From: Nematostella vectensis
Taxonomy: Eukaryota
Length of the DNA: 64,000 nucleotides
Assembly (NCBI RefSeq): GCF_932526225.1
Contig: NC_064037.1
Coordinates: 3,120,996-3,184,995, forward strand
Reading direction: 5' to 3'
Below the pieces are notes generated by a model that was not told the origin of the DNA, did no database searches, and saw only the letters and a program-made list of their open reading frames with translations. Shown piece by piece: positions 1 to 64,000 of the stretch (positions within the stretch are counted from its first letter, which is position 1; each line of letters opens with the position of its first letter). The position numbers were made by a program, and so were the translations under genes.

Positions 1-87
1 TATACATAGTGTACAGCAGGACCTTTCTGCCTGAAATTTACGTGCTGTTCTGATTTTAGTGGAGATATTGCATTCGTCTGGAGAACC

Positions 88-821
88 TTGGCCCAGAAAC
101 AGTCCAGCTACGTGAGCGACACTGGCGAATATTTAGCCTCTCTGGCACTCTCGAAACGGTCAGGGGAAGGGGTGTGGTTGGACAGGAACCGGTGCTTTCA
201 CCTCAACAGCCTGCCTTCCAGTACAGCAGCCATGTCTCATTACAAGCGCCTAGTGGACACATGTGGTGAGGGGATATTACTCAACACATCCTATTACAAC
301 CTTCGCCAACACTATTCGTTGTTTTTTTTTTTTTTTTTACAGTCAAGTTATGTTACTGTTGTTTCTATGATGACAATAGAGCTCTTATTTTGTGGCCATT
401 TATCAGTAACATGTTTTCTAGGGCTGCTATCGTTGTAGCATTTCAATTTCCGATATATTATTTAGCACCTTCCAGGCCTTAAACGAAACTTTAACGAACA
501 CAAAGATACTGCCAAGTTATTCAAAATTTTCTCTTATTTTCCTCCTTATTTGACCTCCTTCGTTTTGTCATCTTCACAGGGGTACGTTTCGACTGGAAAG
601 ACCTGACGGCAGTACTTTTGACATTAGAATCCCGCCATTTTCACTCGAAAGCAAAGAGGAAGAAACACCTCCGACCAACATTATCGCTTGATCTCTCGCT
701 ATGCAGGGAATGGAGGAACAACACAAAGAAGAAGACTAATGTTGAGCGCAAAAACATTTGTGTGAATCATGATATTGTATATATAGTGATTTGTAGTGGA
801 AGAGTAAAGAACTCAAGTTAG
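88..821 (+). CDS. Candidate 3' terminal exons of an unidentified upstream gene (exons 88?-265 and 580-821, stop 819-821)
   Basis: Open frame 88-265 ends at a GT donor (TGT G|gtgagg, phase 1). An AG acceptor at 578-579 (tcttcacag) continues the frame (G+GG, then VRFDWKDL...) to a TAG at 819-821. AATAAA lies about 30 bp downstream. No family recognised. Confidence 0.3.
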
Positions 822-1711
822 TATTTCATAAATGGAAACGCTAATACAATAAAATTCATTTGTTGGATAACTACTGTTCTTGGAGAATAGTGATACTAAA
901 AGTTATGTTCACTCCTCAAACAGCTCTGAGCAGCAAACGTTTCAAACTCGCGACCTATGTCGCATATAAATGCATATGAATTTTCCCTTTATCCTAGAAG
1001 TATTTACATATGGAATACTCGCCCACCACTGGCATTGTTCGCTGCAACTCTAGAGGTTTTTTTTTAAGTTCCCGGCCGCGATCAGGCCCCACTAGTAGCT
1101 ATATGTACCAAGGCTGCTTTATCATCATTTATTTGTTGTATTTTTTATTATTTATTTCTTTAACATCCTGTATAGCCCATAGACTCGAGGATTAATAAAT
1201 ATGAATGTATGAATGAAAACCTTTTAAACAACAAATATAACTACTTGGGTCTGGAGCCATCACTTGAACGGGGGATGCGTCCAAAAACAGACGAACAAAC
1301 GAACAAGGCAGCAGCCTGCGTAGCAGCTCAAAAGGGAGGGGAGAGGGGGGACTGGATCCCATCCCATTTGATTCGCAAAACGCAGGCTTAAAAATTGAGA
1401 AACAATGAGAGGTAGGAAGAAAATGCTCCCATTTAAGTCTCGCGTTCAAAATTTAGAGACTCCAAGACCGCGAGATCACACGCAACTGATAAACTAGTGA
1501 GTTTGAAACCTTGCCAGATTGTGGAGGGTTTTCTAGCCCCTTCACACAGTCATCATTCTGACCTCTTTTACGCATTTGTTTGAGATGGGCCAGGCCGGGG
1601 GAGGCATTGAAAAAAAATTTGCCTTTTTTCACACAATATTATAACTAAATCGTACATTCCATGTCTTATTTTTACGCTTGTCAGCGTCGAACCATCAATC
1701 GAGGTACTTTG

Positions 1712-1716
1712 ATTGG
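1712..1716 (-). promoter_or_regulatory. Inverted CCAAT box (ATTGG) about 185 bp upstream of the RAB24-like start codon
   Basis: gattggctgg at 1711-1720; putative promoter element only. Confidence 0.25.
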
Positions 1717-1900
1717 CTGGCAGGGTGGGGTGAAGAAGCGAGTCTGCGGTGCAAAATCAGCGGGTAATGCCATCAGTAATAAACATGGCGGCTGGTTGAT
1801 AGAGCTCCCATCTGCAGGAAATGCGTTTGTAATCCGCAAACCAGAGTGCAGATCTCGGAGCACTGTAGCCTAACTAACACCTGCATTATTCTTTAATGCA

Positions 1901-4900
1901 ATGCAAGAGAAAACTTATCTCAAGGTGGTCCTGCTTGGGAAAGTGAATAGTGGGAAAACATGTCTTGTCACTCGGTACATAACTCGAGCGTTTAGTGAGG
2001 AAACCCCATCGGTAAGTCACGAATTTAGACAGGCAAAACTAATCATCCATATTTTATTGCAAGCGAATTGGGTGATTTAATTGATAGCAATTCAATTCCA
2101 AACTTCATCAACGAGCCGTTGCGTGTATCCATGCTGTTTTTTTAGTTTTGGATGGGTTCCCACATTCGTTTTGTTGGTTTAGGGTTCGTGGCTTCCGTTT
2201 CAGTACAATAACCGCTGCTACATACTTATGCCGTAATTACTGCTTTTGCACTAAAAATACAGGATCAAGGCATGTTTCGATTTTATAAAAGATCCTTGTT
2301 TTTAACTCAGATACTTTTTAAATATTGCGTTTATTTGGGGGAAGGGTATTCTTGTTTCAGTTTTTAGTTGTTTATATTGTACTTATTAATTATTACAGTG
2401 GAGTTATTGCCGTGTTTACTCACTTTCAGACGCTACTAAAAAGATGCGCCTGGGTTTTTAATATCATTACCGCAAAAAAAGTAAATTACAATAATATATA
2501 TAAATATTTTTTTCAATAATTTCTGTGACAAAAAAAAACAATTTTAACCAGAGCTATTTTTAAATTGGGAGCAACTGCAGAATACCCGTCCACAAAGAGT
2601 TAACAATGAGACTTCACACCTAAATTTCTATAGAACAAGGTAGTAAATATAAGGAAAATGCAAATAAGTGGACGGGTATTCTGCAGTTTAGCCTTAAATT
2701 GTAAACATTCTTTTAATATGTTTATTTAAATACAGAACATGGTACATATTAATCAAAATACAGAACATGGTGATTTATCAAGTCAAGACAGCAGTGTTCC
2801 ACCCTCCCAGTTTGTTCCTGTTACTGCCACTGTGGTGCCAAGTCTAATTGGCTGATTGCATTTGTTATCCGCACCGGGGGGGTGGGGGGAGGGGGGGTGA
2901 GGGCCTAAAAGAGGGGGAGGGGGATCTCCAGAGGCCTAAGTTTCCAGGAGGGGGGAATGGCAATAAAGAAGAAATTCTGAGGGGAGGGGGAGCCAAAACT
3001 TTTAAATTCCAAGGGGGAGTGGGAGAAGTAGCCCATAAATTCCAGGGGAATGGGGAGGGGGACTAACTGTGATTTCTTAAAATTTCTTTATTTTACACAT
3101 TTCCAGACTGGGGGTGGGGGTACACAAATTTCTTTGGTTGGGGGGGGGGGGGGGGGTTAGCTCTGTAATTTTTCCAAAAGGAGGGTGGGCTAAAAGTAGC
3201 CCAGAAATTCCAGGGGGAGGGGTATCTGTAGCCATAAAAATCCAGAGGGGAGAAGGGGGGTAAAATACTTATATCCTCAACCCCCTCAACTATTGGTATC
3301 GATACAGTCTAAATGTATTGGGTTCACCATTGATTCAGAAGTTGCACTATAAAGTTGCGCTCAATAGATTGCAACAAATAAAAGTTGGCTTGCAGAGTTT
3401 CTGTTTCACAAAATAAGAAAAGAAGGTATTTGAGTTGGCACATCAAAAGTGTGATGTTTTAATCAGTGTCATACTTTGTGCTTAACTTAATTCTGGTGTG
3501 CCAAACGTAATTGATTCACATGTCGAACTGTTCATGTGACCAATCCAAAATTCTGCACAGGAGAAGTGTTACATATGAATAGGCCTTAGCCTATTTTCCC
3601 ATGTATGGGTAGCATCAAAATGTACAAGTTATGCTATTACCACATAGTGGTAGTAATCTATTTTATATTTTTAGACTATTGGTGCTGCATTTTGTAGAAA
3701 AGACCTATATATACAAGGAAAAAATTTATCACTAGCGATATGGGTAAGTTTCAGTACAAAGATGGTGGTATTCATGGTTCTACTGTCGGGAGGGGGATTT
3801 TTTTAGTATTATTCAATTTGTGATATCCTCATGTCATAATTATCCACAACAACATCCTCATCAAATCATCATCATTATCAAATCATCATCATCAAATCAT
3901 CATCATCAAATCATCATCATTAAATCGTCCTCATCAAATCATCCTCATGAAATCGTCATAATCAAATCATCATCATCAAATCATCAACATCAAATCATCA
4001 TCATCATATTCAGCATCATCTTCAACACCATTATAACTTTATGAATTTACCAATAACCAATTATTATATAATTATTTCAGGATACTGCTGGTGCAGAGCG
4101 TTATCAGGCGATGAGTGCCATGTACTATCGTAGTGCCAGAGCTGCCATTTTATGCTATGGTAAATTTGATTATTTTACTAGTTTGAAAAAATAAGTATAA
4201 TTCTTTTTGGTAGCAACTTATTTTTTCGCCACTACAAAATCTTTGCACATGAGGAAAATAGCCCATCCTTTAGATTAAGCAACTTCAGTGTTTTTTTTTC
4301 AGTGATTCAGTGATTTTTTATTTTCCAAGGAAGAGAAAATAAAACATTTTTGTTCCTCTTTAGATTTAACAGATTCAACAAGTTTTGATAAAGCAAAGTT
4401 CTGGGTAGATCAACTGAAAGCTGCAGAACCTGTAAGTAAATAAATTAATAACCTTTGAATGTAGGATTTTTACAACTGTGAATGCAGGATTTGTAAACCT
4501 GTGAATATAATTACTTGAAACAGGCAAGTATAGAACGATATATAGTAAAATGATATAAACCTGTGAGTATGGGTCGGAATTTTATTTGGCGGGTGCATAG
4601 CATAAACGTGTGTCTACAAAAACAGTGCTTCTCATATAGAGTGCCTCTCTTGTTTCAGGAATGCAAGATATATTTATGTGGTACAAAACTAGATTTAATA
4701 GAGGAAGCTTTACAGACGCGAGAGGTTCAAACTCGAGCAGTTTCCAGCTACGGTAGAGGTGTGTCAACGTTACTCAAATACCACAAAATGAATTCTAAAT
4801 ATTAAGAGAAAAGAATTAATAAGAATCATACAAAGAAATACATGCTACTGTTTCTCGTTAATTTTTAATTTTCTGATTTTGTGTAGATATTGGTGCAGAT

Positions 4901-5762
4901 ACATTTGAGACATCAAGTAAAAGAGGAACAAATGTTGGTAAGTTGCAATACAGATGGACAGACATACAATTTTAAATAAAGCATTTTGCATGGTTATATG
5001 CAGGTTTGGCATATGCAATTTACACTCACACCAGGTTGATAACTATATGTTTTTCCTACAGATAAAGTTTTTGAGAAAATTGCTGAGGATTTTATGCGTT
5101 CAAACAGACCAGGCACAAATGGTATGTTCAATCCTTTTTTTTTATTTTCATATGTAAAACATACCATAATGTTTGATATTCATAACCCCCACTTAGAAAT
5201 CTTTTTATCAGTTTTGTCCTTTATACCCCCTTATCCATTGAAAATAAAACTATGTAACAAACAAGATTGGCATTATTATCGAAAAAGATCATCTTTATAC
5301 CCTGTGCAAAGAGAACCAACATTATACAGATGGATGTATAATCCTACTACTGTGATAGGTGGACAAGACTAATTAATGCACTAGTCAATTAAAACCCTGG
5401 CCCCCTGGCCGGGGAAGTACGCTTTTGTACAGCTACATTTCTCCCAGGGGGTGGGGGGCAGTAACTTTTTGCCAAATTAGTGGGGATTTTTACCTAAGAC
5501 AGCTTTCAAAAATTTTTTGATGATCCATGTATTGATTATTGATAAGGTCATAGCTAATAAACATTATTTTGGCAGTAGGTCTTTTGTAAAATCCCTGCTC
5601 TTCTAAGAGGGCAGCTGACCCTCTTGCAGCCTGTGCCCTGGGAGTCTTTTCCTTGTGGGTTTTACTGTATTTGCAAAGACATACTTTAATTCCTCAGGTA
5701 AAGGAGACATCAAACTAGAGCGTGGCGCCCGTGGAAAAACATACTGCTGTAGTTCAAGCTAG
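1901..5762 (+). CDS. RAB24: Rab24-like small GTPase, 8 coding exons: 1901-2011, 3675-3743, 4081-4159, 4364-4431, 4659-4758, 4887-4937, 5062-5121, 5698-5762 (TAG 5760-5762)
   Basis: Spliced translation: [37 protein letters not shown] / [23 protein letters not shown] / [26 protein letters not shown] / (G)[23 protein letters not shown] / [33 protein letters not shown] / (D)[16 protein letters not shown] / (D)[19 protein letters not shown] / (G)[20 protein letters not shown]. Every junction is GT-AG and phases are consistent. G1 (GKVNSGKT), G3 (DTAGAE), G4 (GTKLD) and G5 (ETSSK) motifs and a C-terminal CC are present, and the sequence aligns with remembered vertebrate RAB24. Confidence 0.85.
2574..2687. 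repeat. Inverted repeat (19-bp arms ctgcagaatacccgtccac / gtggacgggtattctgcag, ~76-bp loop) in RAB24 intron 1
   Basis: Perfect reverse-complement arms read directly. Confidence 0.7.
2840..3300. repeat. G-rich dispersed repeat (units like aaattccagggggaggg); related copies near 7895-8040, 53700-53830 and 54225-54485
   Basis: Repeated GGGGAGGGG / aaattccaggggga motifs; similar sequence elsewhere in the window. Confidence 0.5.
3818..4028. repeat. ATC-rich microsatellite (catcatcaaatcatcatcat)n in RAB24 intron 2
   Basis: Direct reading; produces an artefactual H/Q/I-rich ORF at 3820-4044. Confidence 0.85.
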
Positions 5763-5782
5763 GTTTAGTAGAAAAAGATAAC

Positions 5783-5852
5783 AGAGATTATATTATAATG
5801 ATTACCTCAAAATATTAAAATGATTACCTCAACATATTATAATGATTACCAT
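5783..5852. repeat. About 23-bp tandem repeat x3 (atgattacctcaaaatattaaa)
   Basis: Direct reading. Confidence 0.6.
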
Positions 5853-6834
5853 CAAATGTGTACAGCATAGTATTGCATCCTTTGCAACGAGTTGTGGTAG
5901 TTAAAAGAATTGATTATTTTCTATTACCTTTCTTTATTTGAATTTTAAATGTCTCTTACTGAAGCGGGCGAGGGGGGCAGGGTGAAAGCAACAAACAGCC
6001 AGCTTCCTGGTCTGCGATATCTATCTCAGCCTATTTTTAAAGTTTTAACCATGTTGCTGTAAACGTTGAAATATTCGCGCTTTATTTTTTTTTTTTCAAA
6101 TCAAAACACGGCTTAAAATGCGATGGTGCTCGTAAATTGGGCGCGAAAATTTCTGCTTTTACACTATTGGTAGGACCTGTTTGCCTGTCCGTTCACATTG
6201 TTAGTGCTTACCTATACGAGTTTTTGACAAAACGTGCTTACCTATACGAGCTTTGGACAAAAAGACTTGCATCTGATAGCATTTCTAATAGCTTTGACTA
6301 CCTCGAAGTAGTGGCACTACATTTGGTGAGTTTTGCATCTTCTTCTTGTGTAAGATCTTAGAATTTAAAATGATATCAGCCTGCTAGTAAGTACTGTTAC
6401 AGGCTAAATTCCTTAAAGGTTCTTACTGAAAAACATAGAATCGAACTTTCCAAAGTATCTCTAAAAACAAAGCTCTACCTGTGAAAATTAGAGTTCCAAT
6501 TATACAGGATATTTTATGAATAAAAGCTAAGAACCTAATTAGAACCAAGTAAGATTAGTTTAACACTATAATAGCACTGCCCTTGGCGCAAGCCACGTCC
6601 CCACCATGAGATACAGAGATCAGCACAGCAGTGTCTCTCAGTTTTACTACGATAACAAATGTATGAAATACTCTACGCCATATTTACGAAATAAAACTTT
6701 TCTAACAAAAAAACAAAACCTGATTCCTATACTTTGTCATCAAGTTTTCCAAATGTCTTATTCCTCCCCAGAGGAGCTGAAGCACACCTAGAAATATCGG
6801 GGGGAAATATGAGAGGGGGAGGGGAGGGGGCATG

Positions 6835-6990
6835 GTATACCTTGCCTTGGTTCCAGAGCCTCGTGCGTCTCTCTATTTAGTGGCCAGCGAGGTTGAACCT
6901 CGCCGGTTCAACCCCGAGGTTGAACCTCGCTGGCCACTGAACAGAGAGACGCTCGAGGCTCTGGGACCAGGGTAACCTTGCCTTGGCCCT
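6835..6990. mobile_element. Palindromic MITE-like element (~150 bp near-perfect palindrome, centre cgaggttgaacctcgccggttcaaccccgaggttgaacctcg) flanked by the direct repeat ccttgccttgg
   Basis: The left half is the reverse complement of the right half; flanking direct repeats resemble a target-site duplication. Confidence 0.55.
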
Positions 6991-7190
6991 GCTCCCTCGA
7001 AATTTATTTTTGGACGAACAGTTTTACCCAGGATTCATTCTCGCCAGGCTGCTTATATTCTCGCGCAATTGGAAGTTCTGGAAATCATTTGTATAATTTT
7101 TCATTCTTTTATTTATATTTTGCAACATTTACAAATTAGCGCGAAAACAAATAGTACACAAACAACTTCCTTGTTTTTACCTTCTGGAGC

Positions 7191-7196
7191 TATAAA
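7191..7196 (+). promoter_or_regulatory. TATA box (gagcTATAAAttgg) for the coiled-coil gene, with a CCAAT (gcaattgg) about 120 bp upstream
   Basis: TATAAA at 7191-7196, followed about 30 bp later by a probable non-coding first exon ending at the donor CTACAG|gtaaga (exon end 7361). Confidence 0.45.
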
Positions 7197-7224
7197 TTGG
7201 TCTGTCCTCGCATGTCATGTGACG

Positions 7225-7361
7225 GCATGTCATCATCGCGATCAAGTTTCACATTCTCGTGGAGAAAGCGTCAAATCTCAAGCCTTTGAGCGTCTCAGGA
7301 GTCTCAGCCGCCGTGTTTATGCCAGTACAGTCGACCCTCGTGTGTTTCCTTCACTCTACAG
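7225..7361 (+). other. Probable non-coding 5' UTR exon of the coiled-coil gene (donor after 7361; acceptor ag 8161-8162)
   Basis: A TATA box about 30 bp upstream; a strong donor gtaaga at 7362; the next acceptor (cattacctacag) sits immediately before the ATG at 8172. Confidence 0.4.
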
Positions 7362-8171
7362 GTAAGAATTAAAGCGACAGAAAGCCTTTAGAATAATACA
7401 TCCATAAGGGACAAAGGATTTCTGAGTTTTTCCCTTGTAGTGATACGAAAGTGACCTTGCTTGTCTGTTGTCAAAATACGGCTTGACTTTGTGCGATGGT
7501 AAAATTGTAAGATTTTGTTCTCGCTTGAATTAACTTACCGTTTCTTTTTATATGTCATAAAATTTTATATTACAAGAATGAGGCTCACATAACTAAATTA
7601 CATTAAACAGAACTTAGCTATAAGCTTGGTTTATTAATAAGTTACTGATTGAAAATACGCGTCTGCCGTACTTACACATGATATGAATAGTGCATAAAGC
7701 ATGAGGCCTTCTTTCTTGAGGCATAAAAGAGATAACTAATATTACTTAAACATCCCCAAAACATTTCCTATTTTTTTCTTTAGAATTTTTAAACGCGGCA
7801 ATTTGTCGCCCACCAATGGCTAGATAATCGGTGAAAATTCGTCTTAAAAACAGGAGCTGACCTTGTTGAGTAACAGCTGCTGTTATGAATGTGTAGTTCA
7901 AGATAATATCCATACCCCCCCATTGAGGGGGGCGGAGGTACGACCCTCTGCCTGTCTATGACCCCCCCACCCCTCTGGAAATTCGTGGGCGTTTGAACCC
8001 CCCCCCTCCCGGAATTTTCAATCCCCTCAATGGGGAAAAATGCGTGTGGAATCAACGAAAACTCTATTTCATTTTCAAACCGTTTTGTTATGAGAACCTA
8101 ATTTAATGTGTATTTGACCATTTTTCTTTTATTGGTTATTTTCTAATTTTCATTACCTACAGTATGTTCAC

Positions 8172-11100
8172 ATGGAGAGATTCATCAACAGTATACGGAC
8201 TGCCTTAAGTGACTCATATACCGAGGTGACATCGCCCTATTACAACTCACACGAAAACACCCAAGGCTACGACACTGAGCTAAACTACACCTTCCCACCT
8301 ACACCACCCCACCATACGGACAAGCCACTTACACGTCTGTCAGCCAACCCGTCTCAACTAGAAAAAACACTAAGGACCATTGTCTTGGACTTGTACTCTG
8401 AAGCAGAGCCCGACAAGCAACCGAAACTCAGCACAGAATCTCCGGCTGTACAGTCTGACTTCGGCGTTTCCCTTTCTTCGACCTTGAGTTCTGACGTCAT
8501 AGATGTCATGGAAAAGGAGCAAACTAGAGACCATTATAAGACTACAGGATCTAACATATCTAGTCTAGAGGCCTATGTTAAAGCGCCTTGTCTCAGCGGT
8601 TTAACAGGTGTCCAGGGAAGTGGTATCGGGGGCACTTATATTGGTGGTACATCAGCAGGTTACCAAGGATATGGTGCCGAGGGCACTTATATTGGTGGTA
8701 CATCAGCAGGTTTTCAAGGACGTGGTGCCGAGGGTACTTATGTTGGTGGTACATCAGCAGGTTTTCAAGGACGTGGTGCCGAGGGCACTTATGTTGGTGG
8801 TACATCAGCAGGTTTTCAAGGACGTGGTGCCGAGGGCACTTATGTTGGTGGTACATCAGCAGGTTTTCGAGGACGTGGTGCCGAGGGCACTTATATTGGT
8901 GGTACATCTGCTGGCGCCCAGGGGCAAGGAACTAAGGAGAATTCCTCAGAGGACTCCTCAAGAATTCAGACCGTTCAAGAGCTAAGAGGGTGCCTTGAGC
9001 GGCTACAGTTCACGGATATCACAGGTGAGTTCCCCCTTTTGGAGTCCCCCGCTTTTGAACAAATAAAATATTTCACAAACTAAATTTCATTACATTTGTA
9101 TCTATAGAAGCAGTGGTAACTCCCTATGCCTGTCCCTTTTTTATTTACTGTACAAAAGGGTAAAAAGAATTGTTGAGTTGAGGATTCTAAAGCAAGTTCC
9201 TAATTTGCCGCAGACCAAACTGCCAACAATGTGGATCGCTTGGCGCTTCACATTTTAGACGACACAAAACTATGGGGATTTTATTGAAGCATGAGCGTAG
9301 TGAAGTCGTTTAGAAAGACAAGTATACATAAAATAGCCGTGCAAAATATTTCTCTATTTCCCATTTTATCAATACCGCAAGAGTTAAACCAGTCACAATT
9401 TTTTGTCTATTTTCCCCATTTTATTCTAGACTTCAAGAGTTAAACCCGAGTCACATTTTTTTCTGTTTTCTCTTTTTTCGTAGACCCTCAGCTCAACATC
9501 AGTTTCTCAGAATCTGACACCGTGGCCACGCCCACTTTCGACGACTCAGGCGTTCACCTTGAATTCGTCACGTCAGATCAGGAAATGTCGGACAGCGAAC
9601 CGGACGGGGTGGGGCATGTGGCGTCCGTGTCACGTGGTGAAGATCGAATAAATCAAAGTGTTACTATAGACAAAGAAGTAGGACGAACTATTTGTAGTGA
9701 CAATCCGAAATCCCCGATTGGACTTGAAAATGAGAATGGATTCCAATTTCAAGAGCAGCAACTCCCAACAAAAACAGACGATAAACAGCCCTCGACACAA
9801 GCATCATCAGAGATGGTAAATCCCAGCCATGTTTCGGTTAGTTTCTTCGGGTCTCCTGTTGATGGTAAGAGTTATGACGTCACAACTCAAGGCGAATCAC
9901 AGGGATCTCTAGCAGTACTCCAGGGACTGGGTTCGGTTTACTCCGCAGACGACAGCAATGGTGATTCACAGCATCGACAATTGATTTTCGAGCGCGCTAA
10001 CCTAGAGGGAAAGCTCGAAGCTTTGACCGGCGAGTACAACAGTATTCTTGCAGAAAGGAAAGAGTTACACGCACAACTGCGAACGTTGCAAGCAAGGTTG
10101 CAGGAAACGGTTGCAAATGCAAGAATAACAGAGTCCTGTATAGATGAAGTGAAAGACACAAACGACTCAAGGAATGATTTCCTCCACGAGGAAATTGCAG
10201 AGTTGCAGGAGTCTCTCAACGCTAAGGAATTGCGTCTGAATGAGGCTCAAGAAAGGTTGAAGTTCTCCACCACAAATGTGCAGCGATTAGAAGAAACAAT
10301 AGCTAATTATGAATCTGGAATGAGAACAAAGGATGTTAACATTACAGAGCTTGAAACACAGCTTGGAAATATGCGGAAATCGCTAGAACAATCAAGGCAA
10401 CATCAGCAACGTTTTGTTCAAGGAGAGCAAGAACTCAACGCGGATGTGTCTTCTTTGCTTAACGCCAAGGCGTGGTACCAGCGGCAGCTAGAGATCGCCA
10501 AGGAATCGAGGGTAAAGCTACAACTCGAGGTCAGCGAATACGAGTCCACTATTGCCTCACAAAACAAAATGGTGGAGCAGCTGAAATGCGAGAATGCCCG
10601 TACTAGTAAACAGCTCCTCGAAACGCAGCAGAGGACTCTAGAAGAAAAAACGCGCATTCTGAAACATTTGGAGAACGTGGAAGAAGATATGATGAGACAT
10701 GAAGCGGCATTTAAACAATTTCAACTCGAGAAACAGAGCGTTGAAAGGGGCTTATGCGGAAAGATCGAGGAAATGCGCGCGGAGAATGAGCACCTGAGGA
10801 GTTTGAGTGGATCTACTAAAGATCTGGAAACCGAAATTGAAGCATTGCGCAGGGATACGTGCCTAAAGGAGGCTGAAGTGGCAGATCTCCAATCGGAAAA
10901 AGACGAAGTCTTGAAACAGTTGAAGGTAGCGAGGGGGGTGAATGAGATCAACAACAAAAAGCTGTCAGCGCTGGAGCAGAAACTACTGTCGAAGAATGAA
11001 GAGCTGAGAGGAATGGAGGACAAGGGGCAGATATCTGCGGGTGAAATTAAAAGGCTGCAAAGTGAGAAGCGCGAGCTGGAAATGCAACTAAAGGAAGCAG

Positions 11101-14100
11101 AAGATGAAAGAACAGCATTTGATGGCGCCGTGCAAATGCTGAAACTTGAACTCGAAAAAGTTGAACGGCGATTCAAGTTTATGAAGCGAGAATTATTGAC
11201 AAAGACGCAACAACTCGAGGAGGTATCAGAGCAAAAGAACAATTTGCTTCACGAGATGGGAGTCGTGAGAACAGAGATTGCCGACCACGTGACTATACTC
11301 GAGGACTTACGGATCACCTTGCAGGAAAGGAACGGGACGATCGAAGGACTAAAAGCTGATAGGCTTAGACTGGAGGAGGAGCTTCGTGCCTTGAGTGACA
11401 GGCTTCGGTGTGCGCAGACGAGTTGCGCAGTGGCAGAGCAAGAGAGGAGTGAGTTGCATGAACAGCTGCAAACTACAACCAGGTAATAGACAAGCAATAA
11501 TCGCATCCCTTACTGCATGTTTGTCTGTGCTACATTAGCGTGTGTGCTGTATGTGCTAATGTCCTCATTTGCATTGATTATTGTTTTGCGGCAGTAAAAG
11601 ATTTGTCACACCTGTTTCAATCAATTTTTTCAAGGTTGCAACCGCGAATCAATATATCGTATATATGTATATCAAATCAATATACCCACAGTGGTTCATG
11701 GGTAACTTATAAATGGCTGAATCATGCATGGTCTCTGAGCGCCATGTGAACGTTAGAGGTACATGAACAATAATGCTAAAGCTTTCTAAACCTGTGTTTG
11801 TTTTTATTTACGCTTATTTTATTATTTAGTTGATGCTCATGAAGCATTGCGGGTTACGACACACTATTCTTCGAGTGCAACCTTATTTGAAAAGGTGTAT
11901 ACTAACATTATACACTTTACCTCATAGCCAAGTCTCGGAGTTGAAAGAGCAAGTCCACTCTTCACAACGCGAGAAAGCACGCCTTGAGGGCGAGCTCGAA
12001 TCCACCGTCCGCTCAAAGAGTGACGAGTTGAATGCCAGCAGAGCTCAAGCCTCTGCCCTTCAACACGAGCTCGCCGAGTTACAGAGAAGCTTACAGCGCG
12101 AACTGACAAGACACAGGGATGATACCATCAGCCTAGAACAACAAGTGGAGTTCTATAAAAGGCAGGCAGGCAGGCACGAGTGACAAGTACAGGGCGGAAT
12201 TGAAACGACTACAAGAGCAACTGCAGGTAGGGTTCATGAAACTCATAACATGATCTGGAGCTGGGGTTGAGACTAGGGAGAGAGCGATGCAATGCTCATA
12301 AAGCCTGTTATGAACTCTGATACGCAAAGCTTGCCTTAACCAGAGCATGCTAACGGAAGCATTAAAAGCGAAGGTGCAACAGTTCTTGTTTGTCTTATTT
12401 TATTGATACACCTATTTAAAAAAATGTCAGTTCAAACCGCAAAAATGGTCAGCACAAACCGCAAATGGCGATTGGCAAGTGGTAGTTTTACGGAAGGAAA
12501 CATAGATATCAATAATATTTGTACCAAAGGCTGAAAAAAAAAATAAAATCGTACGATTATCCATTGAAAGGGCAATGATGTATGTTCTGATATCTTTGGT
12601 GGGCTACCTTGATTTTTGCGAATGATAATAACACCCTAATATCCTTAAAGCACCTTTCGATCGCAGAACTGCCATTTGACAATCGCCGATAACGGTTTTT
12701 GAAATAGATGTATATATTTACATTTATTTAGAGCTTGAAAGGAGAGAGGGAGGCACTTGAAGACGAGTTAAGAAAATTACAAAAAGCAAACAAAACCGAC
12801 CTGGATGAACTTAAGGAAACTTACAAAGCAGAGTTACATAAACTACAAGAAAAATGCAGCTCTCTACAACAACTCAAGTATTCGGCAGAACGAAACTTCG
12901 CAGAGATGCAAGAATGGGCAAGAACACAATCTAATGCTTATAAACTCAAGGTTCAACGCCTAGAACAAGATGTTCAAAGCCTGAGAATGATGCTAGAGGC
13001 ACGAAGACGTGAGATCGAGAAACTGTCTCTTGTTGCAATTGAATTGGAGAGGGAAAAAGGCCGTCTAGCTGGGGTTATGACAAGCCAAAAGGCGCTCAGA
13101 GAGCATTGTGCGAAAATGGAGGAATCGATGGCGCAAAAAGAGGCGACGTTGGCTAACAATGGGGCTAAGATAGAGCTACTGGAAAAAGAAAAAGAATTAC
13201 AGGTGAGTTTATCAGGGAAGCAGATATCGCAGTTGAAACAACATTTGGACGAGCAGAGACGGAACTCTGAGGCTATTCAGAAAAGTCTAGTGGCTGAAAG
13301 GAAAGAGGTTACGGGTTTGAAGTTAAAGCTTGCCGAGAGCGAAAACGAGCTCAAACGAGTAAATGACAAGCTCTGCTCTTCTTCTTCTGAGGCCAAAAAA
13401 CTAAGTGCAAAATACGAGAAATGCTCTAAAGAGTTAAAAAGCTGCTATTCAAGCCTTGAGATGGTTCGCTCTGACTTGCGTCATAACCAGGAATTTAGCG
13501 CAAAGCTACAGAGCGAGTTGACGGTGTTCAGAGAACGCGAACAGTTCCAGGACGGGCGGCGGAGTAGCCTTGAATGGGAAGCCAAGCAACGCACAAAGGA
13601 AGTCAACTACATGAAGGAGCAACTGAGACTCTCTGAGGAGAGACAACAAGTGGAGTTAGAAAATCTTAGAACGTCCTACCAGGTGGCAAAGAGCGAGGCA
13701 GTGTTTCTTAGAAATGAGTTGGCGGAAGCACGTGTTTCTAAGAACTCTTACCAATCTAAGGTATTTGAGATGAAGGACGAAGTTCTTAAGACGAAGGAAG
13801 AAAGTGAAGCGATGAGACACGAAGTACATCTCACAAAGCGTCGGCTGCGCGCTCTCACGACAGCTGTTGCCGAGGCCACGGATCTTGGGGCGCTTAAGGA
13901 TTTGGTTGACAAGGAGGAGCTGGCAGAAGAAGTGTCACCCAGACTTCTTTCAAGTCAGACCAAATCAAACACGGAAAGGTAATATCCTATTAGACAACAT
14001 TTAGAGCGCGTTTTGCTCCGCTTTCTTTAGCTTTGTCCACATTGGTAGCTGAGCACAGTACACCTCTTCACACTTACCGTGAACAAGGTCGTGCCTGAGC

Positions 14101-15583
14101 CTCGTCTCTGGGAGTTGTTCCGACTTATTCATTTGGCTCGACAGATTAAGGTTAGACGGTGGGCGCGAGCTTGGTTTTCTTGCCCAGGCGCAAGGTGTGA
14201 ACACAGCCTTTAACTTTTATGTTCCTTGAATACATTTTTTCATAATATAATCAAATTTAGGCTATTTTATTAATCTCATTGCAGCCCTCTTACAAATCTC
14301 AAAGACTGTATGTCAACTTTAAAGTAAGTTGTTTCTATTTTTTGTATTTATCGCTTGATTTTATTTACATTTATTTGTCTTCGTTCCACACCACACACTA
14401 AAGGGATAAATACAGGACAAAAGTCGTGCCATCTTTGGAGTCAGCTAGCTATATTCCTGTCGTAATTTTCGGGTTTCCGTTGGTTAATAATATAACGTCA
14501 CCCAAAACTCTTTCCTCAGCTTCTCTTGTATCACGGCCAACCACAGGAATTCCTAACAGAACGACCGGAACCAGGCTGATTAGAACAGACCTGTTCTCTT
14601 ATTGTAGTTACCGGTCCATGAAGAGCTAGGCGATAAAAAAACCTGTTGACTCATTGTAGTTACCGGTTCATGAGGAGAGCGACATTCAGACATTTACTCT
14701 ATTAGAAACGCACTGGAGCTAAAACCATCTTCTCATCCGATATTGGTTCCTTCTACTAATGTTTTATTGCTTGTCTTGATTTAGGAGGCAAATCGCGAGT
14801 CTACAGACCCAAATGGACGAACACACTCACGCTATACAATCTTCTACCTTTCAGTGGAGGTACGGATTGGGTTAAGTTTGGGGAAAGGGGGGTGGGAAGG
14901 GAGGGAGGAAGTAGGGATTGAAAGTGGGTAAGAGGAAAATAGTGAGAGGCTAGGAAGCTAGTTTGGTTCAACCTGTTTTCGTTATATCTAAAACATTGGC
15001 TACACCACTGTCTTCATGCAAACTCTTTGCACAGTAAACGACTTAATAGCTTGGTATGGGAATACGTGCTAATGACAGGGTCTTTAAGCTGCTGGCTTTA
15101 GTATAGATGATTGTTATCGGAGAGCAAAAACCCTGTCATATGCCTAGGATATGCAGGCCCGTACCCAGGATTTTCTTGGGGGGGGGGGGGGGGGTGCGAA
15201 ACCAAAAAAAAATTTCCGGGGGGGGAGGGGGAGGGAGTTCTCTGATAAAAATCTAACCAACTCTGAAAGAACAAAAAGGGATTTTTATGCCTTTGCAGCA
15301 TCTTCACGGGACGTTTATTGTTGGATTTGGCTACATACCAAAGTGATCATGATTTTTAGTTTTGTCTACAAATAGCACGTCTATCCCCCCCTGGGTATGG
15401 GCCTGATATGTCCATTCAGTGTCGAGCTGTTGCATGAATGGGATAGTAAATTTGCGCTGATGCATGCGATGATCAAATATTCTCGATTACAGGACGTTCG
15501 AGAAGAATGTGAAAGATCTGCAACAAAGAACCAACTCAGACCCAGACATTATGGCGGTAGCCGCTGAGAGAGATACACACTAA
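8172..15583 (+). CDS. Large coiled-coil (golgin / GOLGA3-like?) protein, about 1506 aa. Coding exons: 8172-9024, 9484-11482, 11928-12144, 12188-12226, 12732-13978, 14785-14859, 15493-15583 (TAA 15581-15583)
   Basis: An N-terminal ~430 aa non-coiled head includes five 20-aa repeats. About 1000 aa of heptad-rich sequence follows (for example LEGKLEALTGEYNSILAERKELHAQLRTLQARLQE). All junctions are GT-AG with consistent phases, provided a 43-nt GT..AG gap at 12145-12187 is spliced out. The C-terminus reads ...RTFEKNVKDLQQRTNSDPDIMAVAAERDTH*. Family assignment is tentative. Confidence 0.7.
8620..8935 (+). repeat. In-frame 60-bp tandem repeat x5 inside coding exon 1 of the coiled-coil gene, encoding 20-aa units GAEGTY(V/I)GGTSAGFQGR
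   Basis: Direct reading. It is periodic in all six frames, which explains the overlapping artefact ORFs at 8588-8985 on both strands. Confidence 0.85.
15141..15407. mobile_element. MITE family A copy (TIR caggcccgtacccagg ... cctgggtatgggcctg); other copies at 32196-32549 and 52483-52812
   Basis: Three copies of about 330 bp share an internal sequence (ttctctgataaaaatct...atgcctttgcag...gtctacaaatagcacgtcta) and terminal inverted repeats. Confidence 0.65.
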
Positions 15584-15805
15584 CCAGGCTTATAGCAATC
15601 TATGAATTAGGTATAGTTGCGAAATCATAAGAAATTAAAATTTATTGCGTCAACATAATTGTCGATTTTTTTAACATACATTAAATTGCCCAACCTCTTA
15701 TAAAGAAAAATATCCGTTATTATTATGTAATCTTTTGATGATCTTGTCTATCAACTAAGCATGGACGGGCTACCTGTGTTACAACTCATTTATGAGGTTG
15801 GGCTG

Positions 15806-18800
15806 CTACAACTCATCTTGTGGATATCTAAGGGGGCTCCCTGTGGTTCCCGACGTCCTTGTGTCGTATTTAACAATCGCGTCTAGCAGTTCATCTCCTG
15901 TGGACGTGGGAATCTGATCGAGGGTGATGTTCGAATATCGCTGGCGCAGTATGAAGGCAGCGGCTTTTGGTTGGCGTGCACGTGTAAAGATACCTTTCTT
16001 GTTGCCTGCCACACGTTTAGCACCTGACAACAACCAGAAATGTTAATCAAACATGTCAATTTAGACATGTCAATCTAACTTGTCAGTTTAGACATGTCAA
16101 TGAGATAAGTAATTTAAAAATGTCAATCAGAAATGTCAAACAGATGTCAATCAGGCATGTCAATTTGATATGTAAATTTACATGTGTCCATCAGAATTCC
16201 TCAATCCGGCGTTTTCGTTTCGTTAGTTTGAAGTCTGTTATGAACAAGATTGACAGCGAAATTGTTTGTTCTATATGATTTCTTTGGTTGCTTTATCCCC
16301 CCCCTTTTGTCCTCCACCAGCGAGGTCTCGATCAAGTAAGTAGGAAATATTATAATACTTTGTCTTCACATACAGTACAAAAACCGCATTGTCAATAAAC
16401 GAGACATGATTGCAATAAATTTAGCTTTGATTAATTAAAATCCTGCCCACTTATTTCATCGATCAGCCTGATTGTTGAAAATGGGTGGTTCTTGTATGCG
16501 CGTTTTACAATATTTGATCACTAAAACATTTTTGGGCAACTTAAAAGATTGCTTCGAGGGCGACTGTACTTTGTGCCGTGTTGAAATCAGCAAAATTCCA
16601 GATCATCTCTCCGACAAAGAACTCCTTCCTCAGTTTGTCAAAAACCGGAAAATATTGCTGAATGGTCTCCACCTAAAACACAAGCAGAGATGATTTATTT
16701 TATTATTTATCACGAGATTCTTATAAGTCATCACAGTAAGCTGATAATAAAACGTTGAGTATGTATCAAGAAAAAGTGTCCTCGGGGTAAGCTAAAAAAA
16801 AGTCCTTATTTGGGCAATTATTGAAAGTTGGCATATATTATAGTTTTAGAAACACCAAAATAGGCGAATAATCATCAAATAATACAAATTAGATTTAGAA
16901 AAGATAGAACATCTTAAAACTTGTGTTGATGATTTTATTTGTCATTGAGGAAGCTTAGAAGCAGTCACATTTTAACACAGGAAGCTCAGAGTTACTCCAG
17001 CAAGTAGACTATCCTGGGTACCAGAGGCCCCAGCTTTATCACTCCTTGACTGTCACGCCGGTCTTGGCTACGAGGAGGGAAACTCCTTTATTATTATTAT
17101 TATATTGTATTATTATCGTCCCTCGTAGTCGAGACCGGCGTGTTAGTAAACGAGTGAAAGCTCGAGCCTCTGGTACCCAGGTTAAGTAGCAACCAATACA
17201 TTGATATCAATCTACTCGTACCTGGTACTCCTCTGTGAACATCAGTGCTGGTGACTAGATTAGAGAAAGCTTTAGTATGGCTAACCTTTCCAATACGCGG
17301 TGTATTCTACACTCGACCGAGAACACGAGCAAACGCGGAAATAAGGCAAAGAGAGGAGGAGGCAGTCCTTCCATCTCCTTGCCTTCTTTAAGCTCAGGGG
17401 TAGCCGCCTAAAATCGTGCTGGAGGTCGAAATTTGTGTTTTTATATGTAAGTGATTTGGAATTAACATTGGGCAGTTTGAGCTTTTTAGAGAATTTCATA
17501 AGGGGGGGGGGGGGGGGGGGGGGAGAGGGAGGCAGGCAGGCCACACACCCACCGGTCACACCCACCGAGTGTAATCCCGCGATTGTATCTGCTCCATACT
17601 CTGCCATTATGACCGGCTTGTTGTATTTCTCGTGAAAAGCTCGCAGGTCTCGCTCTAGTTGACGGCTTATCAACTGAGTTCCTCCAAAATCCGCGTACCA
17701 GCCGTAATAGCGGTTGAACATGATGACGTCACTGAGCCTCGCCTGAGACAAATAATAAATTATTTCGTCACAATCATAACACAGGGGGCCAAAGGCAAGC
17801 AAATTCGTGGGAAAAAAATATAGCGACCAAGATAATTTTATTGTGATTCTCCCATTATTTCTTTTTTTTTCGGATAGCATGATCATATAATAAAAAACAC
17901 AACTTGAGAGGGAGCTTTCTCACCATAAACCAGGAAACCCAGGTTGCCATGAATTTCATAACTCTGTAGATATTTGTCTCCTTTTCATTCTCCAAGCCCT
18001 AAAAGCTAAAAGCAAATCCCGCATCCCGCGCGACATTTCTTAATTCCCGCTCGTGCCCCCCTTGTATCCGGCCCTCATTTCGGAAATGTTTATTTTCAAT
18101 ATTCCATGCCGATCTCAAAAAGAAAACAAGGGCTGGGCGAGTGCAATCCTCCTGTAAACTTACAGTGGTAACGCAACACGTGACAGGGCTGAGAATAGTC
18201 TTGGTCTACCTGTGGTAAATACCCGAGGTCAAATAGACTACAATCACCCACCGACCTCGCATCCAAGATCGACTGCAGAAAGCTGGCTTTGTTGTTTATG
18301 TACAGCATGAAGAGTGTAGAGCTCTGTGCGTGTGATACACCACATAGAGTGGATAGTTACTGGTCGTGGTTTGAATCCTGTACCCATCACAATAGTTTAG
18401 TCTAACTGTGATAAATACCCGAGGTCAAGTTCGCAGGCTGCAATCACCCACCGACCTCGCATGCAAGATCGACTGCAGAAGGCTGGCTTTGTACAGCATG
18501 AAGTGTGTAGACCTCTGTGTGTGTGATACACCACATAGCGTGGATAGCTACTGGTCGTGGTTTGTATGCGTTGCTGCCCTGGTAGCTGAAGGAGTTTACC
18601 TAAGTATCACCTACTGTTCTGGGATAGTTCTACCGGTTTTGATGGAAGAGTTCAAGCGAAGTAGACAAGATGTTGGTGAGGGTTTGCTCAAATAGCGTAC
18701 ACAAAATACACAAGTTTGTAAAAGATAAATCGTCACGATAAAATTGATTTTTATTTTTATTAAAATAGTTCTGTTTCGTCCATTTTGGACTTTACTCTAC

Positions 18801-21800
18801 AAATAACCAAATAATAAAGCAGGCTAATTTGATGTCATTGGGTGACATAGGTTGAAAATTTTATTTAAATAGTTATGCTTTGCCGATTTTTAATGACAGT
18901 ATTCGGCGCTTCCTTTTTTCAAGTATATAACAAGTCTTGAGAATGTTACCTCCTTGCAAAAACTGACCCATTTTTAGCGTTGCCGTGAAATATTTTCCTT
19001 ATCTCACCTTGAATAAACTGTTCAAGTTACGGCATATCATCGCCAAAATGTTGTTGCGGCGACACGAATCGAAAACAAAATCCTAATCTCGTTTGGTTGT
19101 AGTCAATCAAACAAGACAATTAAATCAGCCATCAAATTATTTTGTGTAATAGGATAAAATGTTATTTTTCAACAAAAATATTCCGCTTTTCTTTTGTACA
19201 CCATCAATAAATACCGATTTTTCTGAATTAAGTCGACCCCCTGGGAAAAACAATACACATATACGTGACATATTTCATCCGTTCTTCCCGTTATAGCTTG
19301 GATAGGATCATTGGCAATCGCGCTTGCATTTGGAGCATCACCGCTGGCGGCTGGCTTGTGTGCTAAGCTAGGCTGTCGTCCAATAAGCATACTGGGTCTC
19401 TTGGTAAGCTCAGTGTCTTTGGTTGCAAAATCATTCTCTTCATCATTCTCGCTACTTGTCGTCTTCGGGATAACATATGGCCTTGCGACAAGTTGTATCC
19501 ATGTGTCAAACATGCTTACAATCTCACGTTCCTTCGAGAAGCGTAGAGCGCTCGCCACAGGAATCGTTTCCGCTGGTCCGTCGCTTTTTGTTCAGGGAAT
19601 GGGACCTCTCGTCGGGTGGCTGACATCTACATTCGGATGGAGAAGTATGTACCGGATAATCGCCTCGTTTTTTGGCGTAGCGCTGGTTTTGACGTCTGTG
19701 AGTTTTGGCTCCAACATAAAAGATCCCTCGGAGGAAAAGGTTACACAGCTACATACGACTGGGAAATCAGCTCAAATGGGACAACAAACCGCAAATGTAT
19801 ATGGGCCAGACATTGCGCAAAGAAAAACGGTCGATAAAAACGCGACCCTATATCACAATCCGGGTGGGGCAGCGAGACTATTTGAAGAGGAAATTCTTCT
19901 AGAGAAGGCAGAAACTTCATCCGTGGAATGCTCGATGGAGGGCTTGAAAAATGACGCAAAATTTGCGGAGAACTCATTCGAAGATCGGCTGCTTGAAGAA
20001 AATGAAAAATTTCAACTATTCCACTTCTCTACTGAAGAGAACAAGAAAATTAATGAACAAGAAGTGCAGTATGACGAGCTAAAATTAGCGGTGGAAAATG
20101 ACGGCTCACTTGCTAAAGGGAAATGGCGTTCCGGCATCTCTTGTGATCAGAATTTTTCATTCATAAAGAGACCAGCTTACATTTGCACTGTGGTAAGCAT
20201 CACCTTATCCGGAGTTGGCATCTACGCTCCGTTTTTTCATTTGGTAAGTTGATATTTAAAAAAATAGCAGATAAAACAACGATGGACGATAGAAAAAACT
20301 CGTGAAATGGAAGTTCTCTTATGCAGGTTAAACATTGCGAGGAGGTTGGGCTGTCGTCAAGCGAGGCGTCCACGCTGTTCATTCACATCGGCATTTCTTC
20401 CCTCGTTGGTCGTATTCTCAGTGGTCAAATCGTCGACGCCTTCCACATCTCCCCCCTCAAAATCCACCAATGTGCTGACTTCATTTGCGGTGGCTCCATG
20501 CTCCTTATATGGCTCGCGAGTGACTATTTATCGTTTTCCGTGTTCGCAGTTGTTTACGGACTGTCGAATGGGGCGTACGTGACGACAATGTATTTGGCTC
20601 TGATGAATACAGTGGATGCGAGGGACAGACCGATGGCGTTTGGCTTAGGGGAGATGTTATGTTCTGCTGGGATTGTTATAGGCCCTGTACTTGCAGGTAA
20701 GACGGCCATGCTTGCGAAGTTAAGACCGACATGCACTTCGAGGGTAAGACCGAGATGCAATGCGAGGGTAAGACCGACATGCACTTCGAGAGTCGGACCG
20801 ATATGTATTGCGAGAGTAAGACCGATATGCACTGCCAGAGTAAGACCGACATGCACTGCCAGAGTAAGACCGACATGCACTGCCAGAGTAAGACCGATAT
20901 GCACTGCCAGAGTAAGACCGATATGCACTGCCAGAGTAAGACCGACATGCACTTCAATAGTAAGACCGACATGCACTGCGAGGGAAACCGACATGTACTT
21001 CGAGAATGAGACCGACATGCCCTTCAATATGAAGACCGACATGCATTGCGAGAGTAAGACCGACATGCACTGCATATCAAACATATTCCCCACGGATAGT
21101 GTCCTTCGTATGCATTGCCTTATATGGGCATTGATGCCCATATTTAGAAGAGCTAAAGTTTTCCCGCTCCCTGATCTCCAGAAAACATGGTGAAAAATAC
21201 TGATTCCTTTCAATTTGAGACTCGAGGCAAAAATGTGTCAAAAAAACTTTATCGCTTGGTCAAATCTTTATCACACAAGTCTTGAAAAGCCCTTAGACCC
21301 AGGCCTCCAAGAGATTGGCCGAGCGAGATTTAAGGTCACCCAAATATTGATATGGAGAGAAGACCGACATGCACTTCGAGACAAAGACCGACATGCACTT
21401 TGAGGGTAAGACCGACGTGCACTTCGAGAGTTAGACCGACATGCACTTCGAGAGTTAGACCGACATGCACTTTGACATGTAAAACCGACATTGCGAGAAA
21501 AAAACTCGATACACACACATTGCACTGTTTGATTTGGCAATGGACACTGATGAAGAGGAAGTAATTTTAAAACGTCTGCGAAATCGACTTTAGTTTAGCG
21601 CATATTATCTGTATTTTAATTTACAATAATCGTATTTACCAAGCGTCAACCGCTACAGCACCCTCTTTGTATAAATTATGCTGCAAGGGAACGACCGGCA
21701 TAAACTGCGAGATAACTAAGGCTAAATTCGCTGCTTGTTTTCCAGGTTTGATAGCAGATAAGACGGGTTCATACGTAGCAGCGTTCGGTATGACGGGAGG

Positions 21801-24800
21801 TGTTACAGTATTCGCGGCTTTTGTTCCGCTAATTCTGTTATGCCGCGCACAAGAGAGAGACAGGGCAGCATGCCACAGGGTGCCCATAACTAACCTCGAG
21901 GGACTGATAATCGTCGAAAGGGAAACCGTCTTATGATTTAGACAAAGACATTATATAAAAGGTTTAATACCATCTTTATAAGCAGCAACAATTCGTTAAT
22001 AAACTTTTTTACTGTAAAAATAACCACCACCATTATCAGTCACCATCATCATCACTATAATCACCACTAATATCGTCTTTTTCAACTCACCACTCTGTCG
22101 AGAAAGGCGCGGTATTTCGTGACATACGTGACAGGTCGCGTGACATCCATGGAGCGAACTTCTTCGAATATCGGCCTGTACAAAACAAATCAAGCACATT
22201 CTCAATAAGTACAATATTTAAGGCTTTGTACATCTTAGAGAACATTTTAGATTCTATGCGCTGGACCGAAAACAGTATCTGACGTCATATATTATCCGTA
22301 ATATTTCGTAATATGGCCCGACAACTCTAACTATAGTATAATCGTGCGCTTACAAAACAAACCATAATATTGTTGTTAAAAATGTCTAGTAAAGACATGT
22401 ACAATTAATGGAAGATGCCTATATGAATAAAGAAGCCATTAAATAAATGATTCCGTCCAGCTCGCTATAAATTACACAAGGTTTCCGAATGAGTGAAAAG
22501 TGATAGCAAAATGGCGGAGCACTGGAAACTAGGTAGTGTTTATCAGTGGCCTAAGCCATTGGTTGTCGAAAAGTATAAATTTCACATCAACCGGTTACGT
22601 GAGCGGATGACGTACTTGAAATAGTCAAGCGAGGCTGGCTTGTCCGTGGGAGGCTCGTTGGCTACCGACCACATGACAACCGCTGGACGGTTTTTATCGC
22701 GGCGCACAAGCTCCATCATCTCTTGCGTGTGACGCTTCTGGAGCTCTGGGGTAAGGTTCGCACTGCAACATAGGGAAAAAAATCGATCAACCACTCCTTT
22801 GTTATTGTTTATAAATGAAAATGCGACGGTTTATTTGCAAGGAGACTTCAAAATTACAATCAACGAATGAAGTCTGATACTTTATCAATGATATTTGATA
22901 GAAAGTTTCTCAGTTATTTGCTTGAATTTGCCGATGGAAATGGATGCTTTGTGTGACTCGGCATTGAGCGGGAGAGTAAAATGACGGCGTGATTGCCCTT
23001 TTTTAAGATTCTTTTAATGAATCGGTTGAAACAGTAATAATGCGCAACTAATCTATTGTGCTTACTAGTTTTCGAAATTAACAGTCCACGTTTATTTGTT
23101 GTTATGAAGTGCGGTAAATTCCACACACAAAAAACTTGTTTCAGCGCCATGTCCCATTAGCAACACATGTGTTATTGTTTCATGCCATATTGGAAGACAC
23201 ATTATGTCAAGAAATCTCGGAACAACCTCCCGTCAACCTAAAATCAGAGTTTCATACTTTATTTACCAAATAAGTTCGAAAATACCACAATAGCTTCGCA
23301 TTCAGCCCATGGAAATGTTGATGTTTTTACCACACTTGATACTTTGACAAATTATCTTTAAAGCCGGCCACACAGTACGAAATACCACATCAGGGGCTGA
23401 ACTAGAAGTAACAACCTTTATTTTGATATATCGACAGTTTATATCGAATATTTTTTTCTAAGTGAAAAAAAATAGTAATCTTATAAGGACTGGGCTTCCC
23501 ATACCTAAGAAAAAGTGGTGTATAAAACAAATATGGTAACAAATGTTGGTAACCCATCGACTCGAGTTTTCGTGACGTGATGTCCGTCCGTCCGTCGACA
23601 ACCAAACTTGGCAGGTGTCATGTATGTGTCAAGGGAGGGGCAAATTGCGGTCAAGTGATTTGTGACGTCATCGATGACGTCACTAGAAGCAAAAATATGC
23701 TGACGTCATCAAAATAAAAAATATTTATATTTCACGAAGTAGACATCATATGGCAACCAATCTCGGTAGGTGTCATGTAGGTGTCAAGGGGGATGCAACA
23801 ATATGGTCACGTGATTGTGACGTCATCAATAACGTCACTAGAAGCAAAATATGCTGACGTCATCAAAATAAAAAAACATTCAAATCTCGTGAAAGAAACA
23901 TTGTATAACAACCAAACTTGGTAGGTGTTTATGCATGTGTCAAAGGGCGGTGTCAAGTTATGGTCACCTGATGCGTGACGTCATCGATGACGTCACTTTA
24001 AGCAAAACTATCCCGATTTCACATCTATATTCATATCTCCTAAACGAAACATCATATGACAACCAATCTTGTTATGTGTCATGAAGGTGTCAAGGAGAGT
24101 GCACCAATGTAGTCACGTGATTGTGACGTCATCAATGACGTCACTAGAAAAAAAATATGCCGACGTCATCAAAATAAAAATATGAAATATATATATTTTT
24201 TATTTCATTAAAGAAACATCGTGTGACAACAAAACTCAGTAGGTGTGATGTATGTTTCAAGTGGGGTGCAATGAAATAGTAACGTGATGTCATTGATGAC
24301 GTCAATAAATTAACTACCCTGACTCCAAAAGATCGTATAACAATTAAATGTGTTACGTGTCATGTAGTTGTCAAGGTTGGGGGGAAGGGGGTCGCGTGAT
24401 CTGTGAAATCGTTGACATCGTCAAAAACAGAAAATATAATATATTTAATATTTCTTTATCTACCACAGCCTGTCGTACTTAGAATAAAATCTAAATTAAA
24501 GTTTTGAAACATTCAGTTTGGACATATATCGTAAGATCCCCGTTTTAAGTCATTACTGTTTGTTTAAGTGCCCGCTTGTAAAATAAATCCTTCTGAAAGC
24601 AAGTTCATTAGTACTTCACACAGCTAACACCGCCGATTGACTATTAAGCGGAAATAAGCAAAGATTTGGTCGTTTGGAGCTCCGCTTTTAGGCAATGCCT
24701 AAATCTATACATTATCTTGAGCATTAGTAAGTCCAGAGTCACAGCACAGTCACATCTATCACGAAAAAGCATATTTACAAATTGTTTTTCTGTGACATGG

Positions 24801-27800
24801 TTTTTAATTGCGCTGTTTTCGGCTGCACGAGCTCCCCTATACCTGGGAAGATCACCCCTTCGAAAACGGTGAGCGATCAGAGGCAAAGCGACGCAGAAAG
24901 GGCTGGGTAAACTTTGTTTCGCGAACTCGTGCCCACTGGAAGCCCACGGACAACACACGTGTCTGTTCGGAACACTTCGGTGTTTCAGACTTCTCAATGC
25001 GATATGATTTAATGGAGGGTACGTTTAACATCAAGAAACTTCGCAATGCGATATGATTTAATGGAGGGTACGTTTAACATCAAGAAACTTCGCAATGCGA
25101 TATGATTTAATGGAGGGTACGTTTAACATAAAAAAACTTCGCAATGCGATATGATTTAATGGAGGGTACGTTTAACATCAAGAAACTTCGCAATGCGATA
25201 TGATTTAATGGAGGGTACGTTTAACATCAAGAAACTTCAGATGGATGAAATCGGTATTGTGGCAATACCGTCGATTTACCCGAAGGGAAGCGACGAAAGA
25301 CCAAGCTCATCTAGAGATCGACGAATGGTATGTTTATCGCAGTTGTGCCAAAATTTGATTTGTTTCGGTTCTTGTATATAATTATCCAGGACTGAGTTGA
25401 TCATAGTTTTTGATTACTTAAATATAGGAACTGCGAAAAATTTTAACAGAGTCGAAAGAAAATATCGAAGGTAAGTTTTTTTAATCGACAGGATGATTCC
25501 TTGAGACGTGTCACTTTAGTCCGAAGTTGGATTTTCAAATTATTATTATTGCTTTATCTTTGTTTTTTTTTTTTTGTATCGTTGGTGTTGCAATACCATC
25601 AATGTTATCACGGAAGAGTGGTGATTTTAATGATTTTAATATGTATTAAAATACATAGCCTTTCTCTAACAACACACACGCAACAGAATATTTAACAAAA
25701 TATATAAAACGAGAGTTATAGTTGATATTATTTTTTATTCTAAAAATAAAGAGAAGTCATATCATGCGAGAACAACGATGGTGATCATGATGAGCAGATC
25801 ATTACAAAAAGCAAAGTAAGTCTTTTTATATTGATTTTTTTTGTATTGTCTTTTTTATTTGTGTGGTGGAATGGAGCCATTTTCTTTCAAATGTGATATT
25901 TCTTTATCAAAATTGCTTTACCCCTGTACTAGTTACAACAATGAATTTAAATTGTACGTAATTTGTTGCAAATCAATAAATCATGTGGATAAATAAAAAA
26001 ATGTGAATTTTCTATTTTACCCAATAATTTATCGGTTAATTCCCTGTCTTATACATATTGTTGAAATTTCTTATTTCAGAACTATAAAATGCAGAACGAA
26101 CCGGTGGCTTGTGAAAGGTGCTCTGAACTTTCACATAGGAATCGCAAGATTCGTAATCAGTTAATTTACCAAAGGCTGCAGTCCATCAAGTTCAGGGCAA
26201 AAATAAAGAAGCTAACACGTGGTATGTACTTTTTTCACCCCCATTTTTAGCAGAAATTGTGGAAATGTTGGGTTAGTGGTTGTTTATATCTAATATGTAT
26301 TTGTACTCACGGCTCAATGCCCACAGCCGGACACTCATCGATGACTACTATGCCTGTCCGGTCGGCCATGTCCATGATCTCCTCGGCGTACGGGTAGTGA
26401 CTAGTCCGGAACGAGTTACCTCCTAGCCACTTCATCAGGTTGAAGTCCTTGGCGATAATCACGTTATCGACTCCTTTACCTCGAATCTGAAAAAAAAAAG
26501 ATATCTTAAAGGCTCCGTTTGGCGCACAGCTTCCAATAAGCATCCCTCTTCGAATTAGCGCCCTCTCCCCACTTCTGGATATATTTGCAAGAATAGCCGA
26601 ACACAAGGCTTTTCTGTTTTATAACCCGTTAGTTACCGTTTTTATAGAACACTGAGAAAAGAGTACTGAGCAATTTTAAGTTGTTCTTGTTTCAAATCTA
26701 CAATTTAATTATCAAGCCAGGGGCGGATATAACTTGCGCCAAAGGGGTGTTTGGCTCAGTGACAAGGGGGAGGGGGTAGTTTTTTTTGTTATATGACTCC
26801 TAACGTATGATTTATTAAAGCGATGGCTCTGATGATTATTATACAAAAATTACCTCAGCGGCGAGCGATGATAAAACAGTCGATTACCCCCTCTTCTACG
26901 ATCGCCATGTTTACAACACTGTATGCCCTTTCTTTAGTCAAAACTCTCAGAGATATTCATGTATTTGCTTTACGATACAAACTTTTCGCCAAAGTGTGAT
27001 CAGATGTGGGTCTTATTCTCTGATATCCTAATAAATAGTGTCGATAAAACATAAAATAAGCCGCATACAGCATTAAGTACCGTCTTGTAGTGGCTTGGTC
27101 AATGGCGCGATAAGCCCAAATGCTTATCTACTATACTTACTTTACCATTGCTGGCCGCTAAAGCAATTTTAGTCATAAAATCCAAAAAGGCTCATCGCCT
27201 TTAAGATTCATACTATTGCTCCAGATTGCATTCAACTTTGGTCGATATTTTCGTAAAATATCATTTTCACACCCCATACTGCGCAAAAAATACAAAGTAT
27301 TGTATGGGAATCTTTACTTCCGGTGGATTTTGGTCCAGTTGGTGAAGTTCTTTGGCGCGGCAAAAAATATATTTTTTTACCAAGTTCCTTTCACCTGTCT
27401 TCGATGTGGCAAGGGGGCGTGATTAACAACAATACGGCTGCTCGGATGCCCTCCCAGGTACCAATTGCAAATACAAAGCATCTAATCGGTACTAATCATT
27501 ACAAAAGTTAATAATAATAATACTGGAATATTTGATTCTCTAAATAGGTATCGCATCTATTACTCACGTTTGCATCCTCGTGCTTGCCAAAGCCTTTAAA
27601 GTAAAACTCTTTGTCGTTGATGAGAAATTTAGTGCCTTCAACGCGTACAGTCCTTATTCCCACAGGAAGGCGGTAAACATCTTGTATGTACAACTGAGAC
27701 AACGTCGTTACCTAGAGGATACAAATTTCATCATCGACACCGTCACCAACAAAATCATCACCATCAATTAGTACCCAGGGGCGTAGCCAGGATTTGTAAT

Positions 27801-30800
27801 AGGAGGGGGCCCAAAAGGCCTTTATTTGACATTTTCTCCTAAATTTTTAAAACTGTCCCATGCATTTACTGTATTTTTGGATGCTAGAAGGGGTAGGCCG
27901 AGACCCTTGGGCCCTCCCCCTAGCTACGCCCCTGGTACTAACCGTTATCATCTGAAGACTGATTTCCATATGATCGCACACTATTTCAGCTAAATTGACC
28001 GTACGATAGCAACCGATCGCTGCTGCTTTCTATATAAACGCACGAATTATTGCTTCACCTTACAGTTCTTTAATCCCTTGGGAGTCAGGTAGGGGGGGGG
28101 GGGTCTCGTAAGTTTTTTTCTAAAAAAGGAAAGGTCAGATGTGTATGCCCCCCCTGTTTTCTTAATGTCCCTTGGCGGCCAAAAAGTGGGTCATTTCTTA
28201 TTAAGGAATCTTCAAATACGATGCTTTTTCAATATGATACCTAACCCCCCCCCCCCCCCTCCTCCCTCGGCCAATCCTGGGTACGCGCATGTCCATGTCC
28301 GTTAGGACCCTGCCATTTAACGCAACCCCCCGTACCTTGAGTGTGTACAGATATGCCGTGTTGTTGGTCATTCCAATTGGCCACCACAGGACCGGATTCC
28401 GGACAGTTAACTCTCCCTCAAACTTCTCTGTCCCTTCAACGGTTTCCACGACAAACCCCTCGTGGTCCAGTAACTCGTACTTCATATTGATGTCCCCTCT
28501 CGGAATAGACTTGATGGCACCCACCACTGACAGAAACTTGACAGTCCCGACATTACCATGGAATGACGTTGTTATGGTGATGTCAGAGAGGAAGACAACT
28601 GGGGTTGTGTAAAGTTTGACGGGGCGATTGATGCCGGCGTAATTAAAGAAGTCGAACTTGTAGGTCTGTACATTATAACCATCAGGGTGCCTGGACATCG
28701 GTAGTGACAATGAAAAAAACAAGGATACATTTATGTACATTCATGCCTTACCATACGAGTAGTACAAGTGTACATATGGGGGTACTTACTAGATGAGTGT
28801 TCACTCGAGGAGTAAATGTTATTTAATTCATGTGAGGTCGGTAGCTTATTATACGAATGTACGCGTATTCATGTGAGGCTGGTAGCTTATTATACGAATG
28901 TACGCGTATTCGTGTGAGGTCGGTAGCTTATTATACGAATGTACGGGTATTCATGTGAGGTCGGTAGCTTATTATACGAATGTACGCGTATTCATGTGAG
29001 GCTGGTAGCTTATTATACGAATGTACGGGTATTCATGTGAGGTCGGTAGCTTATTATACGAATGTACGCGTATTCATGTGAGGCTGGTAGCTTATTATAC
29101 GAATGAACGCGTATTCATGTGAGGCTGGTAGCTTATTATACGAATGTACGCGTATTCATGTGAGGCTGGTAGCTTATTATACGAATGTACGCGTATTCAT
29201 GTGAGGTCGGTAGCTTATTATACGAATGTACGGGTATTCATGTGAGGTCGGTAGCTTATTATACAAATGTACGCGTATTCATGTGAGGTCGGTAGCTTAT
29301 TATACGAATGTACGCGTATTCATGTGAGGTCGGTAGCTTATTATACGAATGTACGCGTATTCATGTGAGGTCGGTAGCTTATTATACGAATGTACGGGTA
29401 TTCATGTGAGGCTGGTAGCTTACTATATGAATACCATGAGAGGCTGGCTGCAAGCAAGTAGTGCCCATGTATGGGGGGCACATACAATCAGAAAGTGGGT
29501 GTTCCTTTTAAGTTGGTTGCAAACTATACGAATGTAAGGGTATTTACTTGGTAAAAGTGCGCTCTTGGGCGGAACAGGAGCGAGGGTGTTAAACAACTCA
29601 CCAGCTCCACGAGGACGGGAGATGTTCTACCTTCCCAGGGGGGAGGGTGGTGGGGGTGAGCGTGTTGTTGATGGCCACTGTAACCCTATTAGACTTATCG
29701 TAGCGTAGAAACTCACTGATGTCTGCCTCAAAGGCTAGGTAACCGCCCTCGTGTTCCGTCACCTTCTCGCCGTTCAACCACTGCAAGACATCCATATTAC
29801 ATACTCACGGACAAGCCGCGATGCATACGCTAAAATACAAATAAGGAATGCATACTACAAATTCGGCACTGGTGATTGCAGGCATATCGCCATGATGTTT
29901 CAGCACGGCAAGAGCGCGATGCATGAATATTGGGCCCGAGGTAAGTGACACACACGGCAAGAGCGCGATGCATGAATATTGGGCACGAGGTAAGTAACAC
30001 ACACGGCAAGAGCGCGATGCGTGAATATTGGGCACGAGGTAAGTAACACACACGGCAAGAGCGCGATGCATGAATATTGGGCCCGAGGTAAGTAACACAC
30101 ACGGCAAGAGCGCGATGCATGAATATTGGGCCCGAGGTAAGTGACACACACGGCAAGAGCGCGATGCGTGAATATTGGGCCCGAGGTAAGTAACACACAC
30201 GGCAAGAGCGCGATGCGTGAATATTGGGCACGAGGTAAGTGACACACACGGCAAGAGCGCGATGCGTGAATATTGGGCCCGAGGTAAGTAACACACACGG
30301 CAAGAGCGCGATGCATGAATATTGGGCCCGAGGTAAGTAACACACACGGCAAGAGCGCGATGCGTGAATATTGGGACCGAGGTAAGTAACACACACGGCA
30401 AGAGCGCGATGCATGAATATTGGGCCCGAGGTAAGTAACACACACGGCAAGAGCGCGATGCGTGAATATTGGGCCCGAGGTAAGTAACACACACGGAAAG
30501 AGCGCGATGCGTGAATATTGGGCCCGAGGTAAGTAACAAACACGGCAAGAGCGCGATGCGTGAATATTGGGCCCGAGGTAAGTAACAAACACGGCAAGAG
30601 CGCGATGCGTGAATATTGGGCCCGAGGTAAGTAACACACACGGCAAGAGCGCGATGCATGAATATTGGGCCCGAGGTAAGTAACACACACGGCAAGAGCG
30701 CGATGCGTGAATATTGGGCCCGAGGTAAGTAACACACACGGCAAGAGCGCGATGCATGAATATTGGGCCCGAGGTAAGTAACACACACGGCAAGAGCGCG

Positions 30801-33236
30801 ATGCATGAATATTGGGCCTGAGGTAAGTAACACACACGGCAAGAGCGCGATGCATGAATATTGGGCCCGAGGTAAGTAACACACACGGCAAGAGCGCGAT
30901 GCATGAATATTGGGCCCGAGGTAAGTAACACACACGGCAAGAGCGCGATGCGTGAATATTGGGCCCGAGGTAAGTAACACACACGGCAAGAGCGCGATGC
31001 GTGAATATTGGGCCCGAGGTAAGTAAGACACACGGCAAGAGCGCGATACGTGAATATTGGGCCCGAGGTAAGTAACACACACGGAAAGAGCGCGATGCGT
31101 GAATATTGGGCCCGAGGTAAGTAACACACACGGCAAGAGCGCGATGCATGAATATTGGGCCCGAGGTAAGTAACACACACGGCAAGAGCGCGATGCATGA
31201 ATATTGGGCCCGAGGTAAGTAACACACACGGCAAGAGCGCGATGCATGAATATTGGGCCCGAGGTAAGTAACACACACGGCAAGAGCGCGATGCGTGAAT
31301 ATTGGGCACGAGGTAAGTAACACACACGGCAAGAGCGCGATGCGTGAATATTGGGCCCGAGGTAAGTAAGACACACGGCAAGAGCGCGATGCGTGAATAT
31401 TGGGCCCGAGGTAAGTAAGACACACGGCAAGAGCGCGATACGTGAATATTGGGCCCGAGGTAAGTAACACACACGGAAAGAGCGCGATGCGTGAATATTG
31501 GGCCCGAGGTAAGTAACACACACGGCAAGAGCGCGATGCATGAATATTGGGCCCGAGGTAAGTAACACACACGGCAAGAGCGCGATGCGTGAATATTGGG
31601 CCCGAGGTAAGTAACACACACGGCAAGAGCGCGATGCATGAATATTGGGCCCGAGGTAAGTAAGACACACGGCAAGAGCGCGATGCATGAATATTGGGCC
31701 CGAGGTAAGTGACACACACGGCAAGAGCGCGATACGTGAATATTGGGCCCGAGGTAAGTAACACACACGGCAAGAGCGCGATGCGTGAATATTGGGCCCG
31801 AGGTAAGTAACACACACGGCAAGAGCGCGATGCGTGAATATTGGGCCCGAGGTAAGTAACACATACGTACCACTTTCGTGTAGTAGTTAGCGCCTTCAAA
31901 GCGGAGCACCACTCGGGTGTTAGAGTCATTCCATCTGGAAGGGACGTAAGTCTGCATGTCGTACCATGCCCAGCCGCGGAAGTCCCGGATGCCCTTATCC
32001 TGGGTTATGTCGTTATAGCTCGCAGGAACTGGCATGGGGATAACTTCACCTGACTTTAGACATGATTATTATCTTATATAAATAAGCAAATTATGCGAAG
32101 AGATCTTGAAATAAACAATGAAGTGAACCATTTCTCAAATTCAATCGAAAATATTTGATAATAAAACTACTCGAATAAAACAGCTTCCAGGCCCGTACAG
32201 TGACGTCACTGTACAGGCCCGTACCCAGGATTTTTCTTGGGGGAGTGCGAAATCCGAAAACGTGGACCAAATTTTTGGGGGGGAGAGATTGGAGGGAGTT
32301 TTCTGATAAAAATCTGACCACCCCCGTAAGAACAAAAAGGGATTTTTTATGCCTTTGCAGTATCTCCACGGACATTTATTGTCGGATTTGGCTACAAATA
32401 AAGTCTGACTTATGGATTGATGACATACCTGAGTGATCAAGCTTATGCTTTATAGTTTTGTCTACAAATAGCACGTCTATTGAGAACCAAAGTGGACTTT
32501 TGGCCGTTGTGGGGGGTTCGCAAACCCCTTTGGTACGGGCCTGGCTTCTGTTACCGGCTTCTATTTAATGACAATTTTACACTTAAAAAATATATTTATA
32601 TATAAATCGTGAAAGCACACAAAAAAACGGAAAATTTTGATAGCTCAAGAATTTTTTATACAAGAGTTTTAGCCCTGGCCAAACGAAACGCAAGCCCTCC
32701 TTCAGTAAATCCTGGATACGCGCTTGTGTGTCAAGGTGTACTAGAATGTCAGAGGCAACAATCCCTCTAGCAGAATAAACGGGTGAAATTCGACAGCTTG
32801 CCATAAAAAAAATTTTAGAATAAAACTTTGAATTTTATAAAACTTTGAATTACTTAGAAGGCAGTATTCTTTTTTTCCAACTTCGATATCTTAGTCAGTG
32901 TTATCAAATATTTTACCACCTATGGTTTTGGAATATTTTTCACAGTACAGTAAACACACGTGGCGCCTATAGTGCGAAAATGCGGCAATATCTTTCCCAA
33001 GAGAAAACATCATATAGACAAAATTAATATACCTTTTCTAGAGGTCTGCTAAACCAAGACTCTGCAAATCCAGCTTCTTTGTCTTTACTATTGTCCACCC
33101 GAAAATTCCACAATCCGCTAAGATCTTTGATCTCTCTGCTCTCTGATTCACGAGGAAACAACATTCCAGGCAAAGTGTTAGCATTACATGTGATTGTCAT
33201 GAAGATAAATGTGAGAAGTCCCTTTAAAGCACCCAT
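15806..33236 (-). CDS. GUSB: Beta-glucuronidase (GH2), 11 coding exons on the minus strand: 33033-33236 (ATG at 33236), 31871-32053, 29602-29780, 28336-28690, 27568-27711, 26311-26486, 22616-22762, 22091-22175, 17566-17742, 16570-16672, 15806-16023 (stop TAG 15806-15808). Total 1971 nt, about 656 aa
   Basis: Spliced translation aligns along its whole length with remembered human GUSB. Matching blocks include [116 protein letters not shown]...[86 protein letters not shown]. All 10 introns are GT-AG and phases are consistent. Confidence 0.9.
16035..16200. repeat. Cryptic tandem cluster of about 10 (a)catgtcaat(cag) motifs spaced 11-22 bp, in GUSB intron 10
   Basis: Direct reading: ttagacatgtcaat x3, aaatgtcaatcag and so on. 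Confidence 0.6.
16995..17185. mobile_element. Palindromic MITE-like element (TIR ctgggtaccagaggc ... gcctctggtacccagg; A/T-rich centre with (tta)n)
   Basis: Arms are reverse complements (cttgactgtcacgccggtcttggctacgaggaggg / ccctcgtagtcgagaccggcgt). Confidence 0.55.
17505..17525. repeat. G(21) homopolymer, which is poly-C on the GUSB coding strand, about 40 nt downstream of the GUSB exon 9 donor
   Basis: Direct reading. It creates a read-through ORF (17281-17886, minus) that encodes PPPPPPP. Confidence 0.8.
18212..18570 (+). repeat. Tandem duplication (~190 bp x2) of the promoter-proximal region and 5' part of exon 1 of the SLC16-like gene
   Basis: Copy 1 is at 18212-18400 and copy 2 at 18403-18570, about 90 percent identical. 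Both contain ctgtggtaaatacccgaggtcaa...caatcacccaccgacctcgcat.caagatcgactgcagaa.gctggctttgt...acagcATGaag(a/t)gtgtaga. Copy 2 continues into the real exon, whereas copy 1 diverges and hits a stop. Confidence 0.8.
18498..21936 (+). CDS. Monocarboxylate-transporter-like (SLC16 / MFS) gene, 4 coding exons: 18498-18675, 19297-20243, 20327-20696, 21746-21936 (TGA 21934-21936). It is nested antisense inside the GUSB intron between GUSB exons 22091-22175 and 17566-17742
   Basis: Translation has MCT-like transmembrane blocks ([22 protein letters not shown]; [34 protein letters not shown]; [20 protein letters not shown]) and a long hydrophilic TM6-7 loop. The C-terminal exon [29 protein letters not shown] matches the MCT1 (G)RLVDATGSYTAAFFVAGG region from memory. 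GT-AG junctions and phases are consistent. Confidence 0.8.
20697..21110. repeat. 24-bp minisatellite x~17 (gagGGTAAGACCGACATGCACTTC) starting exactly at the exon 3 donor of the SLC16-like gene; a second block of ~5 units lies at 21352-21480
   Basis: Each unit contains a GGTAAGA donor-like motif. The period is a multiple of 3, giving artefact ORFs on both strands (20554-21213 minus, 20731-21009 plus and others). Confidence 0.85.
21352..21480. repeat. Second block of the same 24-bp minisatellite (about 5 units) in the same intron
   Basis: agaccgacatgcacttcgag repeats. Confidence 0.8.
23560..24430. repeat. About 150-bp tandem repeat x6, each unit carrying a palindromic double CRE (tgtgacgtcatcgatgacgtcac), a third TGACGTCA and often an E-box cacgtg; about 400 bp upstream of the THAP ORF
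   Basis: Roughly 15-18 perfect TGACGTCA octamers in 870 bp by direct reading. Units begin caaccaa(a/t)cttgg(c/t)aggtgtcatg. Confidence 0.8.
24797..24989 (+). CDS. THAP-type zinc-finger (C2CH) ORF, first coding exon. The N-terminal [10 protein letters not shown] is in one frame and LHELP...[30 protein letters not shown] is in the +2 frame, ending at the donor GGAGG|gtacgt
   Basis: C-x4-C and C-x2-H spacing plus FHxFP-like, RRRKxW and WKPT motifs fit the THAP signature, but the two halves are in different frames with no valid intron between them. This could be a frameshift, a pseudogene or a sequence error. Downstream candidate exons 25243-25328, 25429-25471 and 26083-26222 have good splice signals but unverified frames. 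Confidence 0.4.
24985..25245 (+). repeat. 50-bp tandem repeat x5 whose unit is the 3' end of the THAP exon plus its donor (gcgatatgatttaatggagg|gtacgtttaacatcaagaaacttcgcaat)
   Basis: Direct reading; five tandem copies of the exon-end/donor junction. Confidence 0.85.
27770..27935. mobile_element. MITE family B (TIR cccaggggcgtagccagg ... cctagctacgcccctgg), about 160 bp, in a GUSB intron
   Basis: Perfect 16-bp terminal inverted repeats; a related fragment is at 26705-26770. Confidence 0.65.
28170..28290. mobile_element. Dispersed element family E (ggccaaaaagtgggtcatttcttattaaggaatcttcaaat...poly-C...ccaatcctgggtacgcgc); second copy at 63190-63330
   Basis: Two copies of ~120 bp share >85 percent identity and include a C-homopolymer. 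Confidence 0.55.
28790..29440. repeat. 41-bp minisatellite x~15 (ggtagcttattatacgaatgtacgcgtattcatgtgaggtc) in GUSB intron 3
   Basis: Direct reading; the period is 41 bp between ggtagc occurrences. Confidence 0.85.
29885..31865. repeat. 60-bp minisatellite x~33 (cacggcaagagcgcgatgc(a/g)tgaatattgggcccgaggtaagtaacaca) filling almost all of GUSB intron 2, abutting the exon 2 donor (31870) and ending about 100 bp from the exon 3 acceptor
   Basis: Every unit carries a perfect consensus 5' splice site GAG|GTAAGT on the plus strand, antisense to GUSB. The three long minus-strand ORFs (29805-31862, 29830-31929, 29900-32035) are periodicity artefacts, except that the first ~45 codons of the last one are real GUSB exon 2. 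Confidence 0.9.
32196..32549. mobile_element. MITE family A copy (see 15141-15407)
   Basis: TIR caggcccgtacccagg / cctggtacgggcctgg with a shared internal sequence. Confidence 0.65.
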
Positions 33237-34691
33237 GGTGAGGGTGACGAATCTAGTTTGAAAGAGATATATTCACATTATTTCGCTTAGTTTTGAAAGT
33301 CGCTAGTTTAGCTTTCACTCAGAGCGGGTGGCGGTAGTGGCGGTGGCATACCGGTTTAACACAGGGAACCCATGGTAACACATGGTACCGGAATAGAACA
33401 CTGTTTGCAAGACAAAAGAGTCGTAATAGTCGTAACGGAAAGTTTTGCAGCACCCTTAGAAACAAGAAATTTGCGGGTTGCGCAGTCACGCAAAAGATTT
33501 ATAAATTGTATGTCTGTAAAAAAAGGGCAAAAAATAAACTGTGAACAGTGAACTGCTAGTTTTCTCGTAAAGTGGCCAGTTTTTGCAGTTTCGTTTTTAG
33601 GAGATAAGATGACAATTATTACTCGTTTTTTGACGATAAGCTGAGTATTTGAATACAGGAAATTGTTGCAGGCAAGAATAGCAGTTGCACCTTGCAGTGT
33701 TTAGTGTCCATCTCCAAAAATTTATTTGAGTGCCAATTATATAACAGTGGTAAGCCGACCGTTCAATCTGTCTTTTTATTATTCATATATTTGCTATTCT
33801 TGTTTTAATAGGAGCAAAGTCTATTACATTTTGCTTTACTTAAATAGCTGCTGGTGGAGAACCAGTGTGGACAACATGTAAAAACTGCTGTCTGTTTACT
33901 GCTACGGGATTCCGCGTTGGCAAGCTTTCTTGAGCGAATTGCACAAAGCAAGGAAAATGGACAAGACACGGATGTCTGTGCTCCCAATTAGCTAGTCTTT
34001 CAGGTGATGGCAGACAACACTCAAATACTCCATACTTATCTTAGAAAAACATTAAGGGAAATTTTCTAAATACTATACTAAAAGTACTAAAGAATAAGTA
34101 AAATATAGTGATTTAACTCGGCGAGGTGCACGAACTGATCACGTGACCTTTTGAGTGGCATTTTCAAGCCAAAATAAACACAGAAATTACTGCGCCTGTC
34201 ACACCAGAAACAACAAAAAATAAAATCGTTAATAAATAAAAATATGCCCTTTCTGATTGCCTAAGCACTTATTAAAATAAGTTGTTGTTTTTTTTCCACT
34301 AAAAGCCAGAGCATGTGCACATTTGACACACAAAAAGTCACATGTTCTGTTAGTGTAATTTGCATATTGCTATTCACAAGAATGGCTGTAAACCTGGTAT
34401 GAATCTCTAGTACATTTGGTGATATTATTTTCTTGATTGGACCATCAGCGTTTTAATAATGATTTAATAAAAACCGATATGTTATAGTATAATTGATCTT
34501 GATGCCTGCCTCGTACCCAGGCGTTTCAAGTCAGTAAAAACAAGTGAAACATATAATAGTGAATGCAATCAGCCATGGGAAGGTTCATGGGAACAAGGGA
34601 AGGGTCAACATTTTTCGTTCTACCCCTGCGTGCTTACTCTGGTCATGCGAGAACTGTGGGTGCTTAAAAGGTGGTAGATGGTTAGAGGAAT

Positions 34692-35741
34692 TCATTTTAC
34701 CATTTTGATGATTTTTGTACAAAGGATACATGCATAGCCAGCTACTATGCCACCAATATGCATAAAGACAGAGCCATGGTGAAACGCCAAATAATATAGC
34801 ACTAGACATGCCCAGGGAAGTACTGAACAAGGAATCTTGACTATACTAAATCCACACTCTTTAAACTTGATAACCTTTGATACCACAACAAGTAAACCGA
34901 AGACGACCCCTGACATACCAAGACTGCACCCATGGAACAGCTCATGTGCAATATGGTAAAGTAGAGTTGCCATAGCAACTTCTAGTAGTGTTGAGATCAA
35001 CCAGAAGATGATGAGGATGAGTGTCATAAGAATGGTTCCAATGTGTTTTTCAATCAGACTTCCCAGGGCAAGCATCGGAAGTATTGTGATGGCGAGATGC
35101 CAGGGACCCTTGTGGAAGAATGCATGTGTAAAGATTCTGTAGACTGAAAGAAAGCAAATAGTAATGTAAGTATAGAGTTGATATAGAGTTAGAATTACAA
35201 ATTCAAGGAATTTTTGTCGCATTTGTCTTGGAGATTTTCCTCACTGCTCTGCGACTCAGAATTGCCAATGTAAAAAAATGATGCAACCTCAGCAATTTTT
35301 GTATTAGTAGTCAAACATGTGAAACCTGTGCATCAAAAATCATTTCAACAGATGTGGCAAAAATTGCACTAAAAATTTAAATTGTAAACCAGCCTTAAAC
35401 TTGCTGGCAATGTGGTTCACAGTGTAAATTCATTTTATAGTTTGGTAAATACAGACCCAATATCACTTTTTAGATATGTTCTTTGTTTTAGGGAAGCCAT
35501 GGTGCCACATTTATCATTTCTTTGTTAGACAACCTCTCCCCCCCGTCTCTATTACACCCCCCCTCCCCCTCCCCCTTCCCTACTCACTTTCACGTGTCCG
35601 CACTATTCCATGGGCTTTTAGACAGACATGCTTATGCTGTGTACCAACACTCTTCGGTCCCACCAAGTGCAGCGAGCAGCATACGATGACAATGATAGAT
35701 GTTACAAGCGGAACACGCAGAACTTTAGCAACCGCCATCAT
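34692..35741 (-). CDS. Rhomboid-family intramembrane serine protease-like (RHBDD1-like?). Coding exons 35588-35741 (ATG 35741) and 34692-35143; 3' end uncertain, with an alternative donor AAAATG|gtaaaa at about 34710
   Basis: GxSG catalytic-serine motif (HGCSLGMSGVVFGL) and a downstream His (AFHHGSVFMHIGGIVAGYA) in transmembrane context. The N-terminal ...RIFTHAFFHKGPWHL resembles RHBDD1 LSPLHHADDWHL. Exon 1 to 2 junction gtgagt ... ctttcag is phase-consistent. Confidence 0.55.
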
Positions 35742-36100
35742 TCATCACACTAGCAAAGGATTTCTTGCATTTATATGCAGAAAAATGATCTAGAACAAAA
35801 ACTCAACAAACTTAGGCTAAAAACGAATCATTATACATACAGATAAGGAGTTAAGTTATATTTTCGATCCCTAGAAGAACTTTCCAAACCACGAAAAAAT
35901 TTGCGATGTTTTTTTTTTTTACTTTCCACGTCGATTAGCGCCCGTGGTTATTTTGTTTTGACTCTGCGGTAGATCGTGTGCTCATATGCGCAAGCGCGTT
36001 CTTTACCACAGCTACCGCTGACAATGACAACGAAAAAAAAAATCGCTGAAAAGTCGGAAAAAGTTTGTCAAAATGGGAACATAAATTTAATAAATACAGA

Positions 36101-39100
36101 ATGCGGTTCGCTCAGCTTGTCATGGGACCCGCGGGTAGCGGTAAGGTAGGTAATCTTGATTCTGGTCACGCGTTTTATTTCTATGCTGGAATTTGTTTAT
36201 TTCGACTCGCGCATTTTGTTGTCACATACACGTGTTCTTTGCTTAGCCTGCTAACCCAGCTCATGTGTGTTTATTGTGTTGTTTAGTCTACATACTGTAG
36301 CACAATAGTCAAGCACTGCGAGACGATTGGTCGCTCAGTACAAGTTGTCAATCTCGACCCAGCGGCCGAACACTTTACATACCCAGTGGCCATAGGTAAA
36401 AGCATCTGTAGAACAAATCCAACAAATCAGTATCCAATCAAACTAGTGTTACTCATAAAAAAAAGTGTGTAGAGGGATTAGACACTCATATGTGTGCATC
36501 TTTTAATACAGAGCCGTAGCAGGCCACGTAAGATTTGGGAGACACAATACAGAAACATCAAGAGGATATTTGGGGCACAGCCATGCTCCTCCTGGTCATT
36601 TCCTTATAATTTTTGAAAATTTTAGGGAGGCATATGCCCCCAGTGCCCCACCCCCTGCTATGGCCCTGTAACAGTTACTGTTACACTTACACCACCAACA
36701 ATAATACCCTTTGTTCTATTGGCTACCTGTGGAAATCCCCCATGCCCTCTTGGCTACCTGTGGAATCCCCCATGCCCTCTTGGCTACCTTTGGAACCTCT
36801 GTACCCTGTTTGTTGTGTCATATCCATCAATATAAAGCAATCAATGCTATTAGAGTAGTAGTTTAAGCAGTATGTGCTATGCAGGGTGAAATATTTTGTG
36901 TCTTGAATAAAGACTGAGTTGAATAGTGAATGGTTCTTTTACTACATTGCTGGTCAATGGTCAGCAAACGACTGACTCGCTAGTTACATGCTTGGTCATA
37001 AAATCAACTCAAATCACGCGTTACCAAGGTGACGGTAACAACATTACATTTCTCCCTTCTTTGGAGATAACCTAGCACATATATAATAGACGCAATTCAA
37101 ACTAAATTAAAGTATACAATCAAAATGACCTGGGGAAACTAAGTCCTTTAGTCTATCATTAGCTCTAAAAATAAGGGTACAGTAGTTTGCTCAGTTTTGA
37201 TTCTGAACTTGGTCACTTTTTCTATCAACAACTAAAATGTAAATGTCACATGAATATTTGTTACTCTCTCTCTCATATAGATATCAGGGAGCTTGTGGAG
37301 CTAGAAGATGTCATGGAAGCAGATGATTTAAAGCTCGGTCCAAATGGGGGACTTGTCTTTTGTTTAGAGTAAGTGTAGCCAAAACGCCAAGAAAAACATG
37401 GCTTTTGACTTGTTTAAGCTATACATGGTTTTCTTATCATTACAGATTTTTTGTACAGAATTTTGAGTGGCTGCAGGAACAGCTTGGGGAAAATGATGAT
37501 GACTACATCCTCTTTGACTGTCCAGGTTAAAGCTGAACTGTTGAATCCATATGACTAATTGATCTTAAATTGTCAATTGCACAAGCTTTGATACACAGAC
37601 AAAAGCTTAGGCCAAATCCTGGTTCAGATCGGATTTTTGCAGATGTTGAAACCTGACTCTTGACATTGGGGAATTTGAATTCCTCACCTTCTTTGAAAAC
37701 AAAATCCAATTAATGACACAGTAAAAATCACAACATGCAAAGATTGGTGAGAAAACAAATAATTAATTAAATCTTTAATAATTGGTCAATGTAGAAATAT
37801 TTCTTTCCTCAGGTCAAATAGAGTTATACACCCATCTGCCTGTGTTTAGACAAGTGGTGGAAACACTTCAACAGTGGGATTTCAGAGTGTGCGGGGTGTT
37901 CTTGATTGACTCCCAGTTCATGATAGAGTGTAGCAAGTTTTTCTCTGGAATTTTGTCAGCTCTAGCTGCCATGGTTCAGCTGGAAGTTCCTCATATAAAT
38001 GTCATGACCAAAATGGATTTGCTAACCAAGAAACAACTCAAGACAGTCCAAAAGTAAGTCAGACATCCTCAACTCCGTGGCATTCCACCAGGTAAACCAG
38101 CCCTGCCTTTTTCTCAGTCAGACATTCTCAACTCTCTGGTATTCCACCAGATTAATCAGTCCCTCCTTTTTTAGTCAGACATCCTCAACTCACTGGTATT
38201 CCACAAGGTCCACTTGACCCCCCCCCTTGCAGCCAGGCATTGTCAACTCTCAGGCATTCCACCAGGTCCATTTGACCCCCCCCCCCTTGCAGCCAGGCAT
38301 TGTCAACTCTCAGGCATTCCACCAGGTCCATTTGACCCCCCCCCCCCCCCTTGCAGCCAGGCATTGTCAACTCTCAGGCATTCCACCAGGTCCATTTGAC
38401 CCCCCCTTGCAGCCAGGCATTGTCAACTCTCAGGCATTCCACCAGGTCCATTTGACCCCCCCCCTTGCAGCCAGGCATTGTCAACTCTCGGCATTCCACC
38501 AGGTCCATTTGATCCCCCCTTGCAGCCAGGCATTGTCAACTCTCGGCATTCCACCAGGTCCATTTGACCCCCCCCCCCCCTTGCAGCCAGGCATTGTCAA
38601 CTCTCAGGCATTCCACCAGGTCCATTTGACCCCCCTTGTCTCTTAGTCAGACATCCTAGCATTTCCCATTGTTTCACTATTGTGTGACTGTGTGAGAAAT
38701 CTCTTCATTTTTTTAAGTATAAAATTATATAATAAAGTTGAACTCCTTGAATAGGAAATTTTTTTTTATTTGTTCAAGATATCTTGATCCAGATCCTCTA
38801 ATGCTACTAGAAGACCTTGGTGGCCAACTCAACAAAAAGTTCTGGAAGCTTAACAAAGCACTTGGTCAGCTGGTATGTAGCTTAACAAAGCACTTGGTCA
38901 GCTGGTATGTAGCTTAACAAAGCACTTGGTCAGCTGGTATGTAGCTTAACAAAGCACTTGGTCAGCTGGTATGTAGCTTAACAAAGCACTTGGTCAGCTG
39001 GTATGTAGCTTTGTTTCAAAGACCTCTACTAGAAAATTAAATGTTTACTTTACTGTTTAGCCCCCTGTCCAAATTCATACGGTAAATTGCACTATTGCCA

Positions 39101-40646
39101 CCCATTTCTACTATGTACCACCCCAGATAAAGTCTTACAGTTTTGATCTTCAGACACCCTTTCTTTAATCAAATGTTTTAACTCACAGCTGGCTATCTTC
39201 AAACTCGGCTAACTTGATTAGATGCCTAAAATTTGGCTTATATATTTACTTAAAGAATCATTTGTTGTTTATCATTGAAAATACAGCAGTTTATTCGAAA
39301 GAAAACTTCAAAATAACAATCTACAAATGAAGTCTGATATGTCATTGACGGTATTTGATTGAAAATATTTTGGTTACTTGCTTGAATTAGCTGATGGAAA
39401 TGGATGCTTTGTTTGACTTGCCATTGAGTGGGAGCATAAAATGGCGGCTTGATTGGCCTTCTTTAACGTAAAACAACTACTTGGTATTAATCTTTGAGTT
39501 GAATAAACCATTTTCCATTCTAGAAAATATCAATAATGCTTGTTAACAATTCCTACTTTTGGCACCATTTGGACAGATATATACACCTATTTTAAATAAG
39601 GTTGCACTCGGAGAATCTATTTGTTGTAACCCGCAATGCTTCGTAGATTTCAAATAAATAGCAAAATAAGCCTAAATATAAACAAACACAGGATTAGAAA
39701 GCTTTATCATTCTTGTTTATGTACCTCTAAACGTTCACACAGCATTCAGAGACCAACCACACTATTCATTGGGGTTATATGTACTCATGAGCCACTGTAG
39801 ATTATGATACATTAATTCACAGGTGCAATCTTAATCGAAACAGGTGTATATGAACACTTTTGATTGACAAAATAGTATTTGAAAGTTGAAATTTGAGTCT
39901 TTGGACTGGTATACAGTAGTATGGCAGTATTGTTATCAGAAACTGAATCATTCAGTTATTTACGTGGTGTGGTCAACCTCTTGTTGTTCCACATCGCAGA
40001 TTGAGGATTACAGCATGGTTACGTTTCTACCACTTAACCCCGAAGATGAGGACTCTGTCACAGATGTGCTTCAGCAGATAGACCATGCAATACAGTATGG
40101 AGAGGACCTCGACATCAAGACAAGGGTAAGCACTATCTGCTCTTTGTATATACAGTAGCTGTTTCAAAAAGGTTGCTGTAAATCCCTACGCATCCAGGCT
40201 TCTGCATGTTGCTCAAGTTTGCAAGTTATAGTTAGCTATAGACATTCATACTAGATTTCAGCCAAGCTCTGTTTTGTTGAATATAGCATATAAAGCAACG
40301 AGGTATCATCACTAAAGACTATTTTGCTTCTACCCAAACTGCCTTTCAGTATGGGCGCATATGTAGGCTTGAGTGACTAACAACCTTTATTGAGATAGTT
40401 ATAGACTGATTTATGCAGTATATAGTCATTGACCAGCAAAGACTGATGCACATTGGAGAAGGCTAATAGTGTGTAAGCACTGTGAACAAAGTTGATCTAA
40501 ATGCTATTTAAATCAGTCTACCCAATGGACCCAGAACTTCTGTATTGCTTATCACCACTTACCACTAAAAAAGATGTTTGATTTTGCAGGATTTTGAATA
40601 CAATGAGCCAGAGGAAATTGAACACCCTGAATATGATGACAGCTAA
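36101..40646 (+). CDS. GPN3: GPN-loop GTPase 3, 8 coding exons: 36101-36145, 36287-36395, 37281-37368, 37446-37525, 37813-38053, 38779-38872, 40000-40125, 40590-40646 (TAA 40644-40646); about 279 aa
   Basis: Translation [15 protein letters not shown]|[36 protein letters not shown]|(D)[29 protein letters not shown]|[27 protein letters not shown]|[79 protein letters not shown]|(K)[31 protein letters not shown]|[42 protein letters not shown]|[18 protein letters not shown] is near-collinear with remembered human GPN3 (P-loop, GPN motif, acidic tail). Confidence 0.9.
38060..38645. repeat. About 60-bp minisatellite x~9 in GPN3 intron 5, whose first unit starts at the exon 5 donor (gtaagtcagacatcctcaactccgtggcattccaccag...)
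   Basis: Units ...ttgcagccaggcattgtcaactctcaggcattccaccaggtccatttgaccccccc; creates artefact ORFs at 38214-38646. Confidence 0.8.
38849..39008 (+). repeat. 32-bp tandem repeat x5 made of the last 24 nt of GPN3 exon 6 plus the first 8 nt of the intron (cttaacaaagcacttggtcagctg|gtatgtag), giving 5 tandem donor sites
   Basis: Direct reading; the unit is 32 bp, not a multiple of 3. Confidence 0.85.
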
Positions 40647-40802
40647 CCTCAATTGCTAACAGAAAATATTCATTTACAACATTTTAAGCATATAAATGCA
40701 TGTAGAAAAAGGGTGGTGAGGATTTCCTTTCACCAAGTTTTTGTTTCTGTTGTAAAAACATAAGACTTTATGCTAATGCTAATTTCTCAAATGTGCTTTT
40801 TA

Positions 40803-41170
40803 AGAAGGTTAGATCACAGGCTTACCAACCTTTCAGCCAGTCTCCAGTCAATCCCAGTAACAAGCTCGAATATTTTCACAATTGATCACCTCCTGTAATT
40901 GTCCTATAATTGTCTTTTATCCTAGAATAAAAGTCCCAACAAACTCTCATTGCTTTGTGATGTGTATTTATTCAGAAAAGGCAGGTATTTCTAATACCGC
41001 TTTATATAATAATATAAATATAATGATACCGCTAATAAGTTTGAACAGTTGAGGGATTTTGCTATACTTGATGCCTCTCAAAATAAGTATTATACTTATT
41101 CGAGCTTGTTACTGGGATTGACTGGAGACTGTCTGAGAGGTTGGTAAGCCTGTGGTTAGAGCAAGTTCAA
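40803..41170. repeat. Long inverted repeat (~70-bp arms: cttaccaacctttcagccagtctccagtcaatcccagtaacaagctcgaata / tattcgagcttgttactgggattgactggagactgtctgagaggttggtaag) with a ~220-bp loop, 3' of GPN3
   Basis: The arms are reverse complements by direct reading. Confidence 0.7.
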
Positions 41171-41865
41171 CAACAGATTAAATCTCAATTTTTTATTTGC
41201 AAAATGAGGTAATTTAGTAGAGGTACACATGTAGATATAGTTTACACTCATGTTAAGTATAGAAAACTGATTCTGATACAAATCAGACTACTGTTTAGTT
41301 CAGTAATGTATGAACCATTTTTACTAGTTAGCCAATATTTGCCATGATGCAGTGACATCACCTACTATTACCAGCCACTTAATAAATAGAGCAGTTAACT
41401 AACAATGACTGAATGATCACTTGCTCGGTAAAAAAAGACTATTTTTGATTAACACACAGGCCTGCAAAGGTCGGGACCTATTTAAAGCTCAGTAATTCGA
41501 CATCAAAGATAAGTGTTGCATTTGGTGGGATAGTGAAAAATGTCAAGGATAAACACATGGCACACCTATCAGTCTTCTTATTAGTATGTTAGTACTTTGA
41601 GTAAACTGTGCTGAAGATGGCTCTATCTTTAATTAAACATATCTTTTATAGAGTATGCAAAAATGCTGAGTAAATTGTAGAGTTTGCAATGGGTTGATCA
41701 CATTTTTAGGTACTGTAAAAAGGCTATTATGTAGAGCATGCAAGAGAGCATGAAGGGGTATCATATCTTTAGGTAAAAAGGTTATTTTGTAGTGTTAGCA
41801 AGGGTGCTAAGGGGATTTATAATAATTTTTTTGCAAAGGTATTAGGTACTGGAAAGACTAGTCCT

Positions 41866-43922
41866 TTATTCATTTAAACATAGAAGAAAAGGATATACTC
41901 CTGGGTAGCCTTTGGGTCCATAAGCGTAGTCAGGAGTGCATGTCAAAGTGGCCTTTTGTCCCAAACTCATCTGAAATACAAATGCAGACCATATCACAAT
42001 TATTTGATTTAATACAAACAAGTCATAAAACATTTACAGATGATTCATAAATGTACACCATATTACAAAATTTGATATGATACAAACACACCATTCAACA
42101 TTTTTGATAGTGATACATAACCGGTTATCCCAAACTCATCTGAAATAGAAATGCATACCATATCACATTACTGGATATGAAACACACTCATAAAACATTT
42201 ATGATACATAAATTGTTAACTCATTTAGAATACTTATGATATGGCACAAAAATGCCTATATTATTGATAAAATTTTGAGATGCTGCCATCCTCAAATTTA
42301 TTTATATATGACTTGGTTCTCAACTCTACACCAATGTACAGATTGGTCAACATACTAACAAAACCAAACTCTCTACCCCCAAAGGGACCCAGGCAAAACA
42401 TGTTCTTTCAAAGTTTCCCCTTAGCTACTCATTAGTCAAAGGTATGTCAGAAAAGGGTCAGAGATAAGCAATGTACCATCACCAATTTTTTTATTGCAAA
42501 AGTTTGTATGATAGCATGTTATAGAATATTTATTCCAAGAGGAAGGGAAGGAATGTTAGTGATGGCATAACTTTGTTATTCTGTAATAGACACACATTAC
42601 AGTTTGTTTGACTATGCTTACCTGTGCAACACCCTCGTCCCAACCTGGATAAAATATAATCTTTAGTTACCTGGCTGGTTCAATAGAAAGAAACTAACAG
42701 ATATTAGGTGCCAAAAGATAAAATTTATCATATGTTTGGGCAATCGTTAATAATTGATGGCAGTAAACCTGTCAGGTCATCCAATTGATACCAATTAATT
42801 AGGATTATCAATTGATTTTGATATATATATTTTTTCAATATCAGTTTTTATTGATTTAACAGGTTGGGATAATTAGTATAGCCTCCTGTGCAGCTGACTT
42901 CTGCCATGCACCGAAAGTTCTAATGCACTAGTCATTTGAAACCCCCACCCCCGGTCCTGGGGAAGTGTGGGGTTGACGTGGGGGTTTAGAGCACTTTTGA
43001 ACAAGAATTTGTCCCGAGGGGGTCTCCACAATGGGGGCTTGGGGACAAATGACTAACATCACAAATGTACTCTGCAAAAGTCATGTCAGTTTATGGTTTG
43101 TTTTCTCGGTTTTGTACAAGGTCAAAGTCTAATTCCCCACCCTTCCCCTGGGCCATGGTGGTGGGGGTTTCAATTGACTAGTGCATAAGAACTACTATTT
43201 CACCATTGCTTGGAAGTCGAACGCAATCACTGTTGGGAAATTTTGCAGCTTCTTGTACTCGATTTTGTTCGATTACCCTACCACTCGTTAGACTGCGTCC
43301 GTTTCCGAGTATTCCCATCTTTCAGTTTTGTACAACGCATATATTACATATCGGTGATGATAGAGAGAACAAAAAATATACATTGATTGTGCCTCCATCC
43401 CGGCGAATTACTCTAAAAAACGATAAATCAACTATACACACTTTGATCATATGGAGTGTGACATCGTCTATATATGATGGACTATGTCATATACTTCAGC
43501 CAACTAAGGTTAAAAAATCACACGTGAAGAGTAAAAGTACTGGTGTAGTAGTTTATCCTGTGTTCTATTTAATTTTCACCTTTTATAACTTGTCCTGCAC
43601 CTAGCTTGAACTGGAATGGCTTTCCCCGATCCCTCGATGAGTCGAATTTTTTCCCATCCGTCAAAGTTCCTGCAGTGATATTATCGATCCTTAGAAAGTG
43701 AGGGTTTCAAGGTTTATGGAAATTAGAGCAATAAGTAAGAGCCTTAGCTCGATTCTTACCGGTGTAGTGAACTGAAACGGTTTGCCCTGCTTTCGGAAAG
43801 CTCTTACCTGGAACGAAAGCGATGCCAAGTCAATGTTGAAAAAATAGGTGACTTAAATAGATGAATATGATATATTATTATTTACCATCTCCTGGCTGGA
43901 CGGTTTTGACGTCAACTCCCAT
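41866..43922 (-). CDS. FKBP1: FKBP12-type peptidyl-prolyl isomerase-like, 5 coding exons: 43886-43922 (ATG 43922), 43759-43806, 43580-43669, 42622-42644 (23-nt microexon), 41866-41970 (TAA 41866-41868); about 100 aa
   Basis: Translation [13 protein letters not shown]|[16 protein letters not shown]|[30 protein letters not shown]|WDEGVAQ|[34 protein letters not shown] matches FKBP1A/1B from memory up to ...GHPGV. The C-terminus is about 8 aa shorter ([11 protein letters not shown] versus [19 protein letters not shown]). GT-AG junctions and phases are consistent. Confidence 0.65.
42915..43190. mobile_element. MITE family C (TIR gcactagtcatttgaaaccccc ... gggggtttcaattgactagtgcat), about 275 bp; a related 5' end is at 5380-5470
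   Basis: 22-bp terminal inverted repeats; internal G-rich sequence. Confidence 0.65.
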
Positions 43923-44559
43923 TTTTATCCTGCAAATTTGGAATCTTCCTCAAGCCACGAGTGTCAAGCGAAGTAGACCGAGCGATCAGCACCCAGCATG
44001 CTTTGCCGGTTAACGCCCAAAGTATATTTGAGAAGGGGTGGAGAGAGTCTTCCCCACCTACCCCTACTGAGTACTCATCGCTGGTCAAAATTTTAGTGGG
44101 CTCTGATGAATTTCTTTTTGTTTTGATGATCCTTCGATTGTAACAGTAAAACTGGCTGCATTCTTTTTAAATCTTATTCCTTTCTTAACCTTGTGATATA
44201 AAAGCGATGGAGACTTTATAAAGATTCTTCGGATTTAATTTTGGCTGTAGCGGAAAAAAGATTTTGTGTTTTTACTGGTAGAGAAAAGTGGCAAATTTCC
44301 AAAGGCCGTTTCTATAGAACTGTTTTTACTGGCAGATCTTAAAACGGCTTTTTTATTTGGTAGAAGAACAGCACTAGTTCTGGGAGACTACGGTAAGGTT
44401 TAAATATAGGTAACATGCTACTTCATACAAAGACGCCTTTACAAATTAGTGCAGCTTCCTTGTTAAGTTTAACTAGCGAACACCATGGCCAGGAAATCAA
44501 ATAAAACCTCTCACTGTTCAGGAGGGGGGGGGGGGGAATTTTGCAAGCCAATCCAGCCA

Positions 44560-46177
<1,618 letters not shown>

Positions 46178-47179
46178 TACACCCCAGTTTAGACTTGCTG
46201 TTACCATAAACATATTCAGGGATATACAACAGCATGATGGGTCTGTATAGCCAGTTGACTATTTAAGTATGACTTCTTTGCCTTTATGGTAGCATAAGAA
46301 ACCAATTTAACTGTACTGTATTTGTACAAAAAGTGTTTGGTCTTGTTGTATTGGTACTAATGCAGATGTAAATAGAATAGTAAAAAGCATATTTACTCAA
46401 ATAAGCTGTCAGGGTATTCACAAAAGGGTGCTGACACACACAAGGGCAAGCGACTAGAGTGGGGCAGGTGGAGGGGGGGGGGGGGGGTCAGGACCTCATT
46501 CTTATCAAGTAAATACGCTTGAAGGTTTAAAAAAGGTTAATTATAAAAATAGTAACAGAATAATCATTAGATAATATATACCCTTGCCACCTTCCAAAAG
46601 GAATAGAGGGAGCATGTCAAATAAAACTCATGTACTTTGTAGGCCATTTGCTATCATAATGTGGCTAGTTTTTATTCAACATCCCTTTTCTCGACAACAT
46701 ACAATATTTACATAAAAATGGACTAGCAGGTAGTCTAATATCAGGAAAAGCTACAGTATGAGTGCTTTCCATAAAAAAAAACTGATACTTTAGTCATCTT
46801 GTTTATGCAACACTTCAAAGTGTAGAGTGACAATGCTAGTTCATGGTTGTATATTCTAGCAAATGAATGCCTTTGTTTATCCTGGTTATAATTGCCATGT
46901 GGGACGAACTTTTTTTTTTCAAACAAACACAAGATGGTCTTAGATTGGGGCACTTGACTCTGACGATCCTGAGAAAAAAAAAGAGAATAAAGTTAAGTTG
47001 GGGGAAAATAGTGTAATGATGAAGTTTACATTTTGTAAAATAGAAAGAGAATAAACAAGTCAAAGTTATCATGGGTGATTGAAGGTAACAAATGGTGTGT
47101 CCCTCAGTCTGAAACCTGAAAAGTCATTTGCCTAATGTGCATATGTTGCCAGTCAGTTCCCTCCCCTCTTATTGGTCAT

Positions 47180-49990
47180 ATGTACTGTAAAATTTGTCTC
47201 ATCAACCTATTGCCCTCACTCAGAAGACTGTGTTATGCACACCCTCTAACCTCCCCTCTTCTTGGTCATCCCCCTTAGAAGACTGTGTTATGCGCACCCT
47301 TCAACCTCCCCTCTTCTTTGTCATCCTCCTCAGAAGACTGTGTTATGCGCACCCTTCAACCTCCCCTCTTCTTTGTCATCCCCCCTTAGAAAACTGTGTT
47401 ATGCACACCCTCTAACCTCCCCTATTCCTGGTCATCCCCCATTAGAAGACTGTGTTATGTGCACCCTCTAACCTCCCCTCTTCCTGGTCATCCCCCCTTA
47501 GAAGACTGTGTTATGCACACCCTTCAACCTCCCCTCTTCTTTGTCATCCTCCTCAGAAGACTGTGTTATGCGCACCCTTCAACCTCCCCTCTTCTTTGTC
47601 ATCCTCCTCAGAAGACTGTGTTATGCGCACCCTTCAACCTCCCCTCTTCTTTGTCATCCTCCTCAGAAGACTGTGTTATGCGCACCCTTCAACCTCCCCT
47701 CTTCTTTGTCATCCTCCTCAGAAGACTGTGTTATGCGCACCCTTCAACCTCCCCTCTTCTTTGTCATCCTCCTCAGAAGACTGTGTTATGCGCACCCTTC
47801 AACCTCCCCTCTTCTTTGTTATCCTCCCTTAGAAGACTGTGTTATGCGCACCCTTCAACCTCCCCTCTTCTTTGTCATCCTCCTTAGAAGACTGTGTTAT
47901 GCACACCCTTCAATCTCCCCTCTTCTTTGTCATCCTCCTCAGAAGACTGTGTTATGCGCACCCTTCAACCTCCCCTCTTCTTTGTCATCCTCCTCAGAAG
48001 ACTGTGTTATGCGCACCCTTCAACCTCCCCTCTTCTTTGTCATCCTCCTCAGAAGACTGTGTTATGCGCACCCTTCAACCTCCCCTCTTCTTTGTTATCC
48101 TCCTCAGAAGACTGTGTTATGCGCACCCTTCAACCTCCCCTCTTCTTTGTCATCCTCCTCAGAAGACTGTGTTATGCGCACCCTTCAACCTCCCCTCTTC
48201 TTTGTCATCCTCCTCAGAAGACTGTGTTATGCACACCCTTCAATCTCCCCTCTTCTTTGTCATCCTCCTCAGAAGACTGTGTTATGCGCACCCTTCAACC
48301 TCCCCTCTTCTTTGTCATCCTCCTTAGAAGACTGTGTTATGCACACCCTTCAATCTCCCCTCTTCTTTGTCATCCTCCTCAGAAGACTGTGTTATGCGCA
48401 CCCTTCAACCTCCCCTCTTCTTTGTCATCCTCCTCAGAAGACTGTGTTATGCGCACCCTTCAACCTCCCCTCTTCTTTGTCATCCTCCTCAGAAGACTGT
48501 GTTATGCGCACCCTTCAACCTCCCCTCTTCTTTGTTATCCTCCTCAGAAGACTGTGTTATGCGCACCCTTCAACCTCCCCTCTTCTTTGTCATCCTCCTC
48601 AGAAGACTGTGTTATGCGCACCCTTCAACCTCCCCTCTTCTTTGTCATCCTCCTCAGAAGACTGTGTTATGCACACCCTTCAATCTCCCCTCTTCTTTGT
48701 CATCCTCCTCAGAAGACTGTGTTATGCGCACCCTTCAACCTCCCCTCTTCTTTGTCATCCTCCTCAGAAGACTGTGTTATGCGCACCCTTCAACCTCCCC
48801 TCTTCTTTGTCATCCTCCTCAGAAGACTGTGTTATGCGCACCCTTCAACCTCCCCTCTTCTTTGTTATCCTCCTCAGAAGACTGTGTTATGCGCACCCTT
48901 CAACCTCCCCTCTTCTTGGTCATCCTCCCTCAGAAGACTGTGTTATGCGCACCCTTCAACCTCCCCTCTTCTTTGTCATCCTCCTCAGAAGACTGTGTTA
49001 TGCGCACCCTTCAACCTCCCCTCTTCTTTGTCATCCTCCTCAGAAGACTGTGTTATGCGCACCCTTCAACATCCCCTCTTCTTGGTCATCCTCCTCAGAA
49101 GACTGTGTTATGCACACCCTTCAACCTCCCCTCTTCTTTGTCATCCTCCCTCAGAAGACTGTGTTATGCGCACCCTTCAACCTCCCCTCTTCTTTGTCAT
49201 CCTCCTCAGAAGACTGTGTTATGCACACCCTTCAACCTCCCCTCTTCTTTGTCATCCTCCCTCAGAAGACTGTGTTATGCGCACCCTTCAACCTCCCCTC
49301 TTCTTTGTCATCCTCCCTCAGAAGACTGTGTTATGCGCACCCTTCAACCTCCCCTCTTCTTGGTCATCCTCCCTCAGAAGACTGTGTTATGCACACACTT
49401 CAACCTCCCCTCTTCTTTGTCATCCTCCCTCAGAAGACTGTGTTATGCGCACCCTTCAACATCCCCTCTTCTTGGTCATCCTCCTCAGAAGACTGTGTTA
49501 TGCGCACCCTTCAACCTCCCCTCTTCTTGGTCATCCTCCCTCAGAAGACTGTGTTATGCGCACCCTTCAACCTCCCCTCTTCTTTGTCATCCTCCCTCAG
49601 AAGACTGTGTTATGCGCACCCTTCAACCTCCCCTCTTCTTTGTCATCCTCCTCAGAAGACTGTGTTATGCGCACCCTTCAACATCCCCTCTTCTTGGTCA
49701 TCCTCCTCAGAAGACTGTGTTATGCACACCCTCCAACCTCCCCTCTTCTTTGTCATCCTCCTCAGAAGACTGTGTTATGTGCACCCTTCAACCTCCCCTC
49801 TTCTTTGTTATCCTCCTCAGAAGACTGTGTTATGTGCACCCTTCAACCTCCCCTCTTCTTTGTTATCCTCCTCAGAAGACTGTGTTATGTGCACCCTTCA
49901 ACCTCCCCTCTTCTTGGTCATCCTCCCTCAGAAGACTGTGTTATGCGCACCCTTCAACCTCCCCTCTTCTTGGTCATATATAAATAACCC
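47180..49990. repeat. 2.8-kb minisatellite: 56-bp unit x~50 (cagaagactgtgttatgcgcacccttcaacctcccctcttctttgtcatcctcct)
   Basis: Direct reading. Each unit ends in a polypyrimidine tract plus CAG (acceptor-like). The 549-832 aa plus-strand ORFs here are artefacts. Confidence 0.9.
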
Positions 49991-50416
49991 AACCCATCAA
50001 CCTTAGTATAGTTAGACCTTCCTTAGAAGGCACACAAAATCAGCCCCAGCCTTCTTCCATATACCCAGCCTCATCAACCTTAGTTAGCCCTCACTCAGGA
50101 GACTGTCATGTATACTGAACCCCTGCCCCCTGGTAACACAAGCATGATATCAAGATATATGATATCATGATATTTTATTTCAAGACAGTCTTAGTAATAT
50201 AGCTAAATACTAAGAAAGGGAACAAGTGCAGGGATGATGGAAAATCTAACATCAACTAACACCTACCATTTTCAACTACATTTTCTTCTTGTTTGAGTGT
50301 CTGAAAAGTAAATTGCAATTTTAATACTAAAAATCTAAAACTAGAACAATTATGTACTGTACCAAACCATGATCTCTAGGTAGCCAAGTAGCATCTGAGT
50401 GGACATGTTTACTTAC

Positions 50417-50532
50417 AGGTAATTCTTGTGCTAGTTGACTGACTACACTCTCTAGGTAGTCAGGCAGTGGCTTGAATGGGTTTGAGCTTGGCTGGAAGAA
50501 GTGTTGGCTTCGACGAGCAAGCAACCTCAAAG
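50417..50532 (-). other. Orphan exon-like segment on the minus strand with a strong acceptor (aattttcag) and donor (CCT|gtaagt); open only in one frame (LRLLARRSQHFFQPSSNPFKPLPDYLESVVSQLAQELP)
   Basis: Splice signals and one open frame; it lies 3' of the stop of the neighbouring minus-strand gene, so gene membership is unresolved. Confidence 0.25.
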
Positions 50533-51127
50533 CTGAAAATTGGCAATTGAATTCATAATAATTTTCAAAACTTAAGACCAGTAAACATGATTGATGAAAA
50601 AGTTATTCTGCAAACTTCTTAAAAGTCAAAAACAAATGTAATGTGAGGATAATAACATCTATGTATAGGGGTCGTTGTCCTAAAATTATACAGTAAGGAG
50701 ATTACCAGAGGGGGCGTGGCTGAGCCCCCAGTGTTTTTAATCTTTCTGTATTGTGCCTGTTACAGTCTTAAAATGTCATTTCTTAGAAAAATGAATTAAA
50801 TATTTGATTAAACAAACATGGGAAACAATAGATTACTTTCTCCTTAAAATAAGAAACTAACAATAATATATAAGATAGACTAACCTCTCCAGCCAAAGTT
50901 ACTCTTCTTAATCAGTCTGAGAAGAACAAGCATAATAAACTTTAATGTTAAGCATAACAAACATACTGAACACAAGTATCTCTAAATACATCCCAGCCAC
51001 AATTAATTTAGCACATTTTTTTATTTATCTCTTGCAGAAAAGCAGAAATCCAGCCTTATGTTTTATAATAAAGCCAACTATACATTATCTATTTTTTTCA
51101 CACTAAATGATAGAGATAAATTAGACA

Positions 51128-54100
51128 TTACTTGTATTCATCTTCGACCATGCCATCGGGATCAGCCTGCTCTATCGCTTCCTCAAAGAACTCCTCCAAA
51201 GATGGCAAAAATACCCTATAACAGGAGTGAAAACAGATAAATAACACTAATCACAAGAATATCATTAAAGATAATAGCTCAGGAGAATAACCATCAGTCT
51301 TTATATTTTGAAGTTTCTCTTTTTATGTGCAGCGTAGTACCACCATGCAGGCTTTTTGTCAAAGGGTTTTCAATTTGTTAATTGTTTGGCCTGATATTGG
51401 TAAATTATGTTACAGTACTGTGTCTTACAACTAAAAAGTTATACACCTATTCTAAAAAAACAACAAGTTAAAAAGGTCATGACAAATGGCATTTATGGTT
51501 ACTTATCATATATGCAAACAAAAACATTATAATTGAACTCAAGTGATGCCAAAGCCAGACATTGATGGCTTTTAATTGATAAATGATTCATATTCTCCTG
51601 CATTCGGAGAAATATAATGAGACCCATGGTGCCTTAAGTCCTAGAACTTCCAATATCCAATTGACATTTGAAGTTTGCAAAAACAGCTATTTTTTTTAAA
51701 TAGATTTATTCAAAAAAAGTGTAGATGATAAATAATAATCACATACCTTTTTTCTGCGCTACATGCTTCTAAATTATCAGAGCAGAGATTCCATAGCCGC
51801 GTAAGCTCAGAACTAAAAAAGTAAACAAAACAGATATCAAGAGATAGGAAGGCAAACAGATGCTATGCTTTACAGTCCTGACACAGTTTTAAACAAGAAT
51901 GCACATGCATATAAATCTTTAGGAAAAAGTCAATTCCTTGATTGGAAAATATTACTTTTTTGGTGGTTCTGGGGGTTGTACAAGCCGCATGATCCTAGCC
52001 ACATAGCTGTGCCAGTTTGATTATCACTACAGGATAGGGGAATCTGATTACAGAACATGTCAAAAGTACACAAATGCACAATAAGTAGCTACCTCCCCAT
52101 CTGCAGTTTCTTGGACTGCCACTCAGCATTTATCTCCTCACCGATGCTCTTGGTACGCTTGCGTTTTGGTGCCTTTGGACCCTTTACTACGTCATGAGCC
52201 TCTCTGTCAAGGTAGATAAAATGTGGAGGCTTACTTATATAGATATGCACTTAAAAACACATTTTTTGTAGCAGGAAATGCTCTAAATAGCGTAACAGCC
52301 AATAATATAATTAAAAATGAAAACTCAGGCTATACAACCGTTTCTTACTTTTCTTTTTCTTTAATAAAGCTCAGACAGCCTTCATTTTTCCATGAAATCC
52401 AGTTCTCCTCTCTCTCAAGTATGTGCTAAAAACACACAGGCAGTGTCATGTACAGCAAATGTCTGAGTAATCTGAGTGGACGCAGGCCCGTACCCAGGAT
52501 TTTTTTGGGTGGGGTGCGAAATCCAAAATAAGTGGACCTTATTTTTCTTGGAGGGGGGAGGAGGGGAAGGAGGGCATGAGTTCTCTGATAAAAATCTGAC
52601 CACCCCAAAAGAACAAAAATGATTTTTTTATGCCTTTGCAGTATCTCCATGGGACGTTTATTGTCGGATTTGGCAACAAATAAAGTCTGACTTATGAATT
52701 AATGACATACCAGAGTGATCTAGCTTATGCTTTATAGTTTTGTCTACAAATAGCACGTCTATTGAGAACTTTGTTATGTGCACAGTTCTCAATAGACTGG
52801 TACGGGCCTGGGACATTCTGACCATTAAGAAGTTGGTAAGTCATGCTTTCCCTACAACAATTGTCACTATCAGTTTAGTATTTAGCTATTGCTTAACTCT
52901 TACTTTGTATTAGCAAAAGATTATATTTACTTTAGAAACAATGACAACAATAGTATACAAGGCAAAGTGATTTTCACCTCAACAGTATTTGCAAAGCTTT
53001 CACCATCTGGGGGTGTTTCTTTGATCAGCTAACGAGAGAAAAGCAACAAGTGAGTTCCTGGAGATAGATATTACCTTAAATTATTTTTTTGGAGGCTTAG
53101 CATTTCCCAGAAACTACAGAAAACAGAACAGAAAACTACTCTTAAGGGGAAGTTACACTTACCTGATAAACTTGACTTGTTGTCTCTTTTACCCAAAGAC
53201 TTTGTAATTCTGATAGTACCTGGCTGGAACTATCAAACACAACATACAAAAGACATAGAACCTTTAACATAGCATGTGGCGATGGCAGCATCACAAACAC
53301 ACAGGCTCCATTTATGACAAAACAACTTATACAAAATATAAAAAGTAGCACAAACAATCAGTTCCTACTATAGTACGTATGTTCATGTCATTTTATGTAC
53401 AAATAAAATCAATTTCTGCCAATCAAATATGGTACTGACCTTTTGAATTTGATGTTTCCAACTAAATACTGGAAAACGATTAAAAACTGGACAAGAATCT
53501 GGAAAGAAAACATACTTTCAGCCTTACCTATTTTTATAAGATCTAATGACTGGACTGACAAGGAAATAGAAGCTTACTGTGTACAGAACTGGTGAGGATT
53601 TATTTGTGTTTCAGGAACAGGTCTTAAAATCTTTTGTAAGTTATGGAGGGTTCATTAGGGTGTGTTCATAAAAAAACACTGAGTGGGAGGGTGGGGTCCA
53701 AAAAAAGGGCCCTCTGAAGGGGGGTTCTGAGTTTTTTGTGAGTTCTACTAAGATCCTGGGGTTTGTTAAAGGGGGCACCCCAACAAAAAATCCACTGAAG
53801 GGTGTCCTAAATCAAAATCCTCTCCCTCTAGGTATAAAATGGACACTACATTTCTTCTCCCATGATTTTTTATGTTCATTTCTTTTAAGTTTTTTACATG
53901 CAAAAACTCAAGTAACTTACCGTTCTTCTAAAATTGCTATCACTGAGCTGTAGATCAAGTAACTGCAGAAAAAAGGTAAAATTTAACAAAATGAAAAATT
54001 GAAAGTCGAACAGATGTGTATAGTAACTTTCACCTTCTCGTTTGTTAGAAATTTGGCAAAGTAACATGGCTCATCCTTTCTGCCACTGGCATCTTCTTGT
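51128..54100 (-). CDS. Unidentified multi-exon gene (3' portion), 8 phase-consistent coding exons: 54034-54100, 53921-53962, 53440-53498, 53163-53229, 52978-53028, 52093-52199, 51747-51812, 51128-51215 (TAA 51128-51130)
   Basis: Partial translation ..[22 protein letters not shown]|[14 protein letters not shown]|[19 protein letters not shown]|S|[22 protein letters not shown]|[17 protein letters not shown]|[35 protein letters not shown]|S|[21 protein letters not shown]|R|[28 protein letters not shown]. All junctions are GT-AG. A KRKR basic patch and an acidic C-terminus are present. A minus-strand AATAAA lies about 100 bp 3' of the stop. Family not recognised; there is a weak resemblance to the ORC6 C-terminal region. 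Confidence 0.5.
52483..52812. mobile_element. MITE family A copy inside an intron of the unidentified minus-strand gene
   Basis: TIR caggcccgtacccagg / ctggtacgggcctgg. Confidence 0.65.
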
Positions 54101-54224
54101 CTGAAACACAATTTGGGATAAAACAATTAGAAATTGCCCGTTTATAGTGTGACACAAGCCACCAACATGGCCACAAACACAAAGTTTTGAAAAAACTTAG
54201 CCAATATCATCAGTTGCCGTGGTT

Positions 54225-54485
54225 TTTAGATTCATATGGTGTAGTTCCAGAAAATTTCCATACCCCCACCCCATTGAGAGGATTGGAAATTCCGGGGGGG
54301 GGGGGTAGGGGGTTCAAACTCCCAGGAATTCCAAAGGGAGGGGGAGGGGGGTAAAATACCCTTTTTCCTTAACAGTTACTGTATTAATTTTTTTCCAGGG
54401 GGTTGGAAATTCCAGAGGGGTGGGGGGTCATACCTCCGACCCCCTCAATATGGGGTATGGATATTTTCTGGAACTACACATTCTG
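54225..54485. mobile_element. MITE family D (TIR ccagaaaat(t)tccatacccc ... ggggtatggatattttctgg), G-rich; a related copy is at 7895-8040
   Basis: Terminal inverted repeats plus an internal inverted ggaaattccgggggg / cccctctggaatttcc structure. Confidence 0.55.
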
Positions 54486-56442
54486 CATCCTGGTTCAAGA
54501 TCAAAACAATCTTGGCATAATTCTAGAGTAAGTCTAGGTTATTTTATCTTACACTTTACTTCAACCTAGATGTATCTAATTCTTACATCGACTTCAATAA
54601 GTTTTTAACTGTTCTTAAGATCTGGAGCCTTGATGAGGATAAACACTTGGAAAAGTGGACTATCAGTTTTTGGTATCTCGATATTTGCCAAAGAAATTCA
54701 ATTTATCTTACACAGTACTTAAGAATTGCCTACAGCATGATTTCAATCTGTCAAACACTCTACTTAAACAGTCACCTGTCTTTCCTGCCCTTTGTTTTAA
54801 TTGAGCTTGAAATGTGTTCAAGCTTGTGGCTTGCAAAAACCCCAAGAACTTCCTGGGAATACTGTAGAGTTAAAAATAAAAATTTAGACATGTAATAGAA
54901 AAAACAATTCAACAAGAAAAAATTGAAATTATAATTAACTTGTTTCACATTATTGTATGATTTTGCTCTTTTTTTCTTACAGAACACTAATTTTTAATAG
55001 CGTACTGCCCTTGAATAGACTTTTATACATGCACTATAAAACAGTAGCAAACCTTTGAAAAAGTCTTCCAACCAACAGTTGTGTAACATTGTGTTGGATT
55101 ACGGAAATAATCCTGCAATGCCCAGAATTTCCTGTACAAGTTGTAGTCCACTGGCGTCAGATTGCTACAGAAAGAATAGAATTAAAGACAAAAAATTAAT
55201 TTAATTATTTAATTAATTAATTTAATTAATTTAATTAAGTTTGTCAACTAAAGCACAAAATATTTCTAAATAAAACTAAAAAAATGTTTCACTATGTATT
55301 TCAAAAATCAATCAAATGTTTTCCATGTGTCAAAGTGTGATAGTAGCACACAGGAAAGGTTGGGATAGCAAGAACAGCCTGTAGGGGTGCATGTATTTCC
55401 TGGGATCAATGCTTCAACTGTTATCATTTCTTTAAAAGCTCACATCTGTTACCATTGAAGGCAACTTTACAGTATCCTAACCACTCAAGTCATAAGGCAA
55501 CTGTTCATGTGAGTGCCATTAGGCAACCAGCCCTTGTCATTAAGTGTTAGACTCCTTTGCCAAAGTTTTTTTCTTTTTTTTAAGTTTTGAATGCAGCACA
55601 CACAAAAAAAACCCTGATAAGTCATGAATGGATTCAGCCAATGGGAGCACAGGGTTGTACTGTAGCAAGCACTAGTTAAATACAATATTACTACCCGAGA
55701 AGCCCAAGAGGTACAGAACAGTCTTTACAAAGATAGAATTTGGATGAATAAACGGAAAAACTCCAAACCAAATTCTCAATAGAACTGCCTAAGTTTTCTT
55801 ATTTCCTGGAGACTGTGACAATTTGATTGTGGTAGAGGAACACAGAAAAGCCAAATCGGTAAAATAAATATCAACTGAACGGGACTGAGAAGTGGCCAAG
55901 CAGTGAGCAATATAAATAAGTTTTTAACAATCCGGGCTGTACATTTTCACATTTACTAGGGACTGCTATGATTTGATTGTGCTAGAAGAATGTGGAAATC
56001 GCTTAGTCGCTAAAAGCAATATCAACTGAACAGGAACTGAGAGTTATCGAAATGTAAACACTGTTACAGCTCAGTATAATGCATCATTTTTACCGATTAA
56101 ACCCAAATTCAATGAATAGAATTCAATTGCAAGTTTCATCTTGCATTGTTCTTCACCACATTCTGATTCATATTCTCTTCACTCTGTGCGCACGGCGGGG
56201 AATGAAAGAGTGATTACTTCTTTACTCACAAAATAGCGTGACAGCCCTGACAACCCCGGCCGTAATTTATTTAGACATTTTAATTTAAATATTTGATAAC
56301 AATTAATCCTGCAAAGTCTCACAACTCATCATAATATCGAATACAAAGTGAGAAACTGAGACAGAAGGAAATTCATGGTGAGATTCTCACCTCCAGGTAA
56401 GAATAAAATAAATATGAATTGAACTTTTGAAATGATTGGTCA

Positions 56443-57833
56443 AGGGGACCAAAAGTATGTGAATTAATGACTAGGTGGTCACACTTTGGGCTTCTCGCGC
56501 TGTAAATATCCAACCTCTGCACAAGTTCTCCTGCTTCTGTTCCATCCCCAGTCTCCATGTCATTTACAGAATCCTAAAATTAGAGAAAACAATAAAATCC
56601 GCTATCAATCTAAAATATTTGCACTATTAGTAAAAGGAAGGGGCAAAAAATGTTACTGATATTACCTCTTCCTCAGTCTTTGTGGCATATGCAATGACAT
56701 TATCAAATTCTTATCACCTCTTTCTGGGTTGTTGTGGCATATACAGTGACATTACTGTATCAAATTGTTCTTACCTCTTCCTCGGTTGTTGTGGCATATG
56801 TAGTGACATTATCAAGATTAAACTGACTCATGAGATTGAGACCTGTAAAAGGAACACCTCCATGTCAGTCATTCAACGCTTAGAGCGTCTAAGAGCACAA
56901 TTTAGGAGGATGTTCAACATTGTCCCCATCTAACATACAGAACAGTCTACAGTTAGTCAAGAAATGATGGTCTGACCTGATTTTTCAGATAAAGGGAAAA
57001 GTCTTGCTAAGAATAGCTGTATTCTCCCACAAAAGACTGTGTTCTGTGAAGCAGAGAGCCTTCGTAGCAAATCTACAAAAGAGAGAAGAATACAAATAAA
57101 CTTGAATGCCCTACATTTTTGTATGCCTCTCTCCTCTAATAATCAACAGATGGCACCATGGATGATGTCACAGTTATGAACAAACAAAGCTCATGTTTTA
57201 CATAGTCATTACCATAGTATAAATTATAATTGATTAAAAAAATCCCATGCCCATAAATACAATATAAATAATTGAGCCAAATATACATATTACAAAACAA
57301 GATTGCATTTCTCCAACTTTTCAAGCAAAACAGCGAATAAAATACTGATCCATCCATCCACACACATTGAATATGGATATATCACATTTTGGAATCAAAC
57401 TTTTTAGCTTACTCTCTTGACTTACCATTACACATTCTAAGGAGTAAATTTTTGCCACTGGAGAAGAAAATAGGCTGAAAACAAACAAAAAACATTTTTC
57501 TAAAGTCATAATAAATATACTGTAATCAAATACTACAATAAACACTGAAGATAAAATTAACTAAATCACATTTATAGTTTGACAGAAACACTAACCATTT
57601 TGTCTTAGTTTTACAAGTCATGCATAGTAGATGGTAAATAATTGGTGAAGGACAGAATTTGCATAAATCAAACCCTGAGATGATTTTTTAATGCACAATT
57701 CTTACCATGGTCCAAGTTGAGACCTGTTCCTCAACAAAAGTAAACAAAGAATCACAGCGGTCTAGGGTTATAGTGTCAAACACATCGCTGAGAAGTATGA
57801 CTGGCAAAGTTGTTGAGCAGGTACCTACAATAA
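56443..57833 (-). CDS. Candidate upstream exons of the same (or another) minus-strand gene: 57717-57833 (..TCSTTLPVILLSDVFDTITLDRCDSLFTFVEEQVSTWTM|gtaaga), 56775-56842 (LNLMSQFNLDNVTTYATTTEEE|gtaaga) and about 56485-56571 (DSVNDMETGDGTEAGELVQRLDIYSARSPK)
   Basis: Good acceptor/donor pairs and open frames; continuity with the 51128-54100 exons was not verified. Confidence 0.3.
56665..56835 (-). repeat. 55-bp tandem repeat x3 whose unit is the minus-strand exon end plus donor (..gataatgtcactacatatgccacaacaaccgaggaagag|gtaagaac)
   Basis: The three copies end gaggaagag|gtaaga, cagaaagag|gtgata and gaggaagag|gtaata. Confidence 0.8.
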
Positions 57834-58139
57834 GCAAAACAGTAACAAATGTTATTTTTACTGTGACTGTATTTGCTGGGGAAAGATGAAATATTAATTA
57901 TTTTATGGAGCCCAAAATTAGACCAGTACAGATGCACACCAAAAGCACGTAACCTCCAGGGATCTGCTTTACATCTTTCGTCATGTACTGAACTGACAAC
58001 CCTGTCTACATTTGATGTCACACAGCCTTGTTGATTAATAATCAAGGGTCAAAGTTAGGCGTGGAATAATTTTGCTTCTTTGGCTACAACGCGCTAATTA
58101 AATGCATAGCAAAAAAAGCTGTTGACTATCCACGGCACG

Positions 58140-58800
58140 GTGTGAGAGAACAATACAGTTGAACCTCTATTAAGCGTCCCTCTATTGAGCGGTCACCCTC
58201 TATTCAACGGTCATTTACCAAAGTCCCGAATTTTCTTTCTTATGTTTACTGTAAATTTGACCTCTATTGAGCGGTCACCTCTATTAAGCGGACGCGGTCA
58301 CCAAAGGAGGGTCCCAATTGGTTGATTTCATTGTTTTTCACCTCTATTAAACGGTCATCATCAATATTTGTCAGCATGACAACAGATAGTGCACGTCATA
58401 TTTCGTCATATTTTTAACTGTCTAATCTAATTACTATGGCTAATCGTCTTGTGAGACTTGTGTGGTCTTGTGCGGATCAGTCGCATCAAATTCCTCGATT
58501 ACCAATTTCCCATAGAATTGGGCAAAGCCACAAGAGCCGTATAGGCAAAAACAAACTGACTAGGCGGTTTCAAACATTTCTGGATCAAATTGGAATGCAC
58601 CAGGCCCCGTCTTAGGGCTAACATGATTGTTAGTGTTGTTTATCATAATAAAAAGTTCTTACGTATAATTACAGCCCGATTTACGCTAATTTAAGGGTGA
58701 AAATAGCGAAACCTCTATTAAGCGGTCAACCTCTATTAAGCGGTCACTAAGCTAAGTCCCGAGGGTGACCGCTTAATAGAGGTTTGACTGTATTTACACT
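58140..58800. repeat. Cluster of about 8 cctctattaagcggtca motifs, including a hairpin (gtcaacctctattaagcggtcac ... gtgaccgcttaatagaggtttgac at 58718-58790)
   Basis: Direct reading; MITE-like. Confidence 0.5.
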
Positions 58801-59849
58801 AGACGCTTGCAAATTTGCGTATGAATCGGGCGGTTAAAAGTGTACCTTTAATTCACATATTTAGAGTAAGATGGGGTGAAATTTGATTGCGAGATATCGG
58901 GGATTGAAGTTGTGTAAACATTAGAGGCAGCGTGACAGTAATGACAGAGCAAATAGGAGCAAATAGGCCGAGTATATCAACCAATCACATTGCACGCTCT
59001 ACACACAGAGGGAAAACTCTTAGGCGCTCAAATGTCATAGCGCTAGTCGTGCAAGTGAAGGAAGATGCCTAGACAGAAGCGAGGTTGCACCTAAGAAAAG
59101 AAGAGCGCAGAAAACTTTAAAAGACATGAACGGAGACAACTCTCTGTTTTGGACTTTCTTCCTCGCTTAGCCTTCTTCGAAGAAAGAAAAGGATTCTTAC
59201 TTAACCTTGGCATAGTTTACAACTATTCAAATTTAAAGTAAACGCTTATAAAGTTGATATAAATACGGATAAATCTTGGATAAATTGTTGATAATGATAC
59301 TGACGTGCTTGTATGCAAATTAGAGGGAAAAGCAGTAAAACTAAGTTCCCCGGATGTTGACTTTGAGCTAAGTAAACAGGATTATGGGATTATTGATGGC
59401 TTCGAGAATAACCCAACACTTGTTCGAATTCGGTTTTTCTTGAATATCTGGTGGAGTATTTAAGATTTTGGTGTTTTTTTTTTGCAAACATCTAGAGTGT
59501 GCCTATTGTCATCGAATGGACTAATAAAAAAATTTCACCCAAAATGAAGCCATTTGGGGCTACGGTATCGTTGATTCTCAGCCTGTATAATGTACTCACC
59601 ATGTGCTGCTGCCTTGATGGCTAAGGTTATAAGATGTTTCTGCGTTTCAACATCCTCATCACTGAGCTGACAAATAAATAAATACAGTATTTATGTCTCC
59701 ATACTCAACTATGAACAAATAAACAGGACACACATCCATTACAGTACAAGTCTGTATTTTTGTGTCTGATTACAGAATCTTACAGAGCACATAAATATCA
59801 GTATATGTGACGTTTCACGAGAAAACCAAACATGGCTTCATTTGCATAC

Positions 59850-61490
59850 AGTTTTAATCCGTTTCGCGGGTGCGAAGTTTCCGTCACGCGAGCTCAAACT
59901 TTCCGTTTAGCAAGAGCAAGCTTTTCGTTACGCGCTCGCGAACGATCCGTTAAGCAAGGGCAAGCTCTTCGTTATGCAAGCGTGAACTATCCGTTTAGCA
60001 AGAGCAAGCTTTTCGTTACGCGCTCGCAAACGATCCGTTAAGCAAGGGCAAGCTCTTCGTTATGCAAGCGTGAACTATCCGTTTAGCAAGAGCAAGCTTT
60101 CCGTTACGCGAGCACGAGCTTACAAAGTCGCTCGATGTCGTACAATTCAGCCAAGCATCGGTGAAGCATTATCGTCGATTGTACGAAGCTCGCATCTCCC
60201 AATACATCAATACATCACAAATCCCTACGTAACTAACACCACATTTACCCCTGAAGTACATAAACTAAGGATTTCTAAGTCATTTCTGTGTGAATACAAT
60301 AGCACCGCTAAGATAAGTGATTTATTTGAACAGTTTTCGTGTATCGGTTTCAACATTGCTTAACAAGAAAACTTCGGCCGACATACACCACAAGAAGCAC
60401 AACTTTCGCACTTATTCCTTCAATACATTACAAAACCCTACGTAACTAACACCGCATTTATCCCTGAAGTACATAGACTAAGGGTTTTTTAGTCATTCCT
60501 GTGTGAATCCAGTAGAGCGGCTTACATTAGTGATTTATTTGACAGGTTTTCGTGGTTCGGTTTCGGCGTTTGTTTCACAAGAAAACTTCGGCCGAAATAC
60601 ACCAGTTTGAAGCACAACTTTCACACTTATTCCTTCAATACATTACAAAACCCTAAGTAACTAACACCGCATTTATCTCTGAAGTACATAGACTAAGGAT
60701 TTCGCAGTCATTCCTCTGCGAATCCAGTAATATGGCTAAGATTATTGATTTTATTTGATGTGGTTTTATTTGGTTCGGTTTCGGCGTTGTTTAAACAAGA
60801 ACTTCAACCGGGATACAGGAGTTTGTAGCACAACATTTGCACTTATTCTTACAATACAATACAGTAAAAGAGTTAAAACACATTTGAAATGGTTTGTTTA
60901 TTTCAAGTCTTAGTCGAAGTGATAGCTCCCCGCTGTTAAAAATTTCTGATCAAAAGTTCGCACATTCGTAACAGTAAAACGATGAAAATAAAAGATCGAC
61001 ATTCCATTGTTGCTAGCAGCTTTTGCACATTCGTAAAAATAAACCGGATGGAGAGATAGACTTTCTTTCCTTCGAATCATTAGCCCGTGTTTATTACAAA
61101 TCTTTGTCGAAAAACGGCTCCCCGCTGTTCAGAAGTTTTGGCTTATGCGCATTCGTAGAAAGGTTTGTTGTTAACAAGAAAGCCTCGACCAATGCGATTT
61201 GAAGCACACATGCTTGTCGAGAAAGTCGTCGGCGCTATTGTTCTTAAATTGAGCATACATTAAATTTATCGAAAGTTTGGAGTCGTCTTATGCTCTAATT
61301 TCTCGCGAGCGCGAGCTTGCCGTTTTTGCTCTAGGGTCTTTCCGTTACGCGAGCGCGAACATTCCGTTTTGGGTCTTTCCGTTACGCGAGCGCGAACATT
61401 CCGTTTTGGGTTAAGGAGCTTTCCGTTACGCGAGCGCGAACTTTTCGTTTCGCTATCGCGAGCAATCCGTTTATATTCAGCAAAACGGCA
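59850..61490. repeat. Complex satellite region: about 64/128-bp repeats (tccgtttagcaagagcaagcttttcgttacgcgctcgcgaacga) at 59850-60130 and again at 61300-61490; a ~215-bp unit x3 at 60150-60850; and gctccccgctgtt...gcacattcgta repeats at 60870-61200
   Basis: Direct reading of nested tandem periodicities. Confidence 0.7.
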
Positions 61491-63189
61491 AACTCGCGAG
61501 TTTGGTTTTCCCGCGAACTGTCACATATTTTAATACTGTTCATTTCATGTTTTTTTTGATATACCTTAATTTTGCCTTTGCATGGTATTTAACCCATTTG
61601 CTCCCATACCGCCCTGAAACAGCCGGCGGAAAAACTGTCATATGTCACAGTGAAGATTTTGCCGTGTTTCGAGAAGTACACTGCCTCTAGTTTGGTGAGA
61701 ATAAATTATCTACCCACTAAAAATCTGCTTTATGGATAAAATCTTCTTATTTTCGTGAAAAGATCTGTATAATTATATTTATTTTAGCTAAATCAGGCCG
61801 GGGTGAATTAAAAAATTTAACCATGTGTGAATATACATGGTTGTTCTCATCTCAAAATACTCCATTTTAGGAGGTCAAAATGGTACAAAAATAGCCTTTA
61901 CTGGATCACATAACGTCTGCTAGGTAACAGATAATAGGTAACTTTGAAACCGTAAAAATCTGGTTGATAAAATGTCTTTGTTTTACCAAGTCTTGAAATC
62001 TTATCTGTGGAATAAACTCATGGAATGTATTCAGGGATACTATGAGAAAATTTATTTAAAATATTGTATTGATTTGTGTATTTATTAAAGAATAATTTTG
62101 TCAAAAGAAGTTGTGTTTTGTTTCTTCGTGTTCACTAAAGTGAACAAATTTGAATAAACTTGATATATAATAGTCTAGTTTTTAGTTTTTTCCTAGTTGT
62201 TTACAGATTAATTTGTACACCATCAGATTCCTTGTCTTTTCCTGAATAGGATGCACTATTTGCTTTTTTGTAATATTGTCTTGCAATTTACTGCGCATAT
62301 GTGTTTTGCTTTCTGCTCAAGGGAATTTGCAAAACTTATGAAAACTCCCAGAGCGATTCGCGCGCGCTATTATCCCAGGAGCGAATGGGTTAATAAGAAA
62401 CATGAAATTACTTTCAGCCTGTTTCGCTTGGCATCAGCTGAATGTTGTGGTGACGTTTGCTATTTTCACGCCATGACATCACTTACCAAACTTTCTTTCA
62501 CTAGGTCTCTGAATGATTGATCTGCGGCATTTTTTTTCTCGCCATCACTGGAACCAGAATGTCATAACATTAGATGGTCCATTCGAAAAGTGCGCCTGCA
62601 TATGTAGCCTGCACATGCCAATGGAAGGCCCCCTAGTATTTATTTCCGCAGACAGCGGTGCTTAAAAGAACTCGCACCCATGAACTCAATTCTATTTTTA
62701 AAATATTCAAAAGATTAAACAATTGCAAAAGGGAGAAATTCGGAGAGATTCGATGTGCCTAGTAAACAAACCTTCCTCGCGCTTTGGAGAATGAATTCAG
62801 CAGTTGGCGATCATCATCACTCTCGCAAGCATTTCTTATGAGCTCCTGTGATAAAAAAAATATTTATTAGCTCTGATATTGAGAAATACTGTTACAACGC
62901 TAGTTTTACTAACTTGAAACTCTCTTCTAAGCTCGTCGTATTTTACCGCACCGTCCGCCATCTTGCAAAAAAGACTCGAAAGGCGTCATGGGTATCTAAA
63001 GTTTCTACCCAGTCCACCCGACCACGGAACAGTCAGCCAACCCAAAATCATCTCCAAGAGGCCAGTGGGACAAGGGGTGCGATAATGGAGGAAATCAATT
63101 CGAGAAAAAACTGCTAGGATAGTCCGATTTCTTTTTCCTCTGATTGTTATGTCGGCCGTAGTTTATTACAGGCGCACGAGGGCGCGCGC

Positions 63190-63330
63190 TCACGCCCCCT
63201 TGGCGGCTAAAAAGTGGGTCATTTCTTATTAAGGAATCTTCAAATTCTATGCTTTTTTATGTGATACCTATGACTGCGCACCCCCCCCCCCCCCCCCCCC
63301 CTCAGCCAATCTTGGCTACGCGCCTGTATT
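63190..63330. mobile_element. Second copy of dispersed element family E (see 28170-28290)
   Basis: ggcggctaaaaagtgggtcatttcttattaaggaatcttcaaat...C(26)...cagccaatcttggctacgcgc. Confidence 0.55.
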
Positions 63331-64000
63331 ACTAGCTATGGTCCGGCTGAACAAATTGTCGGTATCATTACAAACGGAAACCACCAAATATTATTCGTAA
63401 CCCTCTTTGGCATTTGATGATTACATCTCTGCGAAAAGCGGTATTACATCTGTATTACATCGGTATTACAAAGAAACAAACTTAATAATGATAAAGTACA
63501 GCTAAAATCCATAGATATAGTTTTGTCGCTTCCTTTAGGGTCTTAAGAGTCAGTAATAATCCATGGGCCGTTTATAAAAGGATAAACATGAATGCGATAA
63601 AGAATCATTCCTACAAAACAGGCTATAAAGCGTCGATATTGTTTACATAGCAGATGTCAGTTTGGAACTTCAATGGTCTTGTTTCCGCCGAGTTAGTCGC
63701 CATACCTCCACCTGTTTTAAAGGTCTGAGTGGGTTTGCAATAATAACCAAAACGGAAAACCTTGAACAAATCTGTCACATGTACGTGCCAAAACCAGACT
63801 CCCTGCCAAAACGAACCTAGTCTGTGTTTTCTATTATTTTTCTATATTATTTTATGTTTTTTATTATATTTTGTTCTATAAACAAGCCCTATAAAAACGT
63901 AAATAATGCTTGAAAAACGAACATTATATCGACCAAATCTATTGCAAATTATAAAAAATATATTCTTTTTTATAAAGCAATTCACGAACGATAGGCGAAA

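What the first reader, a model, noticed from the sequence alone, without database searches (positions are those of the whole stretch)
20697..56835. Tandem arrays repeatedly seeded at 5' splice sites, with units carrying the exon end plus donor or a consensus donor motif
At least six independent cases occur in this one window. (1) SLC16-like exon 3 donor 20697: a 24-bp array x17+5 begins at the donor, each unit GGTAAGA. (2) THAP exon donor ~24990: 50-bp x5 = exon end + gtacgt. (3) GUSB intron 2, 29885-31865: 60-bp x33, each unit GAGGTAAGT, abutting the exon 2 donor. (4) GPN3 exon 5 donor 38054: 60-bp x9 starting at gtaagt. (5) GPN3 exon 6 donor 38873: 32-bp x5 = 24 nt exon + gtatgtag. (6) Minus-strand exon donor ~56775: 55-bp x3 each ending GAGGAAGAG|gtaaga. 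This looks like a systematic process or selection rather than chance. Possible explanations are replication slippage at spliceosome or R-loop-prone junctions, or arrays that act as decoy donor clusters, or recursive or alternative 5' splice-site banks.
Basis: seen in the sequence. Interest (0 to 1): 0.85.

Follow-up and report, generated by a model that had tools for sequence, protein, structure and literature searches.

The report
Minisatellites abutting splice donors in Nematostella
In this stretch of the sea anemone Nematostella vectensis genome, five variable-length tandem repeats start at or span the 5' ends of introns; this is a known kind of harmless repeat ("mirages" in amphioxus, the F7 and CBS repeats in humans), not a new splicing device.

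Summary
The window is Nematostella vectensis: the GPN3 protein assembled from it is 100% identical to EDO31324.1.

Five of the six claimed cases hold, with corrections.
- Two arrays reiterate exon end plus donor: GPN3 exon 6 (32 bp x5.2) and THOC1 (about 57 bp x2.8).
- Three arrays start at intron position +1 to +4: the SLC16-like gene (24 bp), GUSB intron 2 (49 bp x40, not 60 x33) and GPN3 intron 5.
- GUSB lies on the minus strand, so its GAGGTAAGT motif is antisense to the gene.
- The THAP case is wrong. That 49-bp repeat sits inside coding sequence of a frameshifted THAP pseudogene.

The association with donors exceeds chance: P about 0.014 under a generous null and about 1e-6 under a strict one. 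The count is five donors against no acceptors.

The evidence favours neutral minisatellites.
- The 2007 assembly holds a version of GPN3 exon 6 with a single copy of the unit.
- Three other arrays differ in copy number between assemblies.
- Five-base microhomology flanks the 32-bp unit.
- Pseudo-donor GTs decay in the SLC16-like array.
- Downstream donors in GPN3 exon 6 and THOC1 would give premature stop codons.
- Four other anthozoan GUSB loci show no such arrays.

This is a new member of a known kind. A genome-wide test is still needed.

The parts
20697..21073 (+). 24-bp minisatellite, block 1 (x15.8), in the last intron of the SLC16-like transporter gene. It starts at intron position +1. 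The authentic donor CAG|GTAAGA is at 20697.
   Evidence: TRF; sequence; junction GPVLA^GLIADKTG aligned without a gap to MCT10; donor scores 11.1 for the authentic site against 8.7, 5.6 or lost for the repeats.
21355..21491 (+). Block 2 (x5.7) of the same 24-bp repeat, separated from block 1 by 281 nt of unique sequence. The intron ends at 21745.
   Evidence: TRF.
29904..31867 (-). 49-bp x40.1 minisatellite filling GUSB intron 2 (31870 to 29781 on the minus strand). It begins at intron +4. The plus strand carries GAG|GTAAGT in every unit.
   Evidence: TRF; tblastn with P0001; gene model; unit analysis; 35.1 copies in the 2007 assembly.
31871..32053 (-). GUSB exon 2, ending AAAGTG|gtacgt.
38057..38660 (+). 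59/58-bp minisatellite (about 10 copies plus a partial terminal unit) in GPN3 intron 5. It starts at +4 of the intron (donor G at 38054, CCAAAA|gtaagt).
   Evidence: TRF; sequence; junction confirmed against human GPN3 9t5j_C and two public gene models; about 6 copies in the 2007 assembly.
38847..39011 (+). 32-bp x5.2 perfect repeat made of the last 26 nt of GPN3 exon 6 plus gtatgt. The authentic donor is at 38873. Pseudo-donors lie at 38905, 38937, 38969 and 39001.
   Evidence: TRF; junction LNKALGQL^IEDYSMV; a single-copy version in L005 15042-15204; downstream donors give stop codons.
56660..56826 (-). About 57-bp x2.8 repeat of THOC1 exon end plus donor. The authentic donor G is at 56774 (GAAGAG|gtaaga). 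Pseudo-donors lie at 56717 (gtgata) and 56665 (gtaata).
   Evidence: TRF; exon against copy 2 scores 29, shuffles reach at most 17; junction confirmed against human THOC1 7znk_A; same copy number in the 2007 assembly.
24989..25238 (+). 49-bp x5.1 repeat inside the coding sequence of a frameshifted THAP-domain pseudogene.
16031..16180 (-). Comparator: a 13-bp array (TTGACATGTCTAA) that ends 7 nt before the acceptor of the last GUSB exon.
9349..9470 (+). Comparator: a 56-bp x2.2 pyrimidine-rich array that ends 13 nt before an acceptor of the coiled-coil gene.

Best explanation
These are ordinary, unstable intronic minisatellites of the 'mirage' type. A local tandem duplication overlaps or starts just inside a 5' splice site and then grows and shrinks in copy number.

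**Origin.** The founding duplication arises by replication slippage or microhomology-mediated repair. Later changes in copy number come from unequal exchange.

**Why they are tolerated.** The exon-attached donor comes first and is the strongest, so it keeps being used. Everything downstream of it, including repeated exon ends and pseudo-donors, is removed with the intron.

**Why donors and not acceptors.** Equivalent duplications inside exons or across acceptors would damage the mRNA and are removed by selection. What survives is an excess at donors.

**Function.** The repeated donors have none, and they decay.

**Shown here:**
- the arrays and their positions;
- the exon boundaries;
- copy-number variation between assemblies;
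- a single-copy version of the GPN3 exon 6 unit;
- flanking microhomology;
- decay of the pseudo-donors;
- stop codons if downstream donors were used.

**Inferred:** slippage as the mechanism of origin, exclusive use of the first donor, and selection as the cause of the donor/acceptor asymmetry.
For: - **Positions.** Array positions relative to 50 modelled introns. Junctions checked against solved homologs, by tblastn and against public Nematostella gene models that use the first donors.
- **Recent and dispensable.** The 32-bp GPN3 exon 6 array is 100% identical between its copies. The 2007 assembly also contains a version with a single copy of the unit.
- **Instability.** Copy numbers, window against 2007 assembly: 40 vs 35 (GUSB intron 2), about 10 vs about 6 (GPN3 intron 5), 14.8 vs about 48 (GUSB intron 3), 50 vs 18 (55-bp array).
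- **Slippage signature.** AGCTT occurs at exon position -26 and again right after gtatgt, 32 nt apart. The single-copy version has AGCAT there.
- **No selection for donors.** In the SLC16-like array the GT is 0.83 conserved against 0.90 for the rest of the unit. The authentic donor scores 11.1 against at most 8.7 for the repeats.
- **Cost of misuse.** Every downstream donor in GPN3 exon 6 and in THOC1 introduces a premature stop.
- **Asymmetry.** Five arrays at donors, none at acceptors.
- **Precedent.** Amphioxus mirages do not disturb splicing (PMC3087553, PMC3902484). In human F7 only the most upstream of the identical donors is used (PMC1557585).
Against: - A pure neutral-plus-filter model predicts no excess of arrays that merely start at +1 to +4 without spanning the junction. 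Three arrays do exactly that. The expected count for all five donor-associated arrays under uniform placement is 0.23, and I have no tested explanation for the excess.
- No RNA data were available, so exclusive use of the first donor is inferred from gene models and reading frames.
- The 24-nt SLC16-like unit keeps the reading frame open, so nonsense-mediated decay would not police misuse there.
- The near-perfect plus-strand donor motif in all 40 GUSB intron 2 units has a chance probability of about 0.4% for a random 49-mer. It is unexplained.
- The single-copy version lies next to an assembly gap in an old draft assembly. It could be a collapsed read rather than a true haplotype.
Confidence: 0.6

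Rival explanations
1. A splice-site-linked mutational mechanism seeds the arrays. Candidates are R-loops or transcription-replication conflicts at U1-bound junctions, or cDNA copies of excised introns that begin exactly at +1. Under this reading the donor is a hotspot for founding duplications.
For: Three arrays begin at +1, +4 and +4 of their introns without including any exon sequence. Uniform placement expects 0.23 events and 5 are seen. The same left boundaries occur in the other assembly.
Against: - Under a null that counts any unit overlapping a donor, P is only 0.014, and the window was picked because of this pattern.
- Thirty-nine introns of four other anthozoan GUSB loci, including a Nematostella paralog, show no array within 10 nt of a donor.
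- Fourteen of the 19 intronic arrays here are not at donors.
- The young GPN3 exon 6 array has a plain microhomology signature with a breakpoint inside the exon, not at the junction.
Confidence: 0.15
2. There is no real association. The window is 15.5% tandem repeat, ancestral introns were short and units are long, so several arrays touch donors by chance, and a reader looking for patterns noticed them.
For: - Tandem repeats cover 15.5% of the window.
- Random intronic 20-mers have a local duplicate 12-16% of the time, against 2 of 50 donor windows.
- The generous null expects 1.63 events.
- One of the six cases was wrong, and one motif was on the wrong strand.
Against: Even the generous null gives P=0.014 (0.007 for strong arrays only). 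The donor-to-acceptor count is 5:0. Two independent arrays start at the identical position, +4.
Confidence: 0.15
3. The arrays are functional. They would act as banks of decoy, alternative or recursive 5' splice sites, or as U1-binding platforms that tune splicing or suppress premature polyadenylation.
For: - GTAAGA persists in 11 of 16 units in block 1 of the SLC16-like array.
- The 24-nt unit keeps the reading frame open.
- GAG|GTAAGT is intact in 40 of 40 units of the GUSB array.
Against: - The GT is less conserved than the rest of the SLC16-like unit.
- The GUSB motif is antisense to the gene, and the array is 97% identical throughout, so intact motifs carry no information about selection.
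- GPN3 intron 5 units carry no good donor; the best scores 2.0.
- Downstream donors give premature stops.
- A version without the array exists.
- No unit has the pyrimidine-tract-AG|GT layout of recursive sites.
Confidence: 0.05
4. The arrays were delivered by mobile elements (minisatellite-bearing transposons or introner-like elements) that prefer splice-donor-like targets.
For: - The window holds a dispersed repeat family in many introns.
- Block 2 of the SLC16-like array is separated from block 1 by 281 nt of unrelated sequence.
- The GUSB unit has an exon-like plus-strand layout, TTTCAG|37 nt|GTAAGT, in its first copy.
Against: Each array has a different unit with no similarity to the others. 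Two units are plainly copies of the adjacent exon end. I did not systematically look for terminal inverted repeats or target duplications beyond the partial terminal unit that any array has.
Confidence: 0.05

Closest known systems
Amphioxus 'mirages': minisatellite-like tandem duplications of exon-intron boundaries (Adh3, Canestro et al. 2002; globins BflGb6/9, PMC3087553; PGBD5, PMC3902484)
   Same: - Tandem repeats whose units include an exon end and its splice signal.
- Units of 10 to about 160 bp.
- Copy-number differences between haplotypes.
- Normal mRNA despite the reiterated AG/GT signals.
- Several cases in gene-dense regions.
   Different: - Here the host is a cnidarian.
- Only two of the five arrays truly reiterate the exon end; three start at +1 to +4 inside the intron.
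- All five are at donors, whereas amphioxus mirages occur at both 5' and 3' boundaries.
- Somatic instability could not be tested.
Human minisatellites whose first unit spans a donor: F7 IVS7 37-bp VNTR, CBS 31-bp VNTR, IFI6 (6-16), LMNB2 and PDGF introns (reviewed in PMC1557585)
   Same: The authentic donor is followed by identical or near-identical pseudo-donors. The arrays are polymorphic in copy number. The upstream site is the one compatible with the normal protein.
   Different: In the human genes, donor use was measured experimentally. There, only the first donor is used, or the first and the next two pseudo-donors. Here it is inferred. The density, five arrays in 64 kb, is far higher than anything reported for human loci.
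Intron gain or extension by tandem duplication across AG|GT proto-splice sites (Rogers 1989 model; cases in PMC4974935, PMC2891723, PMC2812944)
   Same: Duplication of a segment that contains a splice signal places the duplicated material in the intron and lengthens it. GUSB intron 2 is 94% array.
   Different: All five introns sit at positions confirmed by homology: to human proteins for GPN3, THOC1 and the MCT family, and to other anthozoans for GUSB. No new intron has been created; existing ones have been extended.

Membership tests
Mirage / boundary-spanning minisatellite | Head-to-tail repeat with a minisatellite-sized unit (about 10-160 bp) and at least 2 copies | tested here: met
   TRF: units of 24, 49, 58/59, 32 and 57 bp, with 2.8 to 40 copies.
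Mirage / boundary-spanning minisatellite | The unit spans an exon-intron boundary, so that exon end and splice signal are reiterated | tested here: inconclusive
   Met for GPN3 exon 6 (26 nt of exon plus gtatgt) and for THOC1 (score 29 against a shuffle maximum of 17). Not met for the SLC16-like array, which starts at +1 with no exon similarity. Not met for GUSB intron 2 or GPN3 intron 5, which start at +4.
Mirage / boundary-spanning minisatellite | Length instability or polymorphism between alleles | tested here: met
   Window against the 2007 assembly: GPN3 exon 6, 5.2 copies against 1; GPN3 intron 5, about 10 against about 6; GUSB intron 2, 40 against 35. THOC1 is unchanged at 2.8 copies. 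The SLC16-like array could not be compared.
Mirage / boundary-spanning minisatellite | Normal splicing is kept; pseudo-sites are silent or minor | not testable with these tools
   No RNA data. Indirect support: public gene models EDO31324.1 and XP_048581885.1 use the first donors, and downstream donors give stop codons.
Recursive splice sites | Juxtaposed 3' and 5' splice-site motifs (pyrimidine tract-AG|GTAAGT) inside a long intron | tested here: not met
   The unit junctions read GCGAGG|GTAAGA, GCCAGA|GTAAGA, GGCCCGAG|GTAAGT (antisense to GUSB) and CAGCTG|GTATGT. None has a preceding pyrimidine tract. The introns are 0.2-2 kb.
Alternative 5' splice-site bank producing protein isoforms | Downstream donors keep the reading frame and give a viable product | tested here: not met
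   All downstream donors in GPN3 exon 6 and THOC1 give premature stops. Only the 24-nt SLC16-like unit is frame-neutral, and it would insert residues inside the conserved GPxLAG|L motif.

The most novel reading that the evidence does not exclude
In Nematostella, and perhaps in other repeat-rich marine invertebrates such as amphioxus, minisatellites are preferentially born at the first few nucleotides of introns. The cause would be a transcription- or splicing-coupled mutational process. This would make 5' splice sites hotspots of intron growth, and of occasional exon damage such as the array-like patch that overwrites the end of GUSB exon 2 in the 2007 assembly.
Probability: 0.15. Interest if true: 0.65.

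Novelty: new member of a known kind. Interest (0 to 1): 0.33.

Why it matters
If the pattern is only local, it adds a cnidarian example to a phenomenon described in amphioxus and in a few human genes. It also supplies natural test substrates for how the spliceosome picks among identical donors: a GPN3 allele with five perfect copies, and apparently one with a single copy.

If a genome-wide test in Nematostella confirmed a pile-up of array starts at +1 to +4, it would point to a mutational bias tied to 5' splice sites. That would bear on how introns grow and how new introns arise by duplication.

Nematostella is a laboratory model with chromosome-scale assemblies and deep RNA-seq, so both questions can be answered directly.

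Tried and rejected
- **THOC1 reference protein.** A protein search with THOC1 fragments returned only short fragments and no full-length reference. I mapped the THOC1 exons with my own anchor script and checked them against PDB entry 7znk.
- **Locus look-ups that failed.** P0001 (Nematostella GUSB paralog), P0024 (amphioxus GUSB, meant as a positive control) and P0282 were not on record.
- **Other anthozoan GUSB loci** (Actinia, Acropora, Porites and a Nematostella paralog). None of 39 introns has an array within 10 nt of a donor; the closest is at +23. This gives no support for a general anthozoan pattern, but the sample is small.
- **Are the arrays that start at +4 degenerate copies of the exon end?** I found no similarity beyond the first intron bases.
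- **Are donors more often inside local duplicates than random intronic positions?** They are not: 2 of 50, against 12-16%. This shows that array boundaries are the unusual feature, not array coverage.
- **Rfam scan of the window:** no hits.
- **Literature search for Nematostella minisatellites at splice sites:** nothing found.
- **The original mirage paper (PMC117041)** is not held in the library.
- **Lariat-derived rolling-circle cDNA as the origin of units that start at +1.** I considered and rejected this. Units of 24-59 nt are too short to be lariat loops, and two units contain exon sequence.
Full report
**What the window is.** It is metazoan DNA with short introns, and 15.5% of it is tandem repeat. 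The GPN3 protein assembled from the window is 100% identical over its full length to Nematostella vectensis EDO31324.1 / XP_001623424.1. Scaffold DS469914.1 of the 2007 Nematostella assembly aligns to window 27136 to about 57900 at 97-99% identity. The organism is therefore the starlet sea anemone, and a second, independently assembled version of most of the region was available for comparison.

**Gene layout.** I placed exons from open reading frames, Pfam, tblastn with a Nematostella GUSB paralog, and an anchor-based splice-site script. I then checked the critical junctions against solved homologs.
- GUSB lies on the minus strand, from 33227 down to about 15836, in 12 exons.
- An SLC16-like transporter gene (plus strand, about 18400-21935) is nested in a GUSB intron on the opposite strand. 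So is a THAP-domain pseudogene (plus strand, about 24790-25380).
- GPN3 is on the plus strand (36101-40155).
- An FKBP gene (minus) and a PCMT-domain gene (plus) follow.
- THOC1 is on the minus strand (62961-50259).
- In all, 50 introns were modelled.

The junctions next to the arrays align without gaps to human GPN3 (9t5j_C), human THOC1 (7znk_A) and MCT10 (9gsz_A). Two public Nematostella gene models use the same GPN3 junctions.

**The six cases.**
- *Case 5, GPN3 exon 6.* Exactly as described: 26 nt of exon plus gtatgt, 32 bp, 5.2 perfect copies, authentic donor at 38873.
- *Case 6, THOC1.* Also correct: three diverged copies of about 57 bp, each with exon end plus donor, authentic donor at 56774. 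The exon part of copy 2 matches the exon far better than shuffled sequence does, 29 against a maximum of 17.
- *Case 1, SLC16-like.* The array starts exactly at the donor G (20697), but the exon end is not part of the unit. GTAAGA survives in only 11 of the 16 units in block 1.
- *Case 4, GPN3 intron 5.* The array starts at intron position +4 and carries no good sense-strand donor.
- *Case 3, GUSB intron 2.* The unit is 49 bp x40, not 60 x33. The gene is on the minus strand and the array starts at +4 of its intron 2. The striking GAG|GTAAGT, intact in 40 of 40 units, lies on the plus strand, antisense to GUSB.
- *Case 2, THAP.* This case is wrong. Collapsing the array to one unit gives a continuous THAP reading frame, CSEHF...[26 protein letters not shown], with the usual AVPTIF-like box. 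'gtacgt' therefore codes for G-T-F. The four extra units break the frame, and the N-terminal part has another frameshift.

**Is it more than chance?** Among 19 intronic arrays, five span a donor or start within 4 nt of one. None does so at an acceptor; the nearest end 7 and 13 nt upstream.
- If each array is placed uniformly in the unique part of its host intron, 0.23 such events are expected (P=1.3e-6).
- If any founding duplication whose unit overlaps the donor counts, 1.63 are expected (P=0.014; 0.007 for strong arrays only).
- Donors are not more often inside a duplicated segment than random intronic positions: 2 of 50, against 12-16%. The unusual feature is where arrays begin, not how much they cover.
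- The window was flagged because of this pattern, so these P values are optimistic.
- Four other anthozoan GUSB loci, 39 introns in all and including a Nematostella paralog, have no array within 10 nt of a donor.

**Evidence about mechanism.**
- *Copy number varies between assemblies.* The arrays differ between the window and the 2007 assembly: 40 vs 35 (GUSB intron 2), about 10 vs about 6 (GPN3 intron 5), 14.8 vs about 48 (GUSB intron 3), 50 vs 18 (a 55-bp array downstream of THOC1). The older THOC1 triplet is unchanged.
- *A version of GPN3 exon 6 without the array.* The 2007 scaffold holds two versions of the GPN3 exon 6 region on either side of an assembly gap. One has 5.2 copies. The other has a single copy of the unit. 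The window has only one copy of this region, so the two are most likely haplotypes. On that reading the array is a recent, dispensable duplication.
- *Microhomology.* In the array-bearing version, AGCTT occurs at the start of the unit and again right after gtatgt. The single-copy version reads AGCAT at the second place. This is a classic microhomology setting for slippage.
- *Pseudo-donors decay.* In the SLC16-like array, the only diverged array that reiterates a donor, the authentic site is the strongest (11.1 against at most 8.7). The GT of the repeated units is less conserved than the rest of the unit (0.83 against 0.90), and the unit next to the real donor has lost its GT.
- *Misuse would be costly.* Using any downstream donor in GPN3 exon 6 or THOC1 introduces a premature stop.
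- *No recursive-site layout.* No unit has one, and Rfam finds nothing in the window.

**Interpretation.** The best-supported reading is that these are neutral, unstable minisatellites of the kind called mirages in amphioxus (PMC3087553, PMC3902484). The same kind is known from human F7, CBS, IFI6, LMNB2 and PDGF, where the first unit spans a donor and the upstream site is used (PMC1557585).

Duplications that overlap a donor leave the first, exon-attached donor in place and simply lengthen the intron. Duplications in exons or across acceptors are removed by selection. That accounts for the 5:0 asymmetry.

What this model does not explain well is why three arrays begin at +1, +4 and +4 without including any exon sequence. 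A splice-site-linked mutational bias remains possible (I give it about 15%), as does plain coincidence in a repeat-dense window (about 15%). Functional readings such as decoys, donor banks or recursive sites have no support and several points against them (about 5%).

**Unexplained.**
- The plus-strand GAG|GTAAGT in every unit of the GUSB intron 2 array has a chance probability of about 0.4% for a random 49-mer. The first unit is preceded by TTTCAG, so on the plus strand it looks like a 37-nt exon with a consensus donor. No plus-strand gene is evident there, and I had no RNA data.
- In the 2007 assembly, the last roughly 45 nt of GUSB exon 2 before ...ACTACACGAAAGTG are replaced by a degenerate array unit, which creates a stop codon. 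If this is real, arrays at donors can overwrite the neighbouring exon.

**Verdict.** The thing is real and modestly non-random, but it belongs to a known kind and shows the hallmarks of neutral repeats rather than of a splicing device. It appears not to have been described in Nematostella in the literature I could search. A decisive genome-wide test is straightforward in this model organism.

Noticed in passing
L005:5806-5870 (2007 assembly), equivalent to window 31871-31935: In the 2007 assembly, the 3' part of GUSB exon 2 is replaced by a degenerate copy of the 49-bp array unit (alignment score 28, shuffles reach at most 15). This introduces a stop codon. The window version encodes the conserved ...[15 protein letters not shown]. 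It may be a null allele created by array encroachment or gene conversion, or it may be an assembly artefact.
   Followed up: partly
window 29886-29945, plus strand: The first unit of the GUSB intron 2 array looks like a plus-strand mini-exon: TTTCAG|37 nt with one open frame|GTAAGT. All 40 units keep the consensus donor on the plus strand, antisense to GUSB. The chance of such a motif in a random 49-mer is about 0.4%.
   Followed up: partly
window 18400-21935 and 24790-25380, plus strand, inside GUSB introns on the minus strand: An SLC16-like transporter gene and a frameshifted THAP-domain pseudogene are nested, in antisense orientation, in introns of GUSB.
   Followed up: partly
window 8605-8908: A 51-bp x6 repeat lies in frame inside a large exon of a coiled-coil protein gene. 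It encodes a 17-residue glycine-rich repeat, GAEGTYVGGTSAGFQGR.
   Followed up: partly
window 47214-49977: A 55-bp x50 array lies about 290 nt downstream of the apparent THOC1 stop codon, between the convergent PCMT-domain and THOC1 genes. The 2007 assembly has only 18 copies. This THOC1 appears to end at ...ENGRC, with no death-domain exons found downstream.
   Followed up: partly
window 16031-16180 (minus strand) and 9349-9470 (plus strand): Two arrays end 7 and 13 nt before acceptors. Their units look like branch-point (TTGACAT, CTGAC) and pyrimidine-tract sequence, so the 3' ends of introns may also seed repeats without duplicating the acceptor itself.
   Followed up: no
window about 2850-3310, 6780-6970, 7790-8100, 15100-15370, 17345-17630, 28050-28300, 32090-32450, 42880-43050, 52420-52700, 53640-53810, 54150-54570, 63160-63400: A dispersed repeat family recurs in many introns and on both strands. 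Its translations contain poly-proline or poly-glycine runs and a recurring ...QRHKK...FRTPP.KILGTGL... motif. It is probably a short interspersed or miniature element.
   Followed up: no
L005:10979-11028, 14991-15040, 17150-17199: The 2007 scaffold repeats stretches of this locus on either side of assembly gaps, at 97.7% and 99.7% identity to the window. The window has them once, so the draft probably placed two haplotypes in tandem.
   Followed up: partly
No 100% protein match turned up in the protein search, and the 2007 gene calls list no gene over its exons. It seems to be an unannotated paralog.
   Followed up: no
P0282 (XP_048581885.1), window 36101-46170: The RefSeq model LOC5502209 joins GPN3 to the downstream PCMT-domain gene as one 548-residue read-through product, across the FKBP gene that lies between them on the opposite strand.
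   Followed up: no

What the first reader, a model, noticed from the sequence alone, without database searches (positions are those of the whole stretch)
23560..24430. Tandem array of palindromic cAMP-response elements (about 15-18 TGACGTCA sites in 870 bp) upstream of the THAP ORF
Each ~150-bp unit contains a double CRE in a perfect palindrome (TGTGACGTCATCGATGACGTCAC) plus a third CRE and often an E-box (CACGTG). A full-site CRE octamer is expected by chance less than once per 30 kb. The array could be a very strong CREB/ATF-responsive enhancer or promoter for the downstream THAP gene (start ~24797, same strand), a satellite derived from transposon termini, or an origin or insulator element.
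Basis: seen in the sequence. Interest (0 to 1): 0.7.

Follow-up and report, generated by a model that had tools for sequence, protein, structure and literature searches.

The report
CRE-rich repeat beside dead Kolobok transposon
The tandem repeat packed with cAMP-response-element motifs is real, but the "THAP gene" next to it is the broken first exon of a Kolobok DNA transposon whose intact relatives carry one such motif near each end, so the array is most likely an amplified piece of transposon promoter, not a host gene's enhancer.

Summary
The array exists at 23560-24430. It has about 5.5 units of ~155 bp, with 10 exact TGACGTCA sites and 4 one-mismatch sites, not the 15-18 claimed. About 0.6 are expected in the whole 64 kb window. 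The 22-nt palindrome GTGACGTCATCGATGACGTCAC is the best-conserved block of the unit.

The array and the THAP ORF lie antisense in a 3.5 kb intron of a beta-glucuronidase-like gene. The THAP ORF is dead. It has a 16-nt deficit that shifts the frame, and a 49-bp x5 duplication inside the domain.

Its homologues in Xenia, Dendronephthya, Acropora and unnamed assemblies are exon 1 of 5-6.6 kb Kolobok (Kol0-type) DNA transposons. These have TTAA flanks, AG-starting inverted repeats, a DDE-like region and a KolX gene. Each relative checked carries one conserved box, (T)GTGACGTCATTTAAGGAAC, about 150-210 bp inside each end checked. The box sits 73-152 bp upstream of the THAP start codon, and about 110 bp upstream of the inward gene at the two far ends measured.

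Best reading (about 0.5): the array is a tandem amplification of this transposon's CRE-bearing promoter or subterminal region. Homology beyond the CRE core could not be shown, and no transposon terminus was found in the window. An unrelated repeat or a co-opted enhancer remains possible. Interest is modest.

The parts
23560..23596 (+). U0: degenerate partial unit at the 5' edge of the array. It contains TGACGTGA, a one-mismatch CRE, at 23573.
23597..24338 (+). Units U1-U5 of the ~155-bp tandem repeat: 23597-23751, 23752-23907, 23908-24057, 24058-24224, 24225-24338. Pairwise identity is about 72-85%.
   Evidence: TRF; the repeat finder; blastn; alignment A3
24339..24430 (+). U6: degenerate last unit. 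The palindrome has decayed to TGTGAAATCGTTGACATCGTCA.
23662..23683 (.). 22-nt double-CRE palindrome GTGACGTCATCGATGACGTCAC, perfect here. Further copies lie at 23817-23838 (91-92%), 23975-23996 (perfect palindrome), 24123-24144 (95-96%) and 24284-24304/24307 (88-90%). It is the most conserved 22-column block of the unit: 0.947 against a unit mean of 0.687 for U1-U4.
23701..23708 (.). Third CRE of the unit, in the context ATATGCTGACGTCATCAAAATAAAA. It is also exact at 23855-23862 and reads CGACGTCA at 24161-24168. It is lost in U3 and U5.
23808..23813 (.). E-box CACGTG, within GGTCACGTGAT. A second copy lies at 24114-24119. Other units have one-base variants.
23613..23636 (+). Second conserved block of the unit, AGGTGTCATGTAKGTGTCAAGG (two GGTGTCA-type motifs). 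It is the best-conserved block when U6 is included.
   Evidence: (family D6)
24431..24796 (+). 366-bp spacer between the array and the THAP ATG. No CRE box is present: the best box-PWM score here is -7.7 bits, against 21-39 bits for real boxes. A TTAAAGT at 24496 lies at the distance from the ATG where relatives have their terminus, but similarity tests failed.
24797..25327 (+). Decayed THAP exon, exon 1 of a Kolobok-type transposase. The EAKRRRK motif lies 83 nt after the ATG in frame +2, against exactly 99 nt in frame 0 in 8 relatives. The ORF from the ATG stops after 37 codons. The exon ends at RDRRM|gt, as in relatives.
24989..25238 (+). 49-bp x 5.1 tandem duplication (97% identity) inside the THAP domain. 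It brings in a stop codon before the AVPTIF-type end of the domain.
22759..26312 (-). Intron of a minus-strand GH2/beta-glucuronidase-like gene. It holds the array and the THAP remnant. Flanking exons are at about 22588-22758 and 26313-26486.
   Evidence: Pfam; tblastn exon map

Best explanation
The array is transposon-derived. A ~155-bp segment carrying the CRE-type box of a Kolobok (Kol0-type: THAP-DDE transposase plus KolX) DNA transposon was first doubled locally. A 12-bp step, TGACGTCATNNN, gives the 22-nt palindrome. The whole unit was then amplified 5-6 times by unequal crossing-over or replication slippage.

The array lies immediately 5' of the element's now-dead THAP exon, inside an intron of a beta-glucuronidase-like gene on the other strand.

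In intact relatives a single box, (T)GTGACGTCATTTAAGGAAC, sits about 150-210 bp inside each terminus. It lies 73-152 bp upstream of the THAP start codon, and about 110 bp upstream of the inward-facing gene at the two 3' ends I measured. It most likely serves as a bZIP (CREB/ATF-type) promoter element for the transposase and KolX genes.

The array would then be a multimerised transposon promoter or subterminal module. It could be a strong CREB/ATF binding cluster, but it no longer has an intact gene of its own to drive.

What is shown: the array, the broken THAP exon, the Kolobok identity of the homologues, and the conserved box with its geometry.

What is inferred: that the array descends from that box, that the box is a promoter element, and that bZIP factors bind it.
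For: (1) The THAP remnant belongs to a large family, with 397 proteins at E<=1e-8. The named members are all anthozoan: Xenia, Dendronephthya, Actinia and Acropora.

(2) Where enough flank was fetched, the relatives are 5-6.6 kb elements with TTAA flanks and inverted repeats starting AGTGC. They give weak Mutator/MULE/ISL3 DDE hits. One has a P2RX7_C-like minus-strand gene. This matches the published description of Kolobok Kol0 (PMC9587614, PMC6004289).

(3) Across 9 subterminal regions, the only invariant non-coding columns are in the box TGTGACGT..TT.A.GA. Over the 11 THAP-side ends measured, the geometry is terminus->box 151-208 nt, box->ATG 73-152 nt and terminus->ATG 225-360 nt. The box at the far end sits a similar distance in, about 160-200 nt. 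Five further family proteins begin MTS, which would be ATGACGTCA if the usual codons are used, 25-31 codons upstream of the THAP start.

(4) The array lies 366 bp upstream of the THAP ATG on the same strand. Three units share the 12-mer TTGTGACGTCAT with the box. The family 5'-end profile finds its best, though non-significant, window matches in the array units. The best box-PWM hit in the whole window is in unit U3.

(5) The palindrome is the most conserved block of the unit.

(6) There are precedents. Internal segments of Kolobok-type MITEs have been amplified into tandem arrays (Xmix->Xstir, PMC6004289). DNA-transposon MITEs carry and spread TGACGTCA plus G-box motifs (PMC5950925). Two unrelated dispersed repeat families with the same 22-nt palindrome turned up in metagenome contigs.
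Against: Homology beyond the CRE core is not demonstrated. In a flank-only PWM test, just 1 of 10 array CREs (23988) looks Kolobok-like, at the 99.6th percentile of 501 control CREs. The rest are ordinary.

No terminal inverted repeat or TTAA-AG terminus could be validated in the window. nhmmer found nothing significant. A fuzzy search for the terminal repeat found nothing above chance. Both candidate termini, 23358 and 24496, align to relatives no better than random segments, with z of -0.7 and -0.1.

None of the relatives inspected has more than one box per end or an array there.

The array lies 370-500 bp from the ATG, further than the box in relatives. It is even further than their termini usually are.

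CpG retention in the array (o/e 1.21) is not special, because the rest of the intron has 1.14. It gives no evidence of protection or constraint.
Confidence: 0.5

Rival explanations
1. The array is an independent tandem repeat. It could be a local minisatellite or satellite, or the core of a different CRE-bearing mobile element. It would then sit next to the Kolobok remnant only because repeats pile up in this intron.
For: The flanks of 9 of 10 array CREs do not resemble the Kolobok box. No Kolobok terminus encloses the array. TTAAAGT at 24496 lies 301 nt before the ATG, inside the 225-360 nt range of relatives. If that is the real terminus, the array is outside the element. The window is very rich in tandem arrays, with 42 TRF rows. 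Unrelated repeat families with the very same 22-nt palindrome exist elsewhere, one of them a ~450-bp MITE with 4-5 CREs.
Against: It would be a coincidence for a CRE array to sit directly upstream of the one ORF type whose family has a conserved CRE box upstream. It shares TTGTGACGTCAT with the box. No other copy of the unit exists in the 64 kb window. If 24496 were the terminus, a box should lie between it and the ATG, and none does.
Confidence: 0.25
2. The CRE-containing box, and hence the array, is mainly a transposase-binding subterminal repeat. The element's THAP domain would recognise it during transposition, in the way P-element transposase binds subterminal sites. On this view it is not a host-factor promoter element.
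For: The box occurs once at each end checked, in inverted orientation and at a similar distance from each terminus: 151-208 nt on the THAP side and about 160-200 nt on the other. Conservation extends beyond the CRE octamer into TTTAAGGAAC, which is not part of a bZIP site. From my own knowledge: the P-element THAP domain binds subterminal sites, one of which overlaps the element's promoter.
Against: The core is a perfect palindromic bZIP consensus. From my own knowledge, THAP fingers bind asymmetric sites of the TxxGGGCA or TxxGTGxA type. The array units mostly keep the CRE but not the TTTAAGGAAC half. The box is as well placed relative to the two start codons as it is relative to the termini.
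Confidence: 0.15
3. The array is now a host cis-regulatory module. It would be an intronic CREB/ATF (plus E-box) enhancer or bidirectional promoter, kept by selection and acting on the beta-glucuronidase-like gene, the nested MFS transporter gene or another neighbour, whatever its origin.
For: It has a dense cluster of consensus sites: CRE, TCACGTGA E-box and repeated GGTGTCA. The palindrome is conserved at 0.947 while the rest of the unit has drifted to 0.687. Units are 15-28% diverged, so the array is not young, yet 10 perfect octamers survive.
Against: No expression, accessibility or cross-species data could be obtained. No close relative of the source species is in the protein collection: the best GUSB hits are 37-63% identical. 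CpG retention is not specific to the array. Homogenisation by gene conversion could also keep the palindrome intact.
Confidence: 0.12

Closest known systems
Kolobok superfamily DNA transposons, Kol0 lineage (e.g. Kolobok-1_XT; Kapitonov & Jurka; Kojima & Bao 2022, PMC9587614; Hikosaka et al. 2018, PMC6004289)
   Same: The homologues of the window's THAP ORF have TTAA flanks and termini starting AG (5'-RR). They have an N-terminal THAP domain, a DDE-like region with a DxxH motif (DLWH), and a second gene with weak P2X7-ballast (KolX) similarity.
   Different: The window holds only a broken THAP exon. It has no termini, no DDE region and no KolX gene. Searching the two papers for 'promoter' and 'subterminal' found no mention of a conserved CRE box ~150-210 bp inside both ends. 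A CRE-rich tandem array next to the THAP exon was not seen in any relative.
Xstir tandem arrays derived from an internal segment of the Xmix T2-MITE, a Kolobok non-autonomous element, in Xenopus (as summarised in PMC6004289)
   Same: A segment of a Kolobok-type element is amplified head-to-tail into a tandem repeat family.
   Different: For Xstir the parent MITE and the arrays are both known genome-wide. Here descent of the unit from the element is inferred only from adjacency and a shared 12-mer. The genomic copy number is unknown.
MITE-borne amplification of TGACGTCA (bZIP60) and G-box (PIF3) motifs in Prunus (PMC5950925)
   Same: DNA-transposon-derived elements carry the exact octamer TGACGTCA, sometimes together with a CACGTG-type motif, and multiply it in the genome.
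   Different: In Prunus the motifs spread by transposition of Harbinger MITEs, one or a few per copy. Here 10-14 sites are packed by tandem duplication at one locus, in an animal, next to a Kolobok remnant.
P-element subterminal THAP-binding sites (own knowledge: Kaufman, Doll & Rio 1989; Sabogal et al. 2010)
   Same: A THAP-domain transposase and a conserved internal site near each end, one of them within the element's own promoter.
   Different: P-element sites are asymmetric 10-bp sequences, not bZIP palindromes. Binding of the Kolobok THAP domain to this box has not been tested.
Viral multi-CRE enhancers, such as the 19-bp repeats of the cytomegalovirus major immediate-early enhancer and the HTLV-1 21-bp repeats (own knowledge)
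   Same: A selfish genetic element uses repeated CRE or CRE-like sites in short tandem or dispersed repeats to recruit host CREB/ATF.
   Different: Those repeats are short (19-21 bp) and proven to be functional. This unit is 155 bp, its function is untested, and it lies next to a dead gene.

Membership tests
Cluster of full-site cAMP-response elements (CREB/ATF enhancer) | Consensus palindromic octamer TGACGTCA present in multiple copies, beyond chance | tested here: met
   There are 10 exact and 4 one-mismatch sites in 871 bp. The window total is 16 against 0.58 expected, with 0 of 100 shuffles reaching 16.
Cluster of full-site cAMP-response elements (CREB/ATF enhancer) | Occupancy by CREB/ATF proteins and cAMP- or stress-dependent activation | not testable with these tools
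   No ChIP, ATAC or reporter data are available, and the source organism is unidentified.
Cluster of full-site cAMP-response elements (CREB/ATF enhancer) | Drives an intact downstream gene (the THAP ORF) | tested here: not met
   The ORF from ATG 24797 stops after 37 codons. A 16-nt deficit shifts the frame relative to 8 relatives. A 49-bp x5 duplication truncates the domain.
Kolobok superfamily (Kol0 lineage): the homologous elements L001-L004 and L126-L133 | TTAA target-site duplication and termini 5'-RR...YY-3' | tested here: met
   TTAA|AGTGC... at both ends of L003, L004, L130, L131 and L133; L127 reads TTAT at its 5' end and TTAA at the other. Inverted repeats are 30-122 nt. Criteria are from PMC9587614 and PMC6004289.
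Kolobok superfamily (Kol0 lineage): the homologous elements L001-L004 and L126-L133 | DDE transposase with C/DxxH signature and N-terminal THAP domain | tested here: inconclusive
   THAP is clear (PF05485). For the DDE region there are only weak Pfam hits: Mutator 1.2e-3, MULE 1.3e-3, ISL3 9.7e-3, and Mutator 'faint' in L133. DLWH is present in an L004 ORF. The catalytic residues were not mapped.
Kolobok superfamily (Kol0 lineage): the homologous elements L001-L004 and L126-L133 | Second protein KolX with the P2X7 cytoplasmic-ballast fold | tested here: inconclusive
   The minus-strand gene in L133 has a weak precomputed PF20478 P2RX7_C hit. One exon of the L004 counterpart gave no Pfam or PDB match.
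Kolobok remnant: the window copy itself | THAP exon homologous to the family's exon 1 | tested here: met
   Pfam THAP 4.6e-8. Family hits reach 6e-22 at about 50% identity. Shared features include [10 protein letters not shown] and the RDRRM|gt exon end. tblastx finds only this exon in the window.
Kolobok remnant: the window copy itself | Recognisable TTAA-AG termini or inverted repeats enclosing the array and the THAP exon | tested here: not met
   Nothing was found by pattern search, inverted-repeat search or nhmmer. Candidate termini 23358 and 24496 score like random sequence.
Tandem array derived from an internal segment of a transposon (Xmix->Xstir type) | Unit demonstrably homologous to a segment of the parent element | tested here: inconclusive
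   A shared 12-mer TTGTGACGTCAT occurs in 3 units, and one unit (U3) has box-like flanks. The other 9 exact CREs have ordinary flanks.
Dispersed satellite | Many copies of the unit at other loci | tested here: inconclusive
   There is no other copy in the 64 kb window. There is none in viral contigs. Metagenome contigs share only the 22-nt palindrome, not the unit. The source genome itself could not be searched.

The most novel reading that the evidence does not exclude
An anthozoan-wide Kolobok lineage may have hard-wired both of its inward-facing promoters to the CREB/ATF (cAMP/stress) pathway through one conserved box. That box may double as a transposase-binding site. If so, transposition would be signal-responsive. 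In this genome a multimerised version of the box would have outlived the transposon as a selected, CREB/ATF-dependent intronic enhancer or bidirectional promoter for host genes.
Probability: 0.12. Interest if true: 0.6.

Novelty: new variant of a known kind. Interest (0 to 1): 0.35.

Why it matters
If the reading is right, this locus shows a transposon promoter module being multiplied into a dense transcription-factor binding array. That is one of the routes by which mobile elements seed new enhancers.

The more general by-product is the conserved CRE-containing box at both ends checked of a widespread anthozoan Kolobok lineage. It gives a testable handle on how these poorly studied transposons are transcribed or recognised, and on whether they respond to cAMP or stress signalling.

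For annotation the practical lesson is that the 'THAP gene' here is a transposon pseudogene inside a beta-glucuronidase-like intron. It is not a host regulator with a spectacular promoter.

Tried and rejected
(a) Searching for Kolobok termini in the window. I tried a pattern search with mismatches, fuzzy matching with indels, inverted-repeat scans of the intron, and nhmmer with a profile of 7 family 5' ends. Nothing rose above chance.

I had talked myself into two candidate termini from positional coincidences, at 23358 and 24496. A global-alignment test against 9 relatives, with 400 random control segments, gave z of -0.7 and -0.1. True but divergent relatives scored 108-144 against 37+/-14. 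Both candidates are therefore unsupported.

(b) Testing homology between the array and the box by flanks only. Just 1 of 10 sites stands out.

(c) CpG observed/expected as evidence of protection. The array has 1.21, but the rest of the intron has 1.14 and the array is only at the 90th percentile of windows. This does not discriminate.

(d) Looking for an orthologous 'empty' intron. No close relative of the source species is in the protein collection.

(e) Looking for the unit elsewhere. Four viral-contig scans were empty. The metagenome scan found the palindrome in more than 120 contigs, but these are unrelated repeat families with no THAP or transposase.

(f) Known RNAs and tRNA-derived repeats: none found. 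The single-strand fold of a unit is unremarkable, z -1.7.

(g) A PDB sequence search with one KolX-like exon gave only chance hits.

(h) An apparent Kolobok-like terminus at 14306-14322 turned out to have no box or THAP nearby.
Full report
OBSERVATION

The region 23560-24430 is a tandem repeat. TRF reports a 155-bp period over 23597-24180. The repeat finder, self-blastn and a MAFFT alignment of units extend it to five units, U1-U5 (23597-24338). Degenerate partial units sit at both edges: U0 at about 23560-23596 and U6 at 24339-24430. Units are about 72-85% identical to each other.

The exact octamer TGACGTCA occurs 10 times in the array, and 4 more sites are one mismatch away. The whole 64 kb window has 16 exact sites against 0.58 expected from dinucleotide-preserving shuffles.

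The 22-nt palindrome GTGACGTCATCGATGACGTCAC is perfect in U1 and U3 and 88-96% intact in U2, U4 and U5. A third CRE is kept in U1, U2 and, one mismatch off, in U4. CACGTG occurs only twice.

Among U1-U4 the palindrome is the best conserved 22-column block, at 0.947 mean pairwise identity against 0.687 for the unit. The next best block is AGGTGTCATGTAKGTGTCAAGG.

CONTEXT

The array is not intergenic. Pfam hits on minus-strand ORFs and a tblastn exon map with animal beta-glucuronidases show a GH2/beta-glucuronidase-like gene on the minus strand. Consecutive exons lie at about 26313-26486 and 22588-22758. The array and the THAP ORF lie in the 3.5 kb intron between them, on the opposite strand. 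The next intron holds an MFS-transporter gene on the + strand.

THE THAP ORF IS A PSEUDOGENE

The ATG at 24797 opens a frame that stops after 37 codons.

In 8 relatives the EAKRRRK motif starts exactly 99 nt after the ATG in frame 0. In the window it starts at 83 nt in frame +2, a 16-nt deficit (alignment).

A 49-bp x 5.1 tandem duplication at 24989-25238, 97% identical, sits inside the domain and introduces a stop.

WHAT THE THAP ORF BELONGS TO

A profile search finds 397 family members at E<=1e-8. The named ones come from Xenia, Dendronephthya, Actinia and Acropora, all anthozoans. I fetched 13 loci.

Where enough flank was available, the THAP ORF is exon 1 of a 5-6.6 kb element. The element is flanked by TTAA and has inverted repeats that start AGTGC, for example TTAA|AGTGCACATGCAGCCATTTCAAATTTT. 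The repeats are 30-122 nt long.

Internal ORFs give weak Mutator/MULE/ISL3 hits and contain a DLWH motif. In Dendronephthya the annotated neighbours are a 547-aa Mutator-like protein and a minus-strand protein with a weak P2RX7_C hit.

This matches the published definition of Kolobok, Kol0 lineage. That definition includes TTAA duplications, 5'-RR termini, a DDE transposase with a C/DxxH signature and a THAP domain, and a second protein KolX with the P2X7 ballast fold. The lineage is known from cnidarians (PMC9587614; PMC6004289).

A CONSERVED CRE BOX AT BOTH ENDS OF THE RELATIVES

In an alignment of 9 subterminal regions (five 5' ends and four 3' ends), the only invariant non-coding columns spell TGTGACGT..TT.A.GA. 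The consensus is (T)GTGACGTCATTTAAGGAAC.

There is one box per end checked, in inverted orientation. Over 11 loci the 5' geometry is tight: terminus to box 151-208 nt, box to THAP ATG 73-152 nt, terminus to ATG 225-360 nt. At the 3' end the box sits about 160-200 nt inside the terminus. In L003 and L004 it lies about 110 nt upstream of the inward-facing minus-strand ORF. Five more family proteins with N-terminal extensions begin MTS, which would be ATGACGTCA if the usual codons are used, 25-31 codons before the THAP start.

Searching the two Kolobok papers for 'promoter' and 'subterminal' found no mention of this box.

IS THE ARRAY PART OF THE TRANSPOSON?

This is the weak link.

In favour:
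- The array is directly upstream of the THAP exon, 366 bp away on the same strand.
- Three units share the 12-mer TTGTGACGTCAT with the box.
- The family 5'-end profile has its best, though non-significant, window matches in the units.
- The best box-PWM hit of the whole window is in U3, TGACGTCACTTTAAGCAAAA.
- There is no box in the 366 bp between the array and the ATG, where a normal copy should have one.

Against:
- A flank-only PWM test with 501 control CREs shows only that one U3 site to be box-like, at the 99.6th percentile. The other nine are ordinary.
- No terminus could be validated.
- The two candidates I considered, 23358 and 24496, align to relatives no better than random window segments.
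- None of the relatives I inspected has more than one box per end.
- The array lies further from the ATG than the termini of relatives do.

I conclude that descent of the array from the Kolobok box is the most economical explanation of the adjacency. It is not proven.

WHAT IT DOES

For the family box I favour a promoter role. It is a perfect bZIP (CRE) palindrome at promoter-proximal distance from the inward-facing start codons. A role as a transposase-binding subterminal site, alone or in addition, is a live alternative. The box is placed symmetrically relative to the termini, and its conservation extends beyond the CRE.

For the array itself, the gene it would have driven is dead. Any present function would be as a co-opted intronic CREB/ATF/E-box module. 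The stronger conservation of the palindrome is compatible with that, but also with homogenisation. CpG retention does not help: the array has o/e 1.21, the rest of the intron 1.14, and the array is at the 90th percentile.

COMPARISON WITH WHAT IS KNOWN

Transposon segments amplified into tandem arrays are known for Kolobok-type MITEs (Xmix->Xstir, PMC6004289). DNA-transposon MITEs that carry and spread TGACGTCA together with G-box motifs are known in Prunus (PMC5950925).

My metagenome scan found the very same 22-nt palindrome in more than 120 contigs. Most belong to a ~450-bp inverted-repeat element with 4-5 CREs at its centre. The general phenomenon, mobile elements loaded with CREs, is therefore not new.

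What may be new is the conserved box at both ends of an anthozoan Kolobok lineage, and its possible multimerisation here.

VERDICT

It is a new variant of a known kind. Interest is about 0.35. Confidence in the best explanation is about 0.5.

The source organism is unidentified. The THAP family hits and the best GUSB hit (Exaiptasia) point to an anthozoan cnidarian, but that is not proven.

Noticed in passing
Most belong to one ~450-bp dispersed element with terminal inverted repeats (GGCTCGCGCGC...CTTTAAGCGAC) and 4-5 CRE boxes at its centre. A second family ends in GGGTCTAGTGAAG... and also carries several CREs plus CCGGAAGTG. Neither resembles the window outside the palindrome, and neither encodes THAP or a transposase.
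   Followed up: partly
L133:3320-3845 and 5223-5675 (Dendronephthya gigantea contig): About 2 kb upstream of an intact Kolobok copy lie two inverted arms, each made of 19-bp tandem repeats carrying the Kolobok terminal motif. CACTTTAA occurs about 12 times on the left and TTAAAGTG about 8 times on the right. This looks like a tandemly amplified transposon terminus, in an 'inside-out' orientation.
   Followed up: no
window 24989-25238: A 49-bp unit repeated 5.1 times at 97% identity inside the THAP-domain coding sequence. The repeat is much younger than the 155-bp array next to it.
   Followed up: partly
window 18408-21936 (+) within 17731-22587: An MFS-transporter gene (monocarboxylate-transporter-like ORFs) is nested on the + strand in an intron of the minus-strand beta-glucuronidase-like gene. 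A 24-bp minisatellite (20697-21073, 15.8 copies) runs through one of its long ORFs as a repeated RVRPTCTA peptide.
   Followed up: no
window 29904-31867, 28826-29432, 47214-49977: Very large, young minisatellites: 49 bp x 40, 41 bp x 15 and 55 bp x 50, each 94-97% identical. The first two lie in introns of the beta-glucuronidase-like gene. The window as a whole is unusually rich in tandem arrays, with 42 TRF rows.
   Followed up: no
window 8492, 9875, 17724, 22280, 32201, 43907: Six further exact TGACGTCA sites lie outside the array, against about 0.6 expected for the whole window. At least three lie in long ORFs or exons (8492, 9875 and 17724, the last in a GUSB exon). The one at 32201 is the centre of a longer palindrome, CCCGTACAGTGACGTCACTGTACAGG, in the intron upstream of the exon at 31871-32056.
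   Followed up: partly
window 22802-23006 and 39262-39466: A 205-bp dispersed repeat, 80% identical, of unknown type. One copy lies in the same intron as the array.
   Followed up: no

Follow-up and report, generated by a model that had tools for sequence, protein, structure and literature searches.

Intronic minisatellites (VNTRs) include tandem repeats that have been tied to splicing variation, the so-called spl-TRs (PMC10078293). In some of them the repeat spans the donor, as in human F7 IVS7 (37 bp, 5-9 copies), IFI6 (6-16) intron 2, CBS IVS13, LMNB2 and PDGF intron 4; in arrays of the F7 type the first unit includes the end of the exon together with the authentic donor, so that pseudo-donors are found on the sense strand (PMC1557585). 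Tandem repeats can also constitute the bulk of an intron, an illustration being the satellite DNA of the gigantic introns found in Y-linked genes of Drosophila (PMC6508621). The intron described below resembles the latter in that repeats form most of a sequence which has to be transcribed and then spliced out, but its scale is 2 kb instead of megabases, and the type of unit and the specialised expression programme differ as well. U1 telescripting and the U1-PAS axis are relevant to a repeat unit with a donor-like motif. Finally, in mammals U1-recognition or 5′ splice-site motifs are reported to hold RNAs back on chromatin or within the nucleus (bioRxiv 10.1101/310433; PMC9074902).

The stretch of sea anemone DNA analysed here, 64,000 nucleotides long and hereafter called the window, contains on its minus strand a gene that the initial annotation had named GUSB. 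The enzyme was correctly recognised, a GH2 beta-glucuronidase, but the gene is the cnidarian orthologue and not vertebrate GUSB: its product is 78% identical to XP_048583171.1 of Nematostella vectensis, the best match, the proteins that it matches carry the Glyco_hydro_2 domains PF02837, PF00703 and PF02836, and 11 exon blocks were matched at 33236-15836 by tblastn with the Nematostella GUSB protein. A plus-strand MFS gene is nested in the same region, with its last exon and stop codon at ~21.75-21.93 kb, and a rhomboid protein is encoded nearby in the window. Intron 2 of GUSB has the donor AAAGTG/GTACGT and the acceptor TCTTGCAG/TGG (TTGCAG/TGG), where the slash marks the splice junction. As had been noticed from the outset, it is nearly filled by a tandem array, which amounts to 1,964 bp, i.e. 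94% of its 2,090 nt, between exons 2 and 3, and is found 1.4-3.3 kb past the start codon of GUSB, in the direction of the gene. Homology to the repeat unit ends at intron position +4, leaving both exon 2 and the donor's GTA outside the repeat. On one side the flank of the array is only 3 nt, and there are no terminal repeats. The coordinates are collected in the Table.

Table. Features of the GUSB intron 2 region, in window coordinates (a slash within the donor motif marks the exon-intron boundary)
Feature	Position	Strand	Basis or remark
GUSB exon 2, 61 codons, ends ANYYTKV	31871..32053	-	tblastn with Nematostella GUSB protein, and splice context
GUSB intron 2, 2,090 nt, phase 0, between ...YYTKV and WLNGEKV...	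29781..31870	-	splice context
GUSB exon 3	29602..29780	-	tblastn; donor +1 at 29601
Minisatellite, 49-bp unit x 40.1 copies	29904..31867	.	TRF
40 copies of GAG/GTAAGT(A/G)A, one per 49 bp	29939-29947 to 31850-31858 (29939..31858)	+	near-consensus 5′ splice-site motifs antisense to GUSB
Decayed partial unit copy (GCATCGCGGCTTGTCCGTGAGT)	29803..29824	-	local alignment; ~80 nt from array

The repeat had been described as a 60-bp unit present 33 times. TRF gives a different structure, with a period of 49 bp and 40 full copies (97% matches, 0% indels, score 3648), the plus-strand consensus of the unit being CACGGCAAGAGCGCGATGCGTGAATATTGGGCCCGAGGTAAGTAACACA. All 40 units are in perfect 49-bp register. 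There are 14 sequence variants among them, confined to 9 variable columns, and the commonest one, found in 17/40 units, is a CpG transition from GCGTG to GCATG. The pattern of variants in units 23-25 is seen again in units 31-33, at a lag of 8, which points to duplication of several units at once; mean unit-to-unit identity is highest at lags of 8 and of 16. A 33-nt core of the unit has 40 matches in the window and none in 100 dinucleotide shuffles of it. The array is therefore a minisatellite in the usual sense: its unit length is within about 10-100 bp, and it shows head-to-tail repetition with high identity, interspersed variants and signs of unequal exchange. It resembles known intronic VNTRs in these respects, including the traces of multi-unit duplication and the length polymorphism to be expected from them, and differs from typical ones by its sea anemone host and by taking up almost the whole intron. 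The last 123 nt of the intron are not repeated and contain a decayed partial copy of the unit, for which local alignment gives a score of 22, as compared with a mean of 13.2 (sd 2.1) and a maximum of 23 in 500 shuffles; this copy could be what is left of the founder sequence or of a unit of older date.

On the plus strand, antisense to GUSB, GAGGTAAGT is present in 40/40 units at intervals of exactly 49 bp. A donor motif in every unit was what the initial annotation had reported, and to this extent it was right, although the exact 15-mer that it gave, CCCGAGGTAAGTAAC, occurs in 27/40 units only. In the 62 kb of the window outside the array, AGGTAAGT is found only a single time on each strand. 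Pairing was assessed with the 5′-end sequence of U1 snRNA: each of the 40 motifs can form 9 contiguous base pairs with it, in a duplex predicted at -14 to -15 kcal/mol, as against -15.7 for an ideal site, while the six GUSB donors tested are all predicted to be weaker (-5.7 to -11.3 kcal/mol). In sense orientation, the unit does not reproduce the U1 5′ end exactly, contrary to what had been stated. The string ACTTACCTCGG is present in 35/40 units, but the agreement is limited to 9 nt (UACUUACCU, U1 nucleotides 2-10), beyond which the sequences diverge.

How exceptional such a motif is depends on whether it is counted once or 40 times. We scored random 49-mers from the non-repeat parts of the window against the 11 positions of CAGGTAAGTAT, to which the antisense site conforms at 9/11. 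A site matching at least 9 of 11 positions was found in 1.3% of them, and at least 9 contiguous pairs with U1 in 0.1%. By contiguous pairs the antisense site is among the very strongest (~0.1% of random 49-mers), and this counts against reading it as a chance motif. The chance of encountering such a site in at least one of the 21 arrays of the window is 0.24 (at least 9/11) or 0.02 (at least 9 contiguous pairs), and a single founder motif is not improbable as one event. The motif does not vary among the 40 units, and neither do two other blocks of the unit, each of 11 nt; given 9 variable columns out of 49, simple arithmetic predicts a clean 9-mer ~13% of the time. Comparison of the units thus gives no sign of excess conservation of the motif inside the array. 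We also considered that the unit could derive from a U1 pseudogene. This was rejected, because no Rfam family at all was matched at gathering score in the window, and the U1 covariance model found nothing at E <= 10 in 29700-30300.

The sense strand of the array holds no hazard for splicing. Dense GT/AG-like arrays had been claimed for both strands; on the GUSB-sense strand this is false, as there is a single AG in 1,964 nt, and the best donor match, GCCGTGTGTGT, reaches only 5/11. This strand has 0 stop codons, and AATAAA or ATTAAA is absent from both strands of the array. The comparison with the F7 type is instructive here. The GUSB array shares with it a start right at the 5′ end of the intron and a 5′ splice-site motif in every unit, but its homology begins at +4 with the authentic donor left outside the first unit, the sense copies lost or never had the GT, and the strong motif is the antisense one. 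In the nested MFS gene, in contrast, an array of 24-bp units (20697-21073) repeats the sense donor and does fit the F7 layout.

Tandem repeats are common in the window, where the 21 arrays cover 15.1% of the sequence; they cover 23% of the GUSB span, and a 41-bp array fills two thirds of GUSB intron 3. Three of the 8 arrays in the GUSB/MFS region end at most 7 nt from a splice junction, for ~0.27 expected (P ~0.003 in a Poisson test made post hoc), a hint that arrays in this anemone genome are often flush against splice sites; one of the three repeats a sense donor. Arrays are not always so placed, since the larger array of 55 bp x 50 has no recognisable exon visibly abutting it. Kinship of the intron 2 unit with the other 49-bp array (24989-25238), or with any array of the window, was considered and dismissed on the local alignment scores (best 6-17). 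As to related anemones, one contig (L004) contains two GUSB paralogues, both with intron 2 at the same position and in the same phase. These introns are ~198 and ~630 nt long, and neither has a tandem array, similarity to the unit or ACTTACC; judging from these two paralogues, the array is not conserved in that relative. A contig of Actinia tenebrosa (L003) starts ~615 nt before exon 4, so that it lacks intron 2 and is uninformative. Two other contigs (L001 and L002) are syntenic with the window at 34.7-40 kb, and neither has GUSB within 10 kb.

We consider it probable, at roughly 0.8, that the array is a young, lineage-specific intronic minisatellite for which no U1-related function is needed. 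Among the options initially put forward, ‘simply a hypervariable VNTR’ is the one favoured by the evidence, the hypervariability in it being a prediction. The origin of the unit looks local, if one goes by the homology extending to +4 of the intron and by the decayed partial copy in the tail, which argues for formation in place. About 49 bp of intron sequence, starting 4 nt behind the intron 2 donor, would have been duplicated in tandem, by replication slippage or as a small tandem duplication. The array would then have been expanded to 40 copies and homogenised by unequal exchange and gene conversion, so that an ancestral intron of roughly 175 nt became one of 2,090 nt. The analysis shows GAG/GTAAGT on the opposite strand to be a single 9-mer in the founder unit, and its 40 occurrences go back to copying of the unit and not to selection of 40 sites. 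The GUSB pre-mRNA would carry only the complement of the motif, and the array would be tolerated. Since its sense strand has almost no AG, and with it no cryptic acceptors, and also lacks a strong donor, AAUAAA and stop codons, intron 2 should still be removed, by means of the normal donor and of the unique 123-nt 3′ tail that bears the acceptor. The expected outcome would be a longer intron, probably with copy-number polymorphism. We infer that the array is young and probably neutral.

A more eventful history would involve a plus-strand RNA running through the intron, whose 40 acceptor-less, high-affinity sites recruit U1 snRNP and modulate GUSB expression, by suppression of premature polyadenylation (telescripting) and/or by tethering to chromatin or retention of the RNA. 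The predicted duplexes at 40/40 sites are in line with this, and so are the CpG richness of the array and the composition of its plus strand, which is 64% purine, hence without the polypyrimidine tracts that acceptors need, and without AATAAA. The motif would then resemble known retention elements by its complementarity to the U1 5′ end and its lack of a usable acceptor partner, and mammalian RNAs are reported to be kept on chromatin or in the nucleus by short motifs of this kind (bioRxiv 10.1101/310433; PMC9074902). However, those mechanisms were demonstrated only in mammalian cells, and their elements sit in transcribed RNAs, usually in one or few copies, whereas plus-strand transcription of the GUSB array is hypothetical and the number of its sites is explained by one chance motif amplified through duplication. 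Among the coding genes found on the plus strand none crosses the array (the nested MFS gene does not run through it, as it ends at ~21933), the rest of the unit includes stretches conserved just as well as the motif, and the relative has no such array. Antisense U1 binding is unsupported, the pairing being a prediction, and neither a U1 sink nor telescripting nor promoter or enhancer RNA, all suggested initially, found support in our analyses; we regard this scenario as quite unlikely. Still less credible, indeed extremely improbable, is an effect on the sense strand, where the 40 U1 look-alikes in the GUSB pre-mRNA would pair with donors and tune splicing efficiency. The first of them is ~14 nt from the intron 2 donor, and its predicted duplex with this donor (-6.8 kcal/mol) comes near that of U1 (-7.5 kcal/mol). 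But when the fold of exon 2 together with the adjoining 160 nt of intron is predicted, the partner of the donor is exon sequence upstream of it (probability ~0.67) and not the look-alike, so that masking of the donor is not predicted. The three-unit fold of the sense strand is not exceptional either (z = -1.8; the z-scores of the two strands, -1.8 and -0.2, make the RNA structure of the unit unremarkable), the array is absent from the relative, and we know of no precedent for such a decoy.

The donor motif might instead be irrelevant, and the 2-kb CpG-rich block might serve as enhancer or alternative promoter, or be sensitive to methylation as a regulatory element. The array does look CpG-island-like and could mark a regulatory element: its GC content is 53.7% (40% in the rest of the window), its CpG o/e 1.34 (against 0.69), with 9.3 CpG per 100 bp, and it is not far downstream of the start codon. 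Yet 6/7 of the other arrays within the GUSB span also have a CpG o/e of at least 1.0 (1.0-2.05), a high value being the automatic result of amplifying a unit that contains CpG. The commonest variant is a product of CpG decay, consistent with ordinary gene-body methylation and erosion, and the relative has not conserved the array, which makes a regulatory role highly unlikely in our view. We would say much the same of an array that reached intron 2 as a dispersed satellite or on a transposon. Helitron-derived and other tandem repeats are plentiful in Nematostella-type genomes (PMC11934779), and an exhaustive protein search returned one weak match (E = 7e-10), its only one, to the repeat-derived ORF P0132 from a 3.9-kb ENA contig. 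But P0132 is a different repeat, with a period of 56 aa and only a 16-aa patch in common with the query. Further copies of the unit, which a common satellite, as once envisaged, would be expected to leave, were absent from the remaining 62 kb of the window; there was no exact match in JGI metagenome contigs and no array-derived ORF in the 5.8-billion or 1.84-billion protein sets (ORFs of public assemblies). By local alignment score the unit has no kinship with the other arrays, and the 3-nt flank, the absence of terminal repeats and the decayed local copy likewise speak against arrival from elsewhere. Lastly, it seems a long shot that either a chromatin-tethered or nuclear-retained plus-strand RNA regulates GUSB or the minisatellites of this genome preferentially nucleate at splice sites.

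As it stands, the observation matters little, because what appeared as 40 perfect donor sites comes down to a single chance 9-mer that DNA amplification has multiplied. It calls for caution, as motif counts inside tandem repeats are not independent observations. The locus would nevertheless be a convenient natural test of the neutrality of strong antisense U1 sites, and of the way in which a splicing machinery copes with an intron that is 94% repeat. If arrays are truly flush against splice sites in this genome, this would indicate tandem duplication proximal to splice sites, or a deletion bias that trims introns to their constrained ends. And if there were a plus-strand transcript with 40 top-strength, acceptor-less U1 sites, it could be a tethered or retained antisense RNA regulating GUSB.

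A tandem array carrying a donor-like motif is indeed present in intron 2 of the beta-glucuronidase gene (GUSB), as established by Tandem Repeats Finder and by direct counting, but its unit is of 49 bp and repeated 40 times, not of 60 bp and repeated 33 times as given in the initial annotation. Tandem Repeats Finder reported it as one array of 40.1 copies (97% matches, no indels, score 3648), and GAGGTAAGT occurs 40 times on the plus strand, from 29939 to 31850, at an exact spacing of 49 bp. A 33-nt core of the unit also has 40 matches in the window, every one within the array, and none in 100 dinucleotide-preserving shuffles; in the 62 kb outside the array, AGGTAAGT has a single occurrence on each strand. 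Every unit carries GAG/GTAAGT(A/G)A on the plus strand, which is antisense to GUSB, and this motif can form nine contiguous Watson-Crick pairs with the 5' end of U1, AUACUUACCUG. The 15-mer CCCGAGGTAAGTAAC, thought to be in every unit, is found in 27 of 40, and the sense string ACTTACCTCGG in 35 of 40; the latter had been equated with the exact U1 5' end, which is overstated, since 9 nt (UACUUACCU) are common to U1 nt 2-10 and the sequences diverge afterwards. The predicted duplexes of the array variants with U1 have energies of -14.1 to -15.0 kcal/mol, to be compared with -15.7 for an ideal consensus donor, -12.4 for the donor of a nested MFS transporter gene and -5.7 to -11.3 for the six GUSB donors examined. 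By these predictions, U1 would bind the array sites very well were they ever present in RNA.

Minus-strand ORFs flanking the array on both sides encode beta-glucuronidase segments, and a 343-aa concatenation of exons 1-5 has 78% identity to isoform X2 of the Nematostella vectensis enzyme (XP_048583171.1), the next matches being GUSB of other anemones, corals and animals (Pfam PF02837, PF00703 and PF02836). These matches place the window in a sea anemone and not in a vertebrate; the source is probably an edwardsiid related to Nematostella, and look-ups gave no identical protein. Intron 2 separates ...YYTKV from WLNGEKV... and the array makes up 94% of it. Homology to the repeat unit extends to intron position +4, and the sole remaining unique part, a 3' tail of 123 nt, carries the acceptor. 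Intron 3 is two-thirds filled by another array, of 41-bp units, a decayed copy of which lies nearer the donor.

Coordinates of the genes, introns and repeats discussed (window positions)
Feature	Position	Strand	Remarks
GUSB	33236 to about 15836	minus	tblastn with XP_048583171.1
GUSB intron 2	31870 to 29781	minus	2,090 nt, phase 0; donor AAAGTG/GTACGT, acceptor TCTTGCAG/TGG
49-bp array	29904-31867		in GUSB intron 2
Decayed partial unit	29803-29824		in unique tail of intron 2
Read-through ORF	29900-32035	minus	711 aa
41-bp array	28826-29432		14.8 copies, GUSB intron 3
Decayed 41-bp copy	about 29510-29540		GUSB intron 3
Downstream GUSB intron	about 17917-22084	minus	contains MFS gene
MFS transporter gene	19311-21933	plus	Pfam MFS_1 (E = 1e-17)
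24-bp array	20697-21073; second block 21355-21491	plus	in MFS gene
13/27-bp array	16031-16180		degenerate
55-bp array	47214-49977		50 copies, 2.76 kb, 95% matches
51-bp repeat	8605-8908	plus	6 copies, within 303-aa ORF 8172-9083
22/44/88-bp repeats	59878-61471		CpG-rich, related

Inspection of the sense strand suggests why such an array may be compatible with splicing. Its 1,964 nt contain one AG only, at 30819 in the sole CCTGAGG variant; all frames are free of stop codons (TAA, TAG, TGA), neither AAUAAA nor AUUAAA occurs, and the best donor-like site conforms to 5 of 11 consensus positions. As it reads, the sense array would supply hardly any cryptic acceptors and neither competing donors nor polyadenylation signals. 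A donor motif of such strength would be tolerated precisely because it lies on the opposite strand, and we infer that its antisense placement is a filter effect, not a function. We also considered whether the U1 look-alike could mask the authentic donor; when exon 2 was folded together with 160 nt from the start of the intron, the predicted partner of the donor was upstream exon sequence instead. The fold of three units was unremarkable (z = -1.8, sense strand; z = -0.2, antisense strand). Were intron 2 retained, exon 2 would be read in frame through the stop-free array.

Among the interpretations initially proposed, a hypervariable VNTR on the one hand and a U1 snRNP sink on antisense transcripts, telescripting or promoter-like or enhancer RNA on the other, only the VNTR option is supported, on structural grounds, by our results. 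U1 motifs are reported to contribute to chromatin or nuclear retention of RNA in mammals (10.1101/310433; PMC9074902), and the array sites could act likewise, or in telescripting, if transcribed, the likeness being one of sequence alone. No coding gene was found on the plus strand across the array; stop codons occur in all frames of that strand, and an Rfam search gave no matches. The nested MFS gene is on this strand, and its last exon and stop codon, at about 21.75-21.93 kb, come 8 kb before the array; between the end of that exon and the next exon of GUSB lie roughly 150 nt. The array has a GC content of 53.7% and a CpG observed/expected ratio of 1.34, versus 0.69 in the rest of the window. 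This high ratio is the expected product of amplifying any CpG-containing unit, and values of at least 1.0 are found in 6 of 7 other arrays within the GUSB span. As for the abundance of the motif, the 40 copies are a single event amplified at the DNA level, so that the relevant frequency is that of 49-bp founders carrying such a site. Of 20,000 49-mers drawn from both strands of the window outside its repeats, 1.3% contained a GT site agreeing with CAGGTAAGTAT in at least 9 of 11 positions, and 0.1% had at least nine contiguous U1 pairs. The window has 21 tandem arrays, which occupy 15.1% of its bases (23% within the GUSB span); the probability of such a site in one or more of them is about 0.24 under the looser measure and 0.02 under the stricter. 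Should this density hold across a genome of several hundred megabases, such arrays would be expected in large numbers. Nor is there a signal of constraint on the motif, since the unit has 9 variable columns out of 49, which would leave a clean 9-mer by chance about 13% of the time, and two 11-nt blocks (unit positions 7-17 and 21-31) are invariant together with the GAGGTAAGT block. As to the antisense donor motif, the best explanation is that it is a passenger of the amplification.

The array itself is an ordinary, lineage-specific intronic minisatellite, and its sequence would class it structurally as such. The commonest unit variant, in 17 of 40 units, is a CpG transition (GCGTG to GCATG). 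A three-unit variant motif of units 23-25 reappears in units 31-33, and lags of 8 and 16 give maxima of mean identity, a pattern characteristic of multi-unit duplication or unequal exchange. The decayed partial unit in the unique tail (alignment score 22 versus 13.2 ± 2.1 for shuffles) is consistent with an origin of the array in place. On L004, a contig of a related anemone (ENA ERZ26858540), both GUSB paralogues have intron 2 at the very same codon boundary, and it is short (about 198 and 630 nt), with no tandem array, unit similarity or ACTTACC, from which it follows that the expansion is lineage-specific. In the ancestor this intron was probably short, 126 nt of non-repeat sequence plus one unit giving about 175 nt. 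The two paralogues of that contig are arranged head to head (2827-10576 of the contig), their first exons about 155 nt apart; in the window, GUSB is a single gene and a rhomboid gene takes the upstream place of the second paralogue. Dispersed copies were sought in the window and in public collections that do not seem to include the source genome: none of the other arrays in the window is related to the unit, which has no solo copies there either; JGI metagenome contigs, scanned twice for exact patterns, gave no matches; and a chimeric protein query (four array-ORF periods plus GUSB exon 4) matched through exon 4 only. An exhaustive phmmer search of 1.84 billion representatives with the 685-aa array ORF yielded one weak match (P0132, E = 7e-10), a protein from a 3.9-kb ENA contig which we rejected as a relative: it has a different repeat, with a 56-aa period, and a 16-aa patch in common.

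The nearest specific class is that of donor-spanning minisatellites (human F7 IVS7, IFI6, CBS, LMNB2 and PDGF), in which the first unit contains the authentic donor and later units contain silent sense pseudo-donors (PMC1557585). Like them, the array in GUSB is placed at the extreme 5' end of its intron, but it differs in both defining respects, the exon and donor GT being outside the repeat and the sense copies not donor-like, and it should not be counted in that class. A true F7-type layout is seen instead in the MFS gene, where the 24-bp array begins exactly at the donor CTTGCAG/GTAAGAC and its units repeat GAGRGTAAGACC, so that the authentic donor is followed by about 15 sense pseudo-donors. 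The 55-bp array is bigger than that of GUSB intron 2, has no recognisable exon adjoining, and shows in each unit on the plus strand, where all three frames are open, a polypyrimidine tract then CAG, resembling an acceptor. The 51-bp repeat is a coding minisatellite (17-aa repeat GGTSAGFQGRGAEGTYV) in an ORF with no Pfam match, and the 22/44/88-bp repeats (TTCCGTTACGCGAGCGCGAAC...) flank a 215-bp repeat present three times. The degenerate 13/27-bp array comes to within 7 nt of the acceptor of GUSB's last exon. With it, the 24-bp array and the 49-bp array, the GUSB/MFS region has, among its 8 arrays, 3 with an end no more than 7 nt from a splice junction (two donors, one acceptor); uniform placement would give about 0.27 (Poisson P of about 0.003, post hoc and on a small sample). 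Such arrays may have been seeded near splice sites, or may have been brought there by deletion of unconstrained flanks, and this proximity is the sole part of the picture that is perhaps worth a genome-wide test.
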